Source: a virus (lineage: Duplodnaviria > Caudoviricetes). From it: 64,000 nt of DNA. Under the pieces are notes generated by a model. The model did not search any database, was not told the origin of the DNA, and saw only the letters and a program-made list of their open reading frames with translations. Positions within the stretch are counted from its first letter, which is position 1. Every line of letters starts with the position of its first letter. Shown here in pieces: positions 1-64,000 of the stretch. The DNA lies in the IMG/VR virus record IMGVR_UViG_3300044675_005052. One strand, 5' to 3'. A program made the translations under genes and the position numbers.

Positions 1-3000
1 TTGAATGAAAATAAATCACAACCATTGGTTTCGTTACCTGGTGAAAATAATGTTGTTAATTTTATATCAAATTCAACATCAAGTAATATTTTTAATTTAA
101 CTGATACATACCCATTTACAAATTTTACTTGGGTTAAAAATGAATTGGCTAATGGTAATTCAATTTCTGATATTAAATCATCATATAATACAGCAAAAGT
201 ATTAACATATAATACTAATAAGAAAATTATATCTAATTTTTTAGATATTACTAATAATAATGATAGAAGACCATTTACTAATTTCTTATTTAATAATATA
301 AAATCACCAATTTATTATTTTGACTTAAAATTATTTTATGAAAATAGAAGTTTTGACTCACAATTACCGACAGAAGGTAATTTAAGATATAATGACTATT
401 CAGGGTTAGTTACGAGTAATCAAACCGTTTCAATGTTTAACACACCATATTTTGTTAATTCAATACAAGAAGGTGTAAAGAATTTTAGAAATGGTGACGA
501 ATATCCATTCGTTGCATCGGCATATCTGTTTTTAAATAGTTTACCATTATCTACACTTAGAGAAAAATATAAAACTTATTCGTCAAATTCAGTAACTGAT
601 TTAGATTATATTTTTGCTACACTTAAGAAATTTGGAGCGGTTCATAAGTTACCATACGCTTGGATATTAAAAATTGGTTCTGTTTGGAGTAGATATAAAA
701 ATTTTGTTGAAACTGGTAAAGATATTTTAGACACATCATGGTCAGGATTTAGTTATGTTCATAACTATGACCCGGTAACAAATTCACCAACAAGAAACTA
801 TAATTTGATAATAAATGGGGCTCAAATGGATATTGTGTTAGAAAAAAACACAACATTAGGTGCTGAAACATCTTCATTAATTAATACAGGTTTTTATCCA
901 TTATTAATTAATGACTTTAATGTTTTTTATCAAGGATTCCAAATATATTCAGGTTATACTGATTCGGACATTCAAAATGGATTTACTTCAGGAGTTACAT
1001 TAAATTATGTGCCTGAAGCAATAATTAATATGCCTGAAGGGTTTGACCCAAATAATCCAAAAAGAGATTTGAGAGTTATTCCTTGGTCAGTTTACATTAC
1101 AACATTAGATAACATTTCGTCATATATTGTACCATCACAAGGTGCGTTAATAAATCAGACAAGTAATGAGTGTATAACTGAAGAAACTAATCAATTGAAA
1201 TATGAAATCACCGGTAATACTGCAATGTATAATGGTTCGGTTAGAATGTTTTGGGTTGCACCTAATTATGGGTATTTTGATATTAATAAAGTTGTTAAGC
1301 CAACACCTATAAAATATTTAAAACAAGTTTTTAACATTACGGGTGATACCAAACAAGAAAATTTCTCAATTAATGGTAAACAAGACCAATATTCCGAAAT
1401 AAGTGAAATGTTTTCAGTTTTTGAAAAAGAAGTTTTAGATAGTTTTGAATCGGAATTTTTAAATTTTTCAAAATCTATATATGATTTTGATGATGAGTTT
1501 ATATCAAATAGTGATACCGAAACAACCAAATCATTTAAAAATTTCCAAATGTTGATGAGAAGTTTAATGAGAATTCCAAAAGTAGGTGGTACTAACATTA
1601 ATACTGAATTAGTTTCTGCGGTACAAGATTCGCAGCTAAGTGTTTTAACAAATATTTTACAATCATTTTTAAGTTACGATGTTGTTTTCAAATATGGTAA
1701 TCCGGCAAACTTTGATAAGAGATTATTTTACACTTTTTCAAATAGATTACTTGCTGACCCATATACATGGAGTAAGTATTCATTTCAAACACCAACACCA
1801 TTACCAACATCAGGTGGAACGGTAACGTTATCACAATCTATAACAAATTATCCTAATGAATGGAAAGCGTTACAAGTATATGTTGGTTTTTCCGAAATAC
1901 CTCAATTACAATATACAAATGATGGTTCATATATAACCGATTTCTTTGTTGATTGTAATATAGATTTTAGTGTGGATAATATTAAAATATTTGCACCAAT
2001 TATTAAAATATACGCAACACAAAAATTAAATGATAGTACTTTGAATTATAATAAATTTGTTACTTTAATGAATGAATACATAACTAGTACAGATAATTTT
2101 CAAAATATCATTATTAATAAATTAATGCCTAAATTACGTAAACAATTACCTGATGTTGGGAGTACACCTGATGCTGCACTTGCAACTGCATTAGAAGGTC
2201 CTCAAACAAAATTAGAATATTGGGAGGCGTTTAAAGCGTTAAACGATAAATGGATTTCAGGTAATGACTTTAAAACTAAAACACTTTTTGAAGATGTTTT
2301 ATTAATGGATAGAGCAAACAGAAACATTGGGGATAAAGTATTAGTTGATGTTAATAAATTAAAATTTAGATTAACAGATATAAACCCTAAAACAAGTATG
2401 TTGACTTTTGTTCAAACAATTTTAGTTGAAAATAATTTTGTTGTTATGAACATACCTTCATACGTTAACTTTTATAATGTACAAGATGCGGTCAAAAATC
2501 CTGTTCCAAAACCGGAAGGGTCTCTTGAATTTGCTAATACAATGTTTGGTACATTTTTAAATGTTGATTATAGAAATTCTTCAGCTAAAATGGTTTGTTT
2601 TTATGCCGGTAAACCAAGTGAGCAACCGGATTTTAAAAATAATGCTAATGTAAGATTTAAAGGTGATTCTTTTGATTTAAGACGTGCTAGTGATAACCCA
2701 TTAATTGAAGACCAAATAGGTAAACAAGATTGGGATAAATCTAATAAAGTTGTTGGTTTTAATGTTGATGTTGGCCCACAAAGTCAATCAATTTTTCATG
2801 GATTTCAAATAGACCAAAGTGCCGGACAAGCAACCGCAGAATCGTTACAACAAACAGATGAGTTAGTTAAACAATCTTCAGGTAAATCATCGGGAACTCA
2901 AAATATTTCATTATATAATTTATATAAAAATAGAAGTTATGCTTGTACTGTGTCAATGATGGGTAACGCTATGATTCAACCAACTATGTATTTTAATTTG

Positions 3001-4392
3001 AGACACGTACCAATGTTTAGTGGGGCTTACATGATTCAAGAAGTTAATCATAGTATTGGGCCTGGCACGTTTGAAACAATATTTAAGGGAATCAGACAAT
3101 CTGTGTCAAATTTACCTGAAATAGATAGTTACATACAAACTTTAAAAACTAATTTATTAACTTCAATTATTGAGAAAAATAAACAAGACAAACAAGCGGC
3201 AATTAAAGAAAGTGGTACTAAACAAGATAATGTTATTAGTCAAACTAATAATACTGTTAAAGACGCGGTAGACAAACCAGCAAACAGTTCAACAGATTAC
3301 CCAAGTTGTACACCAATAAGTAATTATGGAAAATATGATAAAGTTGATTCTCCAACAACAACTAAATCTAAATATAAAGACTCTATTAGTACAATTATTA
3401 CTCAAACCGCTGACCAAAAATTAAGGTATTTAGTGTTTGCAACAATTTATTTGGGGTCATCAAATGGAACTGAATTGGAAACAAAAGAAAACAACTATTC
3501 AGGTGTTGATTTATTACAAAATTGGGGTCAAACAGGTGTTTCTTATTTTAATCCACAATTTTATTGTAATTCAAGTAATGTACCATATGCGATTTTTTCA
3601 GATTTGTCTAAACATGTTGAATTTTTAATTGCGAGATTTAGTGGTAAAATTAGTTTATTACCTGATATAACCGCAAAAGAAATTGTTAAATTTTATACAT
3701 TATATTTCTCGGCAAATCAAAAAAATATTGATGTTTATAACAAATTGGTTCAAGATAATCCTAGTCAATTAAGTCAAATGGAAACTAGTGTTCAAAAATC
3801 TATTGATTTATTTAAAACCGGTAGTGGAAATGTAAGTGGTACTCCACCACCTAATACACCACCAAAAGCCACAACTGATGAAGAAATTTTTGCAAATAGT
3901 AAAAAATTTAGTAAAGCGACTATAGAAAATATTGACATATATAATAGTCAACTTAGGGGTGATTTTGTTATTGATTATGAAGATGAATTATTAACACAAA
4001 ACTATCCTGCTAAATTATATATTGTGGGAGGTATTGATAAAGTAGAAATTGGTAGTTTTACCATAGAACCAGACAAAAATAAAAATATTGGTGCATTTGT
4101 TTCAGTTCCTAACATTAGAGCAATTTTAGAGGAAGCTCGAAATGATAAGGAATATACATTTACTTTGGTTGTAAAAGTTAATGCTTTTCCAAATATTAGT
4201 TATTCATTTCAATATGTTTTCACACCAATAAAATGTCCTGATGAGGATTTTGGAGCTCGTAAAGTGATTGAAGTCAATTTGTGGAAAAAAGTTAAGGATA
4301 ATATTTGTTGTAAATGTTATAGTCAACCATATACAGGTTCTGAAATTATTTGGGATAGTAAACCATGTTCTAGAAACGGAACAACATGTTAA
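1..4392 (+). CDS. C-terminal part (5' truncated by window) of a giant virion protein with a baseplate hub (gp27/GpD-like) motif and a downstream lysozyme/GH73-like segment
   Basis: Open from base 1. The segment MMGNAMIQPTMYFNLRHVPMFSGAYMIQEVNHSIGPGTFETIFKGIR (~2956-3096) resembles the G-x-P..FSG-x-Y-x-V-x-x-V-x-H..T C-terminal signature of hub proteins. Confidence 0.55.
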   Translation: MNENKSQPLVSLPGENNVVNFISNSTSSNIFNLTDTYPFTNFTWVKNELANGNSISDIKSSYNTAKVLTYNTNKKIISNFLDITNNNDRRPFTNFLFNNIKSPIYYFDLKLFYENRSFDSQLPTEGNLRYNDYSGLVTSNQTVSMFNTPYFVNSIQEGVKNFRNGDEYPFVASAYLFLNSLPLSTLREKYKTYSSNSVTDLDYIFATLKKFGAVHKLPYAWILKIGSVWSRYKNFVETGKDILDTSWSGFSYVHNYDPVTNSPTRNYNLIINGAQMDIVLEKNTTLGAETSSLINTGFYPLLINDFNVFYQGFQIYSGYTDSDIQNGFTSGVTLNYVPEAIINMPEGFDPNNPKRDLRVIPWSVYITTLDNISSYIVPSQGALINQTSNECITEETNQLKYEITGNTAMYNGSVRMFWVAPNYGYFDINKVVKPTPIKYLKQVFNITGDTKQENFSINGKQDQYSEISEMFSVFEKEVLDSFESEFLNFSKSIYDFDDEFISNSDTETTKSFKNFQMLMRSLMRIPKVGGTNINTELVSAVQDSQLSVLTNILQSFLSYDVVFKYGNPANFDKRLFYTFSNRLLADPYTWSKYSFQTPTPLPTSGGTVTLSQSITNYPNEWKALQVYVGFSEIPQLQYTNDGSYITDFFVDCNIDFSVDNIKIFAPIIKIYATQKLNDSTLNYNKFVTLMNEYITSTDNFQNIIINKLMPKLRKQLPDVGSTPDAALATALEGPQTKLEYWEAFKALNDKWISGNDFKTKTLFEDVLLMDRANRNIGDKVLVDVNKLKFRLTDINPKTSMLTFVQTILVENNFVVMNIPSYVNFYNVQDAVKNPVPKPEGSLEFANTMFGTFLNVDYRNSSAKMVCFYAGKPSEQPDFKNNANVRFKGDSFDLRRASDNPLIEDQIGKQDWDKSNKVVGFNVDVGPQSQSIFHGFQIDQSAGQATAESLQQTDELVKQSSGKSSGTQNISLYNLYKNRSYACTVSMMGNAMIQPTMYFNLRHVPMFSGAYMIQEVNHSIGPGTFETIFKGIRQSVSNLPEIDSYIQTLKTNLLTSIIEKNKQDKQAAIKESGTKQDNVISQTNNTVKDAVDKPANSSTDYPSCTPISNYGKYDKVDSPTTTKSKYKDSISTIITQTADQKLRYLVFATIYLGSSNGTELETKENNYSGVDLLQNWGQTGVSYFNPQFYCNSSNVPYAIFSDLSKHVEFLIARFSGKISLLPDITAKEIVKFYTLYFSANQKNIDVYNKLVQDNPSQLSQMETSVQKSIDLFKTGSGNVSGTPPPNTPPKATTDEEIFANSKKFSKATIENIDIYNSQLRGDFVIDYEDELLTQNYPAKLYIVGGIDKVEIGSFTIEPDKNKNIGAFVSVPNIRAILEEARNDKEYTFTLVVKVNAFPNISYSFQYVFTPIKCPDEDFGARKVIEVNLWKKVKDNICCKCYSQPYTGSEIIWDSKPCSRNGTTC

Positions 4393-4416
4393 ATTAAGTT
4401 TTTTCAAAATAAAAGA

Positions 4417-4424
4417 TATTTATA
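4417..4424 (+). promoter_or_regulatory. Putative late-promoter motif TATTTATA
   Basis: 11 nt upstream of ATG 4436; the same TATTTAT(A/T) motif recurs on the coding strand upstream of about 11 genes. Confidence 0.55.
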
Positions 4425-4435
4425 AATAAAAGATT

Positions 4436-4660
4436 ATGGACACAAAATTAATATTAGACAACTATTTAGGTAAAAATACCAGAAGTACCGAAAAAGATTT
4501 GGGGGATGGTTCTAAACAAGTATGTGATTTAGACACTGGAGATTGTTATACTATCAGAATGAAAGATGGTTTAATTGAAAGAGTTGATAACACATTAAAC
4601 AAAAATAAAAAAATTCAAGTTGAAACTTTAACAGGTGTAAAACAACTATTAAACGGTTAA
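4436..4660 (+). CDS. Hypothetical protein, 74 aa
   Basis: Clean ORF with A-rich leader and upstream TATTTATA. Confidence 0.8.
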   Translation: MDTKLILDNYLGKNTRSTEKDLGDGSKQVCDLDTGDCYTIRMKDGLIERVDNTLNKNKKIQVETLTGVKQLLNG

Positions 4661-4664
4661 TAAC

Positions 4665-5345
4665 ATGAAAAAAATAGACAATCAAATTTTAGAGGAAATT
4701 GCTAGATATAATTCTATCAATCAATATATTGTTGAACAAGATGCTACGTTACCTCCTCCACCTGGTGAAGTTGACCCAAACGCAGCTCCGGCTCCTGATG
4801 CAGGATTAGCTCCTGAAACGGCTCCACCGGCAGACCCAAATGCTGCGATTGCCCCACCGGCTCCGGCAGGACCTCAACCGGTTGATGTTGCGACTGACCC
4901 GGATGTGGAAAAAATTGGTGATGATGAAAAATCAGAATCAAAAACGGAAGAAATGGATATTACTGATTTAGTAAAATCACAGAAAAAAGTTGAAGAGAAA
5001 CAAGAAGAGTATTTTAATAACTTATTCCAACATTTAGATAATTTAGAAACTAAATTAGGTGAAATGGATGGTATCATGACTAAATTAAATGATTTAGAAG
5101 CTAAAGTTGAAAAATACAGAGAAAAAACTCCTCAAGAAAAATTAGAATTAAGAACATTAGATTCAGGTCCTTTCAATCAAAAATTAAGTCAATTCTTTGA
5201 TGATAAAGAGGAGGATATGGAAAAAACAGGAAAAAATGAATATGTTTTAACTCAAGACGAAGTTGAAGATTATTCACCAAATGAGATTAAAAAAACCTTC
5301 AGAAATTTTGAAGACGAAGTAAATCCATTTAGACAAGTAAGATAA
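4665..5345 (+). CDS. Hypothetical acidic protein with Pro/Ala-rich linker and coiled coil (possibly head-associated)
   Basis: 226 aa; PPPPGEVDPNAAPAP linker, heptad-like region, N-terminal ILEE/IVE motifs. Confidence 0.75.
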   Translation: MKKIDNQILEEIARYNSINQYIVEQDATLPPPPGEVDPNAAPAPDAGLAPETAPPADPNAAIAPPAPAGPQPVDVATDPDVEKIGDDEKSESKTEEMDITDLVKSQKKVEEKQEEYFNNLFQHLDNLETKLGEMDGIMTKLNDLEAKVEKYREKTPQEKLELRTLDSGPFNQKLSQFFDDKEEDMEKTGKNEYVLTQDEVEDYSPNEIKKTFRNFEDEVNPFRQVR

Positions 5346-5349
5346 TTTT

Positions 5350-5373
5350 AACGGTCTTCGGACCGTTTTTTTT
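5350..5373 (+). terminator. Rho-independent terminator with C(UUCG)G tetraloop
   Basis: AACGGTC-TTCG-GACCGTT followed by a T run, right after stop 5345. Confidence 0.9.
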
Positions 5374-5383
5374 ACAAAACAAT

Positions 5384-5412
5384 TTGACAAACACACGGCT
5401 GACACTTATACT
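5384..5412 (+). promoter_or_regulatory. Sigma70-type promoter for the SSB/recombination operon
   Basis: TTGACA (5384-5389), 17 nt spacer, TATACT (5407-5412). Confidence 0.7.
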
Positions 5413-5441
5413 TTAATAAACCTTTAAATATTTTAAACACT

Positions 5442-6296
5442 ATGGCGACAAATTCATTAGACGCAGTTTTGGCTCAATACGAGCAATCAAAACAAGGTAG
5501 TTCTTCTTCTACCTCAAAATTTACACAAGAAGAGAGAATGAAAAAATACTTCGCGGCAATCCTTCAAGACAAGGAAACTCAAGGGCAACGAAGATTAAGA
5601 ATCTTACCAACTACAGATGGTTCAACCCCATTTAAAGAAGTTTGGTATCACGAGATTCAAGTAGATGGAAAATTCCAAAAATTTTATGACCCGGGAAAAA
5701 ACGACAACGAACGTTCACCTTTAAATGAGGTTTACGAAGAACTTCGTTCAACCGGAAAAGAATCTGACAAAGAGTTAGCTAAAAATTATTTATCACGTAA
5801 ATTTTACATTGTGAAAGTTATTGATAGAGATAACGAGGCAGACGGTGTTAAATTTTGGAGATTTAAACACAACTACAAAAATGAAGGAATTTTAGATAAA
5901 ATTATTCCTATTTGGAGAAATAAAGGTGATATTACTGACCCGGTAACAGGTAGAGATATCATTTTAGAATTGACTAAAGCTAAAACTCCAAAAGGTGCAT
6001 TTTACACAGTAATCCAAACAGTTATGTATGATGACGCGGCTCCTGTTCATGAGGACAAAGCAACTGCTGACGGATGGGTTAACGATGAGTTATCTTGGGA
6101 AGATGTTTACTCTAAAAAACCTGTTGAGTATTTAGAAGCTATCGCAAGAGGTGAGACTCCAAAATGGAACTCTGATAAAGGTGGTTACGATTATGGTAAC
6201 TCTGATTCTGATGAGATGTCATTTGGTGGTTCTAAACCATCTGCTCCGATTGACCCACAAGCGGGTGATGAACCGGAAGATGATATGCCTTTCTAA
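5442..6296 (+). CDS. Single-stranded DNA-binding protein (T4 gp32-like)
   Basis: RLRILP..PFKEVWYH, RKFYIVKVIDR..GVKFWRF, DITDP..GRDIIL pattern; acidic tail ending DDMPF; lies just before the recombinase. Confidence 0.75.
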   Translation: MATNSLDAVLAQYEQSKQGSSSSTSKFTQEERMKKYFAAILQDKETQGQRRLRILPTTDGSTPFKEVWYHEIQVDGKFQKFYDPGKNDNERSPLNEVYEELRSTGKESDKELAKNYLSRKFYIVKVIDRDNEADGVKFWRFKHNYKNEGILDKIIPIWRNKGDITDPVTGRDIILELTKAKTPKGAFYTVIQTVMYDDAAPVHEDKATADGWVNDELSWEDVYSKKPVEYLEAIARGETPKWNSDKGGYDYGNSDSDEMSFGGSKPSAPIDPQAGDEPEDDMPF

Positions 6297-6310
6297 TCAA
6301 AAAAAAAATA

Positions 6311-6360
6311 TAGACATATTACTTGGACACTAGGTCTTACTTGGTGTCCAACTTGTCTAA
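6311..6360. other. Intergenic imperfect hairpin between SSB and recA-like gene
   Basis: TAGACA(6311)/TGTCTA(6354) and TTGGACAC(6323)/GTGTCCAA(6344) arms. Confidence 0.6.
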
Positions 6361-6391
6361 AAAAACTAAAAAAATTAAATTAATTAGAGAT

Positions 6392-7396
6392 ATGGCAATT
6401 AAAAAACATGATTTCAAGTCCATTAAGGACAAATTCTCTACATCTGCAAAATACAAACCACAAAGGTTCTTTGATTTAGGTCCTGACTTTTTGGATGCTG
6501 TTGGTATTCCGGGTCCGGCTATTGGACATTTAAATATGTTCTTGGGTCATTCCGATACAGGTAAAACCACAGCTTTAGTTAAATGTGCGGTTGATGCTCA
6601 GAAAAAACAAATATTACCTGTATTCATTATTACGGAACAAAAATGGTCGTTTGAACATGCTAAACTTATGGGTTTTGAGTGTGAAGAAATGGTTGATGAA
6701 GAAACAGGTGAATTAGAATGGGACGGGTTCTACATCTTCAATAATAACTTCAGTTATATTGAACAAATTACTGACTACATCAACTCTTTATTAGATGCTC
6801 AAGAGAAAGGTGAATTAGATTATAGTTTATTGTTCTTATGGGATTCTGTTGGTTCAGTCCCTTGTAAAATGACTTATGAAGGTAAAGGTGGAAAACAACA
6901 TAATGCTGCTGCATTAGCTGATAAAATTGGAATGGGAATTAATCAAAGAATTTCAGGAAGTCGTAAAGCGGATTCTAAATATGAGAATACTTTGGTTATT
7001 GTTAACCAACCTTGGGTTGAACTTCCGGATAATCCATTTGGACAACCTAAAATTAAAGCTAAAGGTGGTGAGGCAATTTGGTTAAACTCTTCATTAGTAT
7101 TCCGTTTTGGTAATGAGAAAGGTGCGGGAACAACAAAAATTACTGCGACTAAAGATAAGAGAACTATCAAATTTGCTGTGAGAACTAAAATTTCAGTAAT
7201 GAAAAACCACATCAATGGATTAGGTTATGAGGATGGTAAAATTATAGTAACACCTCATGGATTCTTGGCAGGTAAAGAGACTACAGAAGAAAAAGCTTCA
7301 ATTGAGAAGTACAAAAAAGAATACTCTGAATATTGGAAAAACATCATTGGAACAGATGGTGATTTTGATTTGAAAGAAGTAGAAGAAAAAGATTAG
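6392..7396 (+). CDS. recA: RecA/UvsX-like recombinase (likely start ATG 6392, not TTG 6323)
   Basis: Walker A GHSDTGKTT, Walker B LFLWDSVG, IVNQ and KAKGGEAI motifs of the RecA family. Confidence 0.85.
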   Translation: MAIKKHDFKSIKDKFSTSAKYKPQRFFDLGPDFLDAVGIPGPAIGHLNMFLGHSDTGKTTALVKCAVDAQKKQILPVFIITEQKWSFEHAKLMGFECEEMVDEETGELEWDGFYIFNNNFSYIEQITDYINSLLDAQEKGELDYSLLFLWDSVGSVPCKMTYEGKGGKQHNAAALADKIGMGINQRISGSRKADSKYENTLVIVNQPWVELPDNPFGQPKIKAKGGEAIWLNSSLVFRFGNEKGAGTTKITATKDKRTIKFAVRTKISVMKNHINGLGYEDGKIIVTPHGFLAGKETTEEKASIEKYKKEYSEYWKNIIGTDGDFDLKEVEEKD

Positions 7397-7417
7397 TAAC
7401 GAATACAAACAAAACAA

Positions 7418-8422
7418 GTGGTTAAAACCCTATTAGTGGACGGCAATAATTTAGTAAAGATTGGATTTCACGGAGTAAAAGATTATTATCATAATGGAAA
7501 ACATATAGGTGCCTTATGGCACTTTGTGAACACCATTAGACGATTCATAGATGAACAAAACTTTGATAAGGTTGTTGTTATGTGGGATGGTGATGATAAC
7601 TCTTCAACTCGCAAACTTATTTATCCCCAATACAAAGAACAACGTAGAGACAGAGACAACGAGTATAAGTTAGATTCTTTCACTGAGCAGAAAGAAAGAA
7701 TTAAACAATACTTGGAGGACTGTTATGTGAGACAAATCAACGTAGATAATAACGAAGCGGATGATTTGATTGCTTACTATTGCCAAATCTCTGATAACGA
7801 ACAAAAAACCATTTATTCGGGGGATAAAGACCTCACCCAACTTATTTCAGATAAGGTTTCGGTGTATTACCCAAGAACTAAAGAAACTTATCAATTAGGT
7901 AGTAAAATCAAATGTGATATTTACGAATTTCCGCATCAAAATATTAAAACTTATAAAATTTTATCGGGTGACAAATCTGATAACATTGATGGTATTTCAG
8001 GTTTAGGTGAAAAAACACTTATTAAGTTTTTCCCTGAGTTACTTGAAAAACCGGTTACTATTACCGATATTTTACAAAAAGCTGAGAACCTACTTAAAGA
8101 AAATAAGAATAATAAAACATTACAAAATTTAATATCGGGTAAAACTAAAAGAGGTGTTCATGGGGAGGAATTTTTCACTATTAATGAGAAAATAATAAAT
8201 CTATCGAATCCGTTAATTACTGATGATGCTAAAGAACTTGTAGAGTTATATTATAGAGAAACGTTAGACCCGGATGGTCGGGGACATAGGAATCTTATAA
8301 AGATGATGATGGAAGACGGTTTTTTTAAATATCTACCAAAGGGGGATGACGCGTGGGTGAATTTTGTTAGACCCTTTATGAAACTAACGAGAAAAGAAAA
8401 AAGAAATTATAACAACAATTAA
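7418..8422 (+). CDS. 5'-3' exonuclease / RNase H (T4 rnh, PolI N-terminal family)
   Basis: LLVDGNN, WDG..R..YPQYKEQR, EADDLIA, SGDKDLTQL, GDKSDNIDGISGLGEKT (helix-3-turn-helix). Confidence 0.9.
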   Translation: MVKTLLVDGNNLVKIGFHGVKDYYHNGKHIGALWHFVNTIRRFIDEQNFDKVVVMWDGDDNSSTRKLIYPQYKEQRRDRDNEYKLDSFTEQKERIKQYLEDCYVRQINVDNNEADDLIAYYCQISDNEQKTIYSGDKDLTQLISDKVSVYYPRTKETYQLGSKIKCDIYEFPHQNIKTYKILSGDKSDNIDGISGLGEKTLIKFFPELLEKPVTITDILQKAENLLKENKNNKTLQNLISGKTKRGVHGEEFFTINEKIINLSNPLITDDAKELVELYYRETLDPDGRGHRNLIKMMMEDGFFKYLPKGDDAWVNFVRPFMKLTRKEKRNYNNN

Positions 8423-8430
8423 TTAAAACT

Positions 8431-8883
8431 ATGAAAGACCAAGAATCGGTAAAATTAGAATTCTTAATGATGGTAAATGATAACATCATTGTACAAAGAT
8501 TTTTTAACGTAAGAGAGTTTAACAATGAGGCAAAAAACTCATTAGAACTTTATGAATTACTTCGTGAATTTAAAGAAGACATTCAAACTCAATTATCATT
8601 GAAAACAGTAACGTATATGTCTGATAACATGTATGAAATTATTAACAATCCGGCTATTTTGGAAACGTCATATACTGATGGTCCGGAGTATTTTAACATC
8701 TTCATTAAACAAAATGATATGACAATTTGTCATAGACAAGTGGATGCTAAAATATACCCCCCAAAGATAAGATATACTGTGGATGTACGCCCACACCTAA
8801 AAAACTTATTGATGAACTTGACTGACATTTTTTCATCTAAAAATTTAACAAAAAAATATCTGGATGTTACCTTAAGTGTGTAG
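8431..8883 (+). CDS. Hypothetical protein, 150 aa
   Basis: Tightly packed ORF in the replication operon. Confidence 0.8.
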   Translation: MKDQESVKLEFLMMVNDNIIVQRFFNVREFNNEAKNSLELYELLREFKEDIQTQLSLKTVTYMSDNMYEIINNPAILETSYTDGPEYFNIFIKQNDMTICHRQVDAKIYPPKIRYTVDVRPHLKNLLMNLTDIFSSKNLTKKYLDVTLSV

Positions 8884-8913
8884 TATTTATTAATACACTA
8901 AAAGAAAAATTAT

Positions 8914-10296
8914 ATGGCGTCAAACAAAAATTTCGAGTATCTAGGTAGTACCTTTCAGATACAATTATTAAACCAAATCATTATCGACAAAGATTTCTCA
9001 AGGTCTATTATCGATGTGATTGAAACAAGTTATTTTGAAAATAAATACTTTAAACTAATCATTCAAATGATTAAAGAGTATTATACAAAATACGAACATA
9101 CACCAACCTTTGACACATTAGAACAAATCACAAAATCTGAGATACAACAACCTCTGGCGGCAAAAATCATTATTGATACCCTTACAAAAGTTAAGGAATC
9201 TACTCTTGAGGGTGCAGAATTTGTACAAGAAAAATCAATGAAGTTCTGTAAGCAACAGGAGTTACAGAAAGTAATGGTTAAAGCTCAAAAAATCATCGAC
9301 ACTGGTGAATTTGAGAGTTATGACACATTAGAGGAAATGGTTAGTAAAGCTCTTCAAGTTGGGGAACACGAAAAAGGAACGGAAAGTGTTTTCAGTAATT
9401 TAGATGACGTTTTAAACGAAGATTATCGACATCCGATACCAATGGGTATTCCGGGAATAGATAGGTTATTAAAAGGTGGTTTAGCTAAAGGTGAAATCGG
9501 TGTTGTATTAGCACCAACAGGTGTTGGTAAATCAACTTTACTGACAAAAATCTCAAATCACGCATTTAATTTGGGATATAATGTTTTACAAATATTCTTT
9601 GAGGATAACCCAAAGATTATCCAACGTAAACACATTACATTATGGACAAAAATTCATCCGGATGAATTGTCTTTAAAAAAGGATGAAGTTATGGTTAAAG
9701 TTCAAGAGATTAAGGAGAAAATGCCTAATGAACTTATACTTAAAAAACTTCCATCTGACACCGTAACAATGATGCAAATTAAGAATCAAATTAGAAAAAT
9801 GATTTCTGAAGGAAACAAAATTGATATGGTATTATTGGACTACATTGATTGTGTAGTTCCGGATAAAAACTTGGGGGATGAATGGAAATCTGAAGGGTCT
9901 GTGATGAGAGCATTTGAATCTATGTGTCACGAACTTGACTTGGTAGGGTGGACGGCAACTCAAGGTAATAGAAGTTCAATATCTTCTGATGTTGTAACTA
10001 CTGACCAAATGGGGGGTTCTATTAAAAAAGCACAGGTTGGACACGTAATCATTTCCGTGGCAAAATCTCTACAACAAAAAGAAATGAAACTAGCAACGAT
10101 TGCAATTACTAAATCACGTATTGGTGATGATGGTGTTGTATTTGAGAATTGTAAATTTGATAATGGTATGTTGGAGATTGACACTGAAAGTTCTGTAACA
10201 TTTTTAGGGTTAGAAGAACAAACCGAAGAAAGAAACAGACAAAGAATAAAAGATTTGTTAGACAAAAGAAAACAAAAAGAACAAACACAAAATTAA
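8914..10296 (+). CDS. Replicative DNA helicase (DnaB/gp41-like)
   Basis: Walker [35 protein letters not shown] motifs. Confidence 0.9.
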
Positions 10297-10303
10297 TTTA
10301 AAA

Positions 10304-11254
10304 ATGAAAGAAAAAATATTAGAACCAAATAATGACAGATTCGTTATTTTCCCTATTGAACATAATGATATATGGGAATTTTACAAACAACATCAAGCGG
10401 CTTTTTGGACGGCAGAAGAAGTAGATTTATCTAACGATATTAGAGATTGGGAAAACCTATCTGATAATGAAAGATATTTCCTTAAAAATATATTAGCGTT
10501 CTTTGCAGCGTCTGATGGTATTGTAAATGAAAACTTGGCTGAAAATTTCTTAAAAGAGGTTCAATACGCTGAGGCGAAATTCTTCTACGGATTTCAAATT
10601 ATGATGGAAAACATTCACTCGTTAATGTATTCATTATTGATTGATACTTATGTTTCTGATGAAACAGAGAAAGACGAATGTTTCCACGCAATTGATAGAT
10701 TACCGGCAGTTCAAAAGAAAGCTAAATGGGCTCTTGATTGGATTGAGAACGCCTCTTTTCAAGAAAGATTAGTTGCGTTCGCGGCTGTTGAAGGAATTTT
10801 CTTTTCCGGTTCATTCTGTTCTATCTTTTGGATGAAATCAAGAGGAATTATGCAAGGATTATGTAATGCAAATTCATTAATCTTTAAAGATGAGAACTTA
10901 CATTGTGATTTTGCTATTCATTTGATTAACAATCACGTTGAGAACAAACCAACGGAGAAAAGAATTAAAGAAATCTTACTATCCGCTTTAGAAATTGAAA
11001 AAGAATTTATCACTGAATCATTACCTGTGTCTTTAATTGGTATGAATTCAAACTTAATGAAACAATATCTTGAATTTGTTACTGACGGATTATTGGTTAA
11101 GTTTGGTTGTAAAAAACACTTTAATGTGGAACAACCATTTAAATTTATGGAACAGATTGCTGTTGAAACAAAAGGTAACTTCTTTGAATCAAGAACAATG
11201 GAGTATCAAAAGGCCAAGTTAGGTGAGTCATTAACATTTACAGACGATTTTTAA
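10304..11254 (+). CDS. nrdB: Class Ia ribonucleotide reductase beta subunit
   Basis: [41 protein letters not shown] diiron motifs. Confidence 0.97.
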
Positions 11255-11255
11255 T

Positions 11256-13670
11256 ATGATGTCATTAAAGATAAGAAAAAGAGGGGGAGACGAAGTTTCG
11301 TTCAACCCCCAAAAAATTTATAATAGAGTTAAACGAGCGGCAAGAGGATTAAACGTAAATGCTGATGAGGTATTCATTAAGGTGATTACTTCAGTTCCAA
11401 CAGAGGGTGTTATTACAACCAAAGAGTTGGATAAGTTAGTTTATGAGATTGCTGCGGCATATACCGGAAGTCATCACGACTACTCAAGATTAGCATCATC
11501 TGTTGCTATTTCTGCGTATCATAAAGAAACTGATGAAAGTTTCTGTAACACAATGCACACATTACACGTTGATGGTATTATTAACGATAAGTTAATGGAA
11601 ACTATTGAACAATATGGTCCTGAAAATATTGATTCTGTAATTAATCACGAGAATGATTACAATTTTGATTATTTTGCTTGGAAATCATTACAAGAAATGT
11701 ATTTGTTAAAAAATCCTGAAGGTAGAGTAATTGAAAGACCTCAACATATGTATATGAGAGTTGCTTTATGGGTTACTAAATCATTTGAACAAGCGGTTGA
11801 ATATTATCAATCATTATCAAATCAAGTTATATCTCCTGCGACACCGATTATGATTAACGCGGGAACTAAAACACCTCAACTAGCATCTTGTGTATTGAAA
11901 TACAATCACGGGGACTCAAGAGAAGGGTTATTGCAAACATTCAACGATATTTCAACGTATTCGTCAGATGCTGCAGGTATTGGATTATGTATGTCTAACA
12001 TTCGTAGTAAAGAAAGTCGTATTAACTCATCAGGTGGATTTGCGGGTGGTTTATTAAAATACTTAAAGATTGTAAATGAAGGATTAAGATTCTTTAATCA
12101 ACAAGGTAGAAGACCGGGTAGTGCAGCTATCTACATTGAACCTTGGCATAAAGACATCATTGATTTACTTGAAATCAAAAAGAATACGGGAGCTGAAGAA
12201 TTAAGAGCAAAAGATTTATTTACCTCAATATGGTTACCGGACAACTTTATGGAGGCGGTTAAGAATAATTCTGATTGGTATTTGTTCTGTCCTAACGACA
12301 TTAAAAAGGCGGGTATCAAACCATTACAGGAAACTTATGGTGTTGAGTATGAGGCAAACTACAACAAAGCGGTTGAACTTGGTCTTGGTAAAAAAGTGAA
12401 AGCACAAACAATTTGGAATAAAATTATTGAATCTCAAGTTGAAACCGGAGTTCCTTACTTATGTTCTAAAGATAGTGCTAACAGAAAAACTAACCATCAA
12501 AACATTGGGGTGATTAAACAATCTAATCTATGTAATGAGATTTACCAATATACCGATGAAAATACTACGGCAATCTGTACGTTATCATCTATGGTATTGA
12601 AAAACTTTATCGTTAAAGGGGAGTTTGATTTCAAATTACTTTATAGTGAAGTTAGAAAGGTTGTTAGAGCACTTAACAAAGTTGTTGACATTAATAGTTA
12701 TTCAACTGAACAAGGTAGAAAAGGTGGTTTAGAACAAAGAGCAATTGCGATTGGAACTCAAGGTCTTGCTGACGTATTTTTCTTAATGGATTATATCTTC
12801 ACATCTGAAGAGGCGAAACAATTAAACAAAGAAATTTTTGAAACAATCTACTTTGCGGCAATCACCGAAAGTATGGAATTATGTAAATCAGGTGAATACA
12901 AACCATACGAATTCTTTAACGGTTCGCCAATGTCAAAAGGTATATTCCAATTCGATATGTGGGGGTTAGATTATGAAGGTTTAGGAAGAATGTGGGATTG
13001 GGACTCACTTAAATTAGAAGTATCTAATCACGGAGTTTGTAACTCATTATTCACGGCTCAGATGCCAGTTGCATCTTCAGCTAAGATTACAGGTTCATTT
13101 GAAATGACAGAACCGGCTCACTCGGCATTATTTAATCGTCGTGTAGTTGGAGGAGAAATTTTAATTGTTAACAAATACTTAATTAGTGATTTTGAGAAAA
13201 TTGGTATTTGGTCTGAAGATTTGAAAAATGAAATCATTATGAATGAAGGGTCAATTCAAAATATTAACTTTAATAATTATCTTGACCAAGAAGATAAAAA
13301 TTATAACAAGAAAGTTAAAAGAATTGAACATTTAATTCCAAAATACAAAACAATTTGGGAAATATCTCAAAGAGAACTTATTGATATGGCGGCAGACAGA
13401 GCACCATTCATTGACCAATCACAATCAATGAATATCTATATGTCTAATCCAACACTATCAAAGATTTCATCATCACACTTCCATTCTTGGGGTAAAGGAT
13501 TGAAAACTCTTTGTTATTATGTTAGAACTAAAGCGATATCAACCGGAGCTAAACACTTGGCGGTGGATATCTCAAAAGTTGGTCAATTAAAACCAATTGA
13601 GAAACCAACAGTTGAACTAACTTCAAAACCAACAGACACAGAATTTGAGTGTTTTGGATGTGGTTCTTAA
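11256..13670 (+). CDS. nrdA: Class Ia ribonucleotide reductase alpha subunit with ATP cone
   Basis: N-terminal ATP cone, QLASC, SNLCNE, YYVR and C-terminal CFGC; no intein or intron. Confidence 0.97.
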   Translation: MMSLKIRKRGGDEVSFNPQKIYNRVKRAARGLNVNADEVFIKVITSVPTEGVITTKELDKLVYEIAAAYTGSHHDYSRLASSVAISAYHKETDESFCNTMHTLHVDGIINDKLMETIEQYGPENIDSVINHENDYNFDYFAWKSLQEMYLLKNPEGRVIERPQHMYMRVALWVTKSFEQAVEYYQSLSNQVISPATPIMINAGTKTPQLASCVLKYNHGDSREGLLQTFNDISTYSSDAAGIGLCMSNIRSKESRINSSGGFAGGLLKYLKIVNEGLRFFNQQGRRPGSAAIYIEPWHKDIIDLLEIKKNTGAEELRAKDLFTSIWLPDNFMEAVKNNSDWYLFCPNDIKKAGIKPLQETYGVEYEANYNKAVELGLGKKVKAQTIWNKIIESQVETGVPYLCSKDSANRKTNHQNIGVIKQSNLCNEIYQYTDENTTAICTLSSMVLKNFIVKGEFDFKLLYSEVRKVVRALNKVVDINSYSTEQGRKGGLEQRAIAIGTQGLADVFFLMDYIFTSEEAKQLNKEIFETIYFAAITESMELCKSGEYKPYEFFNGSPMSKGIFQFDMWGLDYEGLGRMWDWDSLKLEVSNHGVCNSLFTAQMPVASSAKITGSFEMTEPAHSALFNRRVVGGEILIVNKYLISDFEKIGIWSEDLKNEIIMNEGSIQNINFNNYLDQEDKNYNKKVKRIEHLIPKYKTIWEISQRELIDMAADRAPFIDQSQSMNIYMSNPTLSKISSSHFHSWGKGLKTLCYYVRTKAISTGAKHLAVDISKVGQLKPIEKPTVELTSKPTDTEFECFGCGS

Positions 13671-13684
13671 TAGAAATAAATATT

Positions 13685-13710
13685 AATCACGACTTTGGTC
13701 GTGATTTTTT
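13685..13710 (+). terminator. Rho-independent terminator after nrdA
   Basis: AATCACGAC-TTTG-GTCGTGATT plus T run. Confidence 0.9.
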
Positions 13711-13746
13711 ATTTTACTCTATTTATAAGAAATAATTACGACACTA

Positions 13747-13754
13747 TATTTATA
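13747..13754 (+). promoter_or_regulatory. Putative late-promoter motif TATTTATA (second copy at 13720-13727)
   Basis: Immediately upstream of the baseplate operon start ATG 13758. Confidence 0.55.
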
Positions 13755-13757
13755 GAT

Positions 13758-14216
13758 ATGGCAGATGGAAAAACATATGGTATTAATTTCCCTTTTAGGG
13801 ATTCTTATGATGGAAAGTATTTAGACCTTTCCACAGATAGTACTCAAGAAACAAGAACGGACTTAATACATTTATTATTGACTAGAAAAGGAAGTAGATA
13901 TTTTTTACCCGATTTTGGTACAAGATTGTATGAATTTATTTTTGAACCATTAGATGGTCCTACATTTTCAGATATTGATGCTGAAATTAGGGACGCTGTT
14001 GAGGAATATATACCGGGAATAACAATTAAAAACATAAGTATCACCGCGGCATCAGATGGTGAAGAAGATAAAGGTACTTATGTTGACCAATACGATACAC
14101 GTGTTTTTAGAGTACCGGGTATTGGAACTAAAGAACACACTGCGAAAGTAAAAATAGATTATCAAATAAATAATGACGTGTTTAACGCTAGTGATTTTGT
14201 AATCCTAAATATTTAA
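13758..14216 (+). CDS. Baseplate wedge protein, gp25/GpW-like (start ATG 13758)
   Basis: LIHLLLTRKGSRYFLPDFGTRLYEFIFEP is the gp25 family signature. Confidence 0.9.
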   Translation: MADGKTYGINFPFRDSYDGKYLDLSTDSTQETRTDLIHLLLTRKGSRYFLPDFGTRLYEFIFEPLDGPTFSDIDAEIRDAVEEYIPGITIKNISITAASDGEEDKGTYVDQYDTRVFRVPGIGTKEHTAKVKIDYQINNDVFNASDFVILNI

Positions 14217-14221
14217 AGAAT

Positions 14222-16060
14222 ATGGCAAATAAAAAAATATCGTATACTACGAGAGATTTCCAATCAATTAGAACCGAGTTAATAAACTTTACAAGAACTT
14301 ATTATCCGGATTTAGTTGACAACTTTAATGATGCGAGTGTATTCTCTGTATTATTAGACCTAAACGCTGCGGTTACCGACAACCTTCAATTCAACATAGA
14401 TAGAAGTATTCAAGAAACGGTATTACAGTACGCTCAACAAAGGTCATCAGTATTTAACATCGCCAAAACTTATGGATTAAAAGTTCCGGGTCAAAGACCT
14501 TCAGTTGCTTTAGTTGATTTTTCAATAACTGTACCTGCTTTTGGAGATAAAGAGGATTTAAGGTATTGTGGTATTCTACGTAGAGGTTCTCAAGTAAGTG
14601 GCGCGGGTCAAGTATTTGAAACTGTTTATGATATTGATTTTTCTTCACCATCAAACGCAGACGGATTTCCTAATAGACTAAAAATCCCAAATTTCGACTC
14701 AAACAATAAGTTATTAAATTATACAATTGTTAAACGTGAGACCGTTGTTAATGGTATAACTAAAGTTTTTAAAAGAGTTATTACCGCAAATGATGTTAGA
14801 CCATTTTTTGAATTATTTTTACCTGAAAAGACCGTTTTAGGAGTAACAAGTGTTTTATTAAAAGATGGAACTCAATACGCCAATGTACCCTCAAATCAAG
14901 AATTTTTAGGTGTTGATAATAGATGGTTTGAAGTACAGGCTTTAGCCCAAGATAGAGTGTTTATTGAAGACCCAACAAAAGTTTCGGATAACCCTGGTAT
15001 TAAAGTTGGTAGATATGTGAATACCGCAACTAAATTCATAACAGAATTTACACCTGAAGGTTTCTTTAAAATGACCTTTGGTGGTGGTAGTCAATCGGCT
15101 GATGAACAATTAAGAGAATTTGCCCGAGATGGTAAACCATTAAATTTATACAAATATTCTAATAACTTCGCATTAGGTAGTACTTTAAAACCTAATACCA
15201 CATTATTTGTTCAATATAGAATTGGTGGTGGTACAGGAACTAATTTAGGTGTTGGGGTTATAACACAAATTGGTACAGTTTCATTTTTTGTGAATGGTCC
15301 ATCTGAATCAGTTAATACGACTGTGGTTAATTCATTAAGATGTAATAATATTACAGCGGCTATTGGTGGGGCAAACTATCCAACAACAGAAGAAGTTAGA
15401 AATTTAGTTTCATATAACTTTACAGCACAAAACAGAGCAGTTACAGTAAATGATTATGAATCAATCATTAGAACAATGCCCTCACAATTTGGAGCACCGG
15501 CTAAAGTTGCGATAACTGAAGAGAATAATAAAATTAAAGTTCAAATGTTATCATATGATGAAACTGGTAGATTAACTGAGATTGTTTCAAACACTTTAAA
15601 AAATAATGTTGCAAACTACCTGTCAAATTATCGTATGATTAATGATTATGTGTCAATTGAAAGTGCAAATGTTATTGATTTAGCAATAAATGTTGACGTT
15701 GTGTTAGACAATTCACAAAATCAAGGTTCTATTATTTCTCAAATAATTAATATAATCACAGATTATTTTGACCCAACAAACCAAGAAATGGGTGAAAATG
15801 TTAATGTATCAGAATTAAGAAGATTAGTTCAAAGTGAAAATGGGGTTATTTCCGTTTCTGACATGACATTTTTTAATAAAGTTGGTGGTCAATATTCTTC
15901 CTCTCAAACATCACAAAGATATATTGATTCGGAAACTAAACAAATTGAATTAGTTGATGATACAATTTTTGCCGAACCAAGACAAGTGTATCAAGTTAGA
16001 TATCCAAACAAAGATATCAATGTGAGAGTTAAAAATATTAAAACGGTTAATTTCTCTTAG
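14222..16060 (+). CDS. Baseplate wedge subunit, gp6 / baseplate-J-like
   Basis: YTTRDFQSIRTELINF, AQQRSSVFNIAK..G, YRIGGG, AQNRAVTVNDYE motifs typical of T4 gp6. Confidence 0.9.
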   Translation: MANKKISYTTRDFQSIRTELINFTRTYYPDLVDNFNDASVFSVLLDLNAAVTDNLQFNIDRSIQETVLQYAQQRSSVFNIAKTYGLKVPGQRPSVALVDFSITVPAFGDKEDLRYCGILRRGSQVSGAGQVFETVYDIDFSSPSNADGFPNRLKIPNFDSNNKLLNYTIVKRETVVNGITKVFKRVITANDVRPFFELFLPEKTVLGVTSVLLKDGTQYANVPSNQEFLGVDNRWFEVQALAQDRVFIEDPTKVSDNPGIKVGRYVNTATKFITEFTPEGFFKMTFGGGSQSADEQLREFARDGKPLNLYKYSNNFALGSTLKPNTTLFVQYRIGGGTGTNLGVGVITQIGTVSFFVNGPSESVNTTVVNSLRCNNITAAIGGANYPTTEEVRNLVSYNFTAQNRAVTVNDYESIIRTMPSQFGAPAKVAITEENNKIKVQMLSYDETGRLTEIVSNTLKNNVANYLSNYRMINDYVSIESANVIDLAINVDVVLDNSQNQGSIISQIINIITDYFDPTNQEMGENVNVSELRRLVQSENGVISVSDMTFFNKVGGQYSSSQTSQRYIDSETKQIELVDDTIFAEPRQVYQVRYPNKDINVRVKNIKTVNFS

Positions 16061-16131
16061 CAATTTATTTTAAAATTTATTGAATTATCTTTTGAAAATA
16101 GTATATAAACTATTTATTAAAAAAGATTATT

Positions 16132-19100
16132 ATGTCCAATTCATTTAGAATACGTACTGAGCCTGGTGTTGACAAATCACTTAACGTCTTGATAGACCAA
16201 GAATTTGAGTATTTAGAAATACTATCTCTAAAATTATTACAAAGTCAAATATATACTAGACAATGCTCTGATTACGGGGTAATTGTTGGTAGGGTAAGTG
16301 TGAACAATGGTTTTGGTATTCCAAATGCTAAAGTTTCTGTGTTTATACCTTTAGACACAAATGACGAACTTAATCCTGTTACTTCTGATTTATATCCGTA
16401 TAAAACATTAACAGATTTAAATGAAGATGGTTATAGATATAATCTACTACCATATGTTAAATCTCATAGTGGACATAATCCAACAGGAACTTTTTTTAAT
16501 CGGAAGGATGTTTTAACCGACCCAACTTTAATACAGGTATACGATAAATACTACAAATACTCTACTGTAACAAACTCTAGCGGTGACTATATGATTTTTG
16601 GTGTACCAACCGGAAGTCAAACAGTTGTTGTTGATATTGACTTATCAGATATTGGGGAATTTTCATTATCACCTCAAGATTTAATTAGAATGGGTCTTGC
16701 AACACCAACTCAAGTTGCTGGTATAAATTTCAAAGCATCATCAAATTTAAATTCGTTACCTCAAATTATTAATTTTAATAGAACTATTGAGGTTGAGCCG
16801 TTATGGGGTCAACCTGAAATATGTAATTTGGGTATAACAAGAACTGATTTTGATTTATCTAAAGAATCCGGTATTGATATTAGACCAACATCCATCTTTA
16901 TGGGTTCGATTGTTTCAAGTAACGATGACGAAGCCCTTCCGAGAAATTGTAAACCCCGACTTAAATCCGGTTCACAATGTACTTTAGTAACCGGCCCGGG
17001 AGAAATATTAGCAATAAGACAAACTATTTTTTTAGATGCTCAGGGTAAACCAATTTTAGAGACAGTGGATTTAGAAGAAGGTGGTCAAGTTATTGATGAT
17101 AATGGTGCGTGGTTAGTAGATGTCCCAATGAATTTAGATTATTTAATAACTAATGAGTTTGGGGAACAAGTTATATCTGATGACCCTAAAAAAGGTATCC
17201 CGACTAAAGGTAAATACCGATTCAAAGTTAAATGGAATCAATCACCATCAATATCAGAACCTGTTAGAAGAGGGTATTTTTTAGTACCAAATGTTAAAGA
17301 ACACGGTTGGACAACTAGTGGTTCAAACCCAAACGCAACACTTCAAAAGAAGTCATATGCGTTTAGTTTAGATTGGGATGATTATGTTGATTTTCAATCG
17401 GCAATAGATTGTACAGATACGTTTTATTTAATGCAATATAATAAAGTTTATACTGTATCTCAATTAGTTGACCAATATAGAAAAGGGTATTTAAATACAC
17501 AATTTATTGGTATTAAAAATATTATTGATGATTCTTGTGAAAGTGAGAACAATAAATTTCCAACAAATGATGGTGTTTTTAGGTTTGACTTAATTTATTT
17601 TTTATTTTGGATAATGTTGTTTTTATTCAGACCTGTTTTTATCTCATTAATACCTGTTATTCATATTCTTTGGTTTGTTCTTAAAGTTATAGGAATAATA
17701 TTAGTCGTTATTCTTTATCCTTTAATACTTCTTGTTGGGTTTATTTGTGCGGCTATTTTAAAACCACTTTTAGGTATTCTTGGGGCATTGCCGATAATTG
17801 GTAGACGATTTAGAAAATTAAGAGACAAAATGAATTGTCCTGGTATATCAGACGCTAATCGTTTGGCAAAACAAATTCTTGAATTTCCTGATAAGTTAAA
17901 AAATATTAAAATACCAAATTTATCTTATCCGGAGTGTTCATTTTGTGATTGTGGTGATAATGGAGATTTACCTAAAGATGAACCTGATGTAGAACAATTA
18001 GAAATAGACGCGCCAGACGAATCTCTTCCTGAAGGGGCTGGTTCATCATTATTAACCCCATTTGAAATCGCCTCACAATATAAGATTAATAGATTAAATA
18101 ATGGAACACCCGGACCACCACCTGTACCCGGTGTTAACACAGGTGATTCTGTTTATCAAAATTTATTTGCGGGAGATGGTTTGGGTAATGCTGACAATGC
18201 GTCATTTACACCCTCAACAAGAGTTCCTACTTCAGTTATATCAACAAATGATGACGAAGACCCTGCATTATCTGCGGATAATCCTGAATATTTATATTTT
18301 TCATCGAGTTTAACTGTATCTGAAAGATTAAATTTGTTTAATACTAAAGGAAAATATTTTAATGAAAGTGGTGATAATCCTGGTGGGGGGGTTAATAGAA
18401 TTAAAGTAACATTTCAACCGGATTTAAATCCTCCGACACCAACAACTAATTTTCATTATGATAATGTGGTTGCGATAGTATGTACTCAAAGTGCAACAAA
18501 TTTAGAAGCGGGTACTATGTTATCTTTTCAAGATTTTACTCTATCAAAAGATAAAAATGTTATTAATACCGGAACTACATTAAATGAGTATGGTACAAAT
18601 ACCATTACAGGTACGACAATAAATAGTGGGTCAACAACTAATCCCGGAACAATTTCGATTACTTATGCAAATCCTGATGGTACTTCAGGTAATCAATCTG
18701 TATCATATCAAATTGTTACTTTTTCAGGTGACCCTCGATATGCTAGATTCCCTATGGATGTTGAATATTTTCAAGTTATTACAGGTATGACTTATGCTCA
18801 ATATAGTGGAATGTGTAATACTAGTACGGCTTCATTACCTAATGATTGGAACAGCAATAATTCATTTTATAATAGGTTTTTAAATAACGATATGAGATTT
18901 TATCGTGTAAGCCAACCTCAAGAATTTGCGTTTCCTTGTAATCCACACTTGTCTTGGTCAACAATAGAAAGATATTTTTCACCTATAGATTATTATAAAT
19001 CAATGGATAAACAGAAAGTTATTTTCTTGGTTAGAGGTGTTGACCCTAATTCAAGTAGAACTAAAGTTCAATATGATTTAAGTCGATTATTTGGTTATAA

Positions 19101-21420
19101 TTTTGGTAATTCATCAACAATAGTAATGGGTGAAAAATATAAATTAAATTACCCAATTCAAGGTACTTTAAATTGTGTTAATCATATTACTAATAGTAAT
19201 TTAACATCTGATTTTTATTTTAATTCGTTTCGTTTTCTACCATCTATAACACCACCTAACCCATTATTTGAAACATTTGGTTTTAGTGCTTTCTCGAGTA
19301 ATTTACATACGTATTATTCTAATTTAGATACAACAAACGGTGGTTTTACTCCGGTAAATGGACTTCCTACATTATCATCCGTGACATCACCATCATCTAC
19401 AGTGTCTAAAGTGGTTAACCAATATACGAATGATGATAACCCACCATTTCCTTATCAAGAAGGAACGCGTGGTTGGAATGGGTTTATTATGGAGTGGGAC
19501 ATTCAGTATACTTATGACATACAGTGTATAGTATTTAGTGTTCCTTATAATAGAAGAGCGGGAACATACAACGTTTCTCCTAATGATAATAGAGGTTATT
19601 ATTTAGGTGAGATAGTTGAAGGTGGTACTATGTTTTATCAGAGATTAGATATAAATCAAACTACTGGAAGTAACCCATTTTCAGTTGAAGGTATTTATTA
19701 CGCGCCAAAATATCCAAGTACGGCGGTTTTAAATTTTGATTTAACTAGTGTTAATCAACGTAAAATAGTGATGAGGTCTGATAGATTACCAACATCAACA
19801 GTTGTACAAAATAATTTAGGTAATAGTTTCCCTTTACACACAAACACTAATTTTGCAATTTTTGTTGTAACTGATGATGGTGCAACTATTAATCAAAGTG
19901 TTGGTGGTACGGGGTCATCAAATGTATTTGTGGGAGAAGCGGGGGCTTTTGCACCTGAACCAATAGTTGGTCCGGATGCTGAACCAGAACTTGTTAATCA
20001 AATTTTAAAGTCATTTAATTGTGGTGATATGGCACCGTTAGGGTGTTATTATAGTGAAGAAATTGGTGGAAAAAATAATTTAAGAATATATGATAAAGGA
20101 AATTCTTGTTGGAGTTTTGGTGGTGGTAAAGTTAAGTTTGATGGTGGTTGTTACATATTAATTACTCAACCAATACTTTCTTTATTATCAGGTCAAGATT
20201 TTCAAGTAGTGTTTGAATGGACAAATAGGATTCAAGTAATGTTTGGTGCATGTAGAAATGTATTTTCTCATTTATTTACGAACAATTGGATTAATGGAGT
20301 TCTTTACACTTTTTCATTTTCTAATGATATTGTTTTCAATAGTCAAAATCGACCTGTGAGTAGAATTTGTAGTGAAAATATTTATTTTGACCAAGACACT
20401 AATAATTTTTATTATAGAAGTAGTCCTTGGAATGATAGTATTTCTGAATTTATTGGTATGGATAGACCTCGTCCTGCTTCAGTTATAGAAGGTATATTTG
20501 GTGGTTATGGTGGTAATTTAAAAAATTTAAAATATCCAACAACTATCATGGATTTAGGACCAAGAAACTTATATATACAAGAATTGGTTATGTCTGATGA
20601 TTTTGATGGGTATGTTATGAATAGGTTAAATACGTCAAGTTATGGTGATGTTTCTGAATTATTAAATCTTTTAATTATTACAAGATTAGCTAGTCCCGGA
20701 TTTTTGCAAAAAATTGGGTTAAATAATACTGGTATCCTATCATTTTTCAGTAGAACTAAACTTATGATTGATGGTGATTATGCTCAAATGATTGCTATTA
20801 ATTCTGAATTATCGGTGGCGCCGTTCCAATCATTAAATTATCCTGACAATCCTGCTGGACAACAAAACCCAATATATTATAACCCGTCAAGTGATATTAA
20901 TAAGGTGGTGTTTGGTGTTTTCTTTTCTTCAGATACTCAAACGCGAGATTTTATATCACCAAAAAGAACGATTATTGACCCTGATGGGATTGCGAATCAA
21001 CCGTGTACTTTTAGTTATTTTTCGGTATTCACTCAAACGGTTCCATTTTATCAATGGAATATAAAACCAGATGACACCAATAGTATTTTTGGGTCTCAAA
21101 AAAATGGGTGGTATACTAACCCAATAAACAACCCAGCATTTTTTAATTATCCTTATCAATTGTTAGACAGAACTGAACCTTCATCAAGATATATGAGAAC
21201 ATCTCAAAGTCCTGAAAACAAATACTTTAAAGGTTATATTTATTCTGTTTATCCTGATGGAACATTAAATCCGGAGTTTAACTCTATTGAATCAAATTCA
21301 TATGATGACAGATTGTTTAATACCGGAGCTCCGTTTTATTTTTATTTTGGATTGAAAAAAGGTAAATCGGCATTTGATAGATTCACAACTAAATGGTTAG
21401 ATACAACAACAACATTATAA
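16132..21420 (+). CDS. Large virion/baseplate-associated protein (1762 aa) with an internal long hydrophobic segment
   Basis: Sits in the baseplate operon with TATTTATT upstream (16111); N-terminal GRV..GIPNAKVSV beta-sandwich-like motif; hydrophobic stretch at ~17590-17802. Confidence 0.6.
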   Translation: MSNSFRIRTEPGVDKSLNVLIDQEFEYLEILSLKLLQSQIYTRQCSDYGVIVGRVSVNNGFGIPNAKVSVFIPLDTNDELNPVTSDLYPYKTLTDLNEDGYRYNLLPYVKSHSGHNPTGTFFNRKDVLTDPTLIQVYDKYYKYSTVTNSSGDYMIFGVPTGSQTVVVDIDLSDIGEFSLSPQDLIRMGLATPTQVAGINFKASSNLNSLPQIINFNRTIEVEPLWGQPEICNLGITRTDFDLSKESGIDIRPTSIFMGSIVSSNDDEALPRNCKPRLKSGSQCTLVTGPGEILAIRQTIFLDAQGKPILETVDLEEGGQVIDDNGAWLVDVPMNLDYLITNEFGEQVISDDPKKGIPTKGKYRFKVKWNQSPSISEPVRRGYFLVPNVKEHGWTTSGSNPNATLQKKSYAFSLDWDDYVDFQSAIDCTDTFYLMQYNKVYTVSQLVDQYRKGYLNTQFIGIKNIIDDSCESENNKFPTNDGVFRFDLIYFLFWIMLFLFRPVFISLIPVIHILWFVLKVIGIILVVILYPLILLVGFICAAILKPLLGILGALPIIGRRFRKLRDKMNCPGISDANRLAKQILEFPDKLKNIKIPNLSYPECSFCDCGDNGDLPKDEPDVEQLEIDAPDESLPEGAGSSLLTPFEIASQYKINRLNNGTPGPPPVPGVNTGDSVYQNLFAGDGLGNADNASFTPSTRVPTSVISTNDDEDPALSADNPEYLYFSSSLTVSERLNLFNTKGKYFNESGDNPGGGVNRIKVTFQPDLNPPTPTTNFHYDNVVAIVCTQSATNLEAGTMLSFQDFTLSKDKNVINTGTTLNEYGTNTITGTTINSGSTTNPGTISITYANPDGTSGNQSVSYQIVTFSGDPRYARFPMDVEYFQVITGMTYAQYSGMCNTSTASLPNDWNSNNSFYNRFLNNDMRFYRVSQPQEFAFPCNPHLSWSTIERYFSPIDYYKSMDKQKVIFLVRGVDPNSSRTKVQYDLSRLFGYNFGNSSTIVMGEKYKLNYPIQGTLNCVNHITNSNLTSDFYFNSFRFLPSITPPNPLFETFGFSAFSSNLHTYYSNLDTTNGGFTPVNGLPTLSSVTSPSSTVSKVVNQYTNDDNPPFPYQEGTRGWNGFIMEWDIQYTYDIQCIVFSVPYNRRAGTYNVSPNDNRGYYLGEIVEGGTMFYQRLDINQTTGSNPFSVEGIYYAPKYPSTAVLNFDLTSVNQRKIVMRSDRLPTSTVVQNNLGNSFPLHTNTNFAIFVVTDDGATINQSVGGTGSSNVFVGEAGAFAPEPIVGPDAEPELVNQILKSFNCGDMAPLGCYYSEEIGGKNNLRIYDKGNSCWSFGGGKVKFDGGCYILITQPILSLLSGQDFQVVFEWTNRIQVMFGACRNVFSHLFTNNWINGVLYTFSFSNDIVFNSQNRPVSRICSENIYFDQDTNNFYYRSSPWNDSISEFIGMDRPRPASVIEGIFGGYGGNLKNLKYPTTIMDLGPRNLYIQELVMSDDFDGYVMNRLNTSSYGDVSELLNLLIITRLASPGFLQKIGLNNTGILSFFSRTKLMIDGDYAQMIAINSELSVAPFQSLNYPDNPAGQQNPIYYNPSSDINKVVFGVFFSSDTQTRDFISPKRTIIDPDGIANQPCTFSYFSVFTQTVPFYQWNIKPDDTNSIFGSQKNGWYTNPINNPAFFNYPYQLLDRTEPSSRYMRTSQSPENKYFKGYIYSVYPDGTLNPEFNSIESNSYDDRLFNTGAPFYFYFGLKKGKSAFDRFTTKWLDTTTTL

Positions 21421-21421
21421 T

Positions 21422-23290
21422 ATGGGAAATAGAATTGATACTAGAGTAATTTTAGGTTCTTTACGATATAAATCGGCACCAGACACCAATCTGATGTTCA
21501 ATGTTCCTTTAGTTCAAACCGCTCAAATAAATGTTGAATTTGATAGGAATATTGATGTTAGTTTGGAACAAGTGTTTGATGATGAAAGACAAAAATCTGA
21601 TATATTTAGACCTACCTGTAAATTTTCATTATTATTTAATAATTCATATACAGGTAGTACGGATTACATACCATTTGAAAATAATCTGTATTATGTTAAT
21701 GAAGCTCAAGCGGCGGCGAATAATTGTACCCCAACTGGTATAAATCCAAGTGTTATTTGGTCAGGATTTCCACAATATAATGAATTTGATTTTATTAGAA
21801 CTGATTACAATGTTCCGGGTTATACTCAACCACCATATAATCATTTGACTTTTGTAAGCAAAAGTGCTTCAACATATAATTGGACGCATTATGTTAGTTA
21901 TCCATTTGAAAATGATTATCAAAAACAATTAAATGCTATTATTAAAATACCATCAATTTCAAACGCAGTTACATTAGATTGGGTCGCTTCAGACGGGATT
22001 CCTTTTGTGGTTGAAAATGATGATACAACTGTATATAACGGAAGAGGGATTATTAAATGTATATGTCCGATGAAACATGGATTAACACCGGGAGAGTTTG
22101 TTAAATTAAATTTTAACTACAATGGGGTTGATACTTTTGAAGTATATAGTTTAGGTGATGGGAAATACGAAAGTGACTTATATATTTTTAACATTTTTAA
22201 TGTTGGGTTTACAGGAACAACATTTACTACCGGAACAGAAGGGACTTTTAAACGAATTATAAATAGTGATAACCCAAGTGATACTATCTCAACATATTAT
22301 GTTAGAAGACATAAAATTTTAACAAACCCTGATAATGCGATTTTAGTAAATGCGGGATTTGACCAAAATATTTTTGGTGTTAAGAAAAAATATGAAAGTA
22401 GTGGTTTTACACCTAACAGAATTGCTAGAGTTTCTATAAAGGAAGGTTCTCAATCTTACACATTATCATTTGATAAGGATATTAGAATTAATGATTTAAT
22501 TGATAATCAAAAAAGACCATTAACTGAATTGTTTTTTACAACAATTTGGAAAGGTTATTTTGGTTATACGTTTGGTAGGTTAATTGGGCCGGGATTGGGT
22601 TATCAGGGTATGAAATTTGGTTATGATTTTAATTTACCTTTAAATCCCCAAACTAAATTACCCTCATATTGGTGGAGTGAAATAAATAATTTGTCGGACA
22701 CAAATATCCCAATAGATACCTATGTGAATACAACGTTAGGTCCACCACCAAGCAACGCACCGTTGGGAATATATAATGGAGTACCAATAGTTTTCACATA
22801 TAATAGGTCTTTAAAGGAAGGTGATACGTTAGATGGTGATTATTGTGAGTGGAATAATTTTGAACAAACAGAAAGAGTTATATCTAATTTATATCATAAG
22901 ATAACGTATAACGCAAAAGTATTTAATATTGGAAGACCAACTAGTTCAACAGGTTATCGTATGTCTTTGGACAATCCTTACGGGTATTATTATCAACCAC
23001 ATAATAGTTTAACTATTAGACAATTCTCAGATTACATTGAGGAGGGAGATAAGAAAAATGTGGTGGATGTTCCTAATTATGCGTATTACTCTCCAAGTAA
23101 AGATACTTTTTTATGGAAGGATTTATATAGTTACGGATTTATTGACTCTAATAATATTGGGGTTAATTATCCATTTTTAAATGGGTCTCATTACCCTTAT
23201 ACAAATATTATTTTTAGAATAATACCTGAAGGTACTAATTATAATGAACAGATAATAACTGCAGAACCAATAATAGACGATTGTGAGTAA
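21422..23290 (+). CDS. Putative structural protein, 622 aa
   Basis: Tightly packed in the tail operon; aromatic/Asn-rich composition. Confidence 0.6.
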   Translation: MGNRIDTRVILGSLRYKSAPDTNLMFNVPLVQTAQINVEFDRNIDVSLEQVFDDERQKSDIFRPTCKFSLLFNNSYTGSTDYIPFENNLYYVNEAQAAANNCTPTGINPSVIWSGFPQYNEFDFIRTDYNVPGYTQPPYNHLTFVSKSASTYNWTHYVSYPFENDYQKQLNAIIKIPSISNAVTLDWVASDGIPFVVENDDTTVYNGRGIIKCICPMKHGLTPGEFVKLNFNYNGVDTFEVYSLGDGKYESDLYIFNIFNVGFTGTTFTTGTEGTFKRIINSDNPSDTISTYYVRRHKILTNPDNAILVNAGFDQNIFGVKKKYESSGFTPNRIARVSIKEGSQSYTLSFDKDIRINDLIDNQKRPLTELFFTTIWKGYFGYTFGRLIGPGLGYQGMKFGYDFNLPLNPQTKLPSYWWSEINNLSDTNIPIDTYVNTTLGPPPSNAPLGIYNGVPIVFTYNRSLKEGDTLDGDYCEWNNFEQTERVISNLYHKITYNAKVFNIGRPTSSTGYRMSLDNPYGYYYQPHNSLTIRQFSDYIEEGDKKNVVDVPNYAYYSPSKDTFLWKDLYSYGFIDSNNIGVNYPFLNGSHYPYTNIIFRIIPEGTNYNEQIITAEPIIDDCE

Positions 23291-24083
23291 TAAATTTAGA
23301 TTTGTAATCCCAAATGATGAACAGTACATTCTTTTACCGATTGAACTGAAGTGGGATATGTATGGACAAGAAGATAGTATTGAACTTTATGAGGAAGATG
23401 TTATCAAGGATATCATTGGTGTTGCTGAAGATTTTGAGTTATTGAGATTTTCACATAAACCATATGATAATGATACAAAAACAGATGTTAAGTATGATTT
23501 TCATTTCTATAGTGGTAATGTTAATAATGTTACGACCGCAACAAGTAATGATTGGGTGACTAGTTATTTACCTGAAGGATTTGATAAGAGTGAAATATAT
23601 TATTATGAAAAACCTTTTACCAAATCATTCTTTAAATTGGATTTTTATGATACAATGGATGGTAAATCCCAAACTAATTATTTCACAATAATTATCCCCG
23701 TTCAACAGGGGTTTACGGAATTGGTTACATTATCTCCTTACATTCCGGATGTTTTAATTAAACGTCCATCCTACAAATTAGATTTTGTTGGTGATAAGGA
23801 AGGGTTTTTCATTTATTGGTTAAAAAATATTAAGTTTTATGATTTAACTACTTTTTATATGAGTGCTAAATTTTTTGATGGTAAATTAGGTGTGTTTGTT
23901 AAAATGATGAAAGTACCTCAAATTCCTCCAACAATACCAAGTGCTTTTCAATTTGAGTCGAAGTATTTTTATTATAAAGTTAATTTAAATTATGTTAACA
24001 AAACCTATGAAATCTTGGATGATTCAGGTAATAGGGCAGGAACGACTAGTTCCATAAAATGGTATGAATATATTAATCCATAA
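23283..24083 (+). CDS. Putative structural protein, 266 aa
   Basis: Overlapping start/stop within the tail operon. Confidence 0.6.
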   Translation: MSNKFRFVIPNDEQYILLPIELKWDMYGQEDSIELYEEDVIKDIIGVAEDFELLRFSHKPYDNDTKTDVKYDFHFYSGNVNNVTTATSNDWVTSYLPEGFDKSEIYYYEKPFTKSFFKLDFYDTMDGKSQTNYFTIIIPVQQGFTELVTLSPYIPDVLIKRPSYKLDFVGDKEGFFIYWLKNIKFYDLTTFYMSAKFFDGKLGVFVKMMKVPQIPPTIPSAFQFESKYFYYKVNLNYVNKTYEILDDSGNRAGTTSSIKWYEYINP

Positions 24084-25309
24084 TGAGTGCAAACACCTAT
24101 CGTATAAGAATATCACCTGAAGTTATAAACGGGGATATTTTTAAAATTAATTATATCGGTGACCCATATCTTGAAGAACAAAAAATTCCTTTTTGTTGTG
24201 ACATATATACTAGAGAAGTGACCAAATATATTGATGGGTCTGCTTATGTATATTCATCAATGACTCAAATATTAACAGGTGCTACGGGAACAACAGCGAC
24301 TTCTAATATTTCAAAAGCAACACTCAAACGAGGCACATCATTATTAACCGGAATGACTATTCCAATATTAATAACTGAAAATACCGTGGACGTTGGGTAT
24401 TATTCTGTATTTGATGGTATGATTATCCAACAAGAAGTTATGACTAACTTTTTATTTTCGGCCAATACTTTATCAGCATATACTTACAATTTTTATAATA
24501 CTTCTGATGTTGAGTTTAAAAAATATTTAGAATTTTCGTCTTATGAAATAGATTGGGGTGATGGTACACCAAAACAAACAGTTACAAATGTCAGTCCTAA
24601 TTTTTATTCACATCCATACTCACAATCCGGTGAATTTACGATTAGTATGTCAGGTATGAGTCCGTGGGGTTCTAATGTAGTGAAGAAAACGGTCACAGTA
24701 CCATTTACTAACGCAACTATATTAGACCCAAAAGGTACAACTTGTTTTACTCCTATGGGCGGTAGTTGGTCGGCAACACCAATTTGTTATGACTTTATTT
24801 ATAGTGGTGATGCGAGTTGTGAAACTTATCAAAGTGGTGTTAATCCTTATTTAACCGTACCATTAGTTGTTAGTGGATACACTCAATCAACGGTATCAGA
24901 TTTAAGGGTTTATGGTAAAAAACAAGATTTAGATGACGGGTATTATAAGGTTGGTGTTCAGATAACAGGTACTACAGGTGTTGTCGGGACATATTGGGGT
25001 GGAAGTGCAAACGGTAATCAATTATACACCGGGTATACAATAAATGGTGTTGATTACTATGATTTTAGTGATGGTACAACCGTCTTTGTAGTTAGTGGTG
25101 TAACACAAATAGATACGGTATGTGAACCAATTGTAAAAAATGAAGCATTATTAAATGTAATTGATGAGCCAGAAGTTCAATCCAATGTATTTATAGAGAG
25201 AGGAAAAGTTTCCGGATTTGAATCAATGGAAAGATTGGGAGAAGTGGATAATTTAGGTGACCTTGAAAAATATGGTTATAAATATTTCAACATAATAAAA
25301 ATAGATTAA
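24083..25309 (+). CDS. Putative structural protein with PKD-like domain
   Basis: IDWGDGT...HPYSQSGEFTISM is a PKD signature. Confidence 0.65.
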   Translation: MSANTYRIRISPEVINGDIFKINYIGDPYLEEQKIPFCCDIYTREVTKYIDGSAYVYSSMTQILTGATGTTATSNISKATLKRGTSLLTGMTIPILITENTVDVGYYSVFDGMIIQQEVMTNFLFSANTLSAYTYNFYNTSDVEFKKYLEFSSYEIDWGDGTPKQTVTNVSPNFYSHPYSQSGEFTISMSGMSPWGSNVVKKTVTVPFTNATILDPKGTTCFTPMGGSWSATPICYDFIYSGDASCETYQSGVNPYLTVPLVVSGYTQSTVSDLRVYGKKQDLDDGYYKVGVQITGTTGVVGTYWGGSANGNQLYTGYTINGVDYYDFSDGTTVFVVSGVTQIDTVCEPIVKNEALLNVIDEPEVQSNVFIERGKVSGFESMERLGEVDNLGDLEKYGYKYFNIIKID

Positions 25310-25318
25310 AATAATAAT

Positions 25319-26236
25319 ATGGCAACAGGAACATATGGAACGATAAGACCGGCAGATGTATCACCGGAGGATGTAGACATCATTCTTAATTATACACCAT
25401 CAAGAGATGAAACAGATAATTTTGTATTAACAAAGTTAGATGCGGTATCTATATTGAGACCTTATTTTAATAATTCACAGACAAATCCTTCAAGTCCTAA
25501 CCCTAATGTTGAAATATTAGGTGGATTGTACAATTTAAGATTGCCAGCGGAACAATTTAACCAATTAGGTATCTATACCTTATACATAAGACCTGCGGAG
25601 ATTAGAACGAGTATATTAGATTGTGGTGTGTTATCATCATTACCTAACGTAAAAGGACTTGTTATTGATTTGAATGATGTTCCAAGTCAATTTAGAAATA
25701 AATTTGTGAATCAAGGTTTGGTTGGTTTTAGAATTGAGTATTTAAACTCTGATGGGACAAAAATACCTAATTTCTTTAGAATTGTAACATCATCATTCTT
25801 TTGTGAACCGGTTGTTCAAAATTTAACAAATACGTCACAAAAAGCAATTAGATATAGATATACTGATAACAATACAAATCTAATCTTTTGTACGGTTTCT
25901 CCGTCGTCATCTCCGACAAACAAACCAAATGCTACACCATATATTGGGCAGCCAAATCAAACTATAATAATGTCGAATACCTTCTTTAATCCTATAACAC
26001 TTGATATAGAGATTGCGGACCAAGATTTCTCAACATTGGCGATTGCTCTTTATGGTAATCAAACTAAATCTATGGATGATGGTATTTACACTATTTACGA
26101 CGCAAATAACAACATTTACCAACAATATAACTTATACGAAATTAGAGACCAATTTAATACGTTATTATACGAAGTTAGACAAAATAGAGGTGATAATATT
26201 GATTTTAGTAAAAACTTTACAAACATAACTGAATAA
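25319..26236 (+). CDS. Putative structural protein, 305 aa
   Basis: Tail operon context, coupled to the next ORF. Confidence 0.6.
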   Translation: MATGTYGTIRPADVSPEDVDIILNYTPSRDETDNFVLTKLDAVSILRPYFNNSQTNPSSPNPNVEILGGLYNLRLPAEQFNQLGIYTLYIRPAEIRTSILDCGVLSSLPNVKGLVIDLNDVPSQFRNKFVNQGLVGFRIEYLNSDGTKIPNFFRIVTSSFFCEPVVQNLTNTSQKAIRYRYTDNNTNLIFCTVSPSSSPTNKPNATPYIGQPNQTIIMSNTFFNPITLDIEIADQDFSTLAIALYGNQTKSMDDGIYTIYDANNNIYQQYNLYEIRDQFNTLLYEVRQNRGDNIDFSKNFTNITE

Positions 26237-29200
26237 TGGCATTACAAAAATTTACATGTCCTCCACAAGGTCCATCCGGTGCAAGTTCATTCTCTGATGA
26301 TTTAGTTGGTTTCCAACTAGTTACGGGGGGTGGTTTGACACAGGGTAATTTTGAATTTGCGACTTCTTTTAATGAAAAAACAAATAGAACTTTTAACACC
26401 GGAACATTTTCTGACCCAATTAGTTTAGAAGGGTTAGGTTTAGAAAGTACTCTTCAGTCAAGAACCATATTTGAAAATAACTTTAAAGTTTACCCAAATT
26501 TTGATTTAAGTCAAATTACTAATTTTACTCAATACGGGTCTTTAGTAAAAAGATTATCCACAGCTGTTGAAACAATTATTGCAAAATTTCCTGCGGCACT
26601 TGAAGCGACTCTTATGGGTGAGAACTATATTAAAGGTGAAACTGCAACAAATATAACTTATAATGAGATTGATAATATCACTAGTTTTGATTTAGATATT
26701 GCTCGTTTAAGGAATCCATTTGCAATTGATTTTACCATTAACTCAACTAGAAACTTGGAATTAAAAGAAATTCAGGTATCTTCACTTAGAGATATGACGG
26801 TTCAATATGCTAATTATAGTTTATATTATAATGGTAATGGATATAATGTTACGGCAATTATTCCAACAACCTCAATGACATCGGGGACTTTAAACATAAG
26901 TGTTAGTGGTCACCCATTTCCATTTCAAACAGTTACTTTTGATGATTTAGTTATTAGACCAAATGATTATGAGGTTAATAGAATTTTCAATGAACATTTA
27001 GATGAGGTTGAAAATTTTCTTTTAAATAGAAATGTTACACCAAAATATACAGCAAGTTTTAATGTACCAAGAGACGCTGAAGATGGGACATATTTTTCTT
27101 CACAGGAATTTATAACATTCCCATTAAATGGTTCTTGGAATTTAGATATAGTTACAAATGCGTTCACTAATTATTTAGTTCAATTAAATGATATTGGTGT
27201 AACAATGGATGAGTATAAGACCAATATTGTTGCAAGATTTTTAACTACCGGTGCGTTCCAAGAGTTTGACACAATAGGTCAAAAAATGGAAAAGGTATTA
27301 CAAATCTACGGTAGAAGTTTTGACGAAACAAATAAATTCATAAGTGCGTTAGCGTTTATGAATTCAGTTCATTATAACCCTGGTGATGATATTCCATCTC
27401 AATTACTTAAAAACTTAGCACAAACATTAGGGTGGCAAACAAATATGTCTCCTGTTTCTACTGATGACTTTTTAAGTTCAGTTTTTGGTCAAACAAATAC
27501 TGATAGGTCTCAATATCCGGGTATTTCAGACGCAACTACTCCGGATGAGTTAAATTATCAATATTATAGAAATTTAATATTGAACTCGGCTTACTTGTTT
27601 AAATCAAAAGGTACAAGAAAATCAATTGAAACGTTAATGGCTTTAATTGGTGCTCCTGATGCTTTAGTTGAATTTAACGAATACATTTATTTGGCTGACC
27701 AAAGAATTAATGTTAATCAATTCAACACACAGTTTGCTCAAATATCGGGTGGTACATATACTCAAGAACTACCAACACTTGAGGCGGGTAATACATACAG
27801 ATTAAGAAATATTGAATACACTGGTTTCACAACAACCACAGTAATCCAAGATGTTAATATAACTAAAGACGAGTATCCGATGGATGATTTAGGATTTCCT
27901 AAAGCACCGCCAAATACTGAAGATTTTTTCTTTGAAAAAGGTAGTGGATGGTTTGAACAAACACCAAAACATAGAGCCCCTGAAGAAGTAAGTTTTACTA
28001 ATAGTGTATTTACAGGTGCCAACCCTAATTATCAAACAGTTCTAACACCATATAGTTATGGTCAAGAATATTTCAATAGGTTTAGAGATTTTCCTTTTAT
28101 GACTTTAGGGTACAATCTAACTCAAACTATTGATAATAATAAAAGTTGGGTTGATACCGAAGTTGGACTACGTTCAAATTTAGAAGGTGGATACAATGCA
28201 AGATATTTTACAACAAATGATGCGTTAGTTCTTAACGCTAAAAATACCGATTTATTTTTGAATCCGGCTCAAGGTCTTTCATATGATGTATGGGTTATGT
28301 CAAGGGAATATAATTTTCCAATACCAAATGAAGGTTTAAATTATGTTCAACCAACATATTGTGACCCAAATCCTGTGTCGAATTATCCGATGAGGGGTGG
28401 AGTGGATTGGACGGAAATAAATCCACAACCAAAACGTAAGACATTCTTTGAGTTCGCCCAAACATTTTGGAAAAACATGATTAATGTTAGAAATAGACAA
28501 TTCTCTACTGATGGTAAAACAATGGGGTATCCAACCCTTCAGTCAATTTATTGGAAATATTTAGACGCTCAGAATTTAGCTGGGGTACCGGATGGTAGTT
28601 TTAATTATACTAACATGATTGAGTATGTAGATGGAATGGGTGATTATTGGGTAAGATTAGTTGAACAAATGGTTCCAGCAAGTACAATATGGAATACGGG
28701 TGTTAAATACGAAAATTCTATATTTCATAGACAAAAATTTGTTTGGAGAAGACAAGAGGGTTGTCAATTAATACCTGTACCTTGTAACCCATGTTCAATG
28801 ACTAGCAACCTGTATACCTATGATTGTTATGTCCAATCGGTACAATGTTCAATCTATCCGTGGCAAACTAATCCTCTATTGACAGAATTTAGTGCGGTGT
28901 TAGGATATCTGTTAACTAATTATTTGGAGCCACAAGGTTATGAGTTAGATGATTGTAAACTGAATACTTTAAAAAGTACTTGGTATGTGGTGTTAAGTTT
29001 AGATGATGTTGTGGTTGTCCAATATCAATTCTTTACGGGTATAGGATATACAAACACTGGTTTGAGTTCACCAACAACAGCTCAATGGGATGCTGCGTTA
29101 ATACCTGCTTTAAATGGTTTAGATTTGTATGGTTTTGAGTATATTTTAAATGATACCGATGTGGTTATTTATAGTTCAATTTGTTCGGTAAATGATTCGG

Positions 29201-29253
29201 GAATCAATTTTAAATTGAATGTTGGAATAAATTTTGAAATTTTATGTAATTAA
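26236..29253 (+). CDS. Baseplate wedge protein, gp7 / P2 gpI-like
   Basis: [11 protein letters not shown] and [20 protein letters not shown] match the P2-I/gp7 KGT...I..L..L.G motif. Confidence 0.7.
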
Positions 29254-32200
29254 TGGCTTGTAGTTTATCATATGTATTAACGAGTTTATCGGGAGATTGT
29301 ACTAATTCTAATTTAGGTGGTTTTAGTATTGATATAACTGGAACCGCACCGGATTATAGTATTCAGTGGGTTAATCCTGCTTTAGGGACTATTGTATTAG
29401 GTGTCGGAGTTACAGGTTATACCGCGACTACATTGTCCGCGGGAACATATTCATTTAACATTCTTGATTCATGTTCACCCACTATGAGTTCATTGCCGGT
29501 GAATATTAACATATCTAGTGGTACATGTGCAAGTATTGTTGGAATATCTAACACGACGTGTAATGACAATAATGGGTCAATAACAGGACAAACGTCTAAT
29601 CTTTATGGTATAAGTACGTTTAGTTTGTATAATACCTTAACAGGTTTTATTACTTCAGGCGCATCATTTACCAATAATTATATTTTTAATAATTTATCTC
29701 CGGGTATATACTATGTTAATGCTGACGATGGTGGTGGATGTAGTGGTCAGAGTGAAACAACTATTATTCAACCTTCGACAAATATTACGTGGGGATTTTA
29801 TACTGTAATGGATTCCGGATGTGCTAATGTTGATTCGGGGAAAATATATGTAACAGGTCTTACCGGAACACCACCATTTACTTATTTATGGTCTAATGGA
29901 GGGACAGACGATTTTATTACAGGATTGACTGCGGGTAGTTATTCTGTTCTTATTACTGATAGTTTAGGGTGTACCCTATCTCAAACAGCAACAGTTACTG
30001 AAGTTGAACCATTAGGTTTTGGGTCGTTTACCGCCATACCACCAACATGTTTTAATAATGATGGTCAAGTGACTCTTGTAATTACAGGAGGGACTGGACC
30101 ATATTATTATTCAGCATCGACAGGTGTTATAGAGGTTTCTTTTAGTTCATCTCAAACATTTTATAATATTGGTGGTGGACCATTTGCTGTTGAAGTTACT
30201 GACGCAGCTTTATGTAAAATAACTCCAACAACAACAATTATTCCACCAAACGGGTTTAATATCGTAAGTGTAACGACAACTAATTCAAATTGTGGTAATA
30301 GTGATGGTAAAATAGATATTCAGGTAAGTGGTGGTGCAGTTCCTTTTACTTATACTTTAACAGATTCTTTAGGTAATAGTATTATTGAACCTACTGATTT
30401 TAGAAGTTGGATTTTTTCTAATTTAGCGACGGGGACATATACTTTAACTATTTCTGATAATGGAGGTTGTACTTATGTTAGTCCACCTATCACCATAAAT
30501 AATATTCCTTTATTTACGTTTACTGCAGATACTACAGATACAATATGTAATTTAAATAATGGTTATGTAATGATTACAGTATCAGGTGGTACACCGCCTT
30601 ACACATATACTGTTGGGGGTGAATTTTCTTATGACTCTATCCAAACACCATTAAGTGCATATACTTTTATTGATTTATATTCCGGAGATTATTCGTTAGA
30701 AATAACAGAATCAACTCCTGGTATTATTTGTAAACAAACAAGTAGTTTTATGATTAACCCATCAAACAACGTTGATTTTATGTTATCAGGTACTGATGCT
30801 AACAATGGTAATGATGGTACAGTTTCAGCATATATTACAAGTGGAACACCTCCATTCACATTATTATGGAGTAATAACGTAAATGGTCAAACAGGGTATT
30901 ATTTAAGTAATTTAAGTGCCGGAACATACAGTTTACAAATCACGGATAGTGAAGCGTGTGTTAAAATTAGAGAGGTAACAATAGATGGGTTTGACTCTAT
31001 CTCATCATTTCAAACATTTAATATTTGTGATAGTGAATTTGAAAACATTGGGGAATTAGTTAAAAAAGGTCCTAAAGAAATGTTGAATGAAGGTTATTAT
31101 GATTTAACATCAGGATATACAAATTGTTTACTTAATCAAGCAATTTTTAATATAGTTGCAACTATTGGTGATGTAACAGAAACTTCAGAGTTTTATACAA
31201 GTTATGCTTTAAATGATTTTCCAACAGATAATGAATATTTTGACGCTTTAGTCGCGTTATTAGAAACTTTTGACCAAGTCGCTCAAGTTAACATTGACCC
31301 ATTAAACAACGGAATTCAAATAATTGCTAAATGTCAAGAACAATATTTAGTGACAACTGATGTTACTGTTGATATGTTTATTGAATATAATATTTCATGT
31401 CAATATTGTAGTTTACCGCCAACACAAACTCCAACACAAACTCCAACACAAACTCCAACACCAACTCAAACATTAACTCAAACTCCAACACCAACTCAAA
31501 CTCTTACATCAACTGCTGGATTAACACCAACTCCGACTCCTACTCAAACATTAACACAAACATTAACACCAACACCAACTCAAACACCAACATTAACGCC
31601 AACTCAAACTCAAACATTAACACCAACTCAAACACCTACATCAACTATGACACCAACTCCTAGTTCAAAACAATTATGGTATTTATATACATCATGTGAA
31701 GTTGATGTTAATACTGAGGGACCGGCCTACTTAATTTTACAACCTATATTAGTAAATCCTTTATTAGGTGTTGGTGACGGATTTACTTTTACTGATGAAA
31801 ATGGTAAGGTAACGTGTTGGATATTAAGAGAAATTTATAATGGACAACCAACAAACTTACCACCACAATTTAATGTTCAAATTTGGAACACTAATTATTT
31901 TACAACAATTGGTAATGGTATTTACGATTCACAAAATGGTGCTGTTGATGCTTGTGGATTATGCGAGAAAGATATTGAATTAATTTTAGAACCAACAAAT
32001 AATTTCCTTATTAGTGTTACAAAAGATGATTCGCAAATCATAGATGTACAACCACCGTTCTACCTATATGATAATACATATAATTTCCCTGTAGGGGTCT
32101 TAAATCCTATGTATGGTACACATAACGGTATTAACAATGAAACTATATTTATTACGATTCAATCAATTAATGAATCAAATACAAATATTTGTATTTCATT

Positions 32201-32342
32201 AATCGTTAATGGTTCTGTAGCAGCGTCACAAATAGGGACATTCTCAAGTGGGGTTTTATTTATAGATGTTTCATTTACGGGTGTAACAATTTTACCAACA
32301 GATACTTTAGAAATTTTTGTGACTGCAGGTGATTGTCAATAA
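29253..32342 (+). CDS. Fibre/decoration protein with SprB-type repeats and a Thr-Pro linker
   Basis: Repeated C..G.I..GG..PY.Y.WSNG...L.AG.YSV.ITD..GC units; (TPTQ)n at 31416-31661. Confidence 0.7.
31416..31661 (+). repeat. Coding low-complexity Thr-Pro-Gln tandem repeat
   Basis: ccaacacaaact 12-bp units and variants. Confidence 0.9.
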
Positions 32343-32378
32343 TAAAAAACCCCCTCGTTAAAAGGGGGTTATTTTTTT
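32343..32378. terminator. Bidirectional terminator between convergent operons
   Basis: A run, AACCCCCT-CGTTAAA-AGGGGGTT, T run. Confidence 0.9.
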
Positions 32379-32976
32379 ACCATATTTTTTCTTGTTTCAT
32401 ATGACCTATAACACAACAGTAAGCGTCTGTTTGGTCAAAATTTTCTTTTTTCAGAGTATTGTTTCTTGTGTATAACCAAGTGATTTGAGGTTCTCTTTTG
32501 GCAATTAAATCCCATATAATCATTTTCTTGTCAATGTCTTTAGGAAGTCCTCCGAATAGTACGTATTTACCTTTATCGTTTAATTGAGTTAATTCCGGAA
32601 AGGCAAACTTACGAGAATTGTATGTTGATATAAAGTTAGGTACAACACCTAATACGTCATATATTTCTTTTGTGACTAAAGTATTGAATCTTAATAAAGT
32701 TTGAACAGTGTAAACATTATTTGAGTTTAATAAAGGTTCTTCAATAATCACTTTAGTAATCCCCATATCTTTATATTCTAAAAGTTTAGTTCTAAAGATT
32801 TGACCCTTTAAAAGTAATTCTTTTATTTTATTTTCTTCTTTCGGTTTTGGTATGGGTGATATATGAGTTAATTCAAGTAGTTGTTGACTTTGTATATCAA
32901 ATAACGCCCAACCAATTGTTTTTGTACTCACATCTAATCCTAAAACTTTAGGACTTTCTTTAAGTGTTTTTTTCAT
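32377..32976 (-). CDS. RuvC-like Holliday junction resolvase
   Basis: VLGLDVSTKTIGWA, VIIEEP, DQTDAYC acidic catalytic pattern. Confidence 0.8.
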   Translation of the reverse strand: MKKTLKESPKVLGLDVSTKTIGWALFDIQSQQLLELTHISPIPKPKEENKIKELLLKGQIFRTKLLEYKDMGITKVIIEEPLLNSNNVYTVQTLLRFNTLVTKEIYDVLGVVPNFISTYNSRKFAFPELTQLNDKGKYVLFGGLPKDIDKKMIIWDLIAKREPQITWLYTRNNTLKKENFDQTDAYCCVIGHMKQEKIW

Positions 32977-32982
32977 AATTTA

Positions 32983-35472
32983 TTAGAAATCAAATTTAAC
33001 CAAAAACTGTTGAATCCCTTGTCTTAACACAGGAGATTGTAGCTTTGATACAATCATAAGATTCATTTCGTTATCGTAAAGCCCAATTTCAGTAATATAT
33101 GAACTTGTTCCTTTAGTCCATGTAGGATTTGAGGTCGATTGAAACTCCGCTTGACCAAGATTTATCTTATATTTCATTTCATAGATAGTTGCTTCAATAT
33201 CAGTTTCTAATGAACCATAGAAATAATATTCATCACCAAAATTTAATGAAGGTGTGGTTGTATTACCTGACACTAATGGAATATAATCATTTAAATTGTA
33301 ATCATCAGCAGCTGCGTAATTTTCTTCAGTAATGGTAAATGTTGTACCTGTTAAACTATCTACGGTTAAATATCCATTGATAGTAGTTGCACTTATTTGT
33401 GAAGTAAAATCAATGATTTTCCAATCATCCGGGTTAGGTCTACCTGTACCAATTACTTTTTGACAAATAACTTGGAATGTGTCCGCATAAAACCCTGTAA
33501 TTAAGTCACAGGAAGGACACAGAGTCGTTGTTGTTGTTGTTGTGGTAGTTGTGGTTGGAATTAACGTTGGTTGGTTTAAACAAGGGAATTCAGCTCCAAA
33601 TCTAATTGAAACGTTTTGTTCGGTTAAATTACCACAAGAAATGTTTGGCCCTTGAATTTTAGTATAATAATTACAATGTAATGAATTAGTGAAAATATCG
33701 GTATTACTAAATCTATAAGTTACATACATATATTCAGTGTCCGCAGTTAATATACCATTAACTGTTGGTTGATTATTTTCAACAACACAAGTGTTTGGTG
33801 TAGTTAACCCAACTTTAGGTGCCGGTAATGTCCAGTTACGGTTTGACTTGTAAGACATTGCGGCAATAATCTCTTCATCATCAATAATGATAATTTGTGA
33901 ATCAGGGAATACTTTACCAACTCTATTTGGTAGACCAGTACTCTCGTTAACATTAGTGTCCCATAAATTATAATATCTAATACCCGGGTCATTCATACCT
34001 AAATTTTTAGTTGATAGAATATATTGGTCTTTAAATATTTGAGGAAATGTGTCTGAGTCAAATCCTGGAGGGTCAACCCAAAAAGTTTGACCTTTACAAC
34101 ATTCAGGATTTTTATGCCACATTAACCACGGCAAATGTAATCTAAAGTTACGAGCTTCACCTGTAGTATCTGAAGGGTTATTAGAGTCGTAAGGTTCAAA
34201 GGCAAATTTCTCACCATAGAAGAAATCAATTGATTGATTAGTATAGTGAATAATAGCAATAGCTTTTTGCTCACTTGGTTGAACAACAACTTGTTCATCA
34301 AATGAATTATAATAATAAACAACACTTGTATCGGTTTGTCCACTATCTGACATATATCCAAAATATTCTTTACTACCTAAATAAGACGCTGAACCAAAAT
34401 ATTGATAACCTTTATAAAATGAATCATACAATCCAGCAGGATTTTCCGACCAAGGAATATTCATATTCCAAATCTTAACATCTGATTCATCCGTACTACA
34501 TAAAGATTCAAAATTAATAACATTTTGATTCCAATGTGAGTTAGGTGTAATACTATCGTATAATGTTGTCATATTTGGTGGGTATACTAATACTCTAGCG
34601 AAACATCCACTTGAAAAGTTTGAAAAGTCAGGTGTTGGTCTGTCTAATGTATATAAACCATTACAGATATCTATAATTTTATAAGTTAATATTGGGTAAC
34701 AACTACTCATTGACATCTCACAATCAGGTGGTGTCGGAGTTGGAGGTAAAGGTGTAGTACAACAAGTTGAAGAAGGTGTTGGTGTTGGACCTTGGTCACA
34801 TATGTTAGCACTCTTAGTTATTGTTGGTGTAGGTGTTGGAGTTGGATTGGCCTCGTAAGTTGGTGTAGGTGTAGGTGTTGAAGTTGGTGTAGGTGTTGGG
34901 TTAGGGTCACAATAACAATTGTATTCACCTTGACCGTCGTAATATATTGTAACAAAATCACCAATCATTGGTAATCTTACAATATTTGAATTACACCCTG
35001 AATACACTAATTGAATAACACTACCACCTGTTAATGTAGACATATCTACAAGATAGTTAGAGTTAATTGTGTATTGGCTATTTGTTAACGCACTCCAATT
35101 AATTGTAGTTGCTGTTGTATTACCTGTAAAAAATCCTCTCATAGCGGCTCTATTATAAACCGCTTGAGGTACTGATGCCATATAAGGAATTCCGTATGTG
35201 TTACCGGTTATTCCATCAACATAATACGGGTATTTAACATTTTGTTTGTTTGTTTCAGGTGCAGCAGTTGAATTCTGAGCATTAAATGCGGGTTCAAGAA
35301 TATTTGTTGTGAATTGATTATAAGGTGTTCCTGTTAATGTATTGTAAGAAACCTCACTATCACCTACTTGAAAATAAGAGATATTAAAACTACCTTGTGA
35401 TAGTTTTAACCTTGCGGTATCGGTTAACCTTGTGCTAAGTAAACCTTGTGTATTTTTTAATATGTATCCCAT
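32983..35472 (-). CDS. Tail/baseplate-attached fibre-type protein with Thr-Pro linker
   Basis: C-terminal YITEIGLYDNEMNLMIVSKLQSPV resembles the tail-collar/fibre attachment motif; (PT)n at ~34726-34906; TATTTATA at 35477-35484 on the minus strand. Confidence 0.6.
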   Translation of the reverse strand: MGYILKNTQGLLSTRLTDTARLKLSQGSFNISYFQVGDSEVSYNTLTGTPYNQFTTNILEPAFNAQNSTAAPETNKQNVKYPYYVDGITGNTYGIPYMASVPQAVYNRAAMRGFFTGNTTATTINWSALTNSQYTINSNYLVDMSTLTGGSVIQLVYSGCNSNIVRLPMIGDFVTIYYDGQGEYNCYCDPNPTPTPTSTPTPTPTYEANPTPTPTPTITKSANICDQGPTPTPSSTCCTTPLPPTPTPPDCEMSMSSCYPILTYKIIDICNGLYTLDRPTPDFSNFSSGCFARVLVYPPNMTTLYDSITPNSHWNQNVINFESLCSTDESDVKIWNMNIPWSENPAGLYDSFYKGYQYFGSASYLGSKEYFGYMSDSGQTDTSVVYYYNSFDEQVVVQPSEQKAIAIIHYTNQSIDFFYGEKFAFEPYDSNNPSDTTGEARNFRLHLPWLMWHKNPECCKGQTFWVDPPGFDSDTFPQIFKDQYILSTKNLGMNDPGIRYYNLWDTNVNESTGLPNRVGKVFPDSQIIIIDDEEIIAAMSYKSNRNWTLPAPKVGLTTPNTCVVENNQPTVNGILTADTEYMYVTYRFSNTDIFTNSLHCNYYTKIQGPNISCGNLTEQNVSIRFGAEFPCLNQPTLIPTTTTTTTTTTTLCPSCDLITGFYADTFQVICQKVIGTGRPNPDDWKIIDFTSQISATTINGYLTVDSLTGTTFTITEENYAAADDYNLNDYIPLVSGNTTTPSLNFGDEYYFYGSLETDIEATIYEMKYKINLGQAEFQSTSNPTWTKGTSSYITEIGLYDNEMNLMIVSKLQSPVLRQGIQQFLVKFDF

Positions 35473-35502
35473 GTGATATAAATATTCTTATTTTTTTTAT
35501 TT

Positions 35503-36528
35503 TTAATTGACACTTATTATTTCTACTCTACAACATCCACAACCACTAATACTTGCGTTACCAATTGAGAATGAATCCTGACTTGATGTGTAAGTACAAG
35601 GGGTTAATGGGTCGTTTTGTGTTATTGTCGTTGTAGTATTTAATATGATACTATCTGAAGATGTAAAACTTAAAGAATTCCAACTTTCAGTATAATAATC
35701 TAAATAATTTGTTAAATTCTGACATCCTTGTAATGGATTATAATCAGTGTTAGTTGTTGTTAAACCACTTGTTGTTAGTGGAATAGAAACATTATTTTTA
35801 GATAACACAGTATTAGTAGTTAAAGTTGCTGTGGTAGCGCTTGGAGAATAGTAAAAAGTATTATAATGTAATATGTTAAAATTAACTATTACTCCACTTG
35901 GTAATTCAGGAATAACACTAAAAGTTGTTGTGTATTGTTTAGTTAGTGTTGTATTTGTATTAACCGGATTTGTTATTGTTGTATTTAATTTTAATTGATA
36001 TAATGTCGGAGGTGCCGGTTCATTTAATTTTACATTATTACTATTTGTGTTACCACTTGAATCAATCACCTTAACACTATACATACCCGAACATAAATTA
36101 TTAAAAATTGGTGAATTAAAATAAGTGACACCATTATCTATTGAATATTGGTATGGAGGATAACCTCCCGAAAGATTAATCATTAAATTACCATCACAAG
36201 TACATATTGGTTGATTAACACTAAAAGTTAATGAGTTAATTCCTAATGGATTACAAACACCTTCGTTAGCATAAACAGTTCCGTTAGCTCCTAATATATA
36301 CCAAGAGTTAAGTGGGGGTACAGAAGATGGTAAGGAAGAAAATACTGAATAAGTTAGATTACCACCATTCAATTTCCATCTACTTAATGAAACGTCCCAA
36401 TTAATTGAATAAGTGTAATCATCAGACACCCATTGATTATATCCATTATCATCTAATCCATTTGGATTAAAATGAATTTGTAAGTTATTAATACTTATAT
36501 TTAGACAAAAATTATATTCTATTTCCAT
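35503..36528 (-). CDS. Putative virion protein with SprB-like domain
   Basis: CTCDGNLMINLSGGYPPYQYSIDNG...NLCSGMYSVKVIDSSG. Confidence 0.6.
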   Translation of the reverse strand: MEIEYNFCLNISINNLQIHFNPNGLDDNGYNQWVSDDYTYSINWDVSLSRWKLNGGNLTYSVFSSLPSSVPPLNSWYILGANGTVYANEGVCNPLGINSLTFSVNQPICTCDGNLMINLSGGYPPYQYSIDNGVTYFNSPIFNNLCSGMYSVKVIDSSGNTNSNNVKLNEPAPPTLYQLKLNTTITNPVNTNTTLTKQYTTTFSVIPELPSGVIVNFNILHYNTFYYSPSATTATLTTNTVLSKNNVSIPLTTSGLTTTNTDYNPLQGCQNLTNYLDYYTESWNSLSFTSSDSIILNTTTTITQNDPLTPCTYTSSQDSFSIGNASISGCGCCRVEIISVN

Positions 36529-36529
36529 G

Positions 36530-38782
36530 TTATGATATTGATATTGTTACACCTTTTGTTGTTTGAAGAGTGCTATAGGATGTATAGTTAGTGTATGGTG
36601 GTGATGAAGTTCCATTAAGTGCTAATAGTTTAATACCCGACCAAGTTGATGATGCGTAACTCGTTAATAAATTATTAATGTTAGTACTATTAAGTCCACT
36701 ACCAAGTATTTCAATTTGATTTAAATCAGTAAAAATTCTTGAACTATTTGAGAATGTTGATATTGTGTTATTACCGCTAATGACTAAAAATCTAATATTT
36801 AAATGAACTAATGATAAATCACCAGATATTGTGTTATTACCTAGTATAGTAACATTACGATTGTTAGATGGTAAATCTTGAATATTTCCTGAAATTGTAT
36901 TATTACCATTAATATATAATTGTTGATTAATGTAAGAATTACCTAAACCACTAATATTTCCTGTAACAGTGTTATTACCATCTAATCTTAAACTTGCATT
37001 AGTTTTTAAATTAACACCACTAATATTTCCTGAAATAGTGTTATTCCCCAGAATAATTATTGTAGATAACGTTGTATAATTTAATGTTCCAATATTACCA
37101 TAGAGAGTGTTACTACCTGCAACCTCTAAGAATGTTAGATTTGGTGGTAATGTTGATATATCACCTGTTACAGAATTTTGCCCATATAATTGTATAACAG
37201 TTACAGAATTAGATAAACCTCCTAAATCACCTGAAACAGTATTAAGTCCTCTTAATTGTATTCTAAATAAATTAGGTGTTGACATTAAAGAAATGTCATT
37301 AGTGATAGTGTTTTGACCTGTAATCTGTAAATCCTCCATTAATGGTGGGCAATTACCAATATTACCAGTTATAGTATTATTACCACCAACAAAAAAGTTT
37401 TTTAATGTTGTCGGTAAATTAGATATATTACCTGATATATTATTTGATTGGTTTGGGAGACTCTGGAATAAATCTACACCAAATGTTTCTAAACTGCTTG
37501 GTAAATTTGCAACATTTCCGGAACAACTAGTTAAGTTTGACGCAAAAGAAATTAACGTTGATGGTAATAAACTTATATTACCTGATGTGAAAAAACCAGA
37601 ACCATAATTACCAAATGTTGTTAATCCATCTAAAATATTTATTTGAGAAGTTTCGACTTCTAAATATCTAACACTATTTGAAGTTATTTGAGGAGACACA
37701 CCTCCAGGTGATAATTGGGTTATAGATGTTAAATCTGCTGTCTGAATTAATATGTTTCCTGTGTAAGGTGTTGAATACGTATGTGTAATGTTAATTGACC
37801 CTGCCGGATAATTTGTTGTATTACCATCTCCCCAAACAACTCTAAACGGTAAAGATGTAATTACTATAAATGATTGTAATGAAGGGCTTACTGTGATACT
37901 ATTCAAACTTCTCGCAATCATCGTGAAAGTTTGACCGTATGGTGGTAATATTGGTGTTGATGATGTAGGTGTTAATGTTTGAGTTGGTGTAGGTGTTAAT
38001 GTTTTAGTTGGGGTAGGTGTCTGAGTCAATGTCTGAGTCAGTGTTTGAGTTGGAGTATTAGTAGGGACAGCCCCTGATGTTTGAGTTAAAGTTTGGGTAG
38101 GTGTTTGTGTAGGTGTATTAGTTGGGGTTGTGGTTAATGTTTGTGTAGGTGTTTGTGTAGGTGATGCCGTTTGAGATAAAGTAGGTGTTTGAGTTGGTGT
38201 AGGTGTTAACGTAGGTGTTTGAGTAGGTGTAGGTGTTGGACCTGACAATACGCATACGGTATTTGCCGTAAAATCACCATATGAATCCACAATAGTCGCA
38301 GGATATGACCCCGATTCTAAATCCATAATTGCTGGTGATATACTACCATCGGACCAAGTAATGGTGTAAGGTGGTGTACCTCCTGTAATAGAAATAGAGG
38401 CTCTACCATCACGACCACCAACAGTTGACGGGTTTATTACCTCACATTCAACGGTCATTGGAAATATTGTAATTACATCACATTCATTTGATTGAATATA
38501 AGTAATTGCTGGCTGAGGTGGAGGAGGTGGAAAACAACTATATGCGTTTTCTATACAATCAGAACGATTAGGATATAATACAACACTTCCATTTCCAGCA
38601 TCATAAATTAATGACCCTGATGGTATCGGACCTTGTATTAGTGTCGCACATCCACTAAATGATGGTATTGTGATTGCATAAACATTCCCTAAAATAGGAG
38701 TTGTTAATGTAAGGTCATTTACTCCGAAATAATTATCGGATTCATTTAATTTGACGCAACATGTTTGAAAATAATATATCAT
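36530..38782 (-). CDS. Putative receptor-binding/decoration protein: SprB repeat, Thr-Pro linker, PKD-like domain, LRR solenoid
   Basis: GGTPPYTITWSDG..DLESGSY; (TPTQ)n at 37950-38240; VVWGDG..HTYSTPY; about 12 repeats of L.I.GNNTISGNI..LP. Confidence 0.65.
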   Translation of the reverse strand: MIYYFQTCCVKLNESDNYFGVNDLTLTTPILGNVYAITIPSFSGCATLIQGPIPSGSLIYDAGNGSVVLYPNRSDCIENAYSCFPPPPPQPAITYIQSNECDVITIFPMTVECEVINPSTVGGRDGRASISITGGTPPYTITWSDGSISPAIMDLESGSYPATIVDSYGDFTANTVCVLSGPTPTPTQTPTLTPTPTQTPTLSQTASPTQTPTQTLTTTPTNTPTQTPTQTLTQTSGAVPTNTPTQTLTQTLTQTPTPTKTLTPTPTQTLTPTSSTPILPPYGQTFTMIARSLNSITVSPSLQSFIVITSLPFRVVWGDGNTTNYPAGSINITHTYSTPYTGNILIQTADLTSITQLSPGGVSPQITSNSVRYLEVETSQINILDGLTTFGNYGSGFFTSGNISLLPSTLISFASNLTSCSGNVANLPSSLETFGVDLFQSLPNQSNNISGNISNLPTTLKNFFVGGNNTITGNIGNCPPLMEDLQITGQNTITNDISLMSTPNLFRIQLRGLNTVSGDLGGLSNSVTVIQLYGQNSVTGDISTLPPNLTFLEVAGSNTLYGNIGTLNYTTLSTIIILGNNTISGNISGVNLKTNASLRLDGNNTVTGNISGLGNSYINQQLYINGNNTISGNIQDLPSNNRNVTILGNNTISGDLSLVHLNIRFLVISGNNTISTFSNSSRIFTDLNQIEILGSGLNSTNINNLLTSYASSTWSGIKLLALNGTSSPPYTNYTSYSTLQTTKGVTISIS

Positions 38783-38802
38783 TATAATTTGTTTCTGTTA
38801 TA

Positions 38803-39783
38803 CTATAAATAATCCTTTATTTGTTTTTTTACCAAAGATTTCATAACTTCTACATATTTTTTTGTTGAACTTTGAGAACTAACATAATCAAAAAAGTTAA
38901 TATCCTCTTTTAATTTATCTAATGGGTTAATATTAATAAAATCTCCTTTATAAAATTTATCTTGTTTTTGATTACCGGTCACACCCGCCATATGAAGAAT
39001 TGGTTTATCTTCATATATTTTTATTGAGTCGGTTGCCCATGAAAATTCAAACTCGGGTGTAATTCTTGTCTCAATTCCGTGTAACCATAAGTTCCATAAT
39101 AATGACCACATTTCTGCGGTCCAAAATTGAATTTCACCGGGACTTATTGGGAATCTTCTTTGATAATCTAACATTTGGTCATATAGTGGAACACAATCTG
39201 CATAAATTTTTTCCCATAATAACCAATCCGTATTTTTAATTAGGTATTGACCACCACCTGAATTTTCTTGATTACATTCGATACATTCGACTGACACACC
39301 AATAACGTCGGCCATTTCGTTAAGTAATTGACCTTTACCGGATGTAGGGTGAGCACTTTCATAACGATTACAACAATCCATAATATAGTTATATCCGATA
39401 TAACCTATGGTATCGGATAAGTAAGTAATATCGTCATTAATTAAACTATCAAAATTTGGTAATTTTCTGAATATAATATCAGAATCGTGTAAGAAGAAAC
39501 ATTTACCATGTTCAGGAAAATCTTTTAACCATTTTGAAATTAAAAAAGGTTTAACTGTCGGTATATAATGTTTTTGAGGTCTATCGTCGATATAATGATG
39601 TACGTTAACTCCGGTATCTTTTAATTTTAAAGATTCTTTAGTTGGTTTACCATCTTTACTTATTATTCCAAGTAATACGTGTATTTGATTAGGGGGAACA
39701 CCATGTTCAATAAAGTTATGTATATACACCATTATTTGCCAATGGAAATAAGGTACATCAGGTTGTGCTGTAACAAAAATCAT
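38803..39783 (-). CDS. Soluble GT-A glycosyltransferase resembling plant HPAT/SERGT1 (GT95/GT96) protein O-glycosyltransferases
   Basis: PYFHWQ, YIPTVKPFLISKWL, FFLHDSDIIF (DxD), WTAEMW..LHGI and ILH occur in the same order as the HPAT motifs I recall: Y..WQ, Y...NRPWAF.QWL, EPDH, WVLEMY..LHGV, IIHY. Confidence 0.7.
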   Translation of the reverse strand: MIFVTAQPDVPYFHWQIMVYIHNFIEHGVPPNQIHVLLGIISKDGKPTKESLKLKDTGVNVHHYIDDRPQKHYIPTVKPFLISKWLKDFPEHGKCFFLHDSDIIFRKLPNFDSLINDDITYLSDTIGYIGYNYIMDCCNRYESAHPTSGKGQLLNEMADVIGVSVECIECNQENSGGGQYLIKNTDWLLWEKIYADCVPLYDQMLDYQRRFPISPGEIQFWTAEMWSLLWNLWLHGIETRITPEFEFSWATDSIKIYEDKPILHMAGVTGNQKQDKFYKGDFININPLDKLKEDINFFDYVSSQSSTKKYVEVMKSLVKKQIKDYL

Positions 39784-39861
39784 ATTATATAAAACGTTTT
39801 TAATTAAATATAAATGACAATCAAATGTAATAAATGGTAAAGATGATGATATTTATATAAT

Positions 39862-40041
39862 ATGAAACTGATTAGAACAATATCGAATTTGGTAACTGAA
39901 TCTAAAAAAATTTACGAAGAAGCCTGTGAAAAAGGTGTCAACGAAAAAGAATTAGATAGATTAGAAAAAAACTACAACGAATCCTTAAAACTTTTAAGGA
40001 TTTATGAGGGTTTGAATAAAACCAAACAAGAAAATATTTAA
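39862..40041 (+). CDS. Small 59-aa protein missing from the ORF track
   Basis: MKLIRTISNLVTESKKIYEEACEKGVNEKELDRLEKNYNESLKLLRIYEGLNKTKQENI; TATTTATA at 39850-39857 directly upstream. Confidence 0.65.
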   Translation: MKLIRTISNLVTESKKIYEEACEKGVNEKELDRLEKNYNESLKLLRIYEGLNKTKQENI

Positions 40042-43000
40042 GTCCAAGAATATTTTATTTCAACTCCACTAATATGGACTGTCCATCTCATAGTATCTCC
40101 AACAGCACCGGTTACTTGTATATCTAAAGCATCATTTGTATCATCCGCAGATATTGTAACGTCATACAAAGCGTTATCTTCAACATCTGTCCCTATGGTT
40201 GATACCGGACTCGCACCAATTAATGAAGTTGTTCCACCTACATTTTTAATGGCAACTTTTCTTATATAGTGAGCTGCTGATGTACCACCACTAGTAATTC
40301 CTGCAATATTAATAGTAACAAACATTGCGGTTTCGTTTAAAACTGATATTCTTTGTGATGAACCATCTAAAAAAATGTTAACAGTTGTTACACCTGTTGT
40401 TGTATTTCTACCTAATAAATCTATTTGTTGTGTCTCACCTGTACCGGTAAATGGTGTCCAAGTTCCATTTGCAAACGACCTTTGTCCAAAACGAGGAGCA
40501 CAAGCTCTATTACCGCCAATAATAGATGAATTTTCTCCATACGCTCTATTAAGAAAACCTCCCGTTACTGTTGAAGATGCTCCAGATGCGACATTTAGTT
40601 GACCACCACCAATTGTTGAATTTGCCCCCGATGCGGTATTTTCTCTACCACCCCCAACAGTTGAATAATTATCACTTGCTGAATTACAAAAACCTCCGGC
40701 AATCGTTGCACGATTTCCATTTACAGTATTATCCCATCCACCACCTATTGTTGAAAAAAATCCTGAAACGATATTACTTATACCACCACCAATAACTGAG
40801 GTACACCCTGATGCGGTGTTACAAAACCCACCACCTATTGTTGAATCAACACCTGAGGCGATATTACTTCTACCACCACCAATAAATGAGTTAGTACCTT
40901 GTGTTGTGTTAAAACCACCACCGGCAATTGTTGAACGATAACCGTTAGCACAATTACCTCGTCCACCACCAATAGAAGAATCTCTACATACTGAATTATT
41001 CTCTCGACCTCCACCAATAAATGAATATTCTCCTAATAACGTATTACATCTACCACCACCTATTGTTGAATCTATTCCACCTGATGTATTACATCTACCA
41101 CCGGCAATTGTTGAAGTAGAACCTGATGATGTATTATTTGAACCACCACCAATAAATGAATAAACTCCTGATGCCGTATTACAATTACCACCACCAACAA
41201 CAGTTGAAGTTGATGATGATATGTTACCACCACCACTACCTACAAAAGAACGTAAACCTGATGCCGTATTACCATTACCACCACCTATTGTTGAAAAACA
41301 ACATGATGCCGTGTTTTTAAAACCACCACCAACAGTTGACCAACAACCTGAAGATAAATTACAACTACCACCACCAATAAATGAAGTACATCCTGATGCG
41401 GTGTTACAATATCCACCACCCACAAATGAAAAACAATTACTTGAAGTGTTTCCTGTACCTCCACCTACAAATGAAAAATATTCGGAAGAGGTGTTTTTAC
41501 AACCACCACCAACAAATGATGACTTACATGAGAGATGACAGACACCTGTACCAACAAATGAACCACTTCGTGCACAATTACAAAATCCATTTGATATGAT
41601 TGAATAACTACCACATGCGGTGTTTTTACGGCCTCCTATGATAGCGGAACTAGTACCATAAACTATGTTACAACAACCACCACCAATAAATGACTGATAA
41701 CCGTATCCAACACAATTAGATTGTCCCCCAACTATAGATGAATATTTAGTATAATATGAAGATATATAATTAGATTTACCACCACCAATTGTTGAAAACA
41801 CACTTGATACTGTATTTCCTGAACCACCAACAATTGACGAACAATTACCGATAGCACAATTAGTAGTACCACCACCGACAAATGATAATGCTGATGTCAC
41901 ATTTTTACAACCTCCGGCAATTGTTGAGGTATTACCTGATGCTATATTACAACATCCAGCGCCAATAAATGAATAAGCTCCTGAAGATGTGTTACTTAGT
42001 CCACCGGCAATTGTTGACCTAAAACATGAAGATGTGTTAGATTGTCCACCACCAACTGTTGAATACTGAGACGATGCTATGTTCTTACACCCACCTCCAA
42101 CAAATGAACAATTTCCTGACGCGGTATTATTTCTACCACCGGATATTGTTGAATCTATTCCTCCTGATGTATTATTTCTACCTCCGGCAATTGTTGAAGT
42201 TTGCCCTGTGGCGACATTTAAACTTCCACCACCAATGAATGAAAAATTACCTGAAACTGTGTTTTGATTACCACCACCAATTGTTGATGAGGTACCAGAT
42301 ACTATATTACCAACACCACCACCAATTGTTGTACAATAGTCTAAAGCGTTATTATTTATACCTCCCCCAATAAATGTATAATTACAAGAGACTGTATTAT
42401 TTCTACCACCGGCTATTGTTGAATAATTACCATTAGATTCGTTACTAAAACCCCCACCAATTGTTGAATGAGGACCTGAAGCAATATTACTACTACCACC
42501 ACCAATAAATGAACATGCCCCCGATGCTGTGTTTTTATAACCACCACCAATTGTTGAAGTACTACCAGAAACAGTATTACCACAACCACCACCAATAAAT
42601 GAATGAGTTCCTCCACTAATAATGTTTTGATTTCCCCCAACTACAACTGAAAAATCTGTTGTTCCCGAGTTTGATGACCCACCTAATACTGCACTACAAT
42701 TTCCCGATGCAAGATTACTAACACCACATCTAACAGATGAGTTAACACCTGTTCCGGTTATAATTACGGCTGATGAACCACCACCTCCACCACCGGCAAT
42801 AGGTACTAAAAGTCCATTTGTGCTAACTCCAACATAACAACCACTACAAGTACTCATAGAGTCAATAATCATGTCGTTAACAAATGTTGTACAATTTCTA
42901 TTTGCAGTTATATTACTACCAACAATCATAGCACATGTGCAACCACTAGTATTATTAGACGAACCACCTAATATTGATGAATAATTACCGGATGATATAT

Positions 43001-45212
43001 TACCTCTACCACCACCAATAAATGAATGGGTACTTGTTATAGTATTTTGACTACCACCAACAATACTTGAAGTGGCACCTGATACGGTATTACCAATACC
43101 TCCCCCAATAAATCCTTGACAAAATCCACCTGAACTTGTTGTAAAATTTCGTAAAAGTGGTTGTGACGAAGGGAACGCTCCCATTGCGGCAGTTGCTCCA
43201 GTAACATATAAGTTTGTATATGGTGATGAATATGTTTGACCTGTAATAACTACGTTTCTACTACATCCAAAATTGTCATATGTTAATAAAAGGTCGTTTA
43301 CACTAAATGATGATAATTGATTCCCGTACAATTGTATTGTACAAGTGTTTGCCGAATATGATGATATTACTTGAGAATTACCTATAAAGTTTAATGCTCC
43401 ACCACCAATCATTGAATGACTAGCAAATGTTACATTAACGCTTCCGCCTCCAATAACACCAAAGTCTTCTACGACTCTATTATTATTACCACTTACAATA
43501 CCACCACCATAAGAACATTGACCTAAACAGTTTCCACATCCACCTAAAATTGCTGCTCTAACTCCATATGTTTTATTATTTAATCCTCCACCAATAACAC
43601 CATCTTCACCAACGCCTGTTGTACCCGATATCATATTACTTCTACCACCACCAATAAATCCAAATTCGTTACATATTGTATTACTAATACCACCGGCAAT
43701 TACTGAATTTGATGGGTTCAGTGTATTACTAGTAATACGATTGTTAAACCCACCACCTATTGAAGAAGATGTTCCACAAATAAAATTAAATCTACCACCG
43801 GCAATTGTTGAGTAATTACAACATGAGGTATTAAAACAACCTCCCCCAACTGTTGAACAACCACCTACTGAACAGTTAAGATAACCACCACCAATTGTTG
43901 AACAATTTCCTGATGCGGTATTTCGACGACCACCACCAATAAATGATGTAGCTCCTGATGAGATATTACAACAACCACCACCAATCGTACCATATACTGT
44001 ATACACAATATTTGATTTTCCACCACCAATGAATGAATAAGGACTACAGGTAATATTACATCTACCTCCAGTAATTGTTGATTTATCTCCACAAACAGTA
44101 TTTTGCATTCCACCACCAATGGTTGAACTGTCACAATAAGATTTGTTATTCGCTCCACCACCAACAGTTGAGTTATTCGCTAAGGCATAGTTGCAATAAC
44201 CACCGGCAATAGTTGCATCACCACTATTTGCTCCTGGACCAATAACACATGCTAAATTATATCCACCACCACCAATTGTATTTCTTGGCCCAATAACAAC
44301 ATTACAACAACCACCGATTATTGTTGAAGTATTTCCTGATATTCTGTTATAATCACCCCCACCAATGAATGATGTTGTCCCACCACTAATTATGTTTTTA
44401 GACCCCCCAACTACAACTGAAGAATCTGTTGTTGCTGAGTTTGAAATACCACCACCAATAAATGAATTGTTTCCTGATGCGGTATTTTGTTGACCACCAA
44501 CTATTGTTGAGGTTATATTTGTTGATGAGTTTAATATACCACCACCAATAAATGAATTGTCTCCTAATGCTTGATTTTCTTGACCACCACCTACGGTTGA
44601 ACCACCGCATGAGGTATTACAAAGTCCCCCACCAATAAAAGAATAATTATCTGATAAGGTATTCTTACTACCACCACCAATTGTACTTCCTATTGAATTA
44701 TTGCAAATAATATTACAATAACCTCCAGCAATTGTAGAACTTCGTGTTACATTTTTACCAACACCCACAAAAATACTATTATAAAGACCACCACCAATTG
44801 TTGATGTACCACCTGAAACACTATTACAAAAACCACCACTTATAGTTGAATCATTATTTGATACCGTATTACAACGACCACCTCCAATAAACGAATGTGT
44901 TCCTCCACTAACTACATTTTGTCGTCCACCAACAACCATTGAATAGTTTGTAGTTGCTGAGTTTGAATATCCACCTAAAGCACCGGAATTATCTCCTGAT
45001 GCAAGATTATTAACATCTCTTCTAATTGATGAGTTAACACCTGTACCACTTACAATTACAACAAATGGTGAACCACTAATTGCTTCATCGATTGTTGATT
45101 TATATGATGAACCTGCAGGATTTTGAGTCGGGTTATTAGTATCAACAATGTGAATTAATGTTTGACTTGTTGTAAACCCTGATGGTGAATATGTTCTTTG
45201 AGTTAAAATCAT
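40038..45212 (-). CDS. Long tail-fibre-like protein of ~14-residue Gly-rich repeats (predicted beta-helix / YadA-head-like)
   Basis: Dozens of S(T/F)IGGGxxNxASGxx units; two homologous blocks; globular C-terminal domain; TATTTATA at 45230-45237 on the minus strand. Confidence 0.7.
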   Translation of the reverse strand: MILTQRTYSPSGFTTSQTLIHIVDTNNPTQNPAGSSYKSTIDEAISGSPFVVIVSGTGVNSSIRRDVNNLASGDNSGALGGYSNSATTNYSMVVGGRQNVVSGGTHSFIGGGRCNTVSNNDSTISGGFCNSVSGGTSTIGGGLYNSIFVGVGKNVTRSSTIAGGYCNIICNNSIGSTIGGGSKNTLSDNYSFIGGGLCNTSCGGSTVGGGQENQALGDNSFIGGGILNSSTNITSTIVGGQQNTASGNNSFIGGGISNSATTDSSVVVGGSKNIISGGTTSFIGGGDYNRISGNTSTIIGGCCNVVIGPRNTIGGGGYNLACVIGPGANSGDATIAGGYCNYALANNSTVGGGANNKSYCDSSTIGGGMQNTVCGDKSTITGGRCNITCSPYSFIGGGKSNIVYTVYGTIGGGCCNISSGATSFIGGGRRNTASGNCSTIGGGYLNCSVGGCSTVGGGCFNTSCCNYSTIAGGRFNFICGTSSSIGGGFNNRITSNTLNPSNSVIAGGISNTICNEFGFIGGGRSNMISGTTGVGEDGVIGGGLNNKTYGVRAAILGGCGNCLGQCSYGGGIVSGNNNRVVEDFGVIGGGSVNVTFASHSMIGGGALNFIGNSQVISSYSANTCTIQLYGNQLSSFSVNDLLLTYDNFGCSRNVVITGQTYSSPYTNLYVTGATAAMGAFPSSQPLLRNFTTSSGGFCQGFIGGGIGNTVSGATSSIVGGSQNTITSTHSFIGGGRGNISSGNYSSILGGSSNNTSGCTCAMIVGSNITANRNCTTFVNDMIIDSMSTCSGCYVGVSTNGLLVPIAGGGGGGSSAVIITGTGVNSSVRCGVSNLASGNCSAVLGGSSNSGTTDFSVVVGGNQNIISGGTHSFIGGGCGNTVSGSTSTIGGGYKNTASGACSFIGGGSSNIASGPHSTIGGGFSNESNGNYSTIAGGRNNTVSCNYTFIGGGINNNALDYCTTIGGGVGNIVSGTSSTIGGGNQNTVSGNFSFIGGGSLNVATGQTSTIAGGRNNTSGGIDSTISGGRNNTASGNCSFVGGGCKNIASSQYSTVGGGQSNTSSCFRSTIAGGLSNTSSGAYSFIGAGCCNIASGNTSTIAGGCKNVTSALSFVGGGTTNCAIGNCSSIVGGSGNTVSSVFSTIGGGKSNYISSYYTKYSSIVGGQSNCVGYGYQSFIGGGCCNIVYGTSSAIIGGRKNTACGSYSIISNGFCNCARSGSFVGTGVCHLSCKSSFVGGGCKNTSSEYFSFVGGGTGNTSSNCFSFVGGGYCNTASGCTSFIGGGSCNLSSGCWSTVGGGFKNTASCCFSTIGGGNGNTASGLRSFVGSGGGNISSSTSTVVGGGNCNTASGVYSFIGGGSNNTSSGSTSTIAGGRCNTSGGIDSTIGGGRCNTLLGEYSFIGGGRENNSVCRDSSIGGGRGNCANGYRSTIAGGGFNTTQGTNSFIGGGRSNIASGVDSTIGGGFCNTASGCTSVIGGGISNIVSGFFSTIGGGWDNTVNGNRATIAGGFCNSASDNYSTVGGGRENTASGANSTIGGGQLNVASGASSTVTGGFLNRAYGENSSIIGGNRACAPRFGQRSFANGTWTPFTGTGETQQIDLLGRNTTTGVTTVNIFLDGSSQRISVLNETAMFVTINIAGITSGGTSAAHYIRKVAIKNVGGTTSLIGASPVSTIGTDVEDNALYDVTISADDTNDALDIQVTGAVGDTMRWTVHISGVEIKYSWT

Positions 45213-45242
45213 TGGTTTTTGTTTTATATTATAAATAGTTCG

Positions 45243-45548
45243 TTATTGGAAATCGAATATCTCAAAGTCCATAAATTCAAAATATTCGTAATCTTGGAAT
45301 TGTTTTGGAACTGGTGGTAATAAGTTACAATATACCACTTCAAATCTTTCACAACCATCCCCATAAATGACTTTAATACCTACTGCGGCAACATTATTAA
45401 ATTGTGAAGGTAACACAATAATATTATCCGGAGGTACTGAAGTAACTATTGTTGCAATTAACGCACAATGATTACCATAAACATCACACGCATAAATTGT
45501 ATACGGGAAGTTTGAACCTGTAATTGCTTGTATGTTAATTGCTGTCAT
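45243..45548 (-). CDS. Small putative structural protein, paralogue of 48689-48904
   Basis: Shared ITG..P(Y/F)..Y.CD...P..(F/W).......IKVI...(G/N)CE pattern. Confidence 0.65.
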   Translation of the reverse strand: MTAINIQAITGSNFPYTIYACDVYGNHCALIATIVTSVPPDNIIVLPSQFNNVAAVGIKVIYGDGCERFEVVYCNLLPPVPKQFQDYEYFEFMDFEIFDFQ

Positions 45549-45551
45549 ATA

Positions 45552-47771
45552 TTAAAAAGTATATAATGGGTTTGTTGGTAATTGAAGAACACCATTTATT
45601 ACTGTTGCAACGACATCACTAAATACACTATTAGAAACACCATTAACAATAGGTGATGCTAAAATTCTAAAAGATTTAACATTATTTGGGTCTGTTAATT
45701 CAACTCTATAATGATAGACGGAAACAAATTGTTGAATACCTCCACCGCTCGATGTTCCGATTGATGTAAAATTATTACAAGTTAATGCGGATAACGAAGG
45801 TATTTGTGTATAAGGTGAACTACTACCTGAAAAAGGTACTGTTGAGTTAAGATAATTATTTAGCCAATAAAACCCATGGAGAGTTGATGCACTAACAACG
45901 GTTGGTGGATTTTCTACAAAATATAAAGATGCCCCAAAAGGTCTAACATATTTAGAACCAGTATTGGTTGTGAAATCTTCAATATTTGTTACTCCGGTTG
46001 AACTAACATTAACATTTCTAATTATATCGTTAATGATGGTTTGACAACTAATATCACAAGGGTCAAACGGTGGTAAACCGTCAGATATTGTTGGCATTGT
46101 GATGTTTAAAGTATAAACCCCTCCTGTATCTCCGGTTGTTACTATACTAGAATAATGTATATCATATTTTACAACAGTTGTTCCATCTCCACAAGGATTA
46201 GATTGGGGTTGTTTTGGTATATATAACTCAAAATATCTATAATAATTTGGGTCGGCAGGATTTGATGGTGTTCCATAATAAGGTGACAACAAATCATAAG
46301 ATGATTTATAATGTATTAAATCACTTAAACTACTAAATTCCATTTTAATTACTCCTTGTCCTGATGGACCAGTGTTTTCTTTTTTAAATTTAATTGTATT
46401 TGTGTTAGGGGGTGAACAAGTTGGTGTTGTAGTAAAGTTATAATTTGCAGAACAGGTTGTAGAGTCCCAATCTAATGTGTTAGGGAAGTTCCTATTAAGT
46501 AGTCCTGTACTATTATTGGTGCTTACCTCAGAGAACTGTGTCGTATTGATAGCTGTTATAGTTGTTACTTGATATTTGTAAATATCGTTATCAGTTATAG
46601 CACTTGAGGTACAACCTGATAAATTAAGATTAACTATAATTGATGAACAAGAACCTGTAAAACCAGTAATAGATGATGATTGTATTTTATATGGTGTATT
46701 TAAATAATCGTATAAACATAAATCACAGTCAAAGGTGTCCATACAAGTAAAATAAAAATCCCATTCCGTTTGTGGGTTAATTTGATTTGGAATTACTTCT
46801 AAAATTAAATAATCTCCGGGACTTCTTGTTAATGATGTTAATGATGTTACTTTTGAAAAATAATTTGAAGTATCGGCTGATTTTGGAAAAGTTAATAAAT
46901 TAATAAATGAAGTTCCAAGGTCACCTCCAACTACCCAATACTCTAAAATAATTGGGTCTGTATATGCTGAACCATAAAACGTAATTTTAAGTGAGTCCGG
47001 TATATTAAACCCTCGAAATTTCCAAGAAAAATAATCGGTTGTTAAATCTAATTCAAATGTTGATTGTAAAGTTAATGGAGTTACACCTGCGGCTGCTCCA
47101 GCAAAATTAACCCTATGAGTATAATTGTTCGGTAACGGTACTGTTCCATTGTCACAAGTAAAAGGTTGAACATTAACTGTTGTTGCGTTAAAACATTCTA
47201 ACTCGGCTTGAATATAACCAGTTCCACCTGTTTGAGAATAATTAAGTCCATTTAGTTTAACTTTATCAATTACAGGTATATAAGTTCCTGCTGGCTGCAT
47301 TGGAGAATTAATACCTACTAATGGATGTGTAAAATCTCTTGGTAAAAAATTTATATCTTGACCAAAACCTGATGTGAAGGCAATATTTGTTGAAGAATTT
47401 GGTCCGTACCAAATTATTCTATAATCTGTAATGTCATTTTCACAACTACCGGTTAATTCTCCTGCGACAATTAAACCAATAGTATTAGTTTGATATGAAT
47501 CAAAGGATAACTCACAAGTTGTACATAAATCGTTAGATAATAAATCAAGTGTTGCACAACATTTTGATAATATGTCTATTATTCTAATTGTGGTAGTTAA
47601 ATCGGGTACATTACCCATAACATACGGACATAACGGACCAAATAAACTATCATAACTTACGTTAGTTTGAAAAGGTGATGTATAATTATCAACGTTTGAA
47701 TATATGTTAAATGTTCCACCTAAAAGGGTAGTTCCTAAATCGGTTAAACAAGTTGAAGCTGAAAACGGCAT
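45552..47771 (-). CDS. Putative structural protein, 739 aa, Thr/Cys-rich
   Basis: Lies in the minus-strand fibre operon. Confidence 0.6.
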   Translation of the reverse strand: MPFSASTCLTDLGTTLLGGTFNIYSNVDNYTSPFQTNVSYDSLFGPLCPYVMGNVPDLTTTIRIIDILSKCCATLDLLSNDLCTTCELSFDSYQTNTIGLIVAGELTGSCENDITDYRIIWYGPNSSTNIAFTSGFGQDINFLPRDFTHPLVGINSPMQPAGTYIPVIDKVKLNGLNYSQTGGTGYIQAELECFNATTVNVQPFTCDNGTVPLPNNYTHRVNFAGAAAGVTPLTLQSTFELDLTTDYFSWKFRGFNIPDSLKITFYGSAYTDPIILEYWVVGGDLGTSFINLLTFPKSADTSNYFSKVTSLTSLTRSPGDYLILEVIPNQINPQTEWDFYFTCMDTFDCDLCLYDYLNTPYKIQSSSITGFTGSCSSIIVNLNLSGCTSSAITDNDIYKYQVTTITAINTTQFSEVSTNNSTGLLNRNFPNTLDWDSTTCSANYNFTTTPTCSPPNTNTIKFKKENTGPSGQGVIKMEFSSLSDLIHYKSSYDLLSPYYGTPSNPADPNYYRYFELYIPKQPQSNPCGDGTTVVKYDIHYSSIVTTGDTGGVYTLNITMPTISDGLPPFDPCDISCQTIINDIIRNVNVSSTGVTNIEDFTTNTGSKYVRPFGASLYFVENPPTVVSASTLHGFYWLNNYLNSTVPFSGSSSPYTQIPSLSALTCNNFTSIGTSSGGGIQQFVSVYHYRVELTDPNNVKSFRILASPIVNGVSNSVFSDVVATVINGVLQLPTNPLYTF

Positions 47772-47781
47772 ATTTTAATTT

Positions 47782-48687
47782 TTAAGTTTTATTATATAAG
47801 TAACCCTCTAATCCACAATCAATACACGGAGATGGAATTCCTGAAGATGTTGGTGTAGGAGTTGGAGTTGGTGTAGGTATAATTGATTCTGAACATAAAA
47901 TACAATCCGCACCTATTTGACTTCCATAAGGACCAATTAGTAATGTAATATCATCAATACCGATTGTGTTATTATTAACCCCAATATATCCAACACATAT
48001 TACTGTCCCATTAACGTTAGCTTGATAAACTTGAAAATTTTCAATTGGGATATTTCCTGGTGTAACTAATTGATTTGTGGTATAATACATCGTACCGTCA
48101 TAACAATTTTGGAATTGATAACTATAAGGACATACAATACTATCATCAATTGTATTGAAAGTTACCCCTTGTTCAAAAGTACAAGTACGAGCAATTTGTG
48201 CCGATGGTGTCGGGGTCATTGTAGGTGTTGGTGTTGGAGTGGAAGTAACACTTTGAATTGTTGCACTTATAACTACATTACAAAATTTAGTTGGTGTAGG
48301 TGTTGGTGTAGGTGTTAATGTAGTTGTACTAGTTACAGTTGGTGTTGGAGTTGTTTCAAAATCACAATCAAATATTGCTGAGAAATTTAAATTTGCACAA
48401 TTTAATGTTGGTGTGGGAGTTGGTGTTGGACACGCTCCAATAGAAAAATAAACATCATCTAAATCCGGACACGGGTTGAAACAAGGTGATTGACCCGATA
48501 AAAGACAAGACCCGTCTAAAACTGTTGATAAACACCATTGAGTTGACCCTGTGTTATAATAAATGGATAATCCATTTGTTTGACCGGTCCAATATAGTTG
48601 AGAATTCCATGTCCCTGCACTAAAGTATAGGTCGTTAAATGTTGGGTAACCAGTGTTTGAAAGGCAATATGTAGAACTACACGGCAT
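47782..48687 (-). CDS. Putative structural protein with multiple Thr-Pro linkers
   Basis: Four (PT)n tracts separated by Cys-containing modules. Confidence 0.65.
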   Translation of the reverse strand: MPCSSTYCLSNTGYPTFNDLYFSAGTWNSQLYWTGQTNGLSIYYNTGSTQWCLSTVLDGSCLLSGQSPCFNPCPDLDDVYFSIGACPTPTPTPTLNCANLNFSAIFDCDFETTPTPTVTSTTTLTPTPTPTPTKFCNVVISATIQSVTSTPTPTPTMTPTPSAQIARTCTFEQGVTFNTIDDSIVCPYSYQFQNCYDGTMYYTTNQLVTPGNIPIENFQVYQANVNGTVICVGYIGVNNNTIGIDDITLLIGPYGSQIGADCILCSESIIPTPTPTPTPTSSGIPSPCIDCGLEGYLYNKT

Positions 48688-48688
48688 A

Positions 48689-48904
48689 TTATAATGTTAG
48701 ATTTAAAATTGATTCACAATTATTATTATCAATAACTTTTATATTAAAAGATGTTAACGAACTCCAAATAGGTGGTATTGTCACATTATATGGGAATGTT
48801 GAAATTGTGTCTATATATATTGATAAAGTAATAGGGTTATCACATAGATACACTTTAAAAGGAGATACTCCGGTAATATTACTTATAGTTATTTGTGTGC
48901 TCAT
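48689..48904 (-). CDS. Small putative structural protein, first gene of the minus operon
   Basis: TATTTATT on the minus strand at 48921-48928; paralogue of 45243-45548. Confidence 0.7.
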   Translation of the reverse strand: MSTQITISNITGVSPFKVYLCDNPITLSIYIDTISTFPYNVTIPPIWSSLTSFNIKVIDNNNCESILNLTL

Positions 48905-48954
48905 TTCTTTAGGTTATCTCAATAAATATAATGGGAATGAAAAACTTGTGAAGA

Positions 48955-48985
48955 TTGACAGTTATATTATTTTTTCTTATCTTTG
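48955..48985 (+). promoter_or_regulatory. Bacteroidota-type housekeeping promoter
   Basis: TTG (48955-57), 20 nt, TATCTTTG (48978-85) fits the -33/-7 TAnnTTTG consensus. Confidence 0.75.
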
Positions 48986-48989
48986 CTGT

Positions 48990-49889
48990 ATGTCAGATGA
49001 TGCGGAAATTTTATTAGAAATACTACACGATATTCTTGGAGATGAAAAACTCCACTATGAATCAAAAGGTCAAATATCTTTTGATTGTCCGATATGCGAT
49101 GAAGACCAACATAAAGGAAACCTTGAGGTAAATTACTTTGAACACGTATATAAGTGTTGGAGTTGTGGTGACGAGAATAACACAAAAGGTCCTCTTGGTA
49201 AACTTATTGATAACTTTGGTGATAAGAAACAAAAGAAAATATATAACTTACTTCAACCTGAAAATCATAAACCAAAAGAGAAACGTAAAGATTATTTAAA
49301 GTTACCGACAGGTTTTACATTATTTAAAGATAGTAGTTTGGTTTATCCGGTTCGTCGTCAAGCTTACAATTACCTTAAACAACGTGGGATTACCGATGAG
49401 ATTATTGAGAAGTATGGTATTGGATTCTGTGATACGGGAGCATTCTCGGGGAGAATTATTATACCATCTTATGATAATAAAGGTGTATTAAATTATTTTA
49501 TTGCAAGAAGTTGGGACGCAAACTCAAGGGCAAAATATAAAAACCCCGAAGCGTCCAAAGATGAGATAATATTTTTTGAGAACACAATAAATTGGAATGA
49601 GGACATCCATCTTTGTGAAGGTGCATTTGATGCTATATTCCTACCTAATAGTATTGCTATGTTAGGAAAACATATGTCCGAGTTATTACTTAACACGTTG
49701 TATGAGAAAGCGAATGGTAATATAATTATATGTCTCGACGCCGATGCGTGGTCAGACGCAGTTAAGTTATATCACAACCTAAATGGTGGTAAATTATATG
49801 GTAAAGTTAAAATAATAAAATTAACAGGTGATGCCGATGTTGCCGATTTAAGGGGTAACATCAGTGATTACTATTATAAAATAAAATAG
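48990..49889 (+). CDS. DNA primase (DnaG/gp61-like); start ATG 48990
   Basis: Zn finger CPICD...CWSC, YLKQRGI, RIIIP, TOPRIM EGAFDA and DAD. Confidence 0.9.
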   Translation: MSDDAEILLEILHDILGDEKLHYESKGQISFDCPICDEDQHKGNLEVNYFEHVYKCWSCGDENNTKGPLGKLIDNFGDKKQKKIYNLLQPENHKPKEKRKDYLKLPTGFTLFKDSSLVYPVRRQAYNYLKQRGITDEIIEKYGIGFCDTGAFSGRIIIPSYDNKGVLNYFIARSWDANSRAKYKNPEASKDEIIFFENTINWNEDIHLCEGAFDAIFLPNSIAMLGKHMSELLLNTLYEKANGNIIICLDADAWSDAVKLYHNLNGGKLYGKVKIIKLTGDADVADLRGNISDYYYKIK

Positions 49890-50753
49890 ATGATAGATTT
49901 AAATGAGGTTGCGAAAGAAATAAGAGGGTTATTAGATAAACGAAGAGAGGAACTTGAATTAACATTCGTTGAGGACACCCACACTTATTATATGAAGGAT
50001 GAGACCGGAGTTATCAGAAGTGATTATCCATCTGTTAGTAAGGTAATGAAATATTTCTACGAGGAGTTTGACACAGAAGGGATATCTTTTAAGAAAGCCA
50101 AAGGTGACCCTGAAGTTCAACAACAATTATTAGATGAATGGAAAGCTGCTGGTGACTATTCAACCAATATGGGAAGTAGGGTTCACTATATGTTAGAAAA
50201 GAAAACCATAGAGATGTTTGGTGATTACAAAGAAGTAAGACAACCAATATTTGAATGTGACTTCACCCAAATATTAAAAGGTGATAGTATGATATCAGCC
50301 GGGGCGGCATACCTAAATCTTATGGTTGAGAGAGGTGCGGTGTTATTGGATACGGAGATTGTATTGGGAGACCCTGAATTAAAATATACCGGACAACCCG
50401 ATAAGGTGTGGCTCATAATGAATAAGGAACAAACAGAGTTTGGGCTAGTGATAACCGATTGGAAGTCAAACAAACCAAAGAACTTTGAGGAGAGTCATTT
50501 CACCAAAAAAATGTATTACCCATTTGATAAATTACCAAATAACGCATTGGGTCACTACTTTACCCAATTACCATTTTATGGGAAACTTCTTATTAAGATG
50601 TTACAAGGAACAAAATACGAGAACATTAAATTGTATGGGTGTATTATTGTTCTTGTTAAGGAAATTGGTGAGTATGAAGAATTCCGTGTTCCAAAAGGAG
50701 TTCAAGAAACTATATTGGAAATGGATATGTCAAAGTATTTGACTAAAAAATAA
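49890..50753 (+). CDS. PD-(D/E)XK exonuclease
   Basis: YPSVSKV, GSRVH, E..L....TGQPD, ITDWKSN, QL..Y. Confidence 0.8.
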   Translation: MIDLNEVAKEIRGLLDKRREELELTFVEDTHTYYMKDETGVIRSDYPSVSKVMKYFYEEFDTEGISFKKAKGDPEVQQQLLDEWKAAGDYSTNMGSRVHYMLEKKTIEMFGDYKEVRQPIFECDFTQILKGDSMISAGAAYLNLMVERGAVLLDTEIVLGDPELKYTGQPDKVWLIMNKEQTEFGLVITDWKSNKPKNFEESHFTKKMYYPFDKLPNNALGHYFTQLPFYGKLLIKMLQGTKYENIKLYGCIIVLVKEIGEYEEFRVPKGVQETILEMDMSKYLTKK

Positions 50754-50781
50754 AAATTAACTAAATTTAAAATAAAAACAT

Positions 50782-50997
50782 ATGGACGATTTATTAAAAC
50801 CAAAAATTGATTTAAAACAACAACCGACATTAGTGTGTGAGGAGTGTGACGGAATCTACTTCAAGGAAGTAACAATGATAAAAAAAGTTAACAAATTGTT
50901 AACAGGAAGTCAGGAAGACACCATAGTTCCTTTCCCAACTTATAGATGTGACGATTGTGGTCATGTAAATGAAGATTTTAAATTATTTGATAAGTAA
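50782..50997 (+). CDS. Small zinc-ribbon protein
   Basis: CEEC...CDDCG. Confidence 0.75.
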   Translation: MDDLLKPKIDLKQQPTLVCEECDGIYFKEVTMIKKVNKLLTGSQEDTIVPFPTYRCDDCGHVNEDFKLFDK

Positions 50998-51185
50998 TGA
51001 GATTAATTAAACGACCTGAAGTTTGTGGTATCTGTACCGCATCATTGTGGTGGATACCAACAATGACTTACTTTATGCTGAAGATGAATGATATAATATC
51101 ACCAAGTAAAGAATGGGTGTGGTGGGTAGCAATTCCTGTAATGTTTTTGATTTGGGTACTATTAAATTGGAAAATAAAAAAATAA
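50997..51185 (+). CDS. Small membrane protein
   Basis: Two hydrophobic, Trp-rich segments. Confidence 0.65.
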   Translation: MRLIKRPEVCGICTASLWWIPTMTYFMLKMNDIISPSKEWVWWVAIPVMFLIWVLLNWKIKK

Positions 51186-51186
51186 G

Positions 51187-51984
51187 ATGATAAAGAAATT
51201 AGTTCACTTTAGTGACTTACATATAAGATTATTTAAAGACCACGATTTATATCGAGGAATCTTGAATGATATGTTGGTGCAATTCAAAGAGATTGCTCCG
51301 GACAGAATTGTTTTCACCGGAGATTTAGTTCACTCTAAAAATCAAATGACTCCTGAACTTATTGAGTTTGTTGCTTGGATTCTTACGGAGTGTTCTCAAA
51401 TTGCTAAAACCATAGTTATAATTGGAAACCACGACTTCTTAGAGAGTAACTCTTCAAGGTTGGACGCTCTTACACCAGTGATTGATTCATTGAAAAACGA
51501 CAACATCGTTTATTTGAAGAACAGAGGTGAATACGAGGACGATAATGTTGATTGGGTGGTGTATTCATTACTTGACCATAACATTCCACCTGAGATTGAA
51601 AAAACGGGTAGATTAAAGATAGGTTTATTCCACGGACCGGTTCAGGGATTAACAACCGATATTGGATATAAGTTTGAAACCGGATTTGAAACGGATAAGT
51701 TTAACGGATGTGATTTGGTATTATGTGGTGATATTCACAAAAGACAAATCTTTAACATACCTGGTGGGAAGAAAGCATATATGGTCGGTTCAACAATCCA
51801 ACAGAACTATGGTGAAACAATAACCAAACACGGATTCGGAATCTACAATCTTGAATCAGATGATTATTCATTTGTTGATTTGGATAATCCAAAACCTTTC
51901 TTATCATTTAAAATGAAATCATTTGATGATATAATAAACGGAACTGAAAAACTGGTTAACAGTGGAAGTCAAACTAACAACTAG
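51187..51984 (+). CDS. sbcD: SbcD/Mre11/gp47-like metallophosphoesterase nuclease (short)
   Basis: HFSDLH, FTGDL, GNHD, FHG, GDIHK, GS motifs. Confidence 0.85.
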   Translation: MIKKLVHFSDLHIRLFKDHDLYRGILNDMLVQFKEIAPDRIVFTGDLVHSKNQMTPELIEFVAWILTECSQIAKTIVIIGNHDFLESNSSRLDALTPVIDSLKNDNIVYLKNRGEYEDDNVDWVVYSLLDHNIPPEIEKTGRLKIGLFHGPVQGLTTDIGYKFETGFETDKFNGCDLVLCGDIHKRQIFNIPGGKKAYMVGSTIQQNYGETITKHGFGIYNLESDDYSFVDLDNPKPFLSFKMKSFDDIINGTEKLVNSGSQTNN

Positions 51985-52585
51985 TCAATTAAAGTCAGTT
52001 CAAGAATATTGTAAGTTAAACAATATTGAGGATGTAGATAATTTCATATCAAAATGTTTTACCGAAGGGTATAACATTAACAAATATGGGTTACTAGGTG
52101 GTGATTCAGAAAAAGTAATGGAGATTGAAGTAATAAAAGAAATACGGGTGGAAGTACCGGTTGAAGTTATTAAAGAAGTTGAGGTGGTTAAAGAAGTTAT
52201 TAAAGAAATAGTCAAGGAAGTTCCCGTTGAAACTATTAAAGAAGTTGAGGTTATCAAATATGTTGATAGAGAAGTTATTAAAGAAGTAAGAGTGGAAGTT
52301 CCTGTCCCAATTATAGATGAAATTGGGGGCAAACCTGAACCAATAATTGTGGAGAAAATAGTTGAGGTTGAGAAGATAGTTGAAGTAGAAAAGATTGTTG
52401 AGATTGAAAAACCAAACGATAAAGTATTACTTCTTCAAGAAACTTTACAGACACTTAAAAAAGAACTATCTTTGAAAAACACAAAGATTGAAGAACTTGA
52501 AAATAAAAATAAACAATTAGAATCTATTGCGGTTAATCAAAAAGCTGTATATTTGAAAGGTTCTAACTTAAATGAAACAATGTAA
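51962..52585 (+). CDS. Protein with V/E/K-rich (VEVIKEV) repeats and coiled coil
   Basis: EVIKEIRVEVPVEVIKEVEVVKEV... Confidence 0.75.
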   Translation: MEVKLTTSQLKSVQEYCKLNNIEDVDNFISKCFTEGYNINKYGLLGGDSEKVMEIEVIKEIRVEVPVEVIKEVEVVKEVIKEIVKEVPVETIKEVEVIKYVDREVIKEVRVEVPVPIIDEIGGKPEPIIVEKIVEVEKIVEVEKIVEIEKPNDKVLLLQETLQTLKKELSLKNTKIEELENKNKQLESIAVNQKAVYLKGSNLNETM

Positions 52586-52586
52586 T

Positions 52587-52931
52587 ATGGTATTATTAAT
52601 TTGGTTACTAGCGGCATACGGAATGTCAAACATATTGGTCTATGGGTCAATATTTCAGGGATTAAGAAATTTTATAAAAGCGTGGGGTGAATCAGTATTA
52701 CCTTTCAATGGGTTGGCTAAATTCATTGGGGATTTACTATCTTGTATGATGTGTACATCAACTTGGGTTGGTTTTTTCTTTGGAATTGCTTATTATTCCC
52801 CATCAACATCTTTGATTGGAACACCGACTTGGATTGGATGGTTCTTTGATGGGTTGATAGCGTCAGGGTTTGTATGGTCATTCAACTCGATGGTAGAATG
52901 GTTTGAAGAAAATAGACCAACAAAAAATTAA
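52587..52931 (+). CDS. DUF1360-like membrane protein (likely start 52587)
   Basis: Three hydrophobic helices with LLSCMMCTSTW (CxxC-x-S-x-W). Confidence 0.6.
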   Translation: MVLLIWLLAAYGMSNILVYGSIFQGLRNFIKAWGESVLPFNGLAKFIGDLLSCMMCTSTWVGFFFGIAYYSPSTSLIGTPTWIGWFFDGLIASGFVWSFNSMVEWFEENRPTKN

Positions 52932-52934
52932 GTT

Positions 52935-53462
52935 ATGGAAACTAAATTAGGTGATTTTGTAATTAAGTTTTTACAAGATAAAACAGAAACAAGAAAGATT
53001 ATCAAGTGTGATGACTTTTTTCAGTTAATAAATGATATGGGTATTACTGATGATAGTGATGAAATTATAAGTATTATTAATTATTTAGAAGAAAACAATA
53101 CAGATATTAACTTTCACGAAGCAAAAACTCAAAATTTTTACAATAGATTTAGAAATATTGAAAAAAAAGTTCAGATGTCTAAAATGTTAATAGGTTCTAA
53201 AACTGAAGTTCAAAAAATGATTGAGAAGGTTGAGAGTGTTAAAGTTCAAGAAAGACCGGATTGGTTAGATTATTATAAAAATGAGGACGATGAAGATGAA
53301 ACAAATGTTAATGGTATGCCAACATCAGATAGAGATAAAAATTTAGGTCAAGACATTATTGATAGACTGACTAGTGAGGTTAAGGAACGAATTGATAATG
53401 AACCGGGAATAACGTTAGAAGAAATACGAGAACAAATGAATAACGAAATAAATAACAATTAA
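52935..53462 (+). CDS. Hypothetical protein, 175 aa
   Basis: ORF packing. Confidence 0.75.
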   Translation: METKLGDFVIKFLQDKTETRKIIKCDDFFQLINDMGITDDSDEIISIINYLEENNTDINFHEAKTQNFYNRFRNIEKKVQMSKMLIGSKTEVQKMIEKVESVKVQERPDWLDYYKNEDDEDETNVNGMPTSDRDKNLGQDIIDRLTSEVKERIDNEPGITLEEIREQMNNEINNN

Positions 53463-53474
53463 ATAAATACAATT

Positions 53475-53747
53475 ATGCCAAAGTCAAAATTACGTGGTGG
53501 TGCAAAGGCACACAAATTAAGAGTTGCAACAAGAAACAATGCGCTTAGAGGATTAAGAAAAAGAGCTCAAGCCGAGTATCAAGAAATGTTTGAAAAACAA
53601 ATGGAAGAAATGAAAGCTCAATACCAAAATGAAAATGGTGAAATGGTGGATTTAAATACTGAAGTTGTTAGTGGTGATGTAATTGTTGGTGAAACAACTG
53701 ACATTAACGTAACAGATGCTGAAGTTGTAACACCTGAAACTGTTTAG
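53475..53747 (+). CDS. Hypothetical protein, 90 aa (basic N-terminus, acidic C-terminus)
   Basis: ORF with A-rich leader. Confidence 0.75.
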   Translation: MPKSKLRGGAKAHKLRVATRNNALRGLRKRAQAEYQEMFEKQMEEMKAQYQNENGEMVDLNTEVVSGDVIVGETTDINVTDAEVVTPETV

Positions 53748-53774
53748 ACATTCGTTAGACATTTTTTAGACATT
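53744..53774 (+). repeat. Three direct TTAGACATT repeats with 11-bp period
   Basis: Copies at 53744, 53755 and 53766, just upstream of sbcC. Confidence 0.9.
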
Positions 53775-53780
53775 CAACCA

Positions 53781-56150
53781 ATGGATTTATTCAATCCCCC
53801 CATAGAATTTAATTACACAATAATGATAAAAGATTTAGATATCACAAGTTTTGATAATCCTTACCTACAGATTGTATGGGAGGACTATGCTGAAAACTTT
53901 ACACAAGAAAAAATAAAAAGTGTTCGTCATTACTTTCAAAAGAAGTACAACACAACCAATGTTAATGTTATTACAAAGACAAAGGTTGCTGACGACACCA
54001 CACATACCGTAGACATATCCTTTAACATCTTGGATGAGAACTATCAATTAGAATTAGTTCGTTCATTCTTGGAGTCAAAAGGGAATATGGAACACTACGA
54101 TGATATCTACCAACTTAATAGTATTGTGGATAATAAATTGTTACAAACTCAAACTGATGCGGCTCCATTTAAGAGATGGTATATTAAGAACATTGAGTTC
54201 TCAAACTTTTTATCCTATGGTGAGAATCAGAAGATAGATTTTGAGAAGTGTGATGGGATTACGGTTGTGGAATCAAACCCGCCTAACTTTGGGGGTAAGA
54301 CAGTTTTGACTGTGGATTTATTGATGTTCTTATTCTTTAATGAGACAACCAAGACATCCAAAGCGGAGGAAATATTTAACAGGTTTACAGAAAGAAACAA
54401 AGTTGCCGTAAAAGGTGAGATAACAATCGATGGTGAGGAGTACATCATATTGAGAAATATTGAGAGAAAGTTATCAAAGAAAAATGAATGGAACGTTAAA
54501 ACCGAGTTGGACTTTTATAAAAGATTGTCTGATGGTAGTTTACAAAACTTCACCGGAGAACAACGAAGAGAGACCGAGGCGTTTATCAAAACGTCTATCG
54601 GAACCAAAGAGGACTTCTTAATGACCATTCTAACAACTGCCACCAACTTGGAGGAACTAATTGATGCCAAACCTACGGCGAGGGGTCAAGTTCTTTCAAG
54701 GTTTATGGGGTTAGATTTTCTTAAACGTAAGGAAGAAGCCGCCAAAGAAATTTATAGTGACTTCTCAAAAGGGATGTTATCGAACATCTATAACTCGGAA
54801 CAACTTAAAACTGACAACCAAACTAATCAAGAAACCATTGATACCCTAACGGAAACTAATCTTACGTTAGATACTCAATTGGAAGACGTTAAAGGTAGAA
54901 TTGTTAAGGGTCAGGAGTATCGTGATGGATTATTAAAATCCAAACACAACATTGATAAGGAACTAACACTAGTGTCTCCGGACAAAGTTCAAGAGGAGAT
55001 TAATGGATTGGATTTACAAAAGGGTAAAGCCATTTCCGATAGAGATGGGGTTAAGGTTATTGAACCATCTGAATTTTACCACGAGGACAAACACGATGAG
55101 GTAAAACAAGAGATTAAGGACTTGATTACCAAACAAGCGGAGAACAATGCAAAGATTAAAAGCATCGAAGAACTTAAGAGTTCTGTTGATGGTGGAATCA
55201 AATGTGAACATTGTGGTATTGAACTGATGAACGCGGCTATAACCAACGCAAAAATTGGTGAACTTGCCGGATTTATCACTCATAAAGACGAATTAGAGGG
55301 GTTAATGAGTGAATTAACCAACAAAGAAGAAGGTTTTGTTAATCTTAAAAAAGAGTTTGATGAGTATGAAAAAAACAAACTTATCAAAGAGAAATATGAA
55401 TTAAGTGTTGAACGTTTCCAATTGATGATTGATTCATTGAAAACCAAATTGGAAAGATATTCTGAAGTTCAGGATAAGATTGTGGAAAACAATAAGACTG
55501 ACGGGTTATTAATTAAAGCGGGAATCAGAATTGATGAACTTGAGGGTGAGAAGAAAACTATTGAAACTAGTATCTCAAACAATAAGTTCACCATTAAAAC
55601 TCTAACCGATAAAATTAGTTCTAATTTGGAAACAATTAGAAAAATAGCGGAAGAGGCTGAAAGAGAAAGAATATACAAAATCTATTTGGAGATATTCGGT
55701 AAGAATGGGGTGACTAAACTTATAATGAAAACAATGATGCCACTTATTAATAGTGAACTTCAACGATTGTTAGAAGATAGTTGTCACTTCAGATTAGAGG
55801 TTAAAATTAATGACAAGAATGAGGTTGACTTCCTTATGATTGATAACAATACCCAAGTTGAGAAACCAATGTCTTCCGGTTCAGGATATGAAAGAACAAT
55901 TGCATCACTAGCGTTAAGAGCGGTATTAAGTAAGATATGTTCATTACCAAGAGCAAATGTTGTTGTCTTTGATGAGGTTTTTGGAAAGATATCAAACGAT
56001 AATTTGGAGATGGTATCAGAGTTCTTCACCAAGATTAAAGAATACTTTGAGAAGATATTTGTAATTACACATAATCCACTAGTGACGAATTGGTCGGATA
56101 ATGTAGTAAGAATTAGAAAAGAAGAGAATATAAGTTATGTTTCTCAATAA
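53781..56150 (+). CDS. sbcC: SbcC/Rad50/gp46-like ATPase with N-terminal extension
   Basis: IKNIEFSNFLSYG, variant Walker A NFGGKT, Zn hook CEHC, signature SGSGYE, Walker B VVFDE, ITHN. Confidence 0.9.
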   Translation: MDLFNPPIEFNYTIMIKDLDITSFDNPYLQIVWEDYAENFTQEKIKSVRHYFQKKYNTTNVNVITKTKVADDTTHTVDISFNILDENYQLELVRSFLESKGNMEHYDDIYQLNSIVDNKLLQTQTDAAPFKRWYIKNIEFSNFLSYGENQKIDFEKCDGITVVESNPPNFGGKTVLTVDLLMFLFFNETTKTSKAEEIFNRFTERNKVAVKGEITIDGEEYIILRNIERKLSKKNEWNVKTELDFYKRLSDGSLQNFTGEQRRETEAFIKTSIGTKEDFLMTILTTATNLEELIDAKPTARGQVLSRFMGLDFLKRKEEAAKEIYSDFSKGMLSNIYNSEQLKTDNQTNQETIDTLTETNLTLDTQLEDVKGRIVKGQEYRDGLLKSKHNIDKELTLVSPDKVQEEINGLDLQKGKAISDRDGVKVIEPSEFYHEDKHDEVKQEIKDLITKQAENNAKIKSIEELKSSVDGGIKCEHCGIELMNAAITNAKIGELAGFITHKDELEGLMSELTNKEEGFVNLKKEFDEYEKNKLIKEKYELSVERFQLMIDSLKTKLERYSEVQDKIVENNKTDGLLIKAGIRIDELEGEKKTIETSISNNKFTIKTLTDKISSNLETIRKIAEEAERERIYKIYLEIFGKNGVTKLIMKTMMPLINSELQRLLEDSCHFRLEVKINDKNEVDFLMIDNNTQVEKPMSSGSGYERTIASLALRAVLSKICSLPRANVVVFDEVFGKISNDNLEMVSEFFTKIKEYFEKIFVITHNPLVTNWSDNVVRIRKEENISYVSQ

Positions 56151-56187
56151 AAATAATACCTATCAACAGTTGATAGGTATTATTTTT
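56149..56187. terminator. Perfect 19-bp inverted repeat (terminator or operator)
   Basis: AAAAATAATACCTATCAAC-A-GTTGATAGGTATTATTTTT. Confidence 0.75.
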
Positions 56188-56215
56188 TTGTCTATTTTTT
56201 TAAAAAAATAATAAT

Positions 56216-56806
56216 ATGAATTATAAAGAAGTTGAAAATATTTTAAATCAATATAATGATTGGGATATTTTGATAGTTAGTGATGATGGTAGGAGGAATT
56301 CTCAAGATAGTGAAGAAGAGATTTGTAAAAAAATTAATGAAAGATTAAAACTTACTAAAATAAAAACACGCAATAGGGAAGAAAATGATTTATATATTTC
56401 AAATGGTGAAGATTTAAAATGTGTAGAGCCGGGTAATTTCACGAATACAATTTGTTTTACTAAATTAGCTAAGATGTTAAATTTAGACGGTACAACTAAT
56501 AAATTGATATCTAAATCGTATAAGGATAAAAAAAATAAAAATGAGATTAAATTAGTTAGTGATTATCAAATTGTTTTTTTTAATAAACAAACAAAAAAAT
56601 TTTTAATTTGTTCTTTAACTCAATTACCTTTAGATTGTATAATAGTTAATCCGTCTAATGGAATACAAACTAAAATACCAACAATTTCATTAATTGAAAG
56701 AACTAACGAAGAAAAATTTAATTTAGTTCATAATCTATTTATTGAATATATAAATAAACGAATTTTAAATCCTGCTAAAGAGTGGGAAAATTTAATTAAT
56801 GGTTAA
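56216..56806 (+). CDS. Putative type II restriction endonuclease (PD-(D/E)XK)
   Basis: DDGRRNS..E, D-LYI...EDLK, NPSNGIQ; overlaps the methyltransferase start. Confidence 0.5.
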   Translation: MNYKEVENILNQYNDWDILIVSDDGRRNSQDSEEEICKKINERLKLTKIKTRNREENDLYISNGEDLKCVEPGNFTNTICFTKLAKMLNLDGTTNKLISKSYKDKKNKNEIKLVSDYQIVFFNKQTKKFLICSLTQLPLDCIIVNPSNGIQTKIPTISLIERTNEEKFNLVHNLFIEYINKRILNPAKEWENLING

Positions 56807-58067
56807 TAATTTAAAAAAAAGTAGGGGACAATTTTTCACAACAAAAAATAGAGTTTTAAATGTGTTAATTAGTTTAATAAAAAATGATGGTAGTGTATTG
56901 GAACCATCTGCGGGTGAGGGTCATATTGTTTTAGAGATTGAAAAAAAATTAAATAGAAATGTCTTATCAGTGGAGTTAGATGTTGATAAGGTTAATTCTA
57001 AAGTATGTAAATCTGAAATAAGTGTTGATAATTTTTTTAATTTTATAAAAACTTGTGGAACATTTGATTCAATCGTTGGTAACCCACCTTTTGTTAAACT
57101 AAAAAATGTTGAACAAGACACTATTGATTTGTTACCGGAAAAAATTCCTGGTAATGGAAATTTATATTATTTTTTTATTAAGTATTGTGTTAATTTATTA
57201 TCTGATGGAGGGGAGTTAATATTTATTGTTCCGAAAGAATGGTTATATAATGTGAGTTCTAAATTTGTGAGAGAATTTTTAAAAGACAATGGTAATTTTT
57301 CACATTTCATTGATTGCGGTGAAGAAAAATTATTTGATGATGCTGATGTACCTGCCTTATGTATTTTTAGGTATGTTAAAAATTATAGTGGTGATTTTAA
57401 ATATTATGAAACATTGGATGATTATAGTTTAGATAAATTTGTAAATAAAAAAGTAGTATATAATAATACTATTTCTTTTTGTAATGAAATCCGAACAGGA
57501 AATACAATTTCTGATTTTTTTGATGTTAAAGTTGGTTTAGTTACCGGAGCGGAAAAAATATTTAAACTAAATAATAATATTGATTTACCGGATAATTCAA
57601 TAATTCAAATCATTGGTACAAATAAGGAAGTTTCTAATTATCTTTTTGTGGATAATTATGATGTTTTTGGTGAATTATCTGAAGAAGTAAAAAATTATCT
57701 TACACCTCATAAAGAAAAATTAATTAAAAGAAAAATTAGTAATTTTACTGAAAAAAATTGGTGGAAATATGGTGCTCTCCGTAATTTTAATTTAATGAAA
57801 TCGAATAAAAAAAGAATTTATGGTATTATGAAAACTAGAGATACTCATATTTTTTGGGTAGGAAATGTTAATGAATTTTTTGGTGGTGGTATTATAGGTT
57901 TATTTTTAAAAGATAATATTGATATAAATTTAGATAACGCGGTGAATTTTTTAAACTCAAATGAGTTTAGAAATATTATGAAAGAAAATAATATGTGTTC
58001 AAATAATAAAGTTTCAATTACTCCTTCAGTTTTATCTAGTTTACCATTTACAAATTTAGATAATTAA
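56799..58067 (+). CDS. N6-adenine DNA methyltransferase (gamma class, TaqI/Eco57I-like)
   Basis: VLEPSAGEG motif I, GNPPF motif IV, NLYYFF, GGELIFIVP. Confidence 0.9.
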   Translation: MVNNLKKSRGQFFTTKNRVLNVLISLIKNDGSVLEPSAGEGHIVLEIEKKLNRNVLSVELDVDKVNSKVCKSEISVDNFFNFIKTCGTFDSIVGNPPFVKLKNVEQDTIDLLPEKIPGNGNLYYFFIKYCVNLLSDGGELIFIVPKEWLYNVSSKFVREFLKDNGNFSHFIDCGEEKLFDDADVPALCIFRYVKNYSGDFKYYETLDDYSLDKFVNKKVVYNNTISFCNEIRTGNTISDFFDVKVGLVTGAEKIFKLNNNIDLPDNSIIQIIGTNKEVSNYLFVDNYDVFGELSEEVKNYLTPHKEKLIKRKISNFTEKNWWKYGALRNFNLMKSNKKRIYGIMKTRDTHIFWVGNVNEFFGGGIIGLFLKDNIDINLDNAVNFLNSNEFRNIMKENNMCSNNKVSITPSVLSSLPFTNLDN

Positions 58068-58069
58068 AA

Positions 58070-58597
58070 ATGAAACAATTAAACTATAAAAGAAAGGGGG
58101 AGGTTCATTCTCCTCTCCTTTATTGGACTACTGACGATAGAACCTCCATAGCTATCTATCAGGGTGTAAGGGGTGAGAATCCGGAACTTGACTTTATTGT
58201 GAAATATAAGGAAGAGGGTAAAAGATTGAGAACTCCATCACATACACATTGGATTGTTGATTTATTGGTTAAGGCTGAACACAATAAAGAATTATTATTA
58301 TCTTATGTTAATAATTTGATTTTGATTTATGAAAACTCTGAACCATTTAATTGTGTTGAAGAAAGAGATACTTATGAATTAAGACATAATTATGTTATGG
58401 ATTTAAGGTATAATGAGTTAAATGGTTGTGGGTACTACAGTATTTCTACTTTGACGGCATTTATTGAGTTATTTTCAATTTGTGAAAAACAAACAACCGG
58501 GGCGTTTATGTTCAAAGGGTTACTTGAAATGGTTAAAGAATATTGTGAAGGGAAAAAAGATTTTTACCAAATAGTTGGTTATTCCAAAAGAGTTTAG
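58070..58597 (+). CDS. Hypothetical protein, 175 aa
   Basis: Follows the MTase with a 2-nt gap. Confidence 0.75.
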   Translation: MKQLNYKRKGEVHSPLLYWTTDDRTSIAIYQGVRGENPELDFIVKYKEEGKRLRTPSHTHWIVDLLVKAEHNKELLLSYVNNLILIYENSEPFNCVEERDTYELRHNYVMDLRYNELNGCGYYSISTLTAFIELFSICEKQTTGAFMFKGLLEMVKEYCEGKKDFYQIVGYSKRV

Positions 58598-58605
58598 TAC
58601 TTTTG
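58575..58605 (+). promoter_or_regulatory. Bacteroidota-type promoter upstream of the sigma-factor operon
   Basis: TTG (58575-77), 20 nt, TACTTTTG (58598-605). Confidence 0.65.
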
Positions 58606-58635
58606 TAACATAATTTAAATTTAAACGTATAACGT

Positions 58636-59211
58636 ATGGATGGTTTAACCAAATACATTTTATTTGTCTTTGCAAAAAATGACAACCCAAAAGAATTTAC
58701 AGAACAAATCGCGGAAGAATTATGTGTTATTTCCGACACACCCAATCTTAACTTTTATTTCGGACCGGAGTCATCTGTGTTCACAATCTCAACATTAGAT
58801 TCCTATGAGGATGTAAAAGATTATGTTGATATGGTTTTAGGTGTTGGCGATATTATGTATGTTTTATTACCTTACACATCTGACAAATTGTCATATGGAT
58901 TACCTGAAAAAATATCTAAACATCTTTTTAATGATGGTATTAGTGACTTTATGTCAGGAAAATCTAACAATTCAGAACCAAATGAATTTGAGGTGCGAAA
59001 AATGATACAAGACAAAATCCGAGATACTTTTAATTTAAACATTGAAAATTTTGATTTTGAATATGATGAAGATGAATGGTCTGACATTGATGAAATTAAA
59101 AACAAACAACGTAGTCCATCTTTAGATGAATTATTAGAAAAGATTAAAGAAAAAGGATTAAATTCACTAACTGAAAAAGAATTAATATATTTAAACAAAT
59201 ACTCAAATTAA
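58636..59211 (+). CDS. Hypothetical acidic protein, 191 aa
   Basis: ORF; C-terminal SLDELLEKIKEKGLNSLTEKE helix pair. Confidence 0.75.
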   Translation: MDGLTKYILFVFAKNDNPKEFTEQIAEELCVISDTPNLNFYFGPESSVFTISTLDSYEDVKDYVDMVLGVGDIMYVLLPYTSDKLSYGLPEKISKHLFNDGISDFMSGKSNNSEPNEFEVRKMIQDKIRDTFNLNIENFDFEYDEDEWSDIDEIKNKQRSPSLDELLEKIKEKGLNSLTEKELIYLNKYSN

Positions 59212-59212
59212 T

Positions 59213-60013
59213 ATGAAAGAAAAAAATTCCGGTATTCCAATTAATCAAGAAGAGATTCAATTATATCTAAAAGATATTCGTAAGATTAAAGTGATGACCC
59301 CTGAAAGAGAACGTGAGTTATCTAAATTGATTACCTCGGGTACTCTAACAGAGAATGAGATTAAGGCGATTAATAAAGAATTATTAGAAGGTAATTTACG
59401 TTTTGTTATTACGGTGGCAAAACAATATCAAAATCAAGGATTGGATTTCCCTGATTTAATTGCCGAAGGTAATTTAGGTTTAATGAAAGCCATCAACAAT
59501 TTTGATTGGTCCAAGAATTTACGTTTTATTTCCTATGCGGTGTGGTGGGTTAAACAATCAATCCTCCAATCGTTGAATGACAACGCCCGTACAATCCGAC
59601 TACCAGTTAATGTGGTACAGGATTTACATAGAGCTAAAAAAGAAATTGAATCTAATGGTGGTAAGTTAGATGATAAGTTCCAAAATCTACCTTCAATGAT
59701 TGATTTAGATATGAATATCAATGAAGATGGTGATACTCTTGTTGATATTATTAAAAATGAAGGTGCTGATATGCCTGATGAAGCATTTAATGGTAAAGAT
59801 TTATTAAAAGCAAAATTAATCTCTTTATTAAATGTTTTAGATGAACGTGAAAAAGTTATTGTTGAGGACTATTTCGGGTTAACCGGAACACAGAGAACCC
59901 TCGAAGATATTGGTGGTGATTTTAATCTGACTAAAGAACGGGTTAGACAAATAAAGGAAAAGGCCTTAAGAAAATTAAGGAATGACTGCTCGGTATTGTT
60001 TGATTATATGTAA
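59213..60013 (+). CDS. RpoD-family sigma-70 factor lacking region 1.1
   Basis: IQLYLKDI (1.2), NLRFVITVAKQYQNQG..DLIAEGNLGL, FISYAVWW, RTIRLP (2), RTLEDIG..TKERVRQI (4.2). Confidence 0.92.
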   Translation: MKEKNSGIPINQEEIQLYLKDIRKIKVMTPERERELSKLITSGTLTENEIKAINKELLEGNLRFVITVAKQYQNQGLDFPDLIAEGNLGLMKAINNFDWSKNLRFISYAVWWVKQSILQSLNDNARTIRLPVNVVQDLHRAKKEIESNGGKLDDKFQNLPSMIDLDMNINEDGDTLVDIIKNEGADMPDEAFNGKDLLKAKLISLLNVLDEREKVIVEDYFGLTGTQRTLEDIGGDFNLTKERVRQIKEKALRKLRNDCSVLFDYM

Positions 60014-60022
60014 AAATGTTAG

Positions 60023-60054
60023 AACCTTCTATTTATTATAATAGAAGGTTTTTT
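60023..60054 (+). terminator. Terminator hairpin after the sigma gene with embedded TATTTATT
   Basis: AACCTTCTATT-TATTAT-AATAGAAGGTT plus TTTT. Confidence 0.8.
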
Positions 60055-60083
60055 ACTTTTATGATAAAACTAATACAAAAATT

Positions 60084-60356
60084 ATGAAAGCAATATTAAA
60101 TTTTATTGATGTATGGGGAAACAGAATTATGTTTTTCTTAATTATTATCGTGTTCTTTAAAACTTGTACCACTAATGGTAGAGTAGATAAAGTGACAAAA
60201 AAAGTTGATACTTTAGAAGTTAAAATAACTAAAGAAATCAAAATTGAAGGATTAAAATCTGAAAAAAGAATGATTCAAGCGACGGATAGAAAAATTATGG
60301 ATGTTAACAGACAATCAGAGATTGATAAAGAGATAACTAAAATCACAAATGATTAA
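60084..60356 (+). CDS. Small membrane-anchored coiled-coil protein
   Basis: N-terminal hydrophobic helix. Confidence 0.7.
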   Translation: MKAILNFIDVWGNRIMFFLIIIVFFKTCTTNGRVDKVTKKVDTLEVKITKEIKIEGLKSEKRMIQATDRKIMDVNRQSEIDKEITKITND

Positions 60357-61137
60357 GTCAATAATAAGTTGGGTTAAAGAACATCCGGTAAGAGCAATGT
60401 TCTTAATCCCGATACTTTTAGTTGCGGGTATCTCAATATCTCACGTTGTGTCTTGGTATGATTTAACAAATCCAATTAGTTGGGCTATATACTTATCAAT
60501 AGCTATTGAAGTTGGTGCTATGACCGCATTGGTTGCTGCAACAAACAGAATTAAAGGTGGTGTATGGTTTATGTTCGGATTAGTAACCTTTATACAAATG
60601 ATTGGTAATATCTTCTTTTCATTTAAAGAAATTGATGTTAACGGGGATTTATTTAAATCTTGGGTTGAACTAACTTCACCTGTTTGGGAAATGTTAGGTT
60701 CTGATATCAATGACGTTGTATCTCAAAAAAGATGGTTAGCGTTTTTAGGTGGAGGGTTACTTCCAATCATTTCATTGACATCATTACACTTTTTTGTAAA
60801 ATATGACGAATTAACCAAAGAAAGTGACGACGAAATTAAAACCATTGAGGTTGAAGTCATTAAGGAAGTTGAAAAAATTGTTGAAGTCCCGGTAGAAGTT
60901 ATAAAGGAAGTTGAAAAAATAGTTGAGGTAATCAAAGAAATTGAAGTTCCGGTAGAAGTAATTAAGGAAGTTGAAAAAATAGTTGAGGTTGAGAAGATTG
61001 TTGAAGTACCCGTTGAGGTTGTTAAAGAAATTATAGTAACCAATCAACAACCAATGAATGTTAATTACGCGGATTCGACAACTACAACAACAACTAATGA
61101 TGGTCTTGTTAGATTAAGTTATGTAAAAAATACCTAA
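60349..61137 (+). CDS. Multi-pass membrane protein with VEVIKEVEKIVEVP repeats
   Basis: About four TM helices followed by V/E/K repeats. Confidence 0.75.
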   Translation: MIKSIISWVKEHPVRAMFLIPILLVAGISISHVVSWYDLTNPISWAIYLSIAIEVGAMTALVAATNRIKGGVWFMFGLVTFIQMIGNIFFSFKEIDVNGDLFKSWVELTSPVWEMLGSDINDVVSQKRWLAFLGGGLLPIISLTSLHFFVKYDELTKESDDEIKTIEVEVIKEVEKIVEVPVEVIKEVEKIVEVIKEIEVPVEVIKEVEKIVEVEKIVEVPVEVVKEIIVTNQQPMNVNYADSTTTTTTNDGLVRLSYVKNT

Positions 61138-61168
61138 CATAATTAAATAAACTTGAAAGTTATGGGTT

Positions 61169-61768
61169 ATGATAGACATAATAGATGGTTTTAAACCATG
61201 TGGGAAACAAAAGAAAAAAAATCAAATAATCCTCACACACTCTTCAAGAAGTGTTGGGGATTATTTACAATCATTAAAACTCAGATTTAATGGTAAATTT
61301 AAACGAATACCTAATTACATCGTTACTCGAGATGGACAAATACTTCAATTATTAGGTAATAATGAGCATTCAAATTATTTTACTTCAGCAAACATAAATA
61401 GAAATTCTATCATCGTTTGTTTGGAAAATTTAGGGTGGTTAGAAAAAGAACCGCTAAGTAATCATTACGTTAACTGGATTGGTGATATTTATAAAGGTAA
61501 TGTGTTTGAAAAAAAATGGAGAGATTATTATTTTTGGCAACCTTACACATCCATTCAAGTTGAAAACACTTCTATTTTGTGTAGTAAGTTACTAAAAGAA
61601 ATAAAAATTAAAAACCAAGTAATTGGGCATAATACAAAAATAAATGGTATAGAAAAATATGACGGGATAGTTAGTAAAAGTAACTTTGACACTGATTATA
61701 CAGATGTTAGCCCGGCATTTAATTTTGAAGAATTTTTAAAAAAAATAGAGCATGAGCAATTCACATGA
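61169..61768 (+). CDS. N-acetylmuramoyl-L-alanine amidase-like (Amidase_2 fold), possibly degenerate
   Basis: IILTHS, NYIVTRDGQILQL, NSIIVCLEN, TDVSPAF. Confidence 0.65.
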   Translation: MIDIIDGFKPCGKQKKKNQIILTHSSRSVGDYLQSLKLRFNGKFKRIPNYIVTRDGQILQLLGNNEHSNYFTSANINRNSIIVCLENLGWLEKEPLSNHYVNWIGDIYKGNVFEKKWRDYYFWQPYTSIQVENTSILCSKLLKEIKIKNQVIGHNTKINGIEKYDGIVSKSNFDTDYTDVSPAFNFEEFLKKIEHEQFT

Positions 61769-62354
61769 TGAAATAAAAAGATTAGTTGAGGCATCTAGAA
61801 AGATGTTATCAAATAGTACAATTAATGAGGATATTAATCGTATTCGACAAAAACACGGTATTATTAACGAACAAGTAGGTTTGTCTGATAATGATGTTAT
61901 TTCAAAACTAAACGTTGCAAAAGACGTTGAGGATAAGATTGAAGACGACACAAATAATCAAGAAGATAAATCACAAGGATATCGAGTTGTTGGAGGTATT
62001 ATTGTATTACACGGTAAAGATAATAATGATTTAGATTTAACTACAGATGAAAAAATCGCTTTCCAAGAAACAATGAATGAATTTGTTGAACAAGTTTCAG
62101 ATTTAGTAGATTTCAATAAATTAAACGTATATCCAAATAATGTGGAGTGGTCAGGTAGAATTATTGATTTTGATTTAGATTTCTTTTTTACAATTGGTGA
62201 AGAAAATGGTGTTTACATAAACGGTGAGATGTTAAAAACTGATGATGAGTTTTTAGAAATGATTAATAAATTAAAAGTTTTCTATGAAAAATTTAAATCA
62301 AAATGGGCAAAAGTTTTAGCGTCAAGAAAACAAACAAGTAATACTGAAGAGTAA
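61752..62354 (+). CDS. Hypothetical protein, 200 aa
   Basis: ORF; N-terminal LVE/INE motifs. Confidence 0.75.
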   Translation: MSNSHDEIKRLVEASRKMLSNSTINEDINRIRQKHGIINEQVGLSDNDVISKLNVAKDVEDKIEDDTNNQEDKSQGYRVVGGIIVLHGKDNNDLDLTTDEKIAFQETMNEFVEQVSDLVDFNKLNVYPNNVEWSGRIIDFDLDFFFTIGEENGVYINGEMLKTDDEFLEMINKLKVFYEKFKSKWAKVLASRKQTSNTEE

Positions 62355-62713
62355 TGAAAGATATTGTAACAAACAACAAACAAAATATATTATTAATCAT
62401 CGTTATTGTATTGGCGGCTTGGAACATATTTACAACCAATGGAATCAAAACAGATGTTAAATCATATAAAGAAAAGATAGAATCAATTCAAACTGAGATT
62501 GATTCGGCTAAAGCGGTTAATGAGGGAATTGATATTAAGATTGATTCAGTAAAAGGTAATGTGGTTAAAATTACAAAAGAAATTCATCACATAGATAATA
62601 ACATAACAATAATTAAAAAACAAACAGATGAGAAAGTTAATAGTGTTGACACTCTTACTGCTAACGAGCTTGAGCAGTTTTTCACAAACAGATACAACAA
62701 AACCAACAATTAG
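62354..62713 (+). CDS. N-anchored coiled-coil membrane protein (i-spanin-like)
   Basis: N-terminal TM followed by heptads. Confidence 0.55.
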   Translation: MKDIVTNNKQNILLIIVIVLAAWNIFTTNGIKTDVKSYKEKIESIQTEIDSAKAVNEGIDIKIDSVKGNVVKITKEIHHIDNNITIIKKQTDEKVNSVDTLTANELEQFFTNRYNKTNN

Positions 62714-63059
62714 TAGTGACACTACAAAAGTTAGATTAAAAGTTCCGGTTGCTAAATTAGCGATAAAGGATATTCTAAAAGGTGATGGGTGTGAGGTTGA
62801 GTTAAAATTAACTAAAGAAAAACTTATTAAAACTGAAGAAAGGGAAAAAGAAAAAGATTCTCACATAATTCTTCTTGAAGAAAAAGATAAGAACAATAAC
62901 TTTATGTTAGGTAAAAAGGACGAACAATTAAAAGTTTCTGAAGAATTAACTAATAGTTTACATAAAGAATTAAAAGGACAAAGAACAAAAACTTTCTTAT
63001 GGAAAGTTGGTACTTTCGCAGGAATTCTTGCATCAACTTATCTTATTATAACAAAATAG
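62628..63059 (+). CDS. Exported protein with signal peptide, coiled coil and C-terminal hydrophobic helix (spanin-partner-like)
   Basis: MRKLIVLTLLLLTSLSSFS-Q signal peptide; overlaps the upstream ORF by 86 nt. Confidence 0.6.
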   Translation: MRKLIVLTLLLLTSLSSFSQTDTTKPTISSDTTKVRLKVPVAKLAIKDILKGDGCEVELKLTKEKLIKTEEREKEKDSHIILLEEKDKNNNFMLGKKDEQLKVSEELTNSLHKELKGQRTKTFLWKVGTFAGILASTYLIITK

Positions 63060-63066
63060 AATAATT

Positions 63067-63900
63067 ATGAAAACTAAAGAAAGTATGGCAGCCGACTTAT
63101 TAAATAAAGTTGATGATGAAATGAGTAAAGCCGGAGTATATAGTAAAGGTATTGAAGGAATGATGGCGGTTAACGATTTTAAAAATTCATTAGGTGAAGA
63201 AAATGAAATTGATGAGAAATGGTCAAAAAAATATAAAGACAGTATAGATTGTAAAAATCCTAAAGGTTTCTCACAAAAAGCTCATTGTCAAGGAAAAAAT
63301 AAAAAAACTGAAACTGATGAATCAACGGGTTCAGGTTCTGCTGGCGGATTTTCCGCTCCATTATTCTCAACAACTAAAAAAGAGATGGAAGAGGCTTGTT
63401 GGAAAGGATATAAAGAAGTCGGTGGGAAAAAGAAAAATGGTAAGATGGTACCTAATTGTGTAAAAGAGGGTGAAGAAAAAGAAAAGGATAATAAAAAGAA
63501 ATATCTTGATATTGAAGACATGATTCCTGAATTAAGAAAAAAACTTAACAAAGGTACTAGATTAGATAAAGACACAAAAAAAGTTGAAGCAACTGAAGCT
63601 ACAGGTTCAGGGTCATCAGGACAATATTCAACGACGGCAGCTTGGGCTAAATCAACAAATAAAAAAGATTGGATGGGAAAATCTAAACCTCAAATACCTG
63701 GAGGTAAATTTGTTCAAGTTAAGAAAAAATGTAAAAAATTCCCATATTGTAATCAAGGTGATATTAAAGCCCTTAAGATATATGAGAATGAGACGGTTAA
63801 GAAAGCTATTAAAAATATTAGTGAAAAACACAATATTAGTGAGAATGTAATCAAATCAATTATTTCATATGAGTACGAAAAATTAAAATCAAATAAATAA
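63067..63900 (+). CDS. Basic mosaic protein with short Cys-pair modules (possible internal head protein)
   Basis: SIDCKNPKGFSQKAHC, CWKGY..KKKNGKMVPNCV, CKKFPYC. Confidence 0.7.
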   Translation: MKTKESMAADLLNKVDDEMSKAGVYSKGIEGMMAVNDFKNSLGEENEIDEKWSKKYKDSIDCKNPKGFSQKAHCQGKNKKTETDESTGSGSAGGFSAPLFSTTKKEMEEACWKGYKEVGGKKKNGKMVPNCVKEGEEKEKDNKKKYLDIEDMIPELRKKLNKGTRLDKDTKKVEATEATGSGSSGQYSTTAAWAKSTNKKDWMGKSKPQIPGGKFVQVKKKCKKFPYCNQGDIKALKIYENETVKKAIKNISEKHNISENVIKSIISYEYEKLKSNK

Positions 63901-63937
63901 AGTAAAAAACTAATATATTTATAATAAAAAAACAACA

Positions 63938-64000
63938 ATGAGAAAATTAACTATAACTTATTTAGAAAAAATGATTTCTAAAGTATTGAAAGAAAATTTA
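63938..64000 (+). CDS. Start of an ORF truncated by the window end
   Basis: MRKLTITYLEKMISKVLKENL; TATTTATA at 63916-63923. Confidence 0.6.
   Translation, partial: MRKLTITYLEKMISKVLKENL

Follow-up and report, generated by a model that had tools for sequence, protein, structure and literature searches.

The window analysed here, a 64,000-nucleotide stretch of a phage genome record, carries a predicted glycosyltransferase gene (GT; ORF 38803-39783(-)) among genes whose products contain long threonine/proline (T/P) tracts, and the question it raises is whether these tracts are what the enzyme modifies. The initial annotation had proposed exactly this: a cytoplasmic enzyme resembling plant HPAT (GT95) and SGT1/SERGT1 (GT96) would decorate Thr or hydroxylated Pro in the fibre linkers of the virion. 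The acceptors of HPAT and SGT1 are Hyp or the Ser of Ser-Hyp motifs, and their donors are UDP-L-Araf or UDP-Gal. In the searchable literature we found no experimental report of glycans on virions of these phages, nothing on the phrog_4417-type family to which GT belongs or on DUF7164/PF23452 in phages, and no account in which poly-Thr tails on capsid or tail proteins of phages serve as sites of glycosylation.

Features of the GT locus and of the tail/baseplate module in the window (nucleotide positions in the 64,000-nucleotide stretch).
Feature	Position	Strand	Details
Candidate protein O-glycosyltransferase (GT)	38803..39783	-	326 aa, phrog_4417, GT-A fold, DxD D100-S-D102, His264
750-aa protein directly downstream of GT	36530..38782	-	SprB-type domain, linker, repeat-rich C-terminal part
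829-aa Cys-rich protein	32983..35472	-	PT tracts aa 189-250, nt 34723-34908
1029-aa SprB-repeat protein	29253..32342	+	TPTQ linker aa 722-806, nt 31416-31670
301-aa Cys-rich protein	47782..48687	-	TP tracts aa 111-134, 145-163, 268-285; nt 47833-48357
1724-aa Gly/Ser/Thr/Asn/Cys-rich beta-roll repeat protein, upstream of GT	40038..45212	-	Pfam LbR_Ice_bind E 2.6e-11
341-aa SprB-repeat protein, same minus-strand block	35503..36528	-	Pfam SprB E 6.4e-5
739-aa Cys-rich protein, same minus-strand block	45552..47771	-	no family match
gp6-like baseplate wedge subunit	14222..16060	+	phrog_219 E 7.5e-24

The stop-free 326-aa translation of the GT gene contains every motif that had been claimed for it: PYFHWQ (starting at residue 11), KPFLISKWL (78), DSD (100), WTAEMW (221), LHGI (234) and ILH (262). 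These are not chance strings: across a 59-sequence alignment of the family W15, D100, D102 and H264 never vary, and W221, M225 and W226 vary rarely or not at all. The absence of a membrane anchor was likewise borne out, as no membrane segment was detected (peak 19-aa Kyte-Doolittle mean, 0.83) and the protein begins directly at strand beta1, which spans residues 2-8 of the model. GT matches phrog_4417, a family annotated as of unknown function, over its full length (E 1.7e-68, 231.9 bits; GT residues 1-317 against profile positions 1-291 of 293). The best reading of these data is that GT is probably a metal-dependent GT-A glycosyltransferase, soluble and cytoplasmic, that belongs to this uncharacterised phage family. 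An IgGFc_binding match (E 0.022) fell below the cut-off and was dismissed as chance. Around the gene we counted eight promoter-like sites, fewer than in shuffled sequence (11.2), and only two terminator-like sites, so that the scan is silent on timing. A DnaB search returned no close cultured relative of the phage (identity at most 28%). Its size, its aquatic source, the SprB repeats of Bacteroidota type and the many glycosyltransferase genes prompted a comparison with the "moraphage" lineage (PMC12619734), an assignment that we did not adopt.

A single-sequence AlphaFold model of GT was unusable (pLDDT 40.6), and we used instead an AF2 model built with the 59-sequence alignment (pLDDT 97.5, pTM 0.94). 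A PDB fold search with this model gave 318 matches at E <= 0.001, the best 50 of which were all glycosyltransferases; the leading neighbours among the matches listed were UGGT (GT24), LARGE1, XXYLT1, LgtC and glycogenin, and no solved HPAT structure was found among these best 50 of 318. GT shares with these GT8/GT24 enzymes its architecture and the metal site formed by DxD and a downstream His-x-x-Gly, but the best solved-structure matches in this clan (E 2e-7 to 1e-5) reached TM-scores of only 0.36-0.46, below those of HPAT/SGT1, and most of the clan have other acceptors (LPS, glycogen, N-glycans). In AFDB Swiss-Prot the top nine matches were SGT1 and HPAT/RDN/PLENTY proteins (E 3.7e-11 to 1.2e-7, TM 0.55-0.62), with GT8 proteins ranking after them (TM ~0.45). 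Among AFDB clusters, algal HPAT-like domain proteins came next after the family itself, and in the ESM Atlas PF23452 clusters matched at TM 0.71-0.73. Plant or algal SGT1 (GT96) and HPAT (GT95, PF23452) were thus the nearest named structural neighbours in all three libraries, ahead of GT8/GT24 and all as predicted structures. The structural comparison hence led to SGT1 and the HPATs and not to DNA- or LPS-modifying enzymes.

Sequence profiles gave a different picture from the fold. GT did not match PF23452 at E <= 10 (family threshold 23.9 bits); 2 of its 59 aligned relatives did so, the better at E 0.09, and none of 96 further relatives matched at E <= 0.001, so that neither GT nor any of 155 diverse relatives has a significant match. 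Pfam assigned GT to no family, Glyco_transf_8 included, and sequence HMMs tied it to no named glycosyltransferase family. A PF23452 search of the phage's own genome also found nothing, which is uninformative because control genomes gave nothing either. Searches of PDB chains with the GT protein and with the family profile yielded only TALE-repeat noise. In Atlas clusters near the GT family, about 10% of members carry PF23452. Of the proposal of a GT95/GT96-like enzyme, the likeness in fold therefore stood and membership by sequence profile did not, and we describe GT as HPAT-like in fold, not as a demonstrated member of GT95, GT96 or PF23452. Compared with HPAT1-3/RDN/PLENTY and SGT1/SERGT1, GT has the GT-A fold with DxD in common, aligns at TM 0.55-0.73 over ~280-320 residues of predicted structures, and is only 12-16% identical; their acceptors are repetitive, extended Pro/Ser/Thr-rich segments. 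The plant enzymes are type II membrane proteins with a Golgi-lumenal catalytic domain, whereas GT has no anchor.

All four of the long T/P tracts reported in neighbouring ORFs were found (see table). The product of 36530-38782(-) carries a Thr/Pro/Gln linker of ~98 aa (aa 180-277, nt 37952-38245) and is the most likely substrate in the window. The 32983-35472(-) product has, in addition to its PT tracts, the poly-Thr run TTTTTTTTTTT (aa 635-654, nt 33511-33570), and that of 29253-32342(+) contains four SprB repeats (Pfam E 4.2e-25). The beta-roll gene upstream of GT, separated from it by 254 nt, encodes no TP tract, and the 35503-36528(-) product showed no tract at the threshold used. The minus-strand block 32983-48687 is flanked by the baseplate module and the primase gene; the tail/baseplate module in which the GT block lies begins at the wedge subunit gene 14222-16060(+), and a tail sheath bearing a poly-T tract is encoded elsewhere on the same contig. 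The SprB repeats, the beta-roll domain, the gp6-like baseplate wedge and the tail sheath suggest a structural role for GT's neighbours. A sub-threshold GT2 match in ORF 56216-56806 (13.6 bits) was dismissed as noise.

We then examined how constant this arrangement is. In the phage's own clade, ORFs with T/P tracts were present in 77/80 loci and in all 46 loci with full flanks. Their density in the clade was 3.16 per 20 kb, compared with 0.35 per 20 kb over 1.03 Mb of viral DNA taken as control. The ORF directly adjacent to GT carries a tract in 49 of 65 loci, and the one immediately downstream in 43 of 65. An orthologue (~810-860 aa) of the 32983-35472(-) product with a T/P tract lies 1.4-2.1 kb downstream of GT in most clade loci. 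The clade tracts contain 29% Pro. These loci are not independent observations, because they share ancestry.

Cultured phages extended the association beyond the clade. In nine of nine lineages (iLp84, phiFL1A, phiCTP1, SA2, VPE25, bIL285, 1706, Bacchae and Chryseobacterium phage MA9V-3), a GT homologue sits beside capsid or tail genes with poly-Thr tracts, and in most of them it directly follows the tract-bearing gene. The carriers are major capsid proteins, major tail or tail-tube proteins, or small T-rich proteins of the GT region. In unrelated siphophages the GT gene lies within head/tail modules, not in replication or lysogeny modules. Thr runs near GT, as C-terminal tails or interdomain linkers, are common to phages of Bacillota and Bacteroidota, and many tracts in other lineages are pure poly-Thr without Pro. 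The expected co-occurrence of homologues with Thr-rich tracts on structural proteins was accordingly seen in every lineage inspected. Orthologue comparison pointed the same way: among tail proteins that share 50-60% identity with phiFL1A gp50, those of the GT-bearing phages phiFL1A and R3.3 terminate in poly-Thr, and these ends are missing from the gp50 orthologues of Javan47, 315.6 and phiJL-1, whose whole records contain no GT gene, in keeping with the claimed pairing. Judged from sequence, these candidate acceptors behave as dedicated segments whose presence on major virion proteins tracks that of GT.

A blind scan of IMG/VR for poly-Thr DNA, (ACN)x10, with (GAN)x10 as control, recovered GT in 8/118 loci versus 0/117 control loci (Fisher p = 0.0036), 8/118 being a lower bound because stored loci are short (~8.6 kb on average). 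All eight GTs, mutually only 32-57% identical, lie on the same strand as, and immediately downstream of, an ORF with 1-6 poly-T linkers. The other 110 loci contain no phrog_4417-type GT within the stored stretch.

What, then, does the enzyme modify? That the GT family travels with Thr-rich virion tracts in unrelated phages makes glycosylation of the phage's own particle probable, yet two readings would detach the enzyme from the tracts. One is that GT acts on a non-protein target, either phage DNA (hypermodified bases) or a glycan of the host envelope, for instance LPS, teichoic acid or capsule, and only happens to lie among structural genes. DNA glucosylation and serotype conversion are indeed the most familiar roles of phage glycosyltransferases (review PMC12619734), the LPS enzymes LgtC and WbbM are among the nearest solved structures listed, and relatives carry six to seven GT2 genes plus an epimerase elsewhere, so that other glycan chemistry is present there. 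Such a target would not predict that the gene directly follows capsid and tail genes in head/tail modules of unrelated siphophages, that orthologous proteins have poly-Thr tails where the gene is present and lack them where it is absent, or that a blind scan places it immediately downstream of poly-T ORFs; GT moreover has no membrane segment, and among named folds the peptide O-glycosyltransferases come closest to it. We consider this reading quite unlikely. The other is that the tracts are ordinary linkers, flexible or extended, unmodified or modified by host enzymes, and that GT acts on other sites or proteins or is itself a virion or assembly factor, the linkage being indirect. PT linkers are a common feature of the proteins that bacteria secrete, and Pro/Thr linkers are widespread also without dedicated glycosyltransferases; the 110 poly-T loci without a family member and the 16 of 65 clade loci without a tract ORF directly adjacent to GT fit this view. 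Set against it are the adjacency of Thr runs and GT across phages of Bacillota and Bacteroidota, the joint loss of tails and GT among orthologues, the invariant DxD and His, which argue for a catalytic function (as predicted), and the fact that the scan frequency is a minimum. We regard ordinary linkers as an unlikely explanation.

A further alternative keeps the tracts as substrate and changes the chemistry, in that a 2OG-Fe(II) prolyl hydroxylase would first act on the TP prolines and, as in extensins, arabinose or galactose would then be attached to them. The fold closest to GT is that of HPAT/SGT1 and the clade tracts are rich in Pro, both of which would suit this plant-like pathway. A PF13640 oxygenase was found in one of five records searched, but there it lies ~85 kb from that relative's GT; none was detected in the 98.7-kb record of this phage, nor in three relatives of 93-100% completeness, which include the closest relative, with a GT 94% identical to this one. 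Many tracts in other lineages, as noted, have no proline at all. We therefore judge the two-step pathway highly improbable, and the hydroxylated-Pro option of the original proposal is disfavoured. Since no prolyl hydroxylase was detected in three near-complete relatives, Thr is the likely acceptor, not hydroxyproline; in this GT would differ from HPAT and SGT1, which act with a prolyl hydroxylase partner on Hyp, or on Ser.

We thus favour, with a probability of roughly 0.7, cytoplasmic O-glycosylation by GT of Thr-rich tracts on virion proteins, a putative function on which the predicted fold, the conserved DxD and His, the domain fusions described below and the tight genomic coupling to Thr tracts converge. 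Late in infection, GT would draw on a host nucleotide sugar and O-glycosylate threonines in the disordered Thr-rich tracts, either ahead of assembly or while it proceeds. In the present phage, the TP, TPTQ and poly-T linkers of the fibre-like proteins and the poly-T insertion of the tail sheath would be modified, and the outcome could be mucin-like, stiffened, protease-resistant glycan brushes on the particle, possibly shielding or adhesive. The tracts in the window are internal TP linkers and those of the siphophages C-terminal poly-T tails, so that the extrapolation spans a change of tract type. The putative virion glycosylation first suggested for this locus is supported by both the structural comparison and the co-occurrence data.

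Virion glycosylation has been described for mycobacteriophages Che8, Corndog and Myrna (Freeman et al. 2023, Cell Host Microbe 31:1216, as cited in PMC12619734 and PMC12801897), with glycans at the C-termini of capsid and tail-tube subunits according to the account in PMC12619734. The systems would be alike in that phages encode glycosyltransferases for their own virion proteins, as predicted here from genes, and the poly-Thr C-termini of Firmicutes siphophages, with GT encoded beside them, fit the layout cited for the mycobacteriophages. They differ in that the GT-bearing phages are those of Bacillota and Bacteroidota plus a roughly 290-kb aquatic myovirus, that the candidate acceptor stands out as a poly-Thr or Thr/Pro tract, and that the window tracts are internal fibre-like linkers and a sheath insertion, not only C-terminal tails. 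If our reading is true, virion glycosylation would not be peculiar to actinobacteriophages but widespread: it would extend to the lactococcal and lactobacillal phages of the dairy, to the Enterococcus and Staphylococcus phages with which phage therapy is studied, and to jumbo phages from aquatic habitats. How antibodies recognise the particle, how well it withstands proteases and the environment, how it adheres to mucus or polysaccharide and what measurements of host range show would all be affected by a glycan coat, and a poly-Thr tag together with a single soluble enzyme of 300 aa would make a compact tool for site-directed O-glycosylation in bacteria.

Relatives of the fold also occur in cells. 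Bacterial PqqD-fused HPAT-like proteins of Pseudomonadota (PF05402 + PF23452, ESM Atlas) have a similar catalytic fold (TM 0.69-0.72), and the fusion of PF05402, a peptide-binding RiPP recognition element, to an HPAT-like domain suggests a peptide acceptor; they differ from GT in being cellular, not viral, and in lacking a poly-Thr context. More speculatively, and we would sooner bet against it than for it, phrog_4417 and poly-Thr or Thr/Pro tracts might form a portable "glyco-tag" system by which hundreds of phages infecting Bacillota, Bacteroidota and further hosts give their capsids, tails, sheaths and fibres a coat of O-glycans, with enzymes that are true homologues of HPAT/SGT1 and one ancestral peptide-glycosyltransferase lineage behind both extensin-type and virion glycosylation, the PqqD-fused bacterial enzymes included. 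Given the link in fold, the phage GT could serve as a soluble, easily expressed model for the HPAT/SGT1 class, for which the matches listed hold no solved structure. The GT domain itself was found fused to Glyco_transf_7C (six proteins), to the Skp1-type GlcNAc transferase PF11397 (three) and to GT2 (three), with O-FucT, GT6, GT25 and GDP-mannose dehydratase/epimerase as further fusion partners.

The 326-aa product of the candidate glycosyltransferase gene, P0001, contains every motif quoted for it in the initial annotation and, as claimed there, has no membrane anchor, a hydrophobic segment being absent. No Pfam family was found for P0001; it belongs to phrog_4417 in PHROGs (E 1.7e-68), whose function is unknown. 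An exhaustive HMMER search gave homologues in 814 clusters at 50% identity, and at least 593 contigs in IMG/VR encode the family. Across a 59-sequence alignment, W15, Y73, D100, D102, Y128, G177, M225, F247, H264, G267, F277 and K279 are invariant.

The AlphaFold model built with this alignment (pLDDT 97.5, pTM 0.94) was compared with structure databases using Foldseek. All 50 PDB matches listed are glycosyltransferases, with GT24 and GT8-clan enzymes at the top (TM 0.36-0.46); the best nine in AFDB Swiss-Prot are the peptide O-glycosyltransferases SGT1 (GT96) and HPAT/RDN/PLENTY/NOD3 (GT95) at TM 0.55-0.62, with GT8 proteins ranking after them near 0.45. Among AFDB clusters, three own-family entries precede algal 'HPAT-like domain' proteins (TM 0.58-0.66), and in the ESM Atlas own-family clusters precede chlorophyte clusters of PF23452, the HPAT family (TM 0.71-0.73). 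The GT95/GT96-like assignment, originally made from motifs, therefore stands as far as the fold is concerned. Sequence profiles do not bear it out: PF23452 significantly matched none of 155 diverse relatives (0/155). Because the folds agree without a profile match, we name the predicted enzyme HPAT/SGT1-like, not a family member. Rows 7-8 of the ESM Atlas results are Pseudomonadota clusters of similar fold (TM 0.69-0.72) that join a PqqD peptide-recognition domain to a PF23452 catalytic domain, and are possibly RiPP peptide glycosyltransferases.

Many relatives of 500-1400 aa carry the P0001-type domain joined to others: Glyco_transf_7C (6 proteins), the Skp1-type GlcNAc transferase domain PF11397 (3), GT2 (3), protein O-fucosyltransferase, GT6, GT25, GDP-mannose dehydratase/epimerase and methyltransferase. 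These partners are the typical company of a glycan-building enzyme.

The co-occurrence of the enzyme with Thr-rich tracts is the central finding of the analysis. Scanning IMG/VR for (ACN)x10 yielded 118 poly-Thr loci (1.01 Mb), of which eight matched the family HMM, versus 0/117 loci (1.03 Mb) from a (GAN)x10 control scan (Fisher one-sided p = 0.0036). In all eight, an ORF of 439-2069 aa carrying 1-6 poly-Thr linkers, one every ~70-100 residues, immediately precedes the gene on its strand; identity among the eight enzymes is 32-57%, and to P0001 33-37%. Within P0001's own clade (56-99% identity), tract-bearing ORFs occur in 77/80 loci, and in 46/46 with full flanks, ~ninefold above control DNA; in 49/65 such an ORF directly adjoins the gene, mostly downstream. 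Because these loci share common ancestry, they represent conservation, not independent events.

Homologues were also found by tblastn in 77 cultured-phage records (25-37% identity), and we inspected nine independent lineages. In most of them the gene comes immediately after a major capsid, major tail, tail-tube or small T-rich gene, and all nine bear poly-Thr tracts, mostly C-terminal, on nearby structural proteins: head and tail proteins in phiFL1A, a head protein and gp8 in iLp84, the tail tube and gp11 in phiCTP1, a tail protein in VPE25 and bIL285, a tail protein and an overlapping T-rich frame in SA2, a tail protein and a protease-capsid fusion in 1706, gp068 and gp069 in Bacchae, and two upstream ORFs in Chryseobacterium phage MA9V-3. 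Among tail proteins 50-60% identical to phiFL1A gp50, those of the gene-bearing phages phiFL1A and R3.3 end in poly-Thr; those of Javan47, 315.6 and phiJL-1 end without it, and the family profile had no match in these three whole records.

Just upstream of the SA2 homologue is a frame of 90 aa whose Thr-rich tract spans 50 residues. It overlaps the major tail protein gene at the 3' end and resembles a programmed-frameshift extension that would place a long glyco-tag on a fraction of tail subunits. The protease-capsid fusion and major tail protein of 1706 have almost identical end tags, and the bIL285 tail protein ends in T9-RHD, which suggests that a short motif following the Thr run is conserved.

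A target in DNA or the envelope fits poorly with the gene's position, its co-variation with Thr tracts and the absent membrane segment. The tracts could conceivably be unmodified linkers, with the enzyme connected to them only indirectly. Under the proposed virion-protein reading, a soluble GT-A enzyme would hold a nucleotide sugar via DxD, His and a metal and transfer the sugar in the cytoplasm to the hydroxyl groups of Thr in disordered, Thr-rich parts of virion proteins. P0001 is probably a retaining enzyme, on the analogy of GT8, GT95 and GT96. Glycosylated mucins, cellulase linkers and extensins form extended, protease-resistant segments, and glycosylated PT or poly-T segments of the virion would by inference do likewise.

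Thr is the feature common to clade tracts (45% Thr, 29% Pro, 8% Ser) and those of Firmicutes phages, often pure Thr. The initial annotation had also considered hydroxylated Pro as acceptor, with a prolyl hydroxylase; no PF13640 oxygenase of this type was found in the 98.7-kb record or in any of three relatives with a completeness of 93-100%, which makes a hydroxyproline route unlikely. One of five related records (G004) has one, ~85 kb from its HPAT-like gene and adjoining a GT2 match. Relatives encode 6-7 GT2 proteins, mostly also an epimerase, elsewhere in the genome, which could serve glycan extension or other purposes.

Mycobacteriophages are known to glycosylate their virions with enzymes of their own (Freeman et al. 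2023, as cited in PMC12619734). Full-text literature searches yielded nothing on the P0001 family, or on poly-Thr tags in other phages.

ORF sequences and a tract scan confirmed all four Thr/Pro tracts described near the gene, and the contig has two further ORFs with such tracts beyond the window. The tract of the tail sheath presumably sits in a surface insertion, so this myovirus major tail protein would also bear a candidate glyco-tag. The inverted repeat lies ~40 nt past the stop of the 1724-aa ORF, within the 254-nt gap preceding the gene; it was not called by a consensus terminator scan and may be a terminator giving the gene its own transcription unit.

Features in the record (G000, contig C1; locations without prefix are window positions) and in related phages
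Feature	Location	Strand	Details
P0001 gene	38803-39783	-	
ORF with additional poly-Thr run	32983-35472		11 residues
Fibre-like ORFs with SprB repeats	29253-32342, 35503-36528, 36530-38782		
Inverted repeat, AT-rich	39980-39998	-	TCCTTAAAAGTTTTAAGGA, T-run soon after
1724-aa Gly/Ser/Asn/Cys-rich repeat protein	40038-45212	-	grass antifreeze beta-roll LbR_Ice_bind, E 2.6e-11; in a stretch of GC 0.37-0.38 (against ~0.32) and strongly negative GC skew
Tail sheath, 1110 aa (L331)	G000:C1:75900-79232	-	Phage_sheath_1C 37.6 bits, Phage_sheath_1; poly-Thr tract TTTTTTDPHTTTTTTDPCTTTTSTSTTSTTTAKP at aa 288-321
294-aa ORF (L332), contig end	G000:C1:97464-98348	-	PTPTPTPTLTPT tract near N-terminus; weak Hint/intein-type matches, all below cut-off (Hom_end_hint E 1.7e-4, PT-HINT 3.3e-4)
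Staphylococcus phage SA2, 90-aa frame	L086:19658-19930		
SA2 major tail protein gene	L086:19117-19713		
Lactococcus phage 1706, protease-capsid fusion	L089:6971-9031		ends T9-HHD
1706 major tail protein	L089:9741-10478		ends T10-HHD
G004 2OG-Fe(II) oxygenase	G004 C1:6091-6772		PF13640, 60.8 bits
G004 GT2 match	G004 C1:6091-6261		in 940-aa open frame

The 98.7-kb IMG/VR record that includes the window is 34% complete (CheckV), near-complete relatives measure 274-318 kb, and a DnaB search found no cultured relative above 28% identity. The window is low in GC (~32%) and encodes a replication and repair set of RNR, DnaB, UvsX-like, SbcCD, primase and sigma factor genes together with a gp6-like baseplate wedge; with the tail sheath gene outside the window, the wedge marks the phage as a myovirus. 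The SprB repeats, known from Bacteroidota gliding adhesins, and the best cultured-phage match of P0001, which is 36.9% identical and comes from a Chryseobacterium phage, both suggest a host among the Bacteroidota, and perhaps membership in the 'moraphage' jumbo-phage lineage of PMC12619734.
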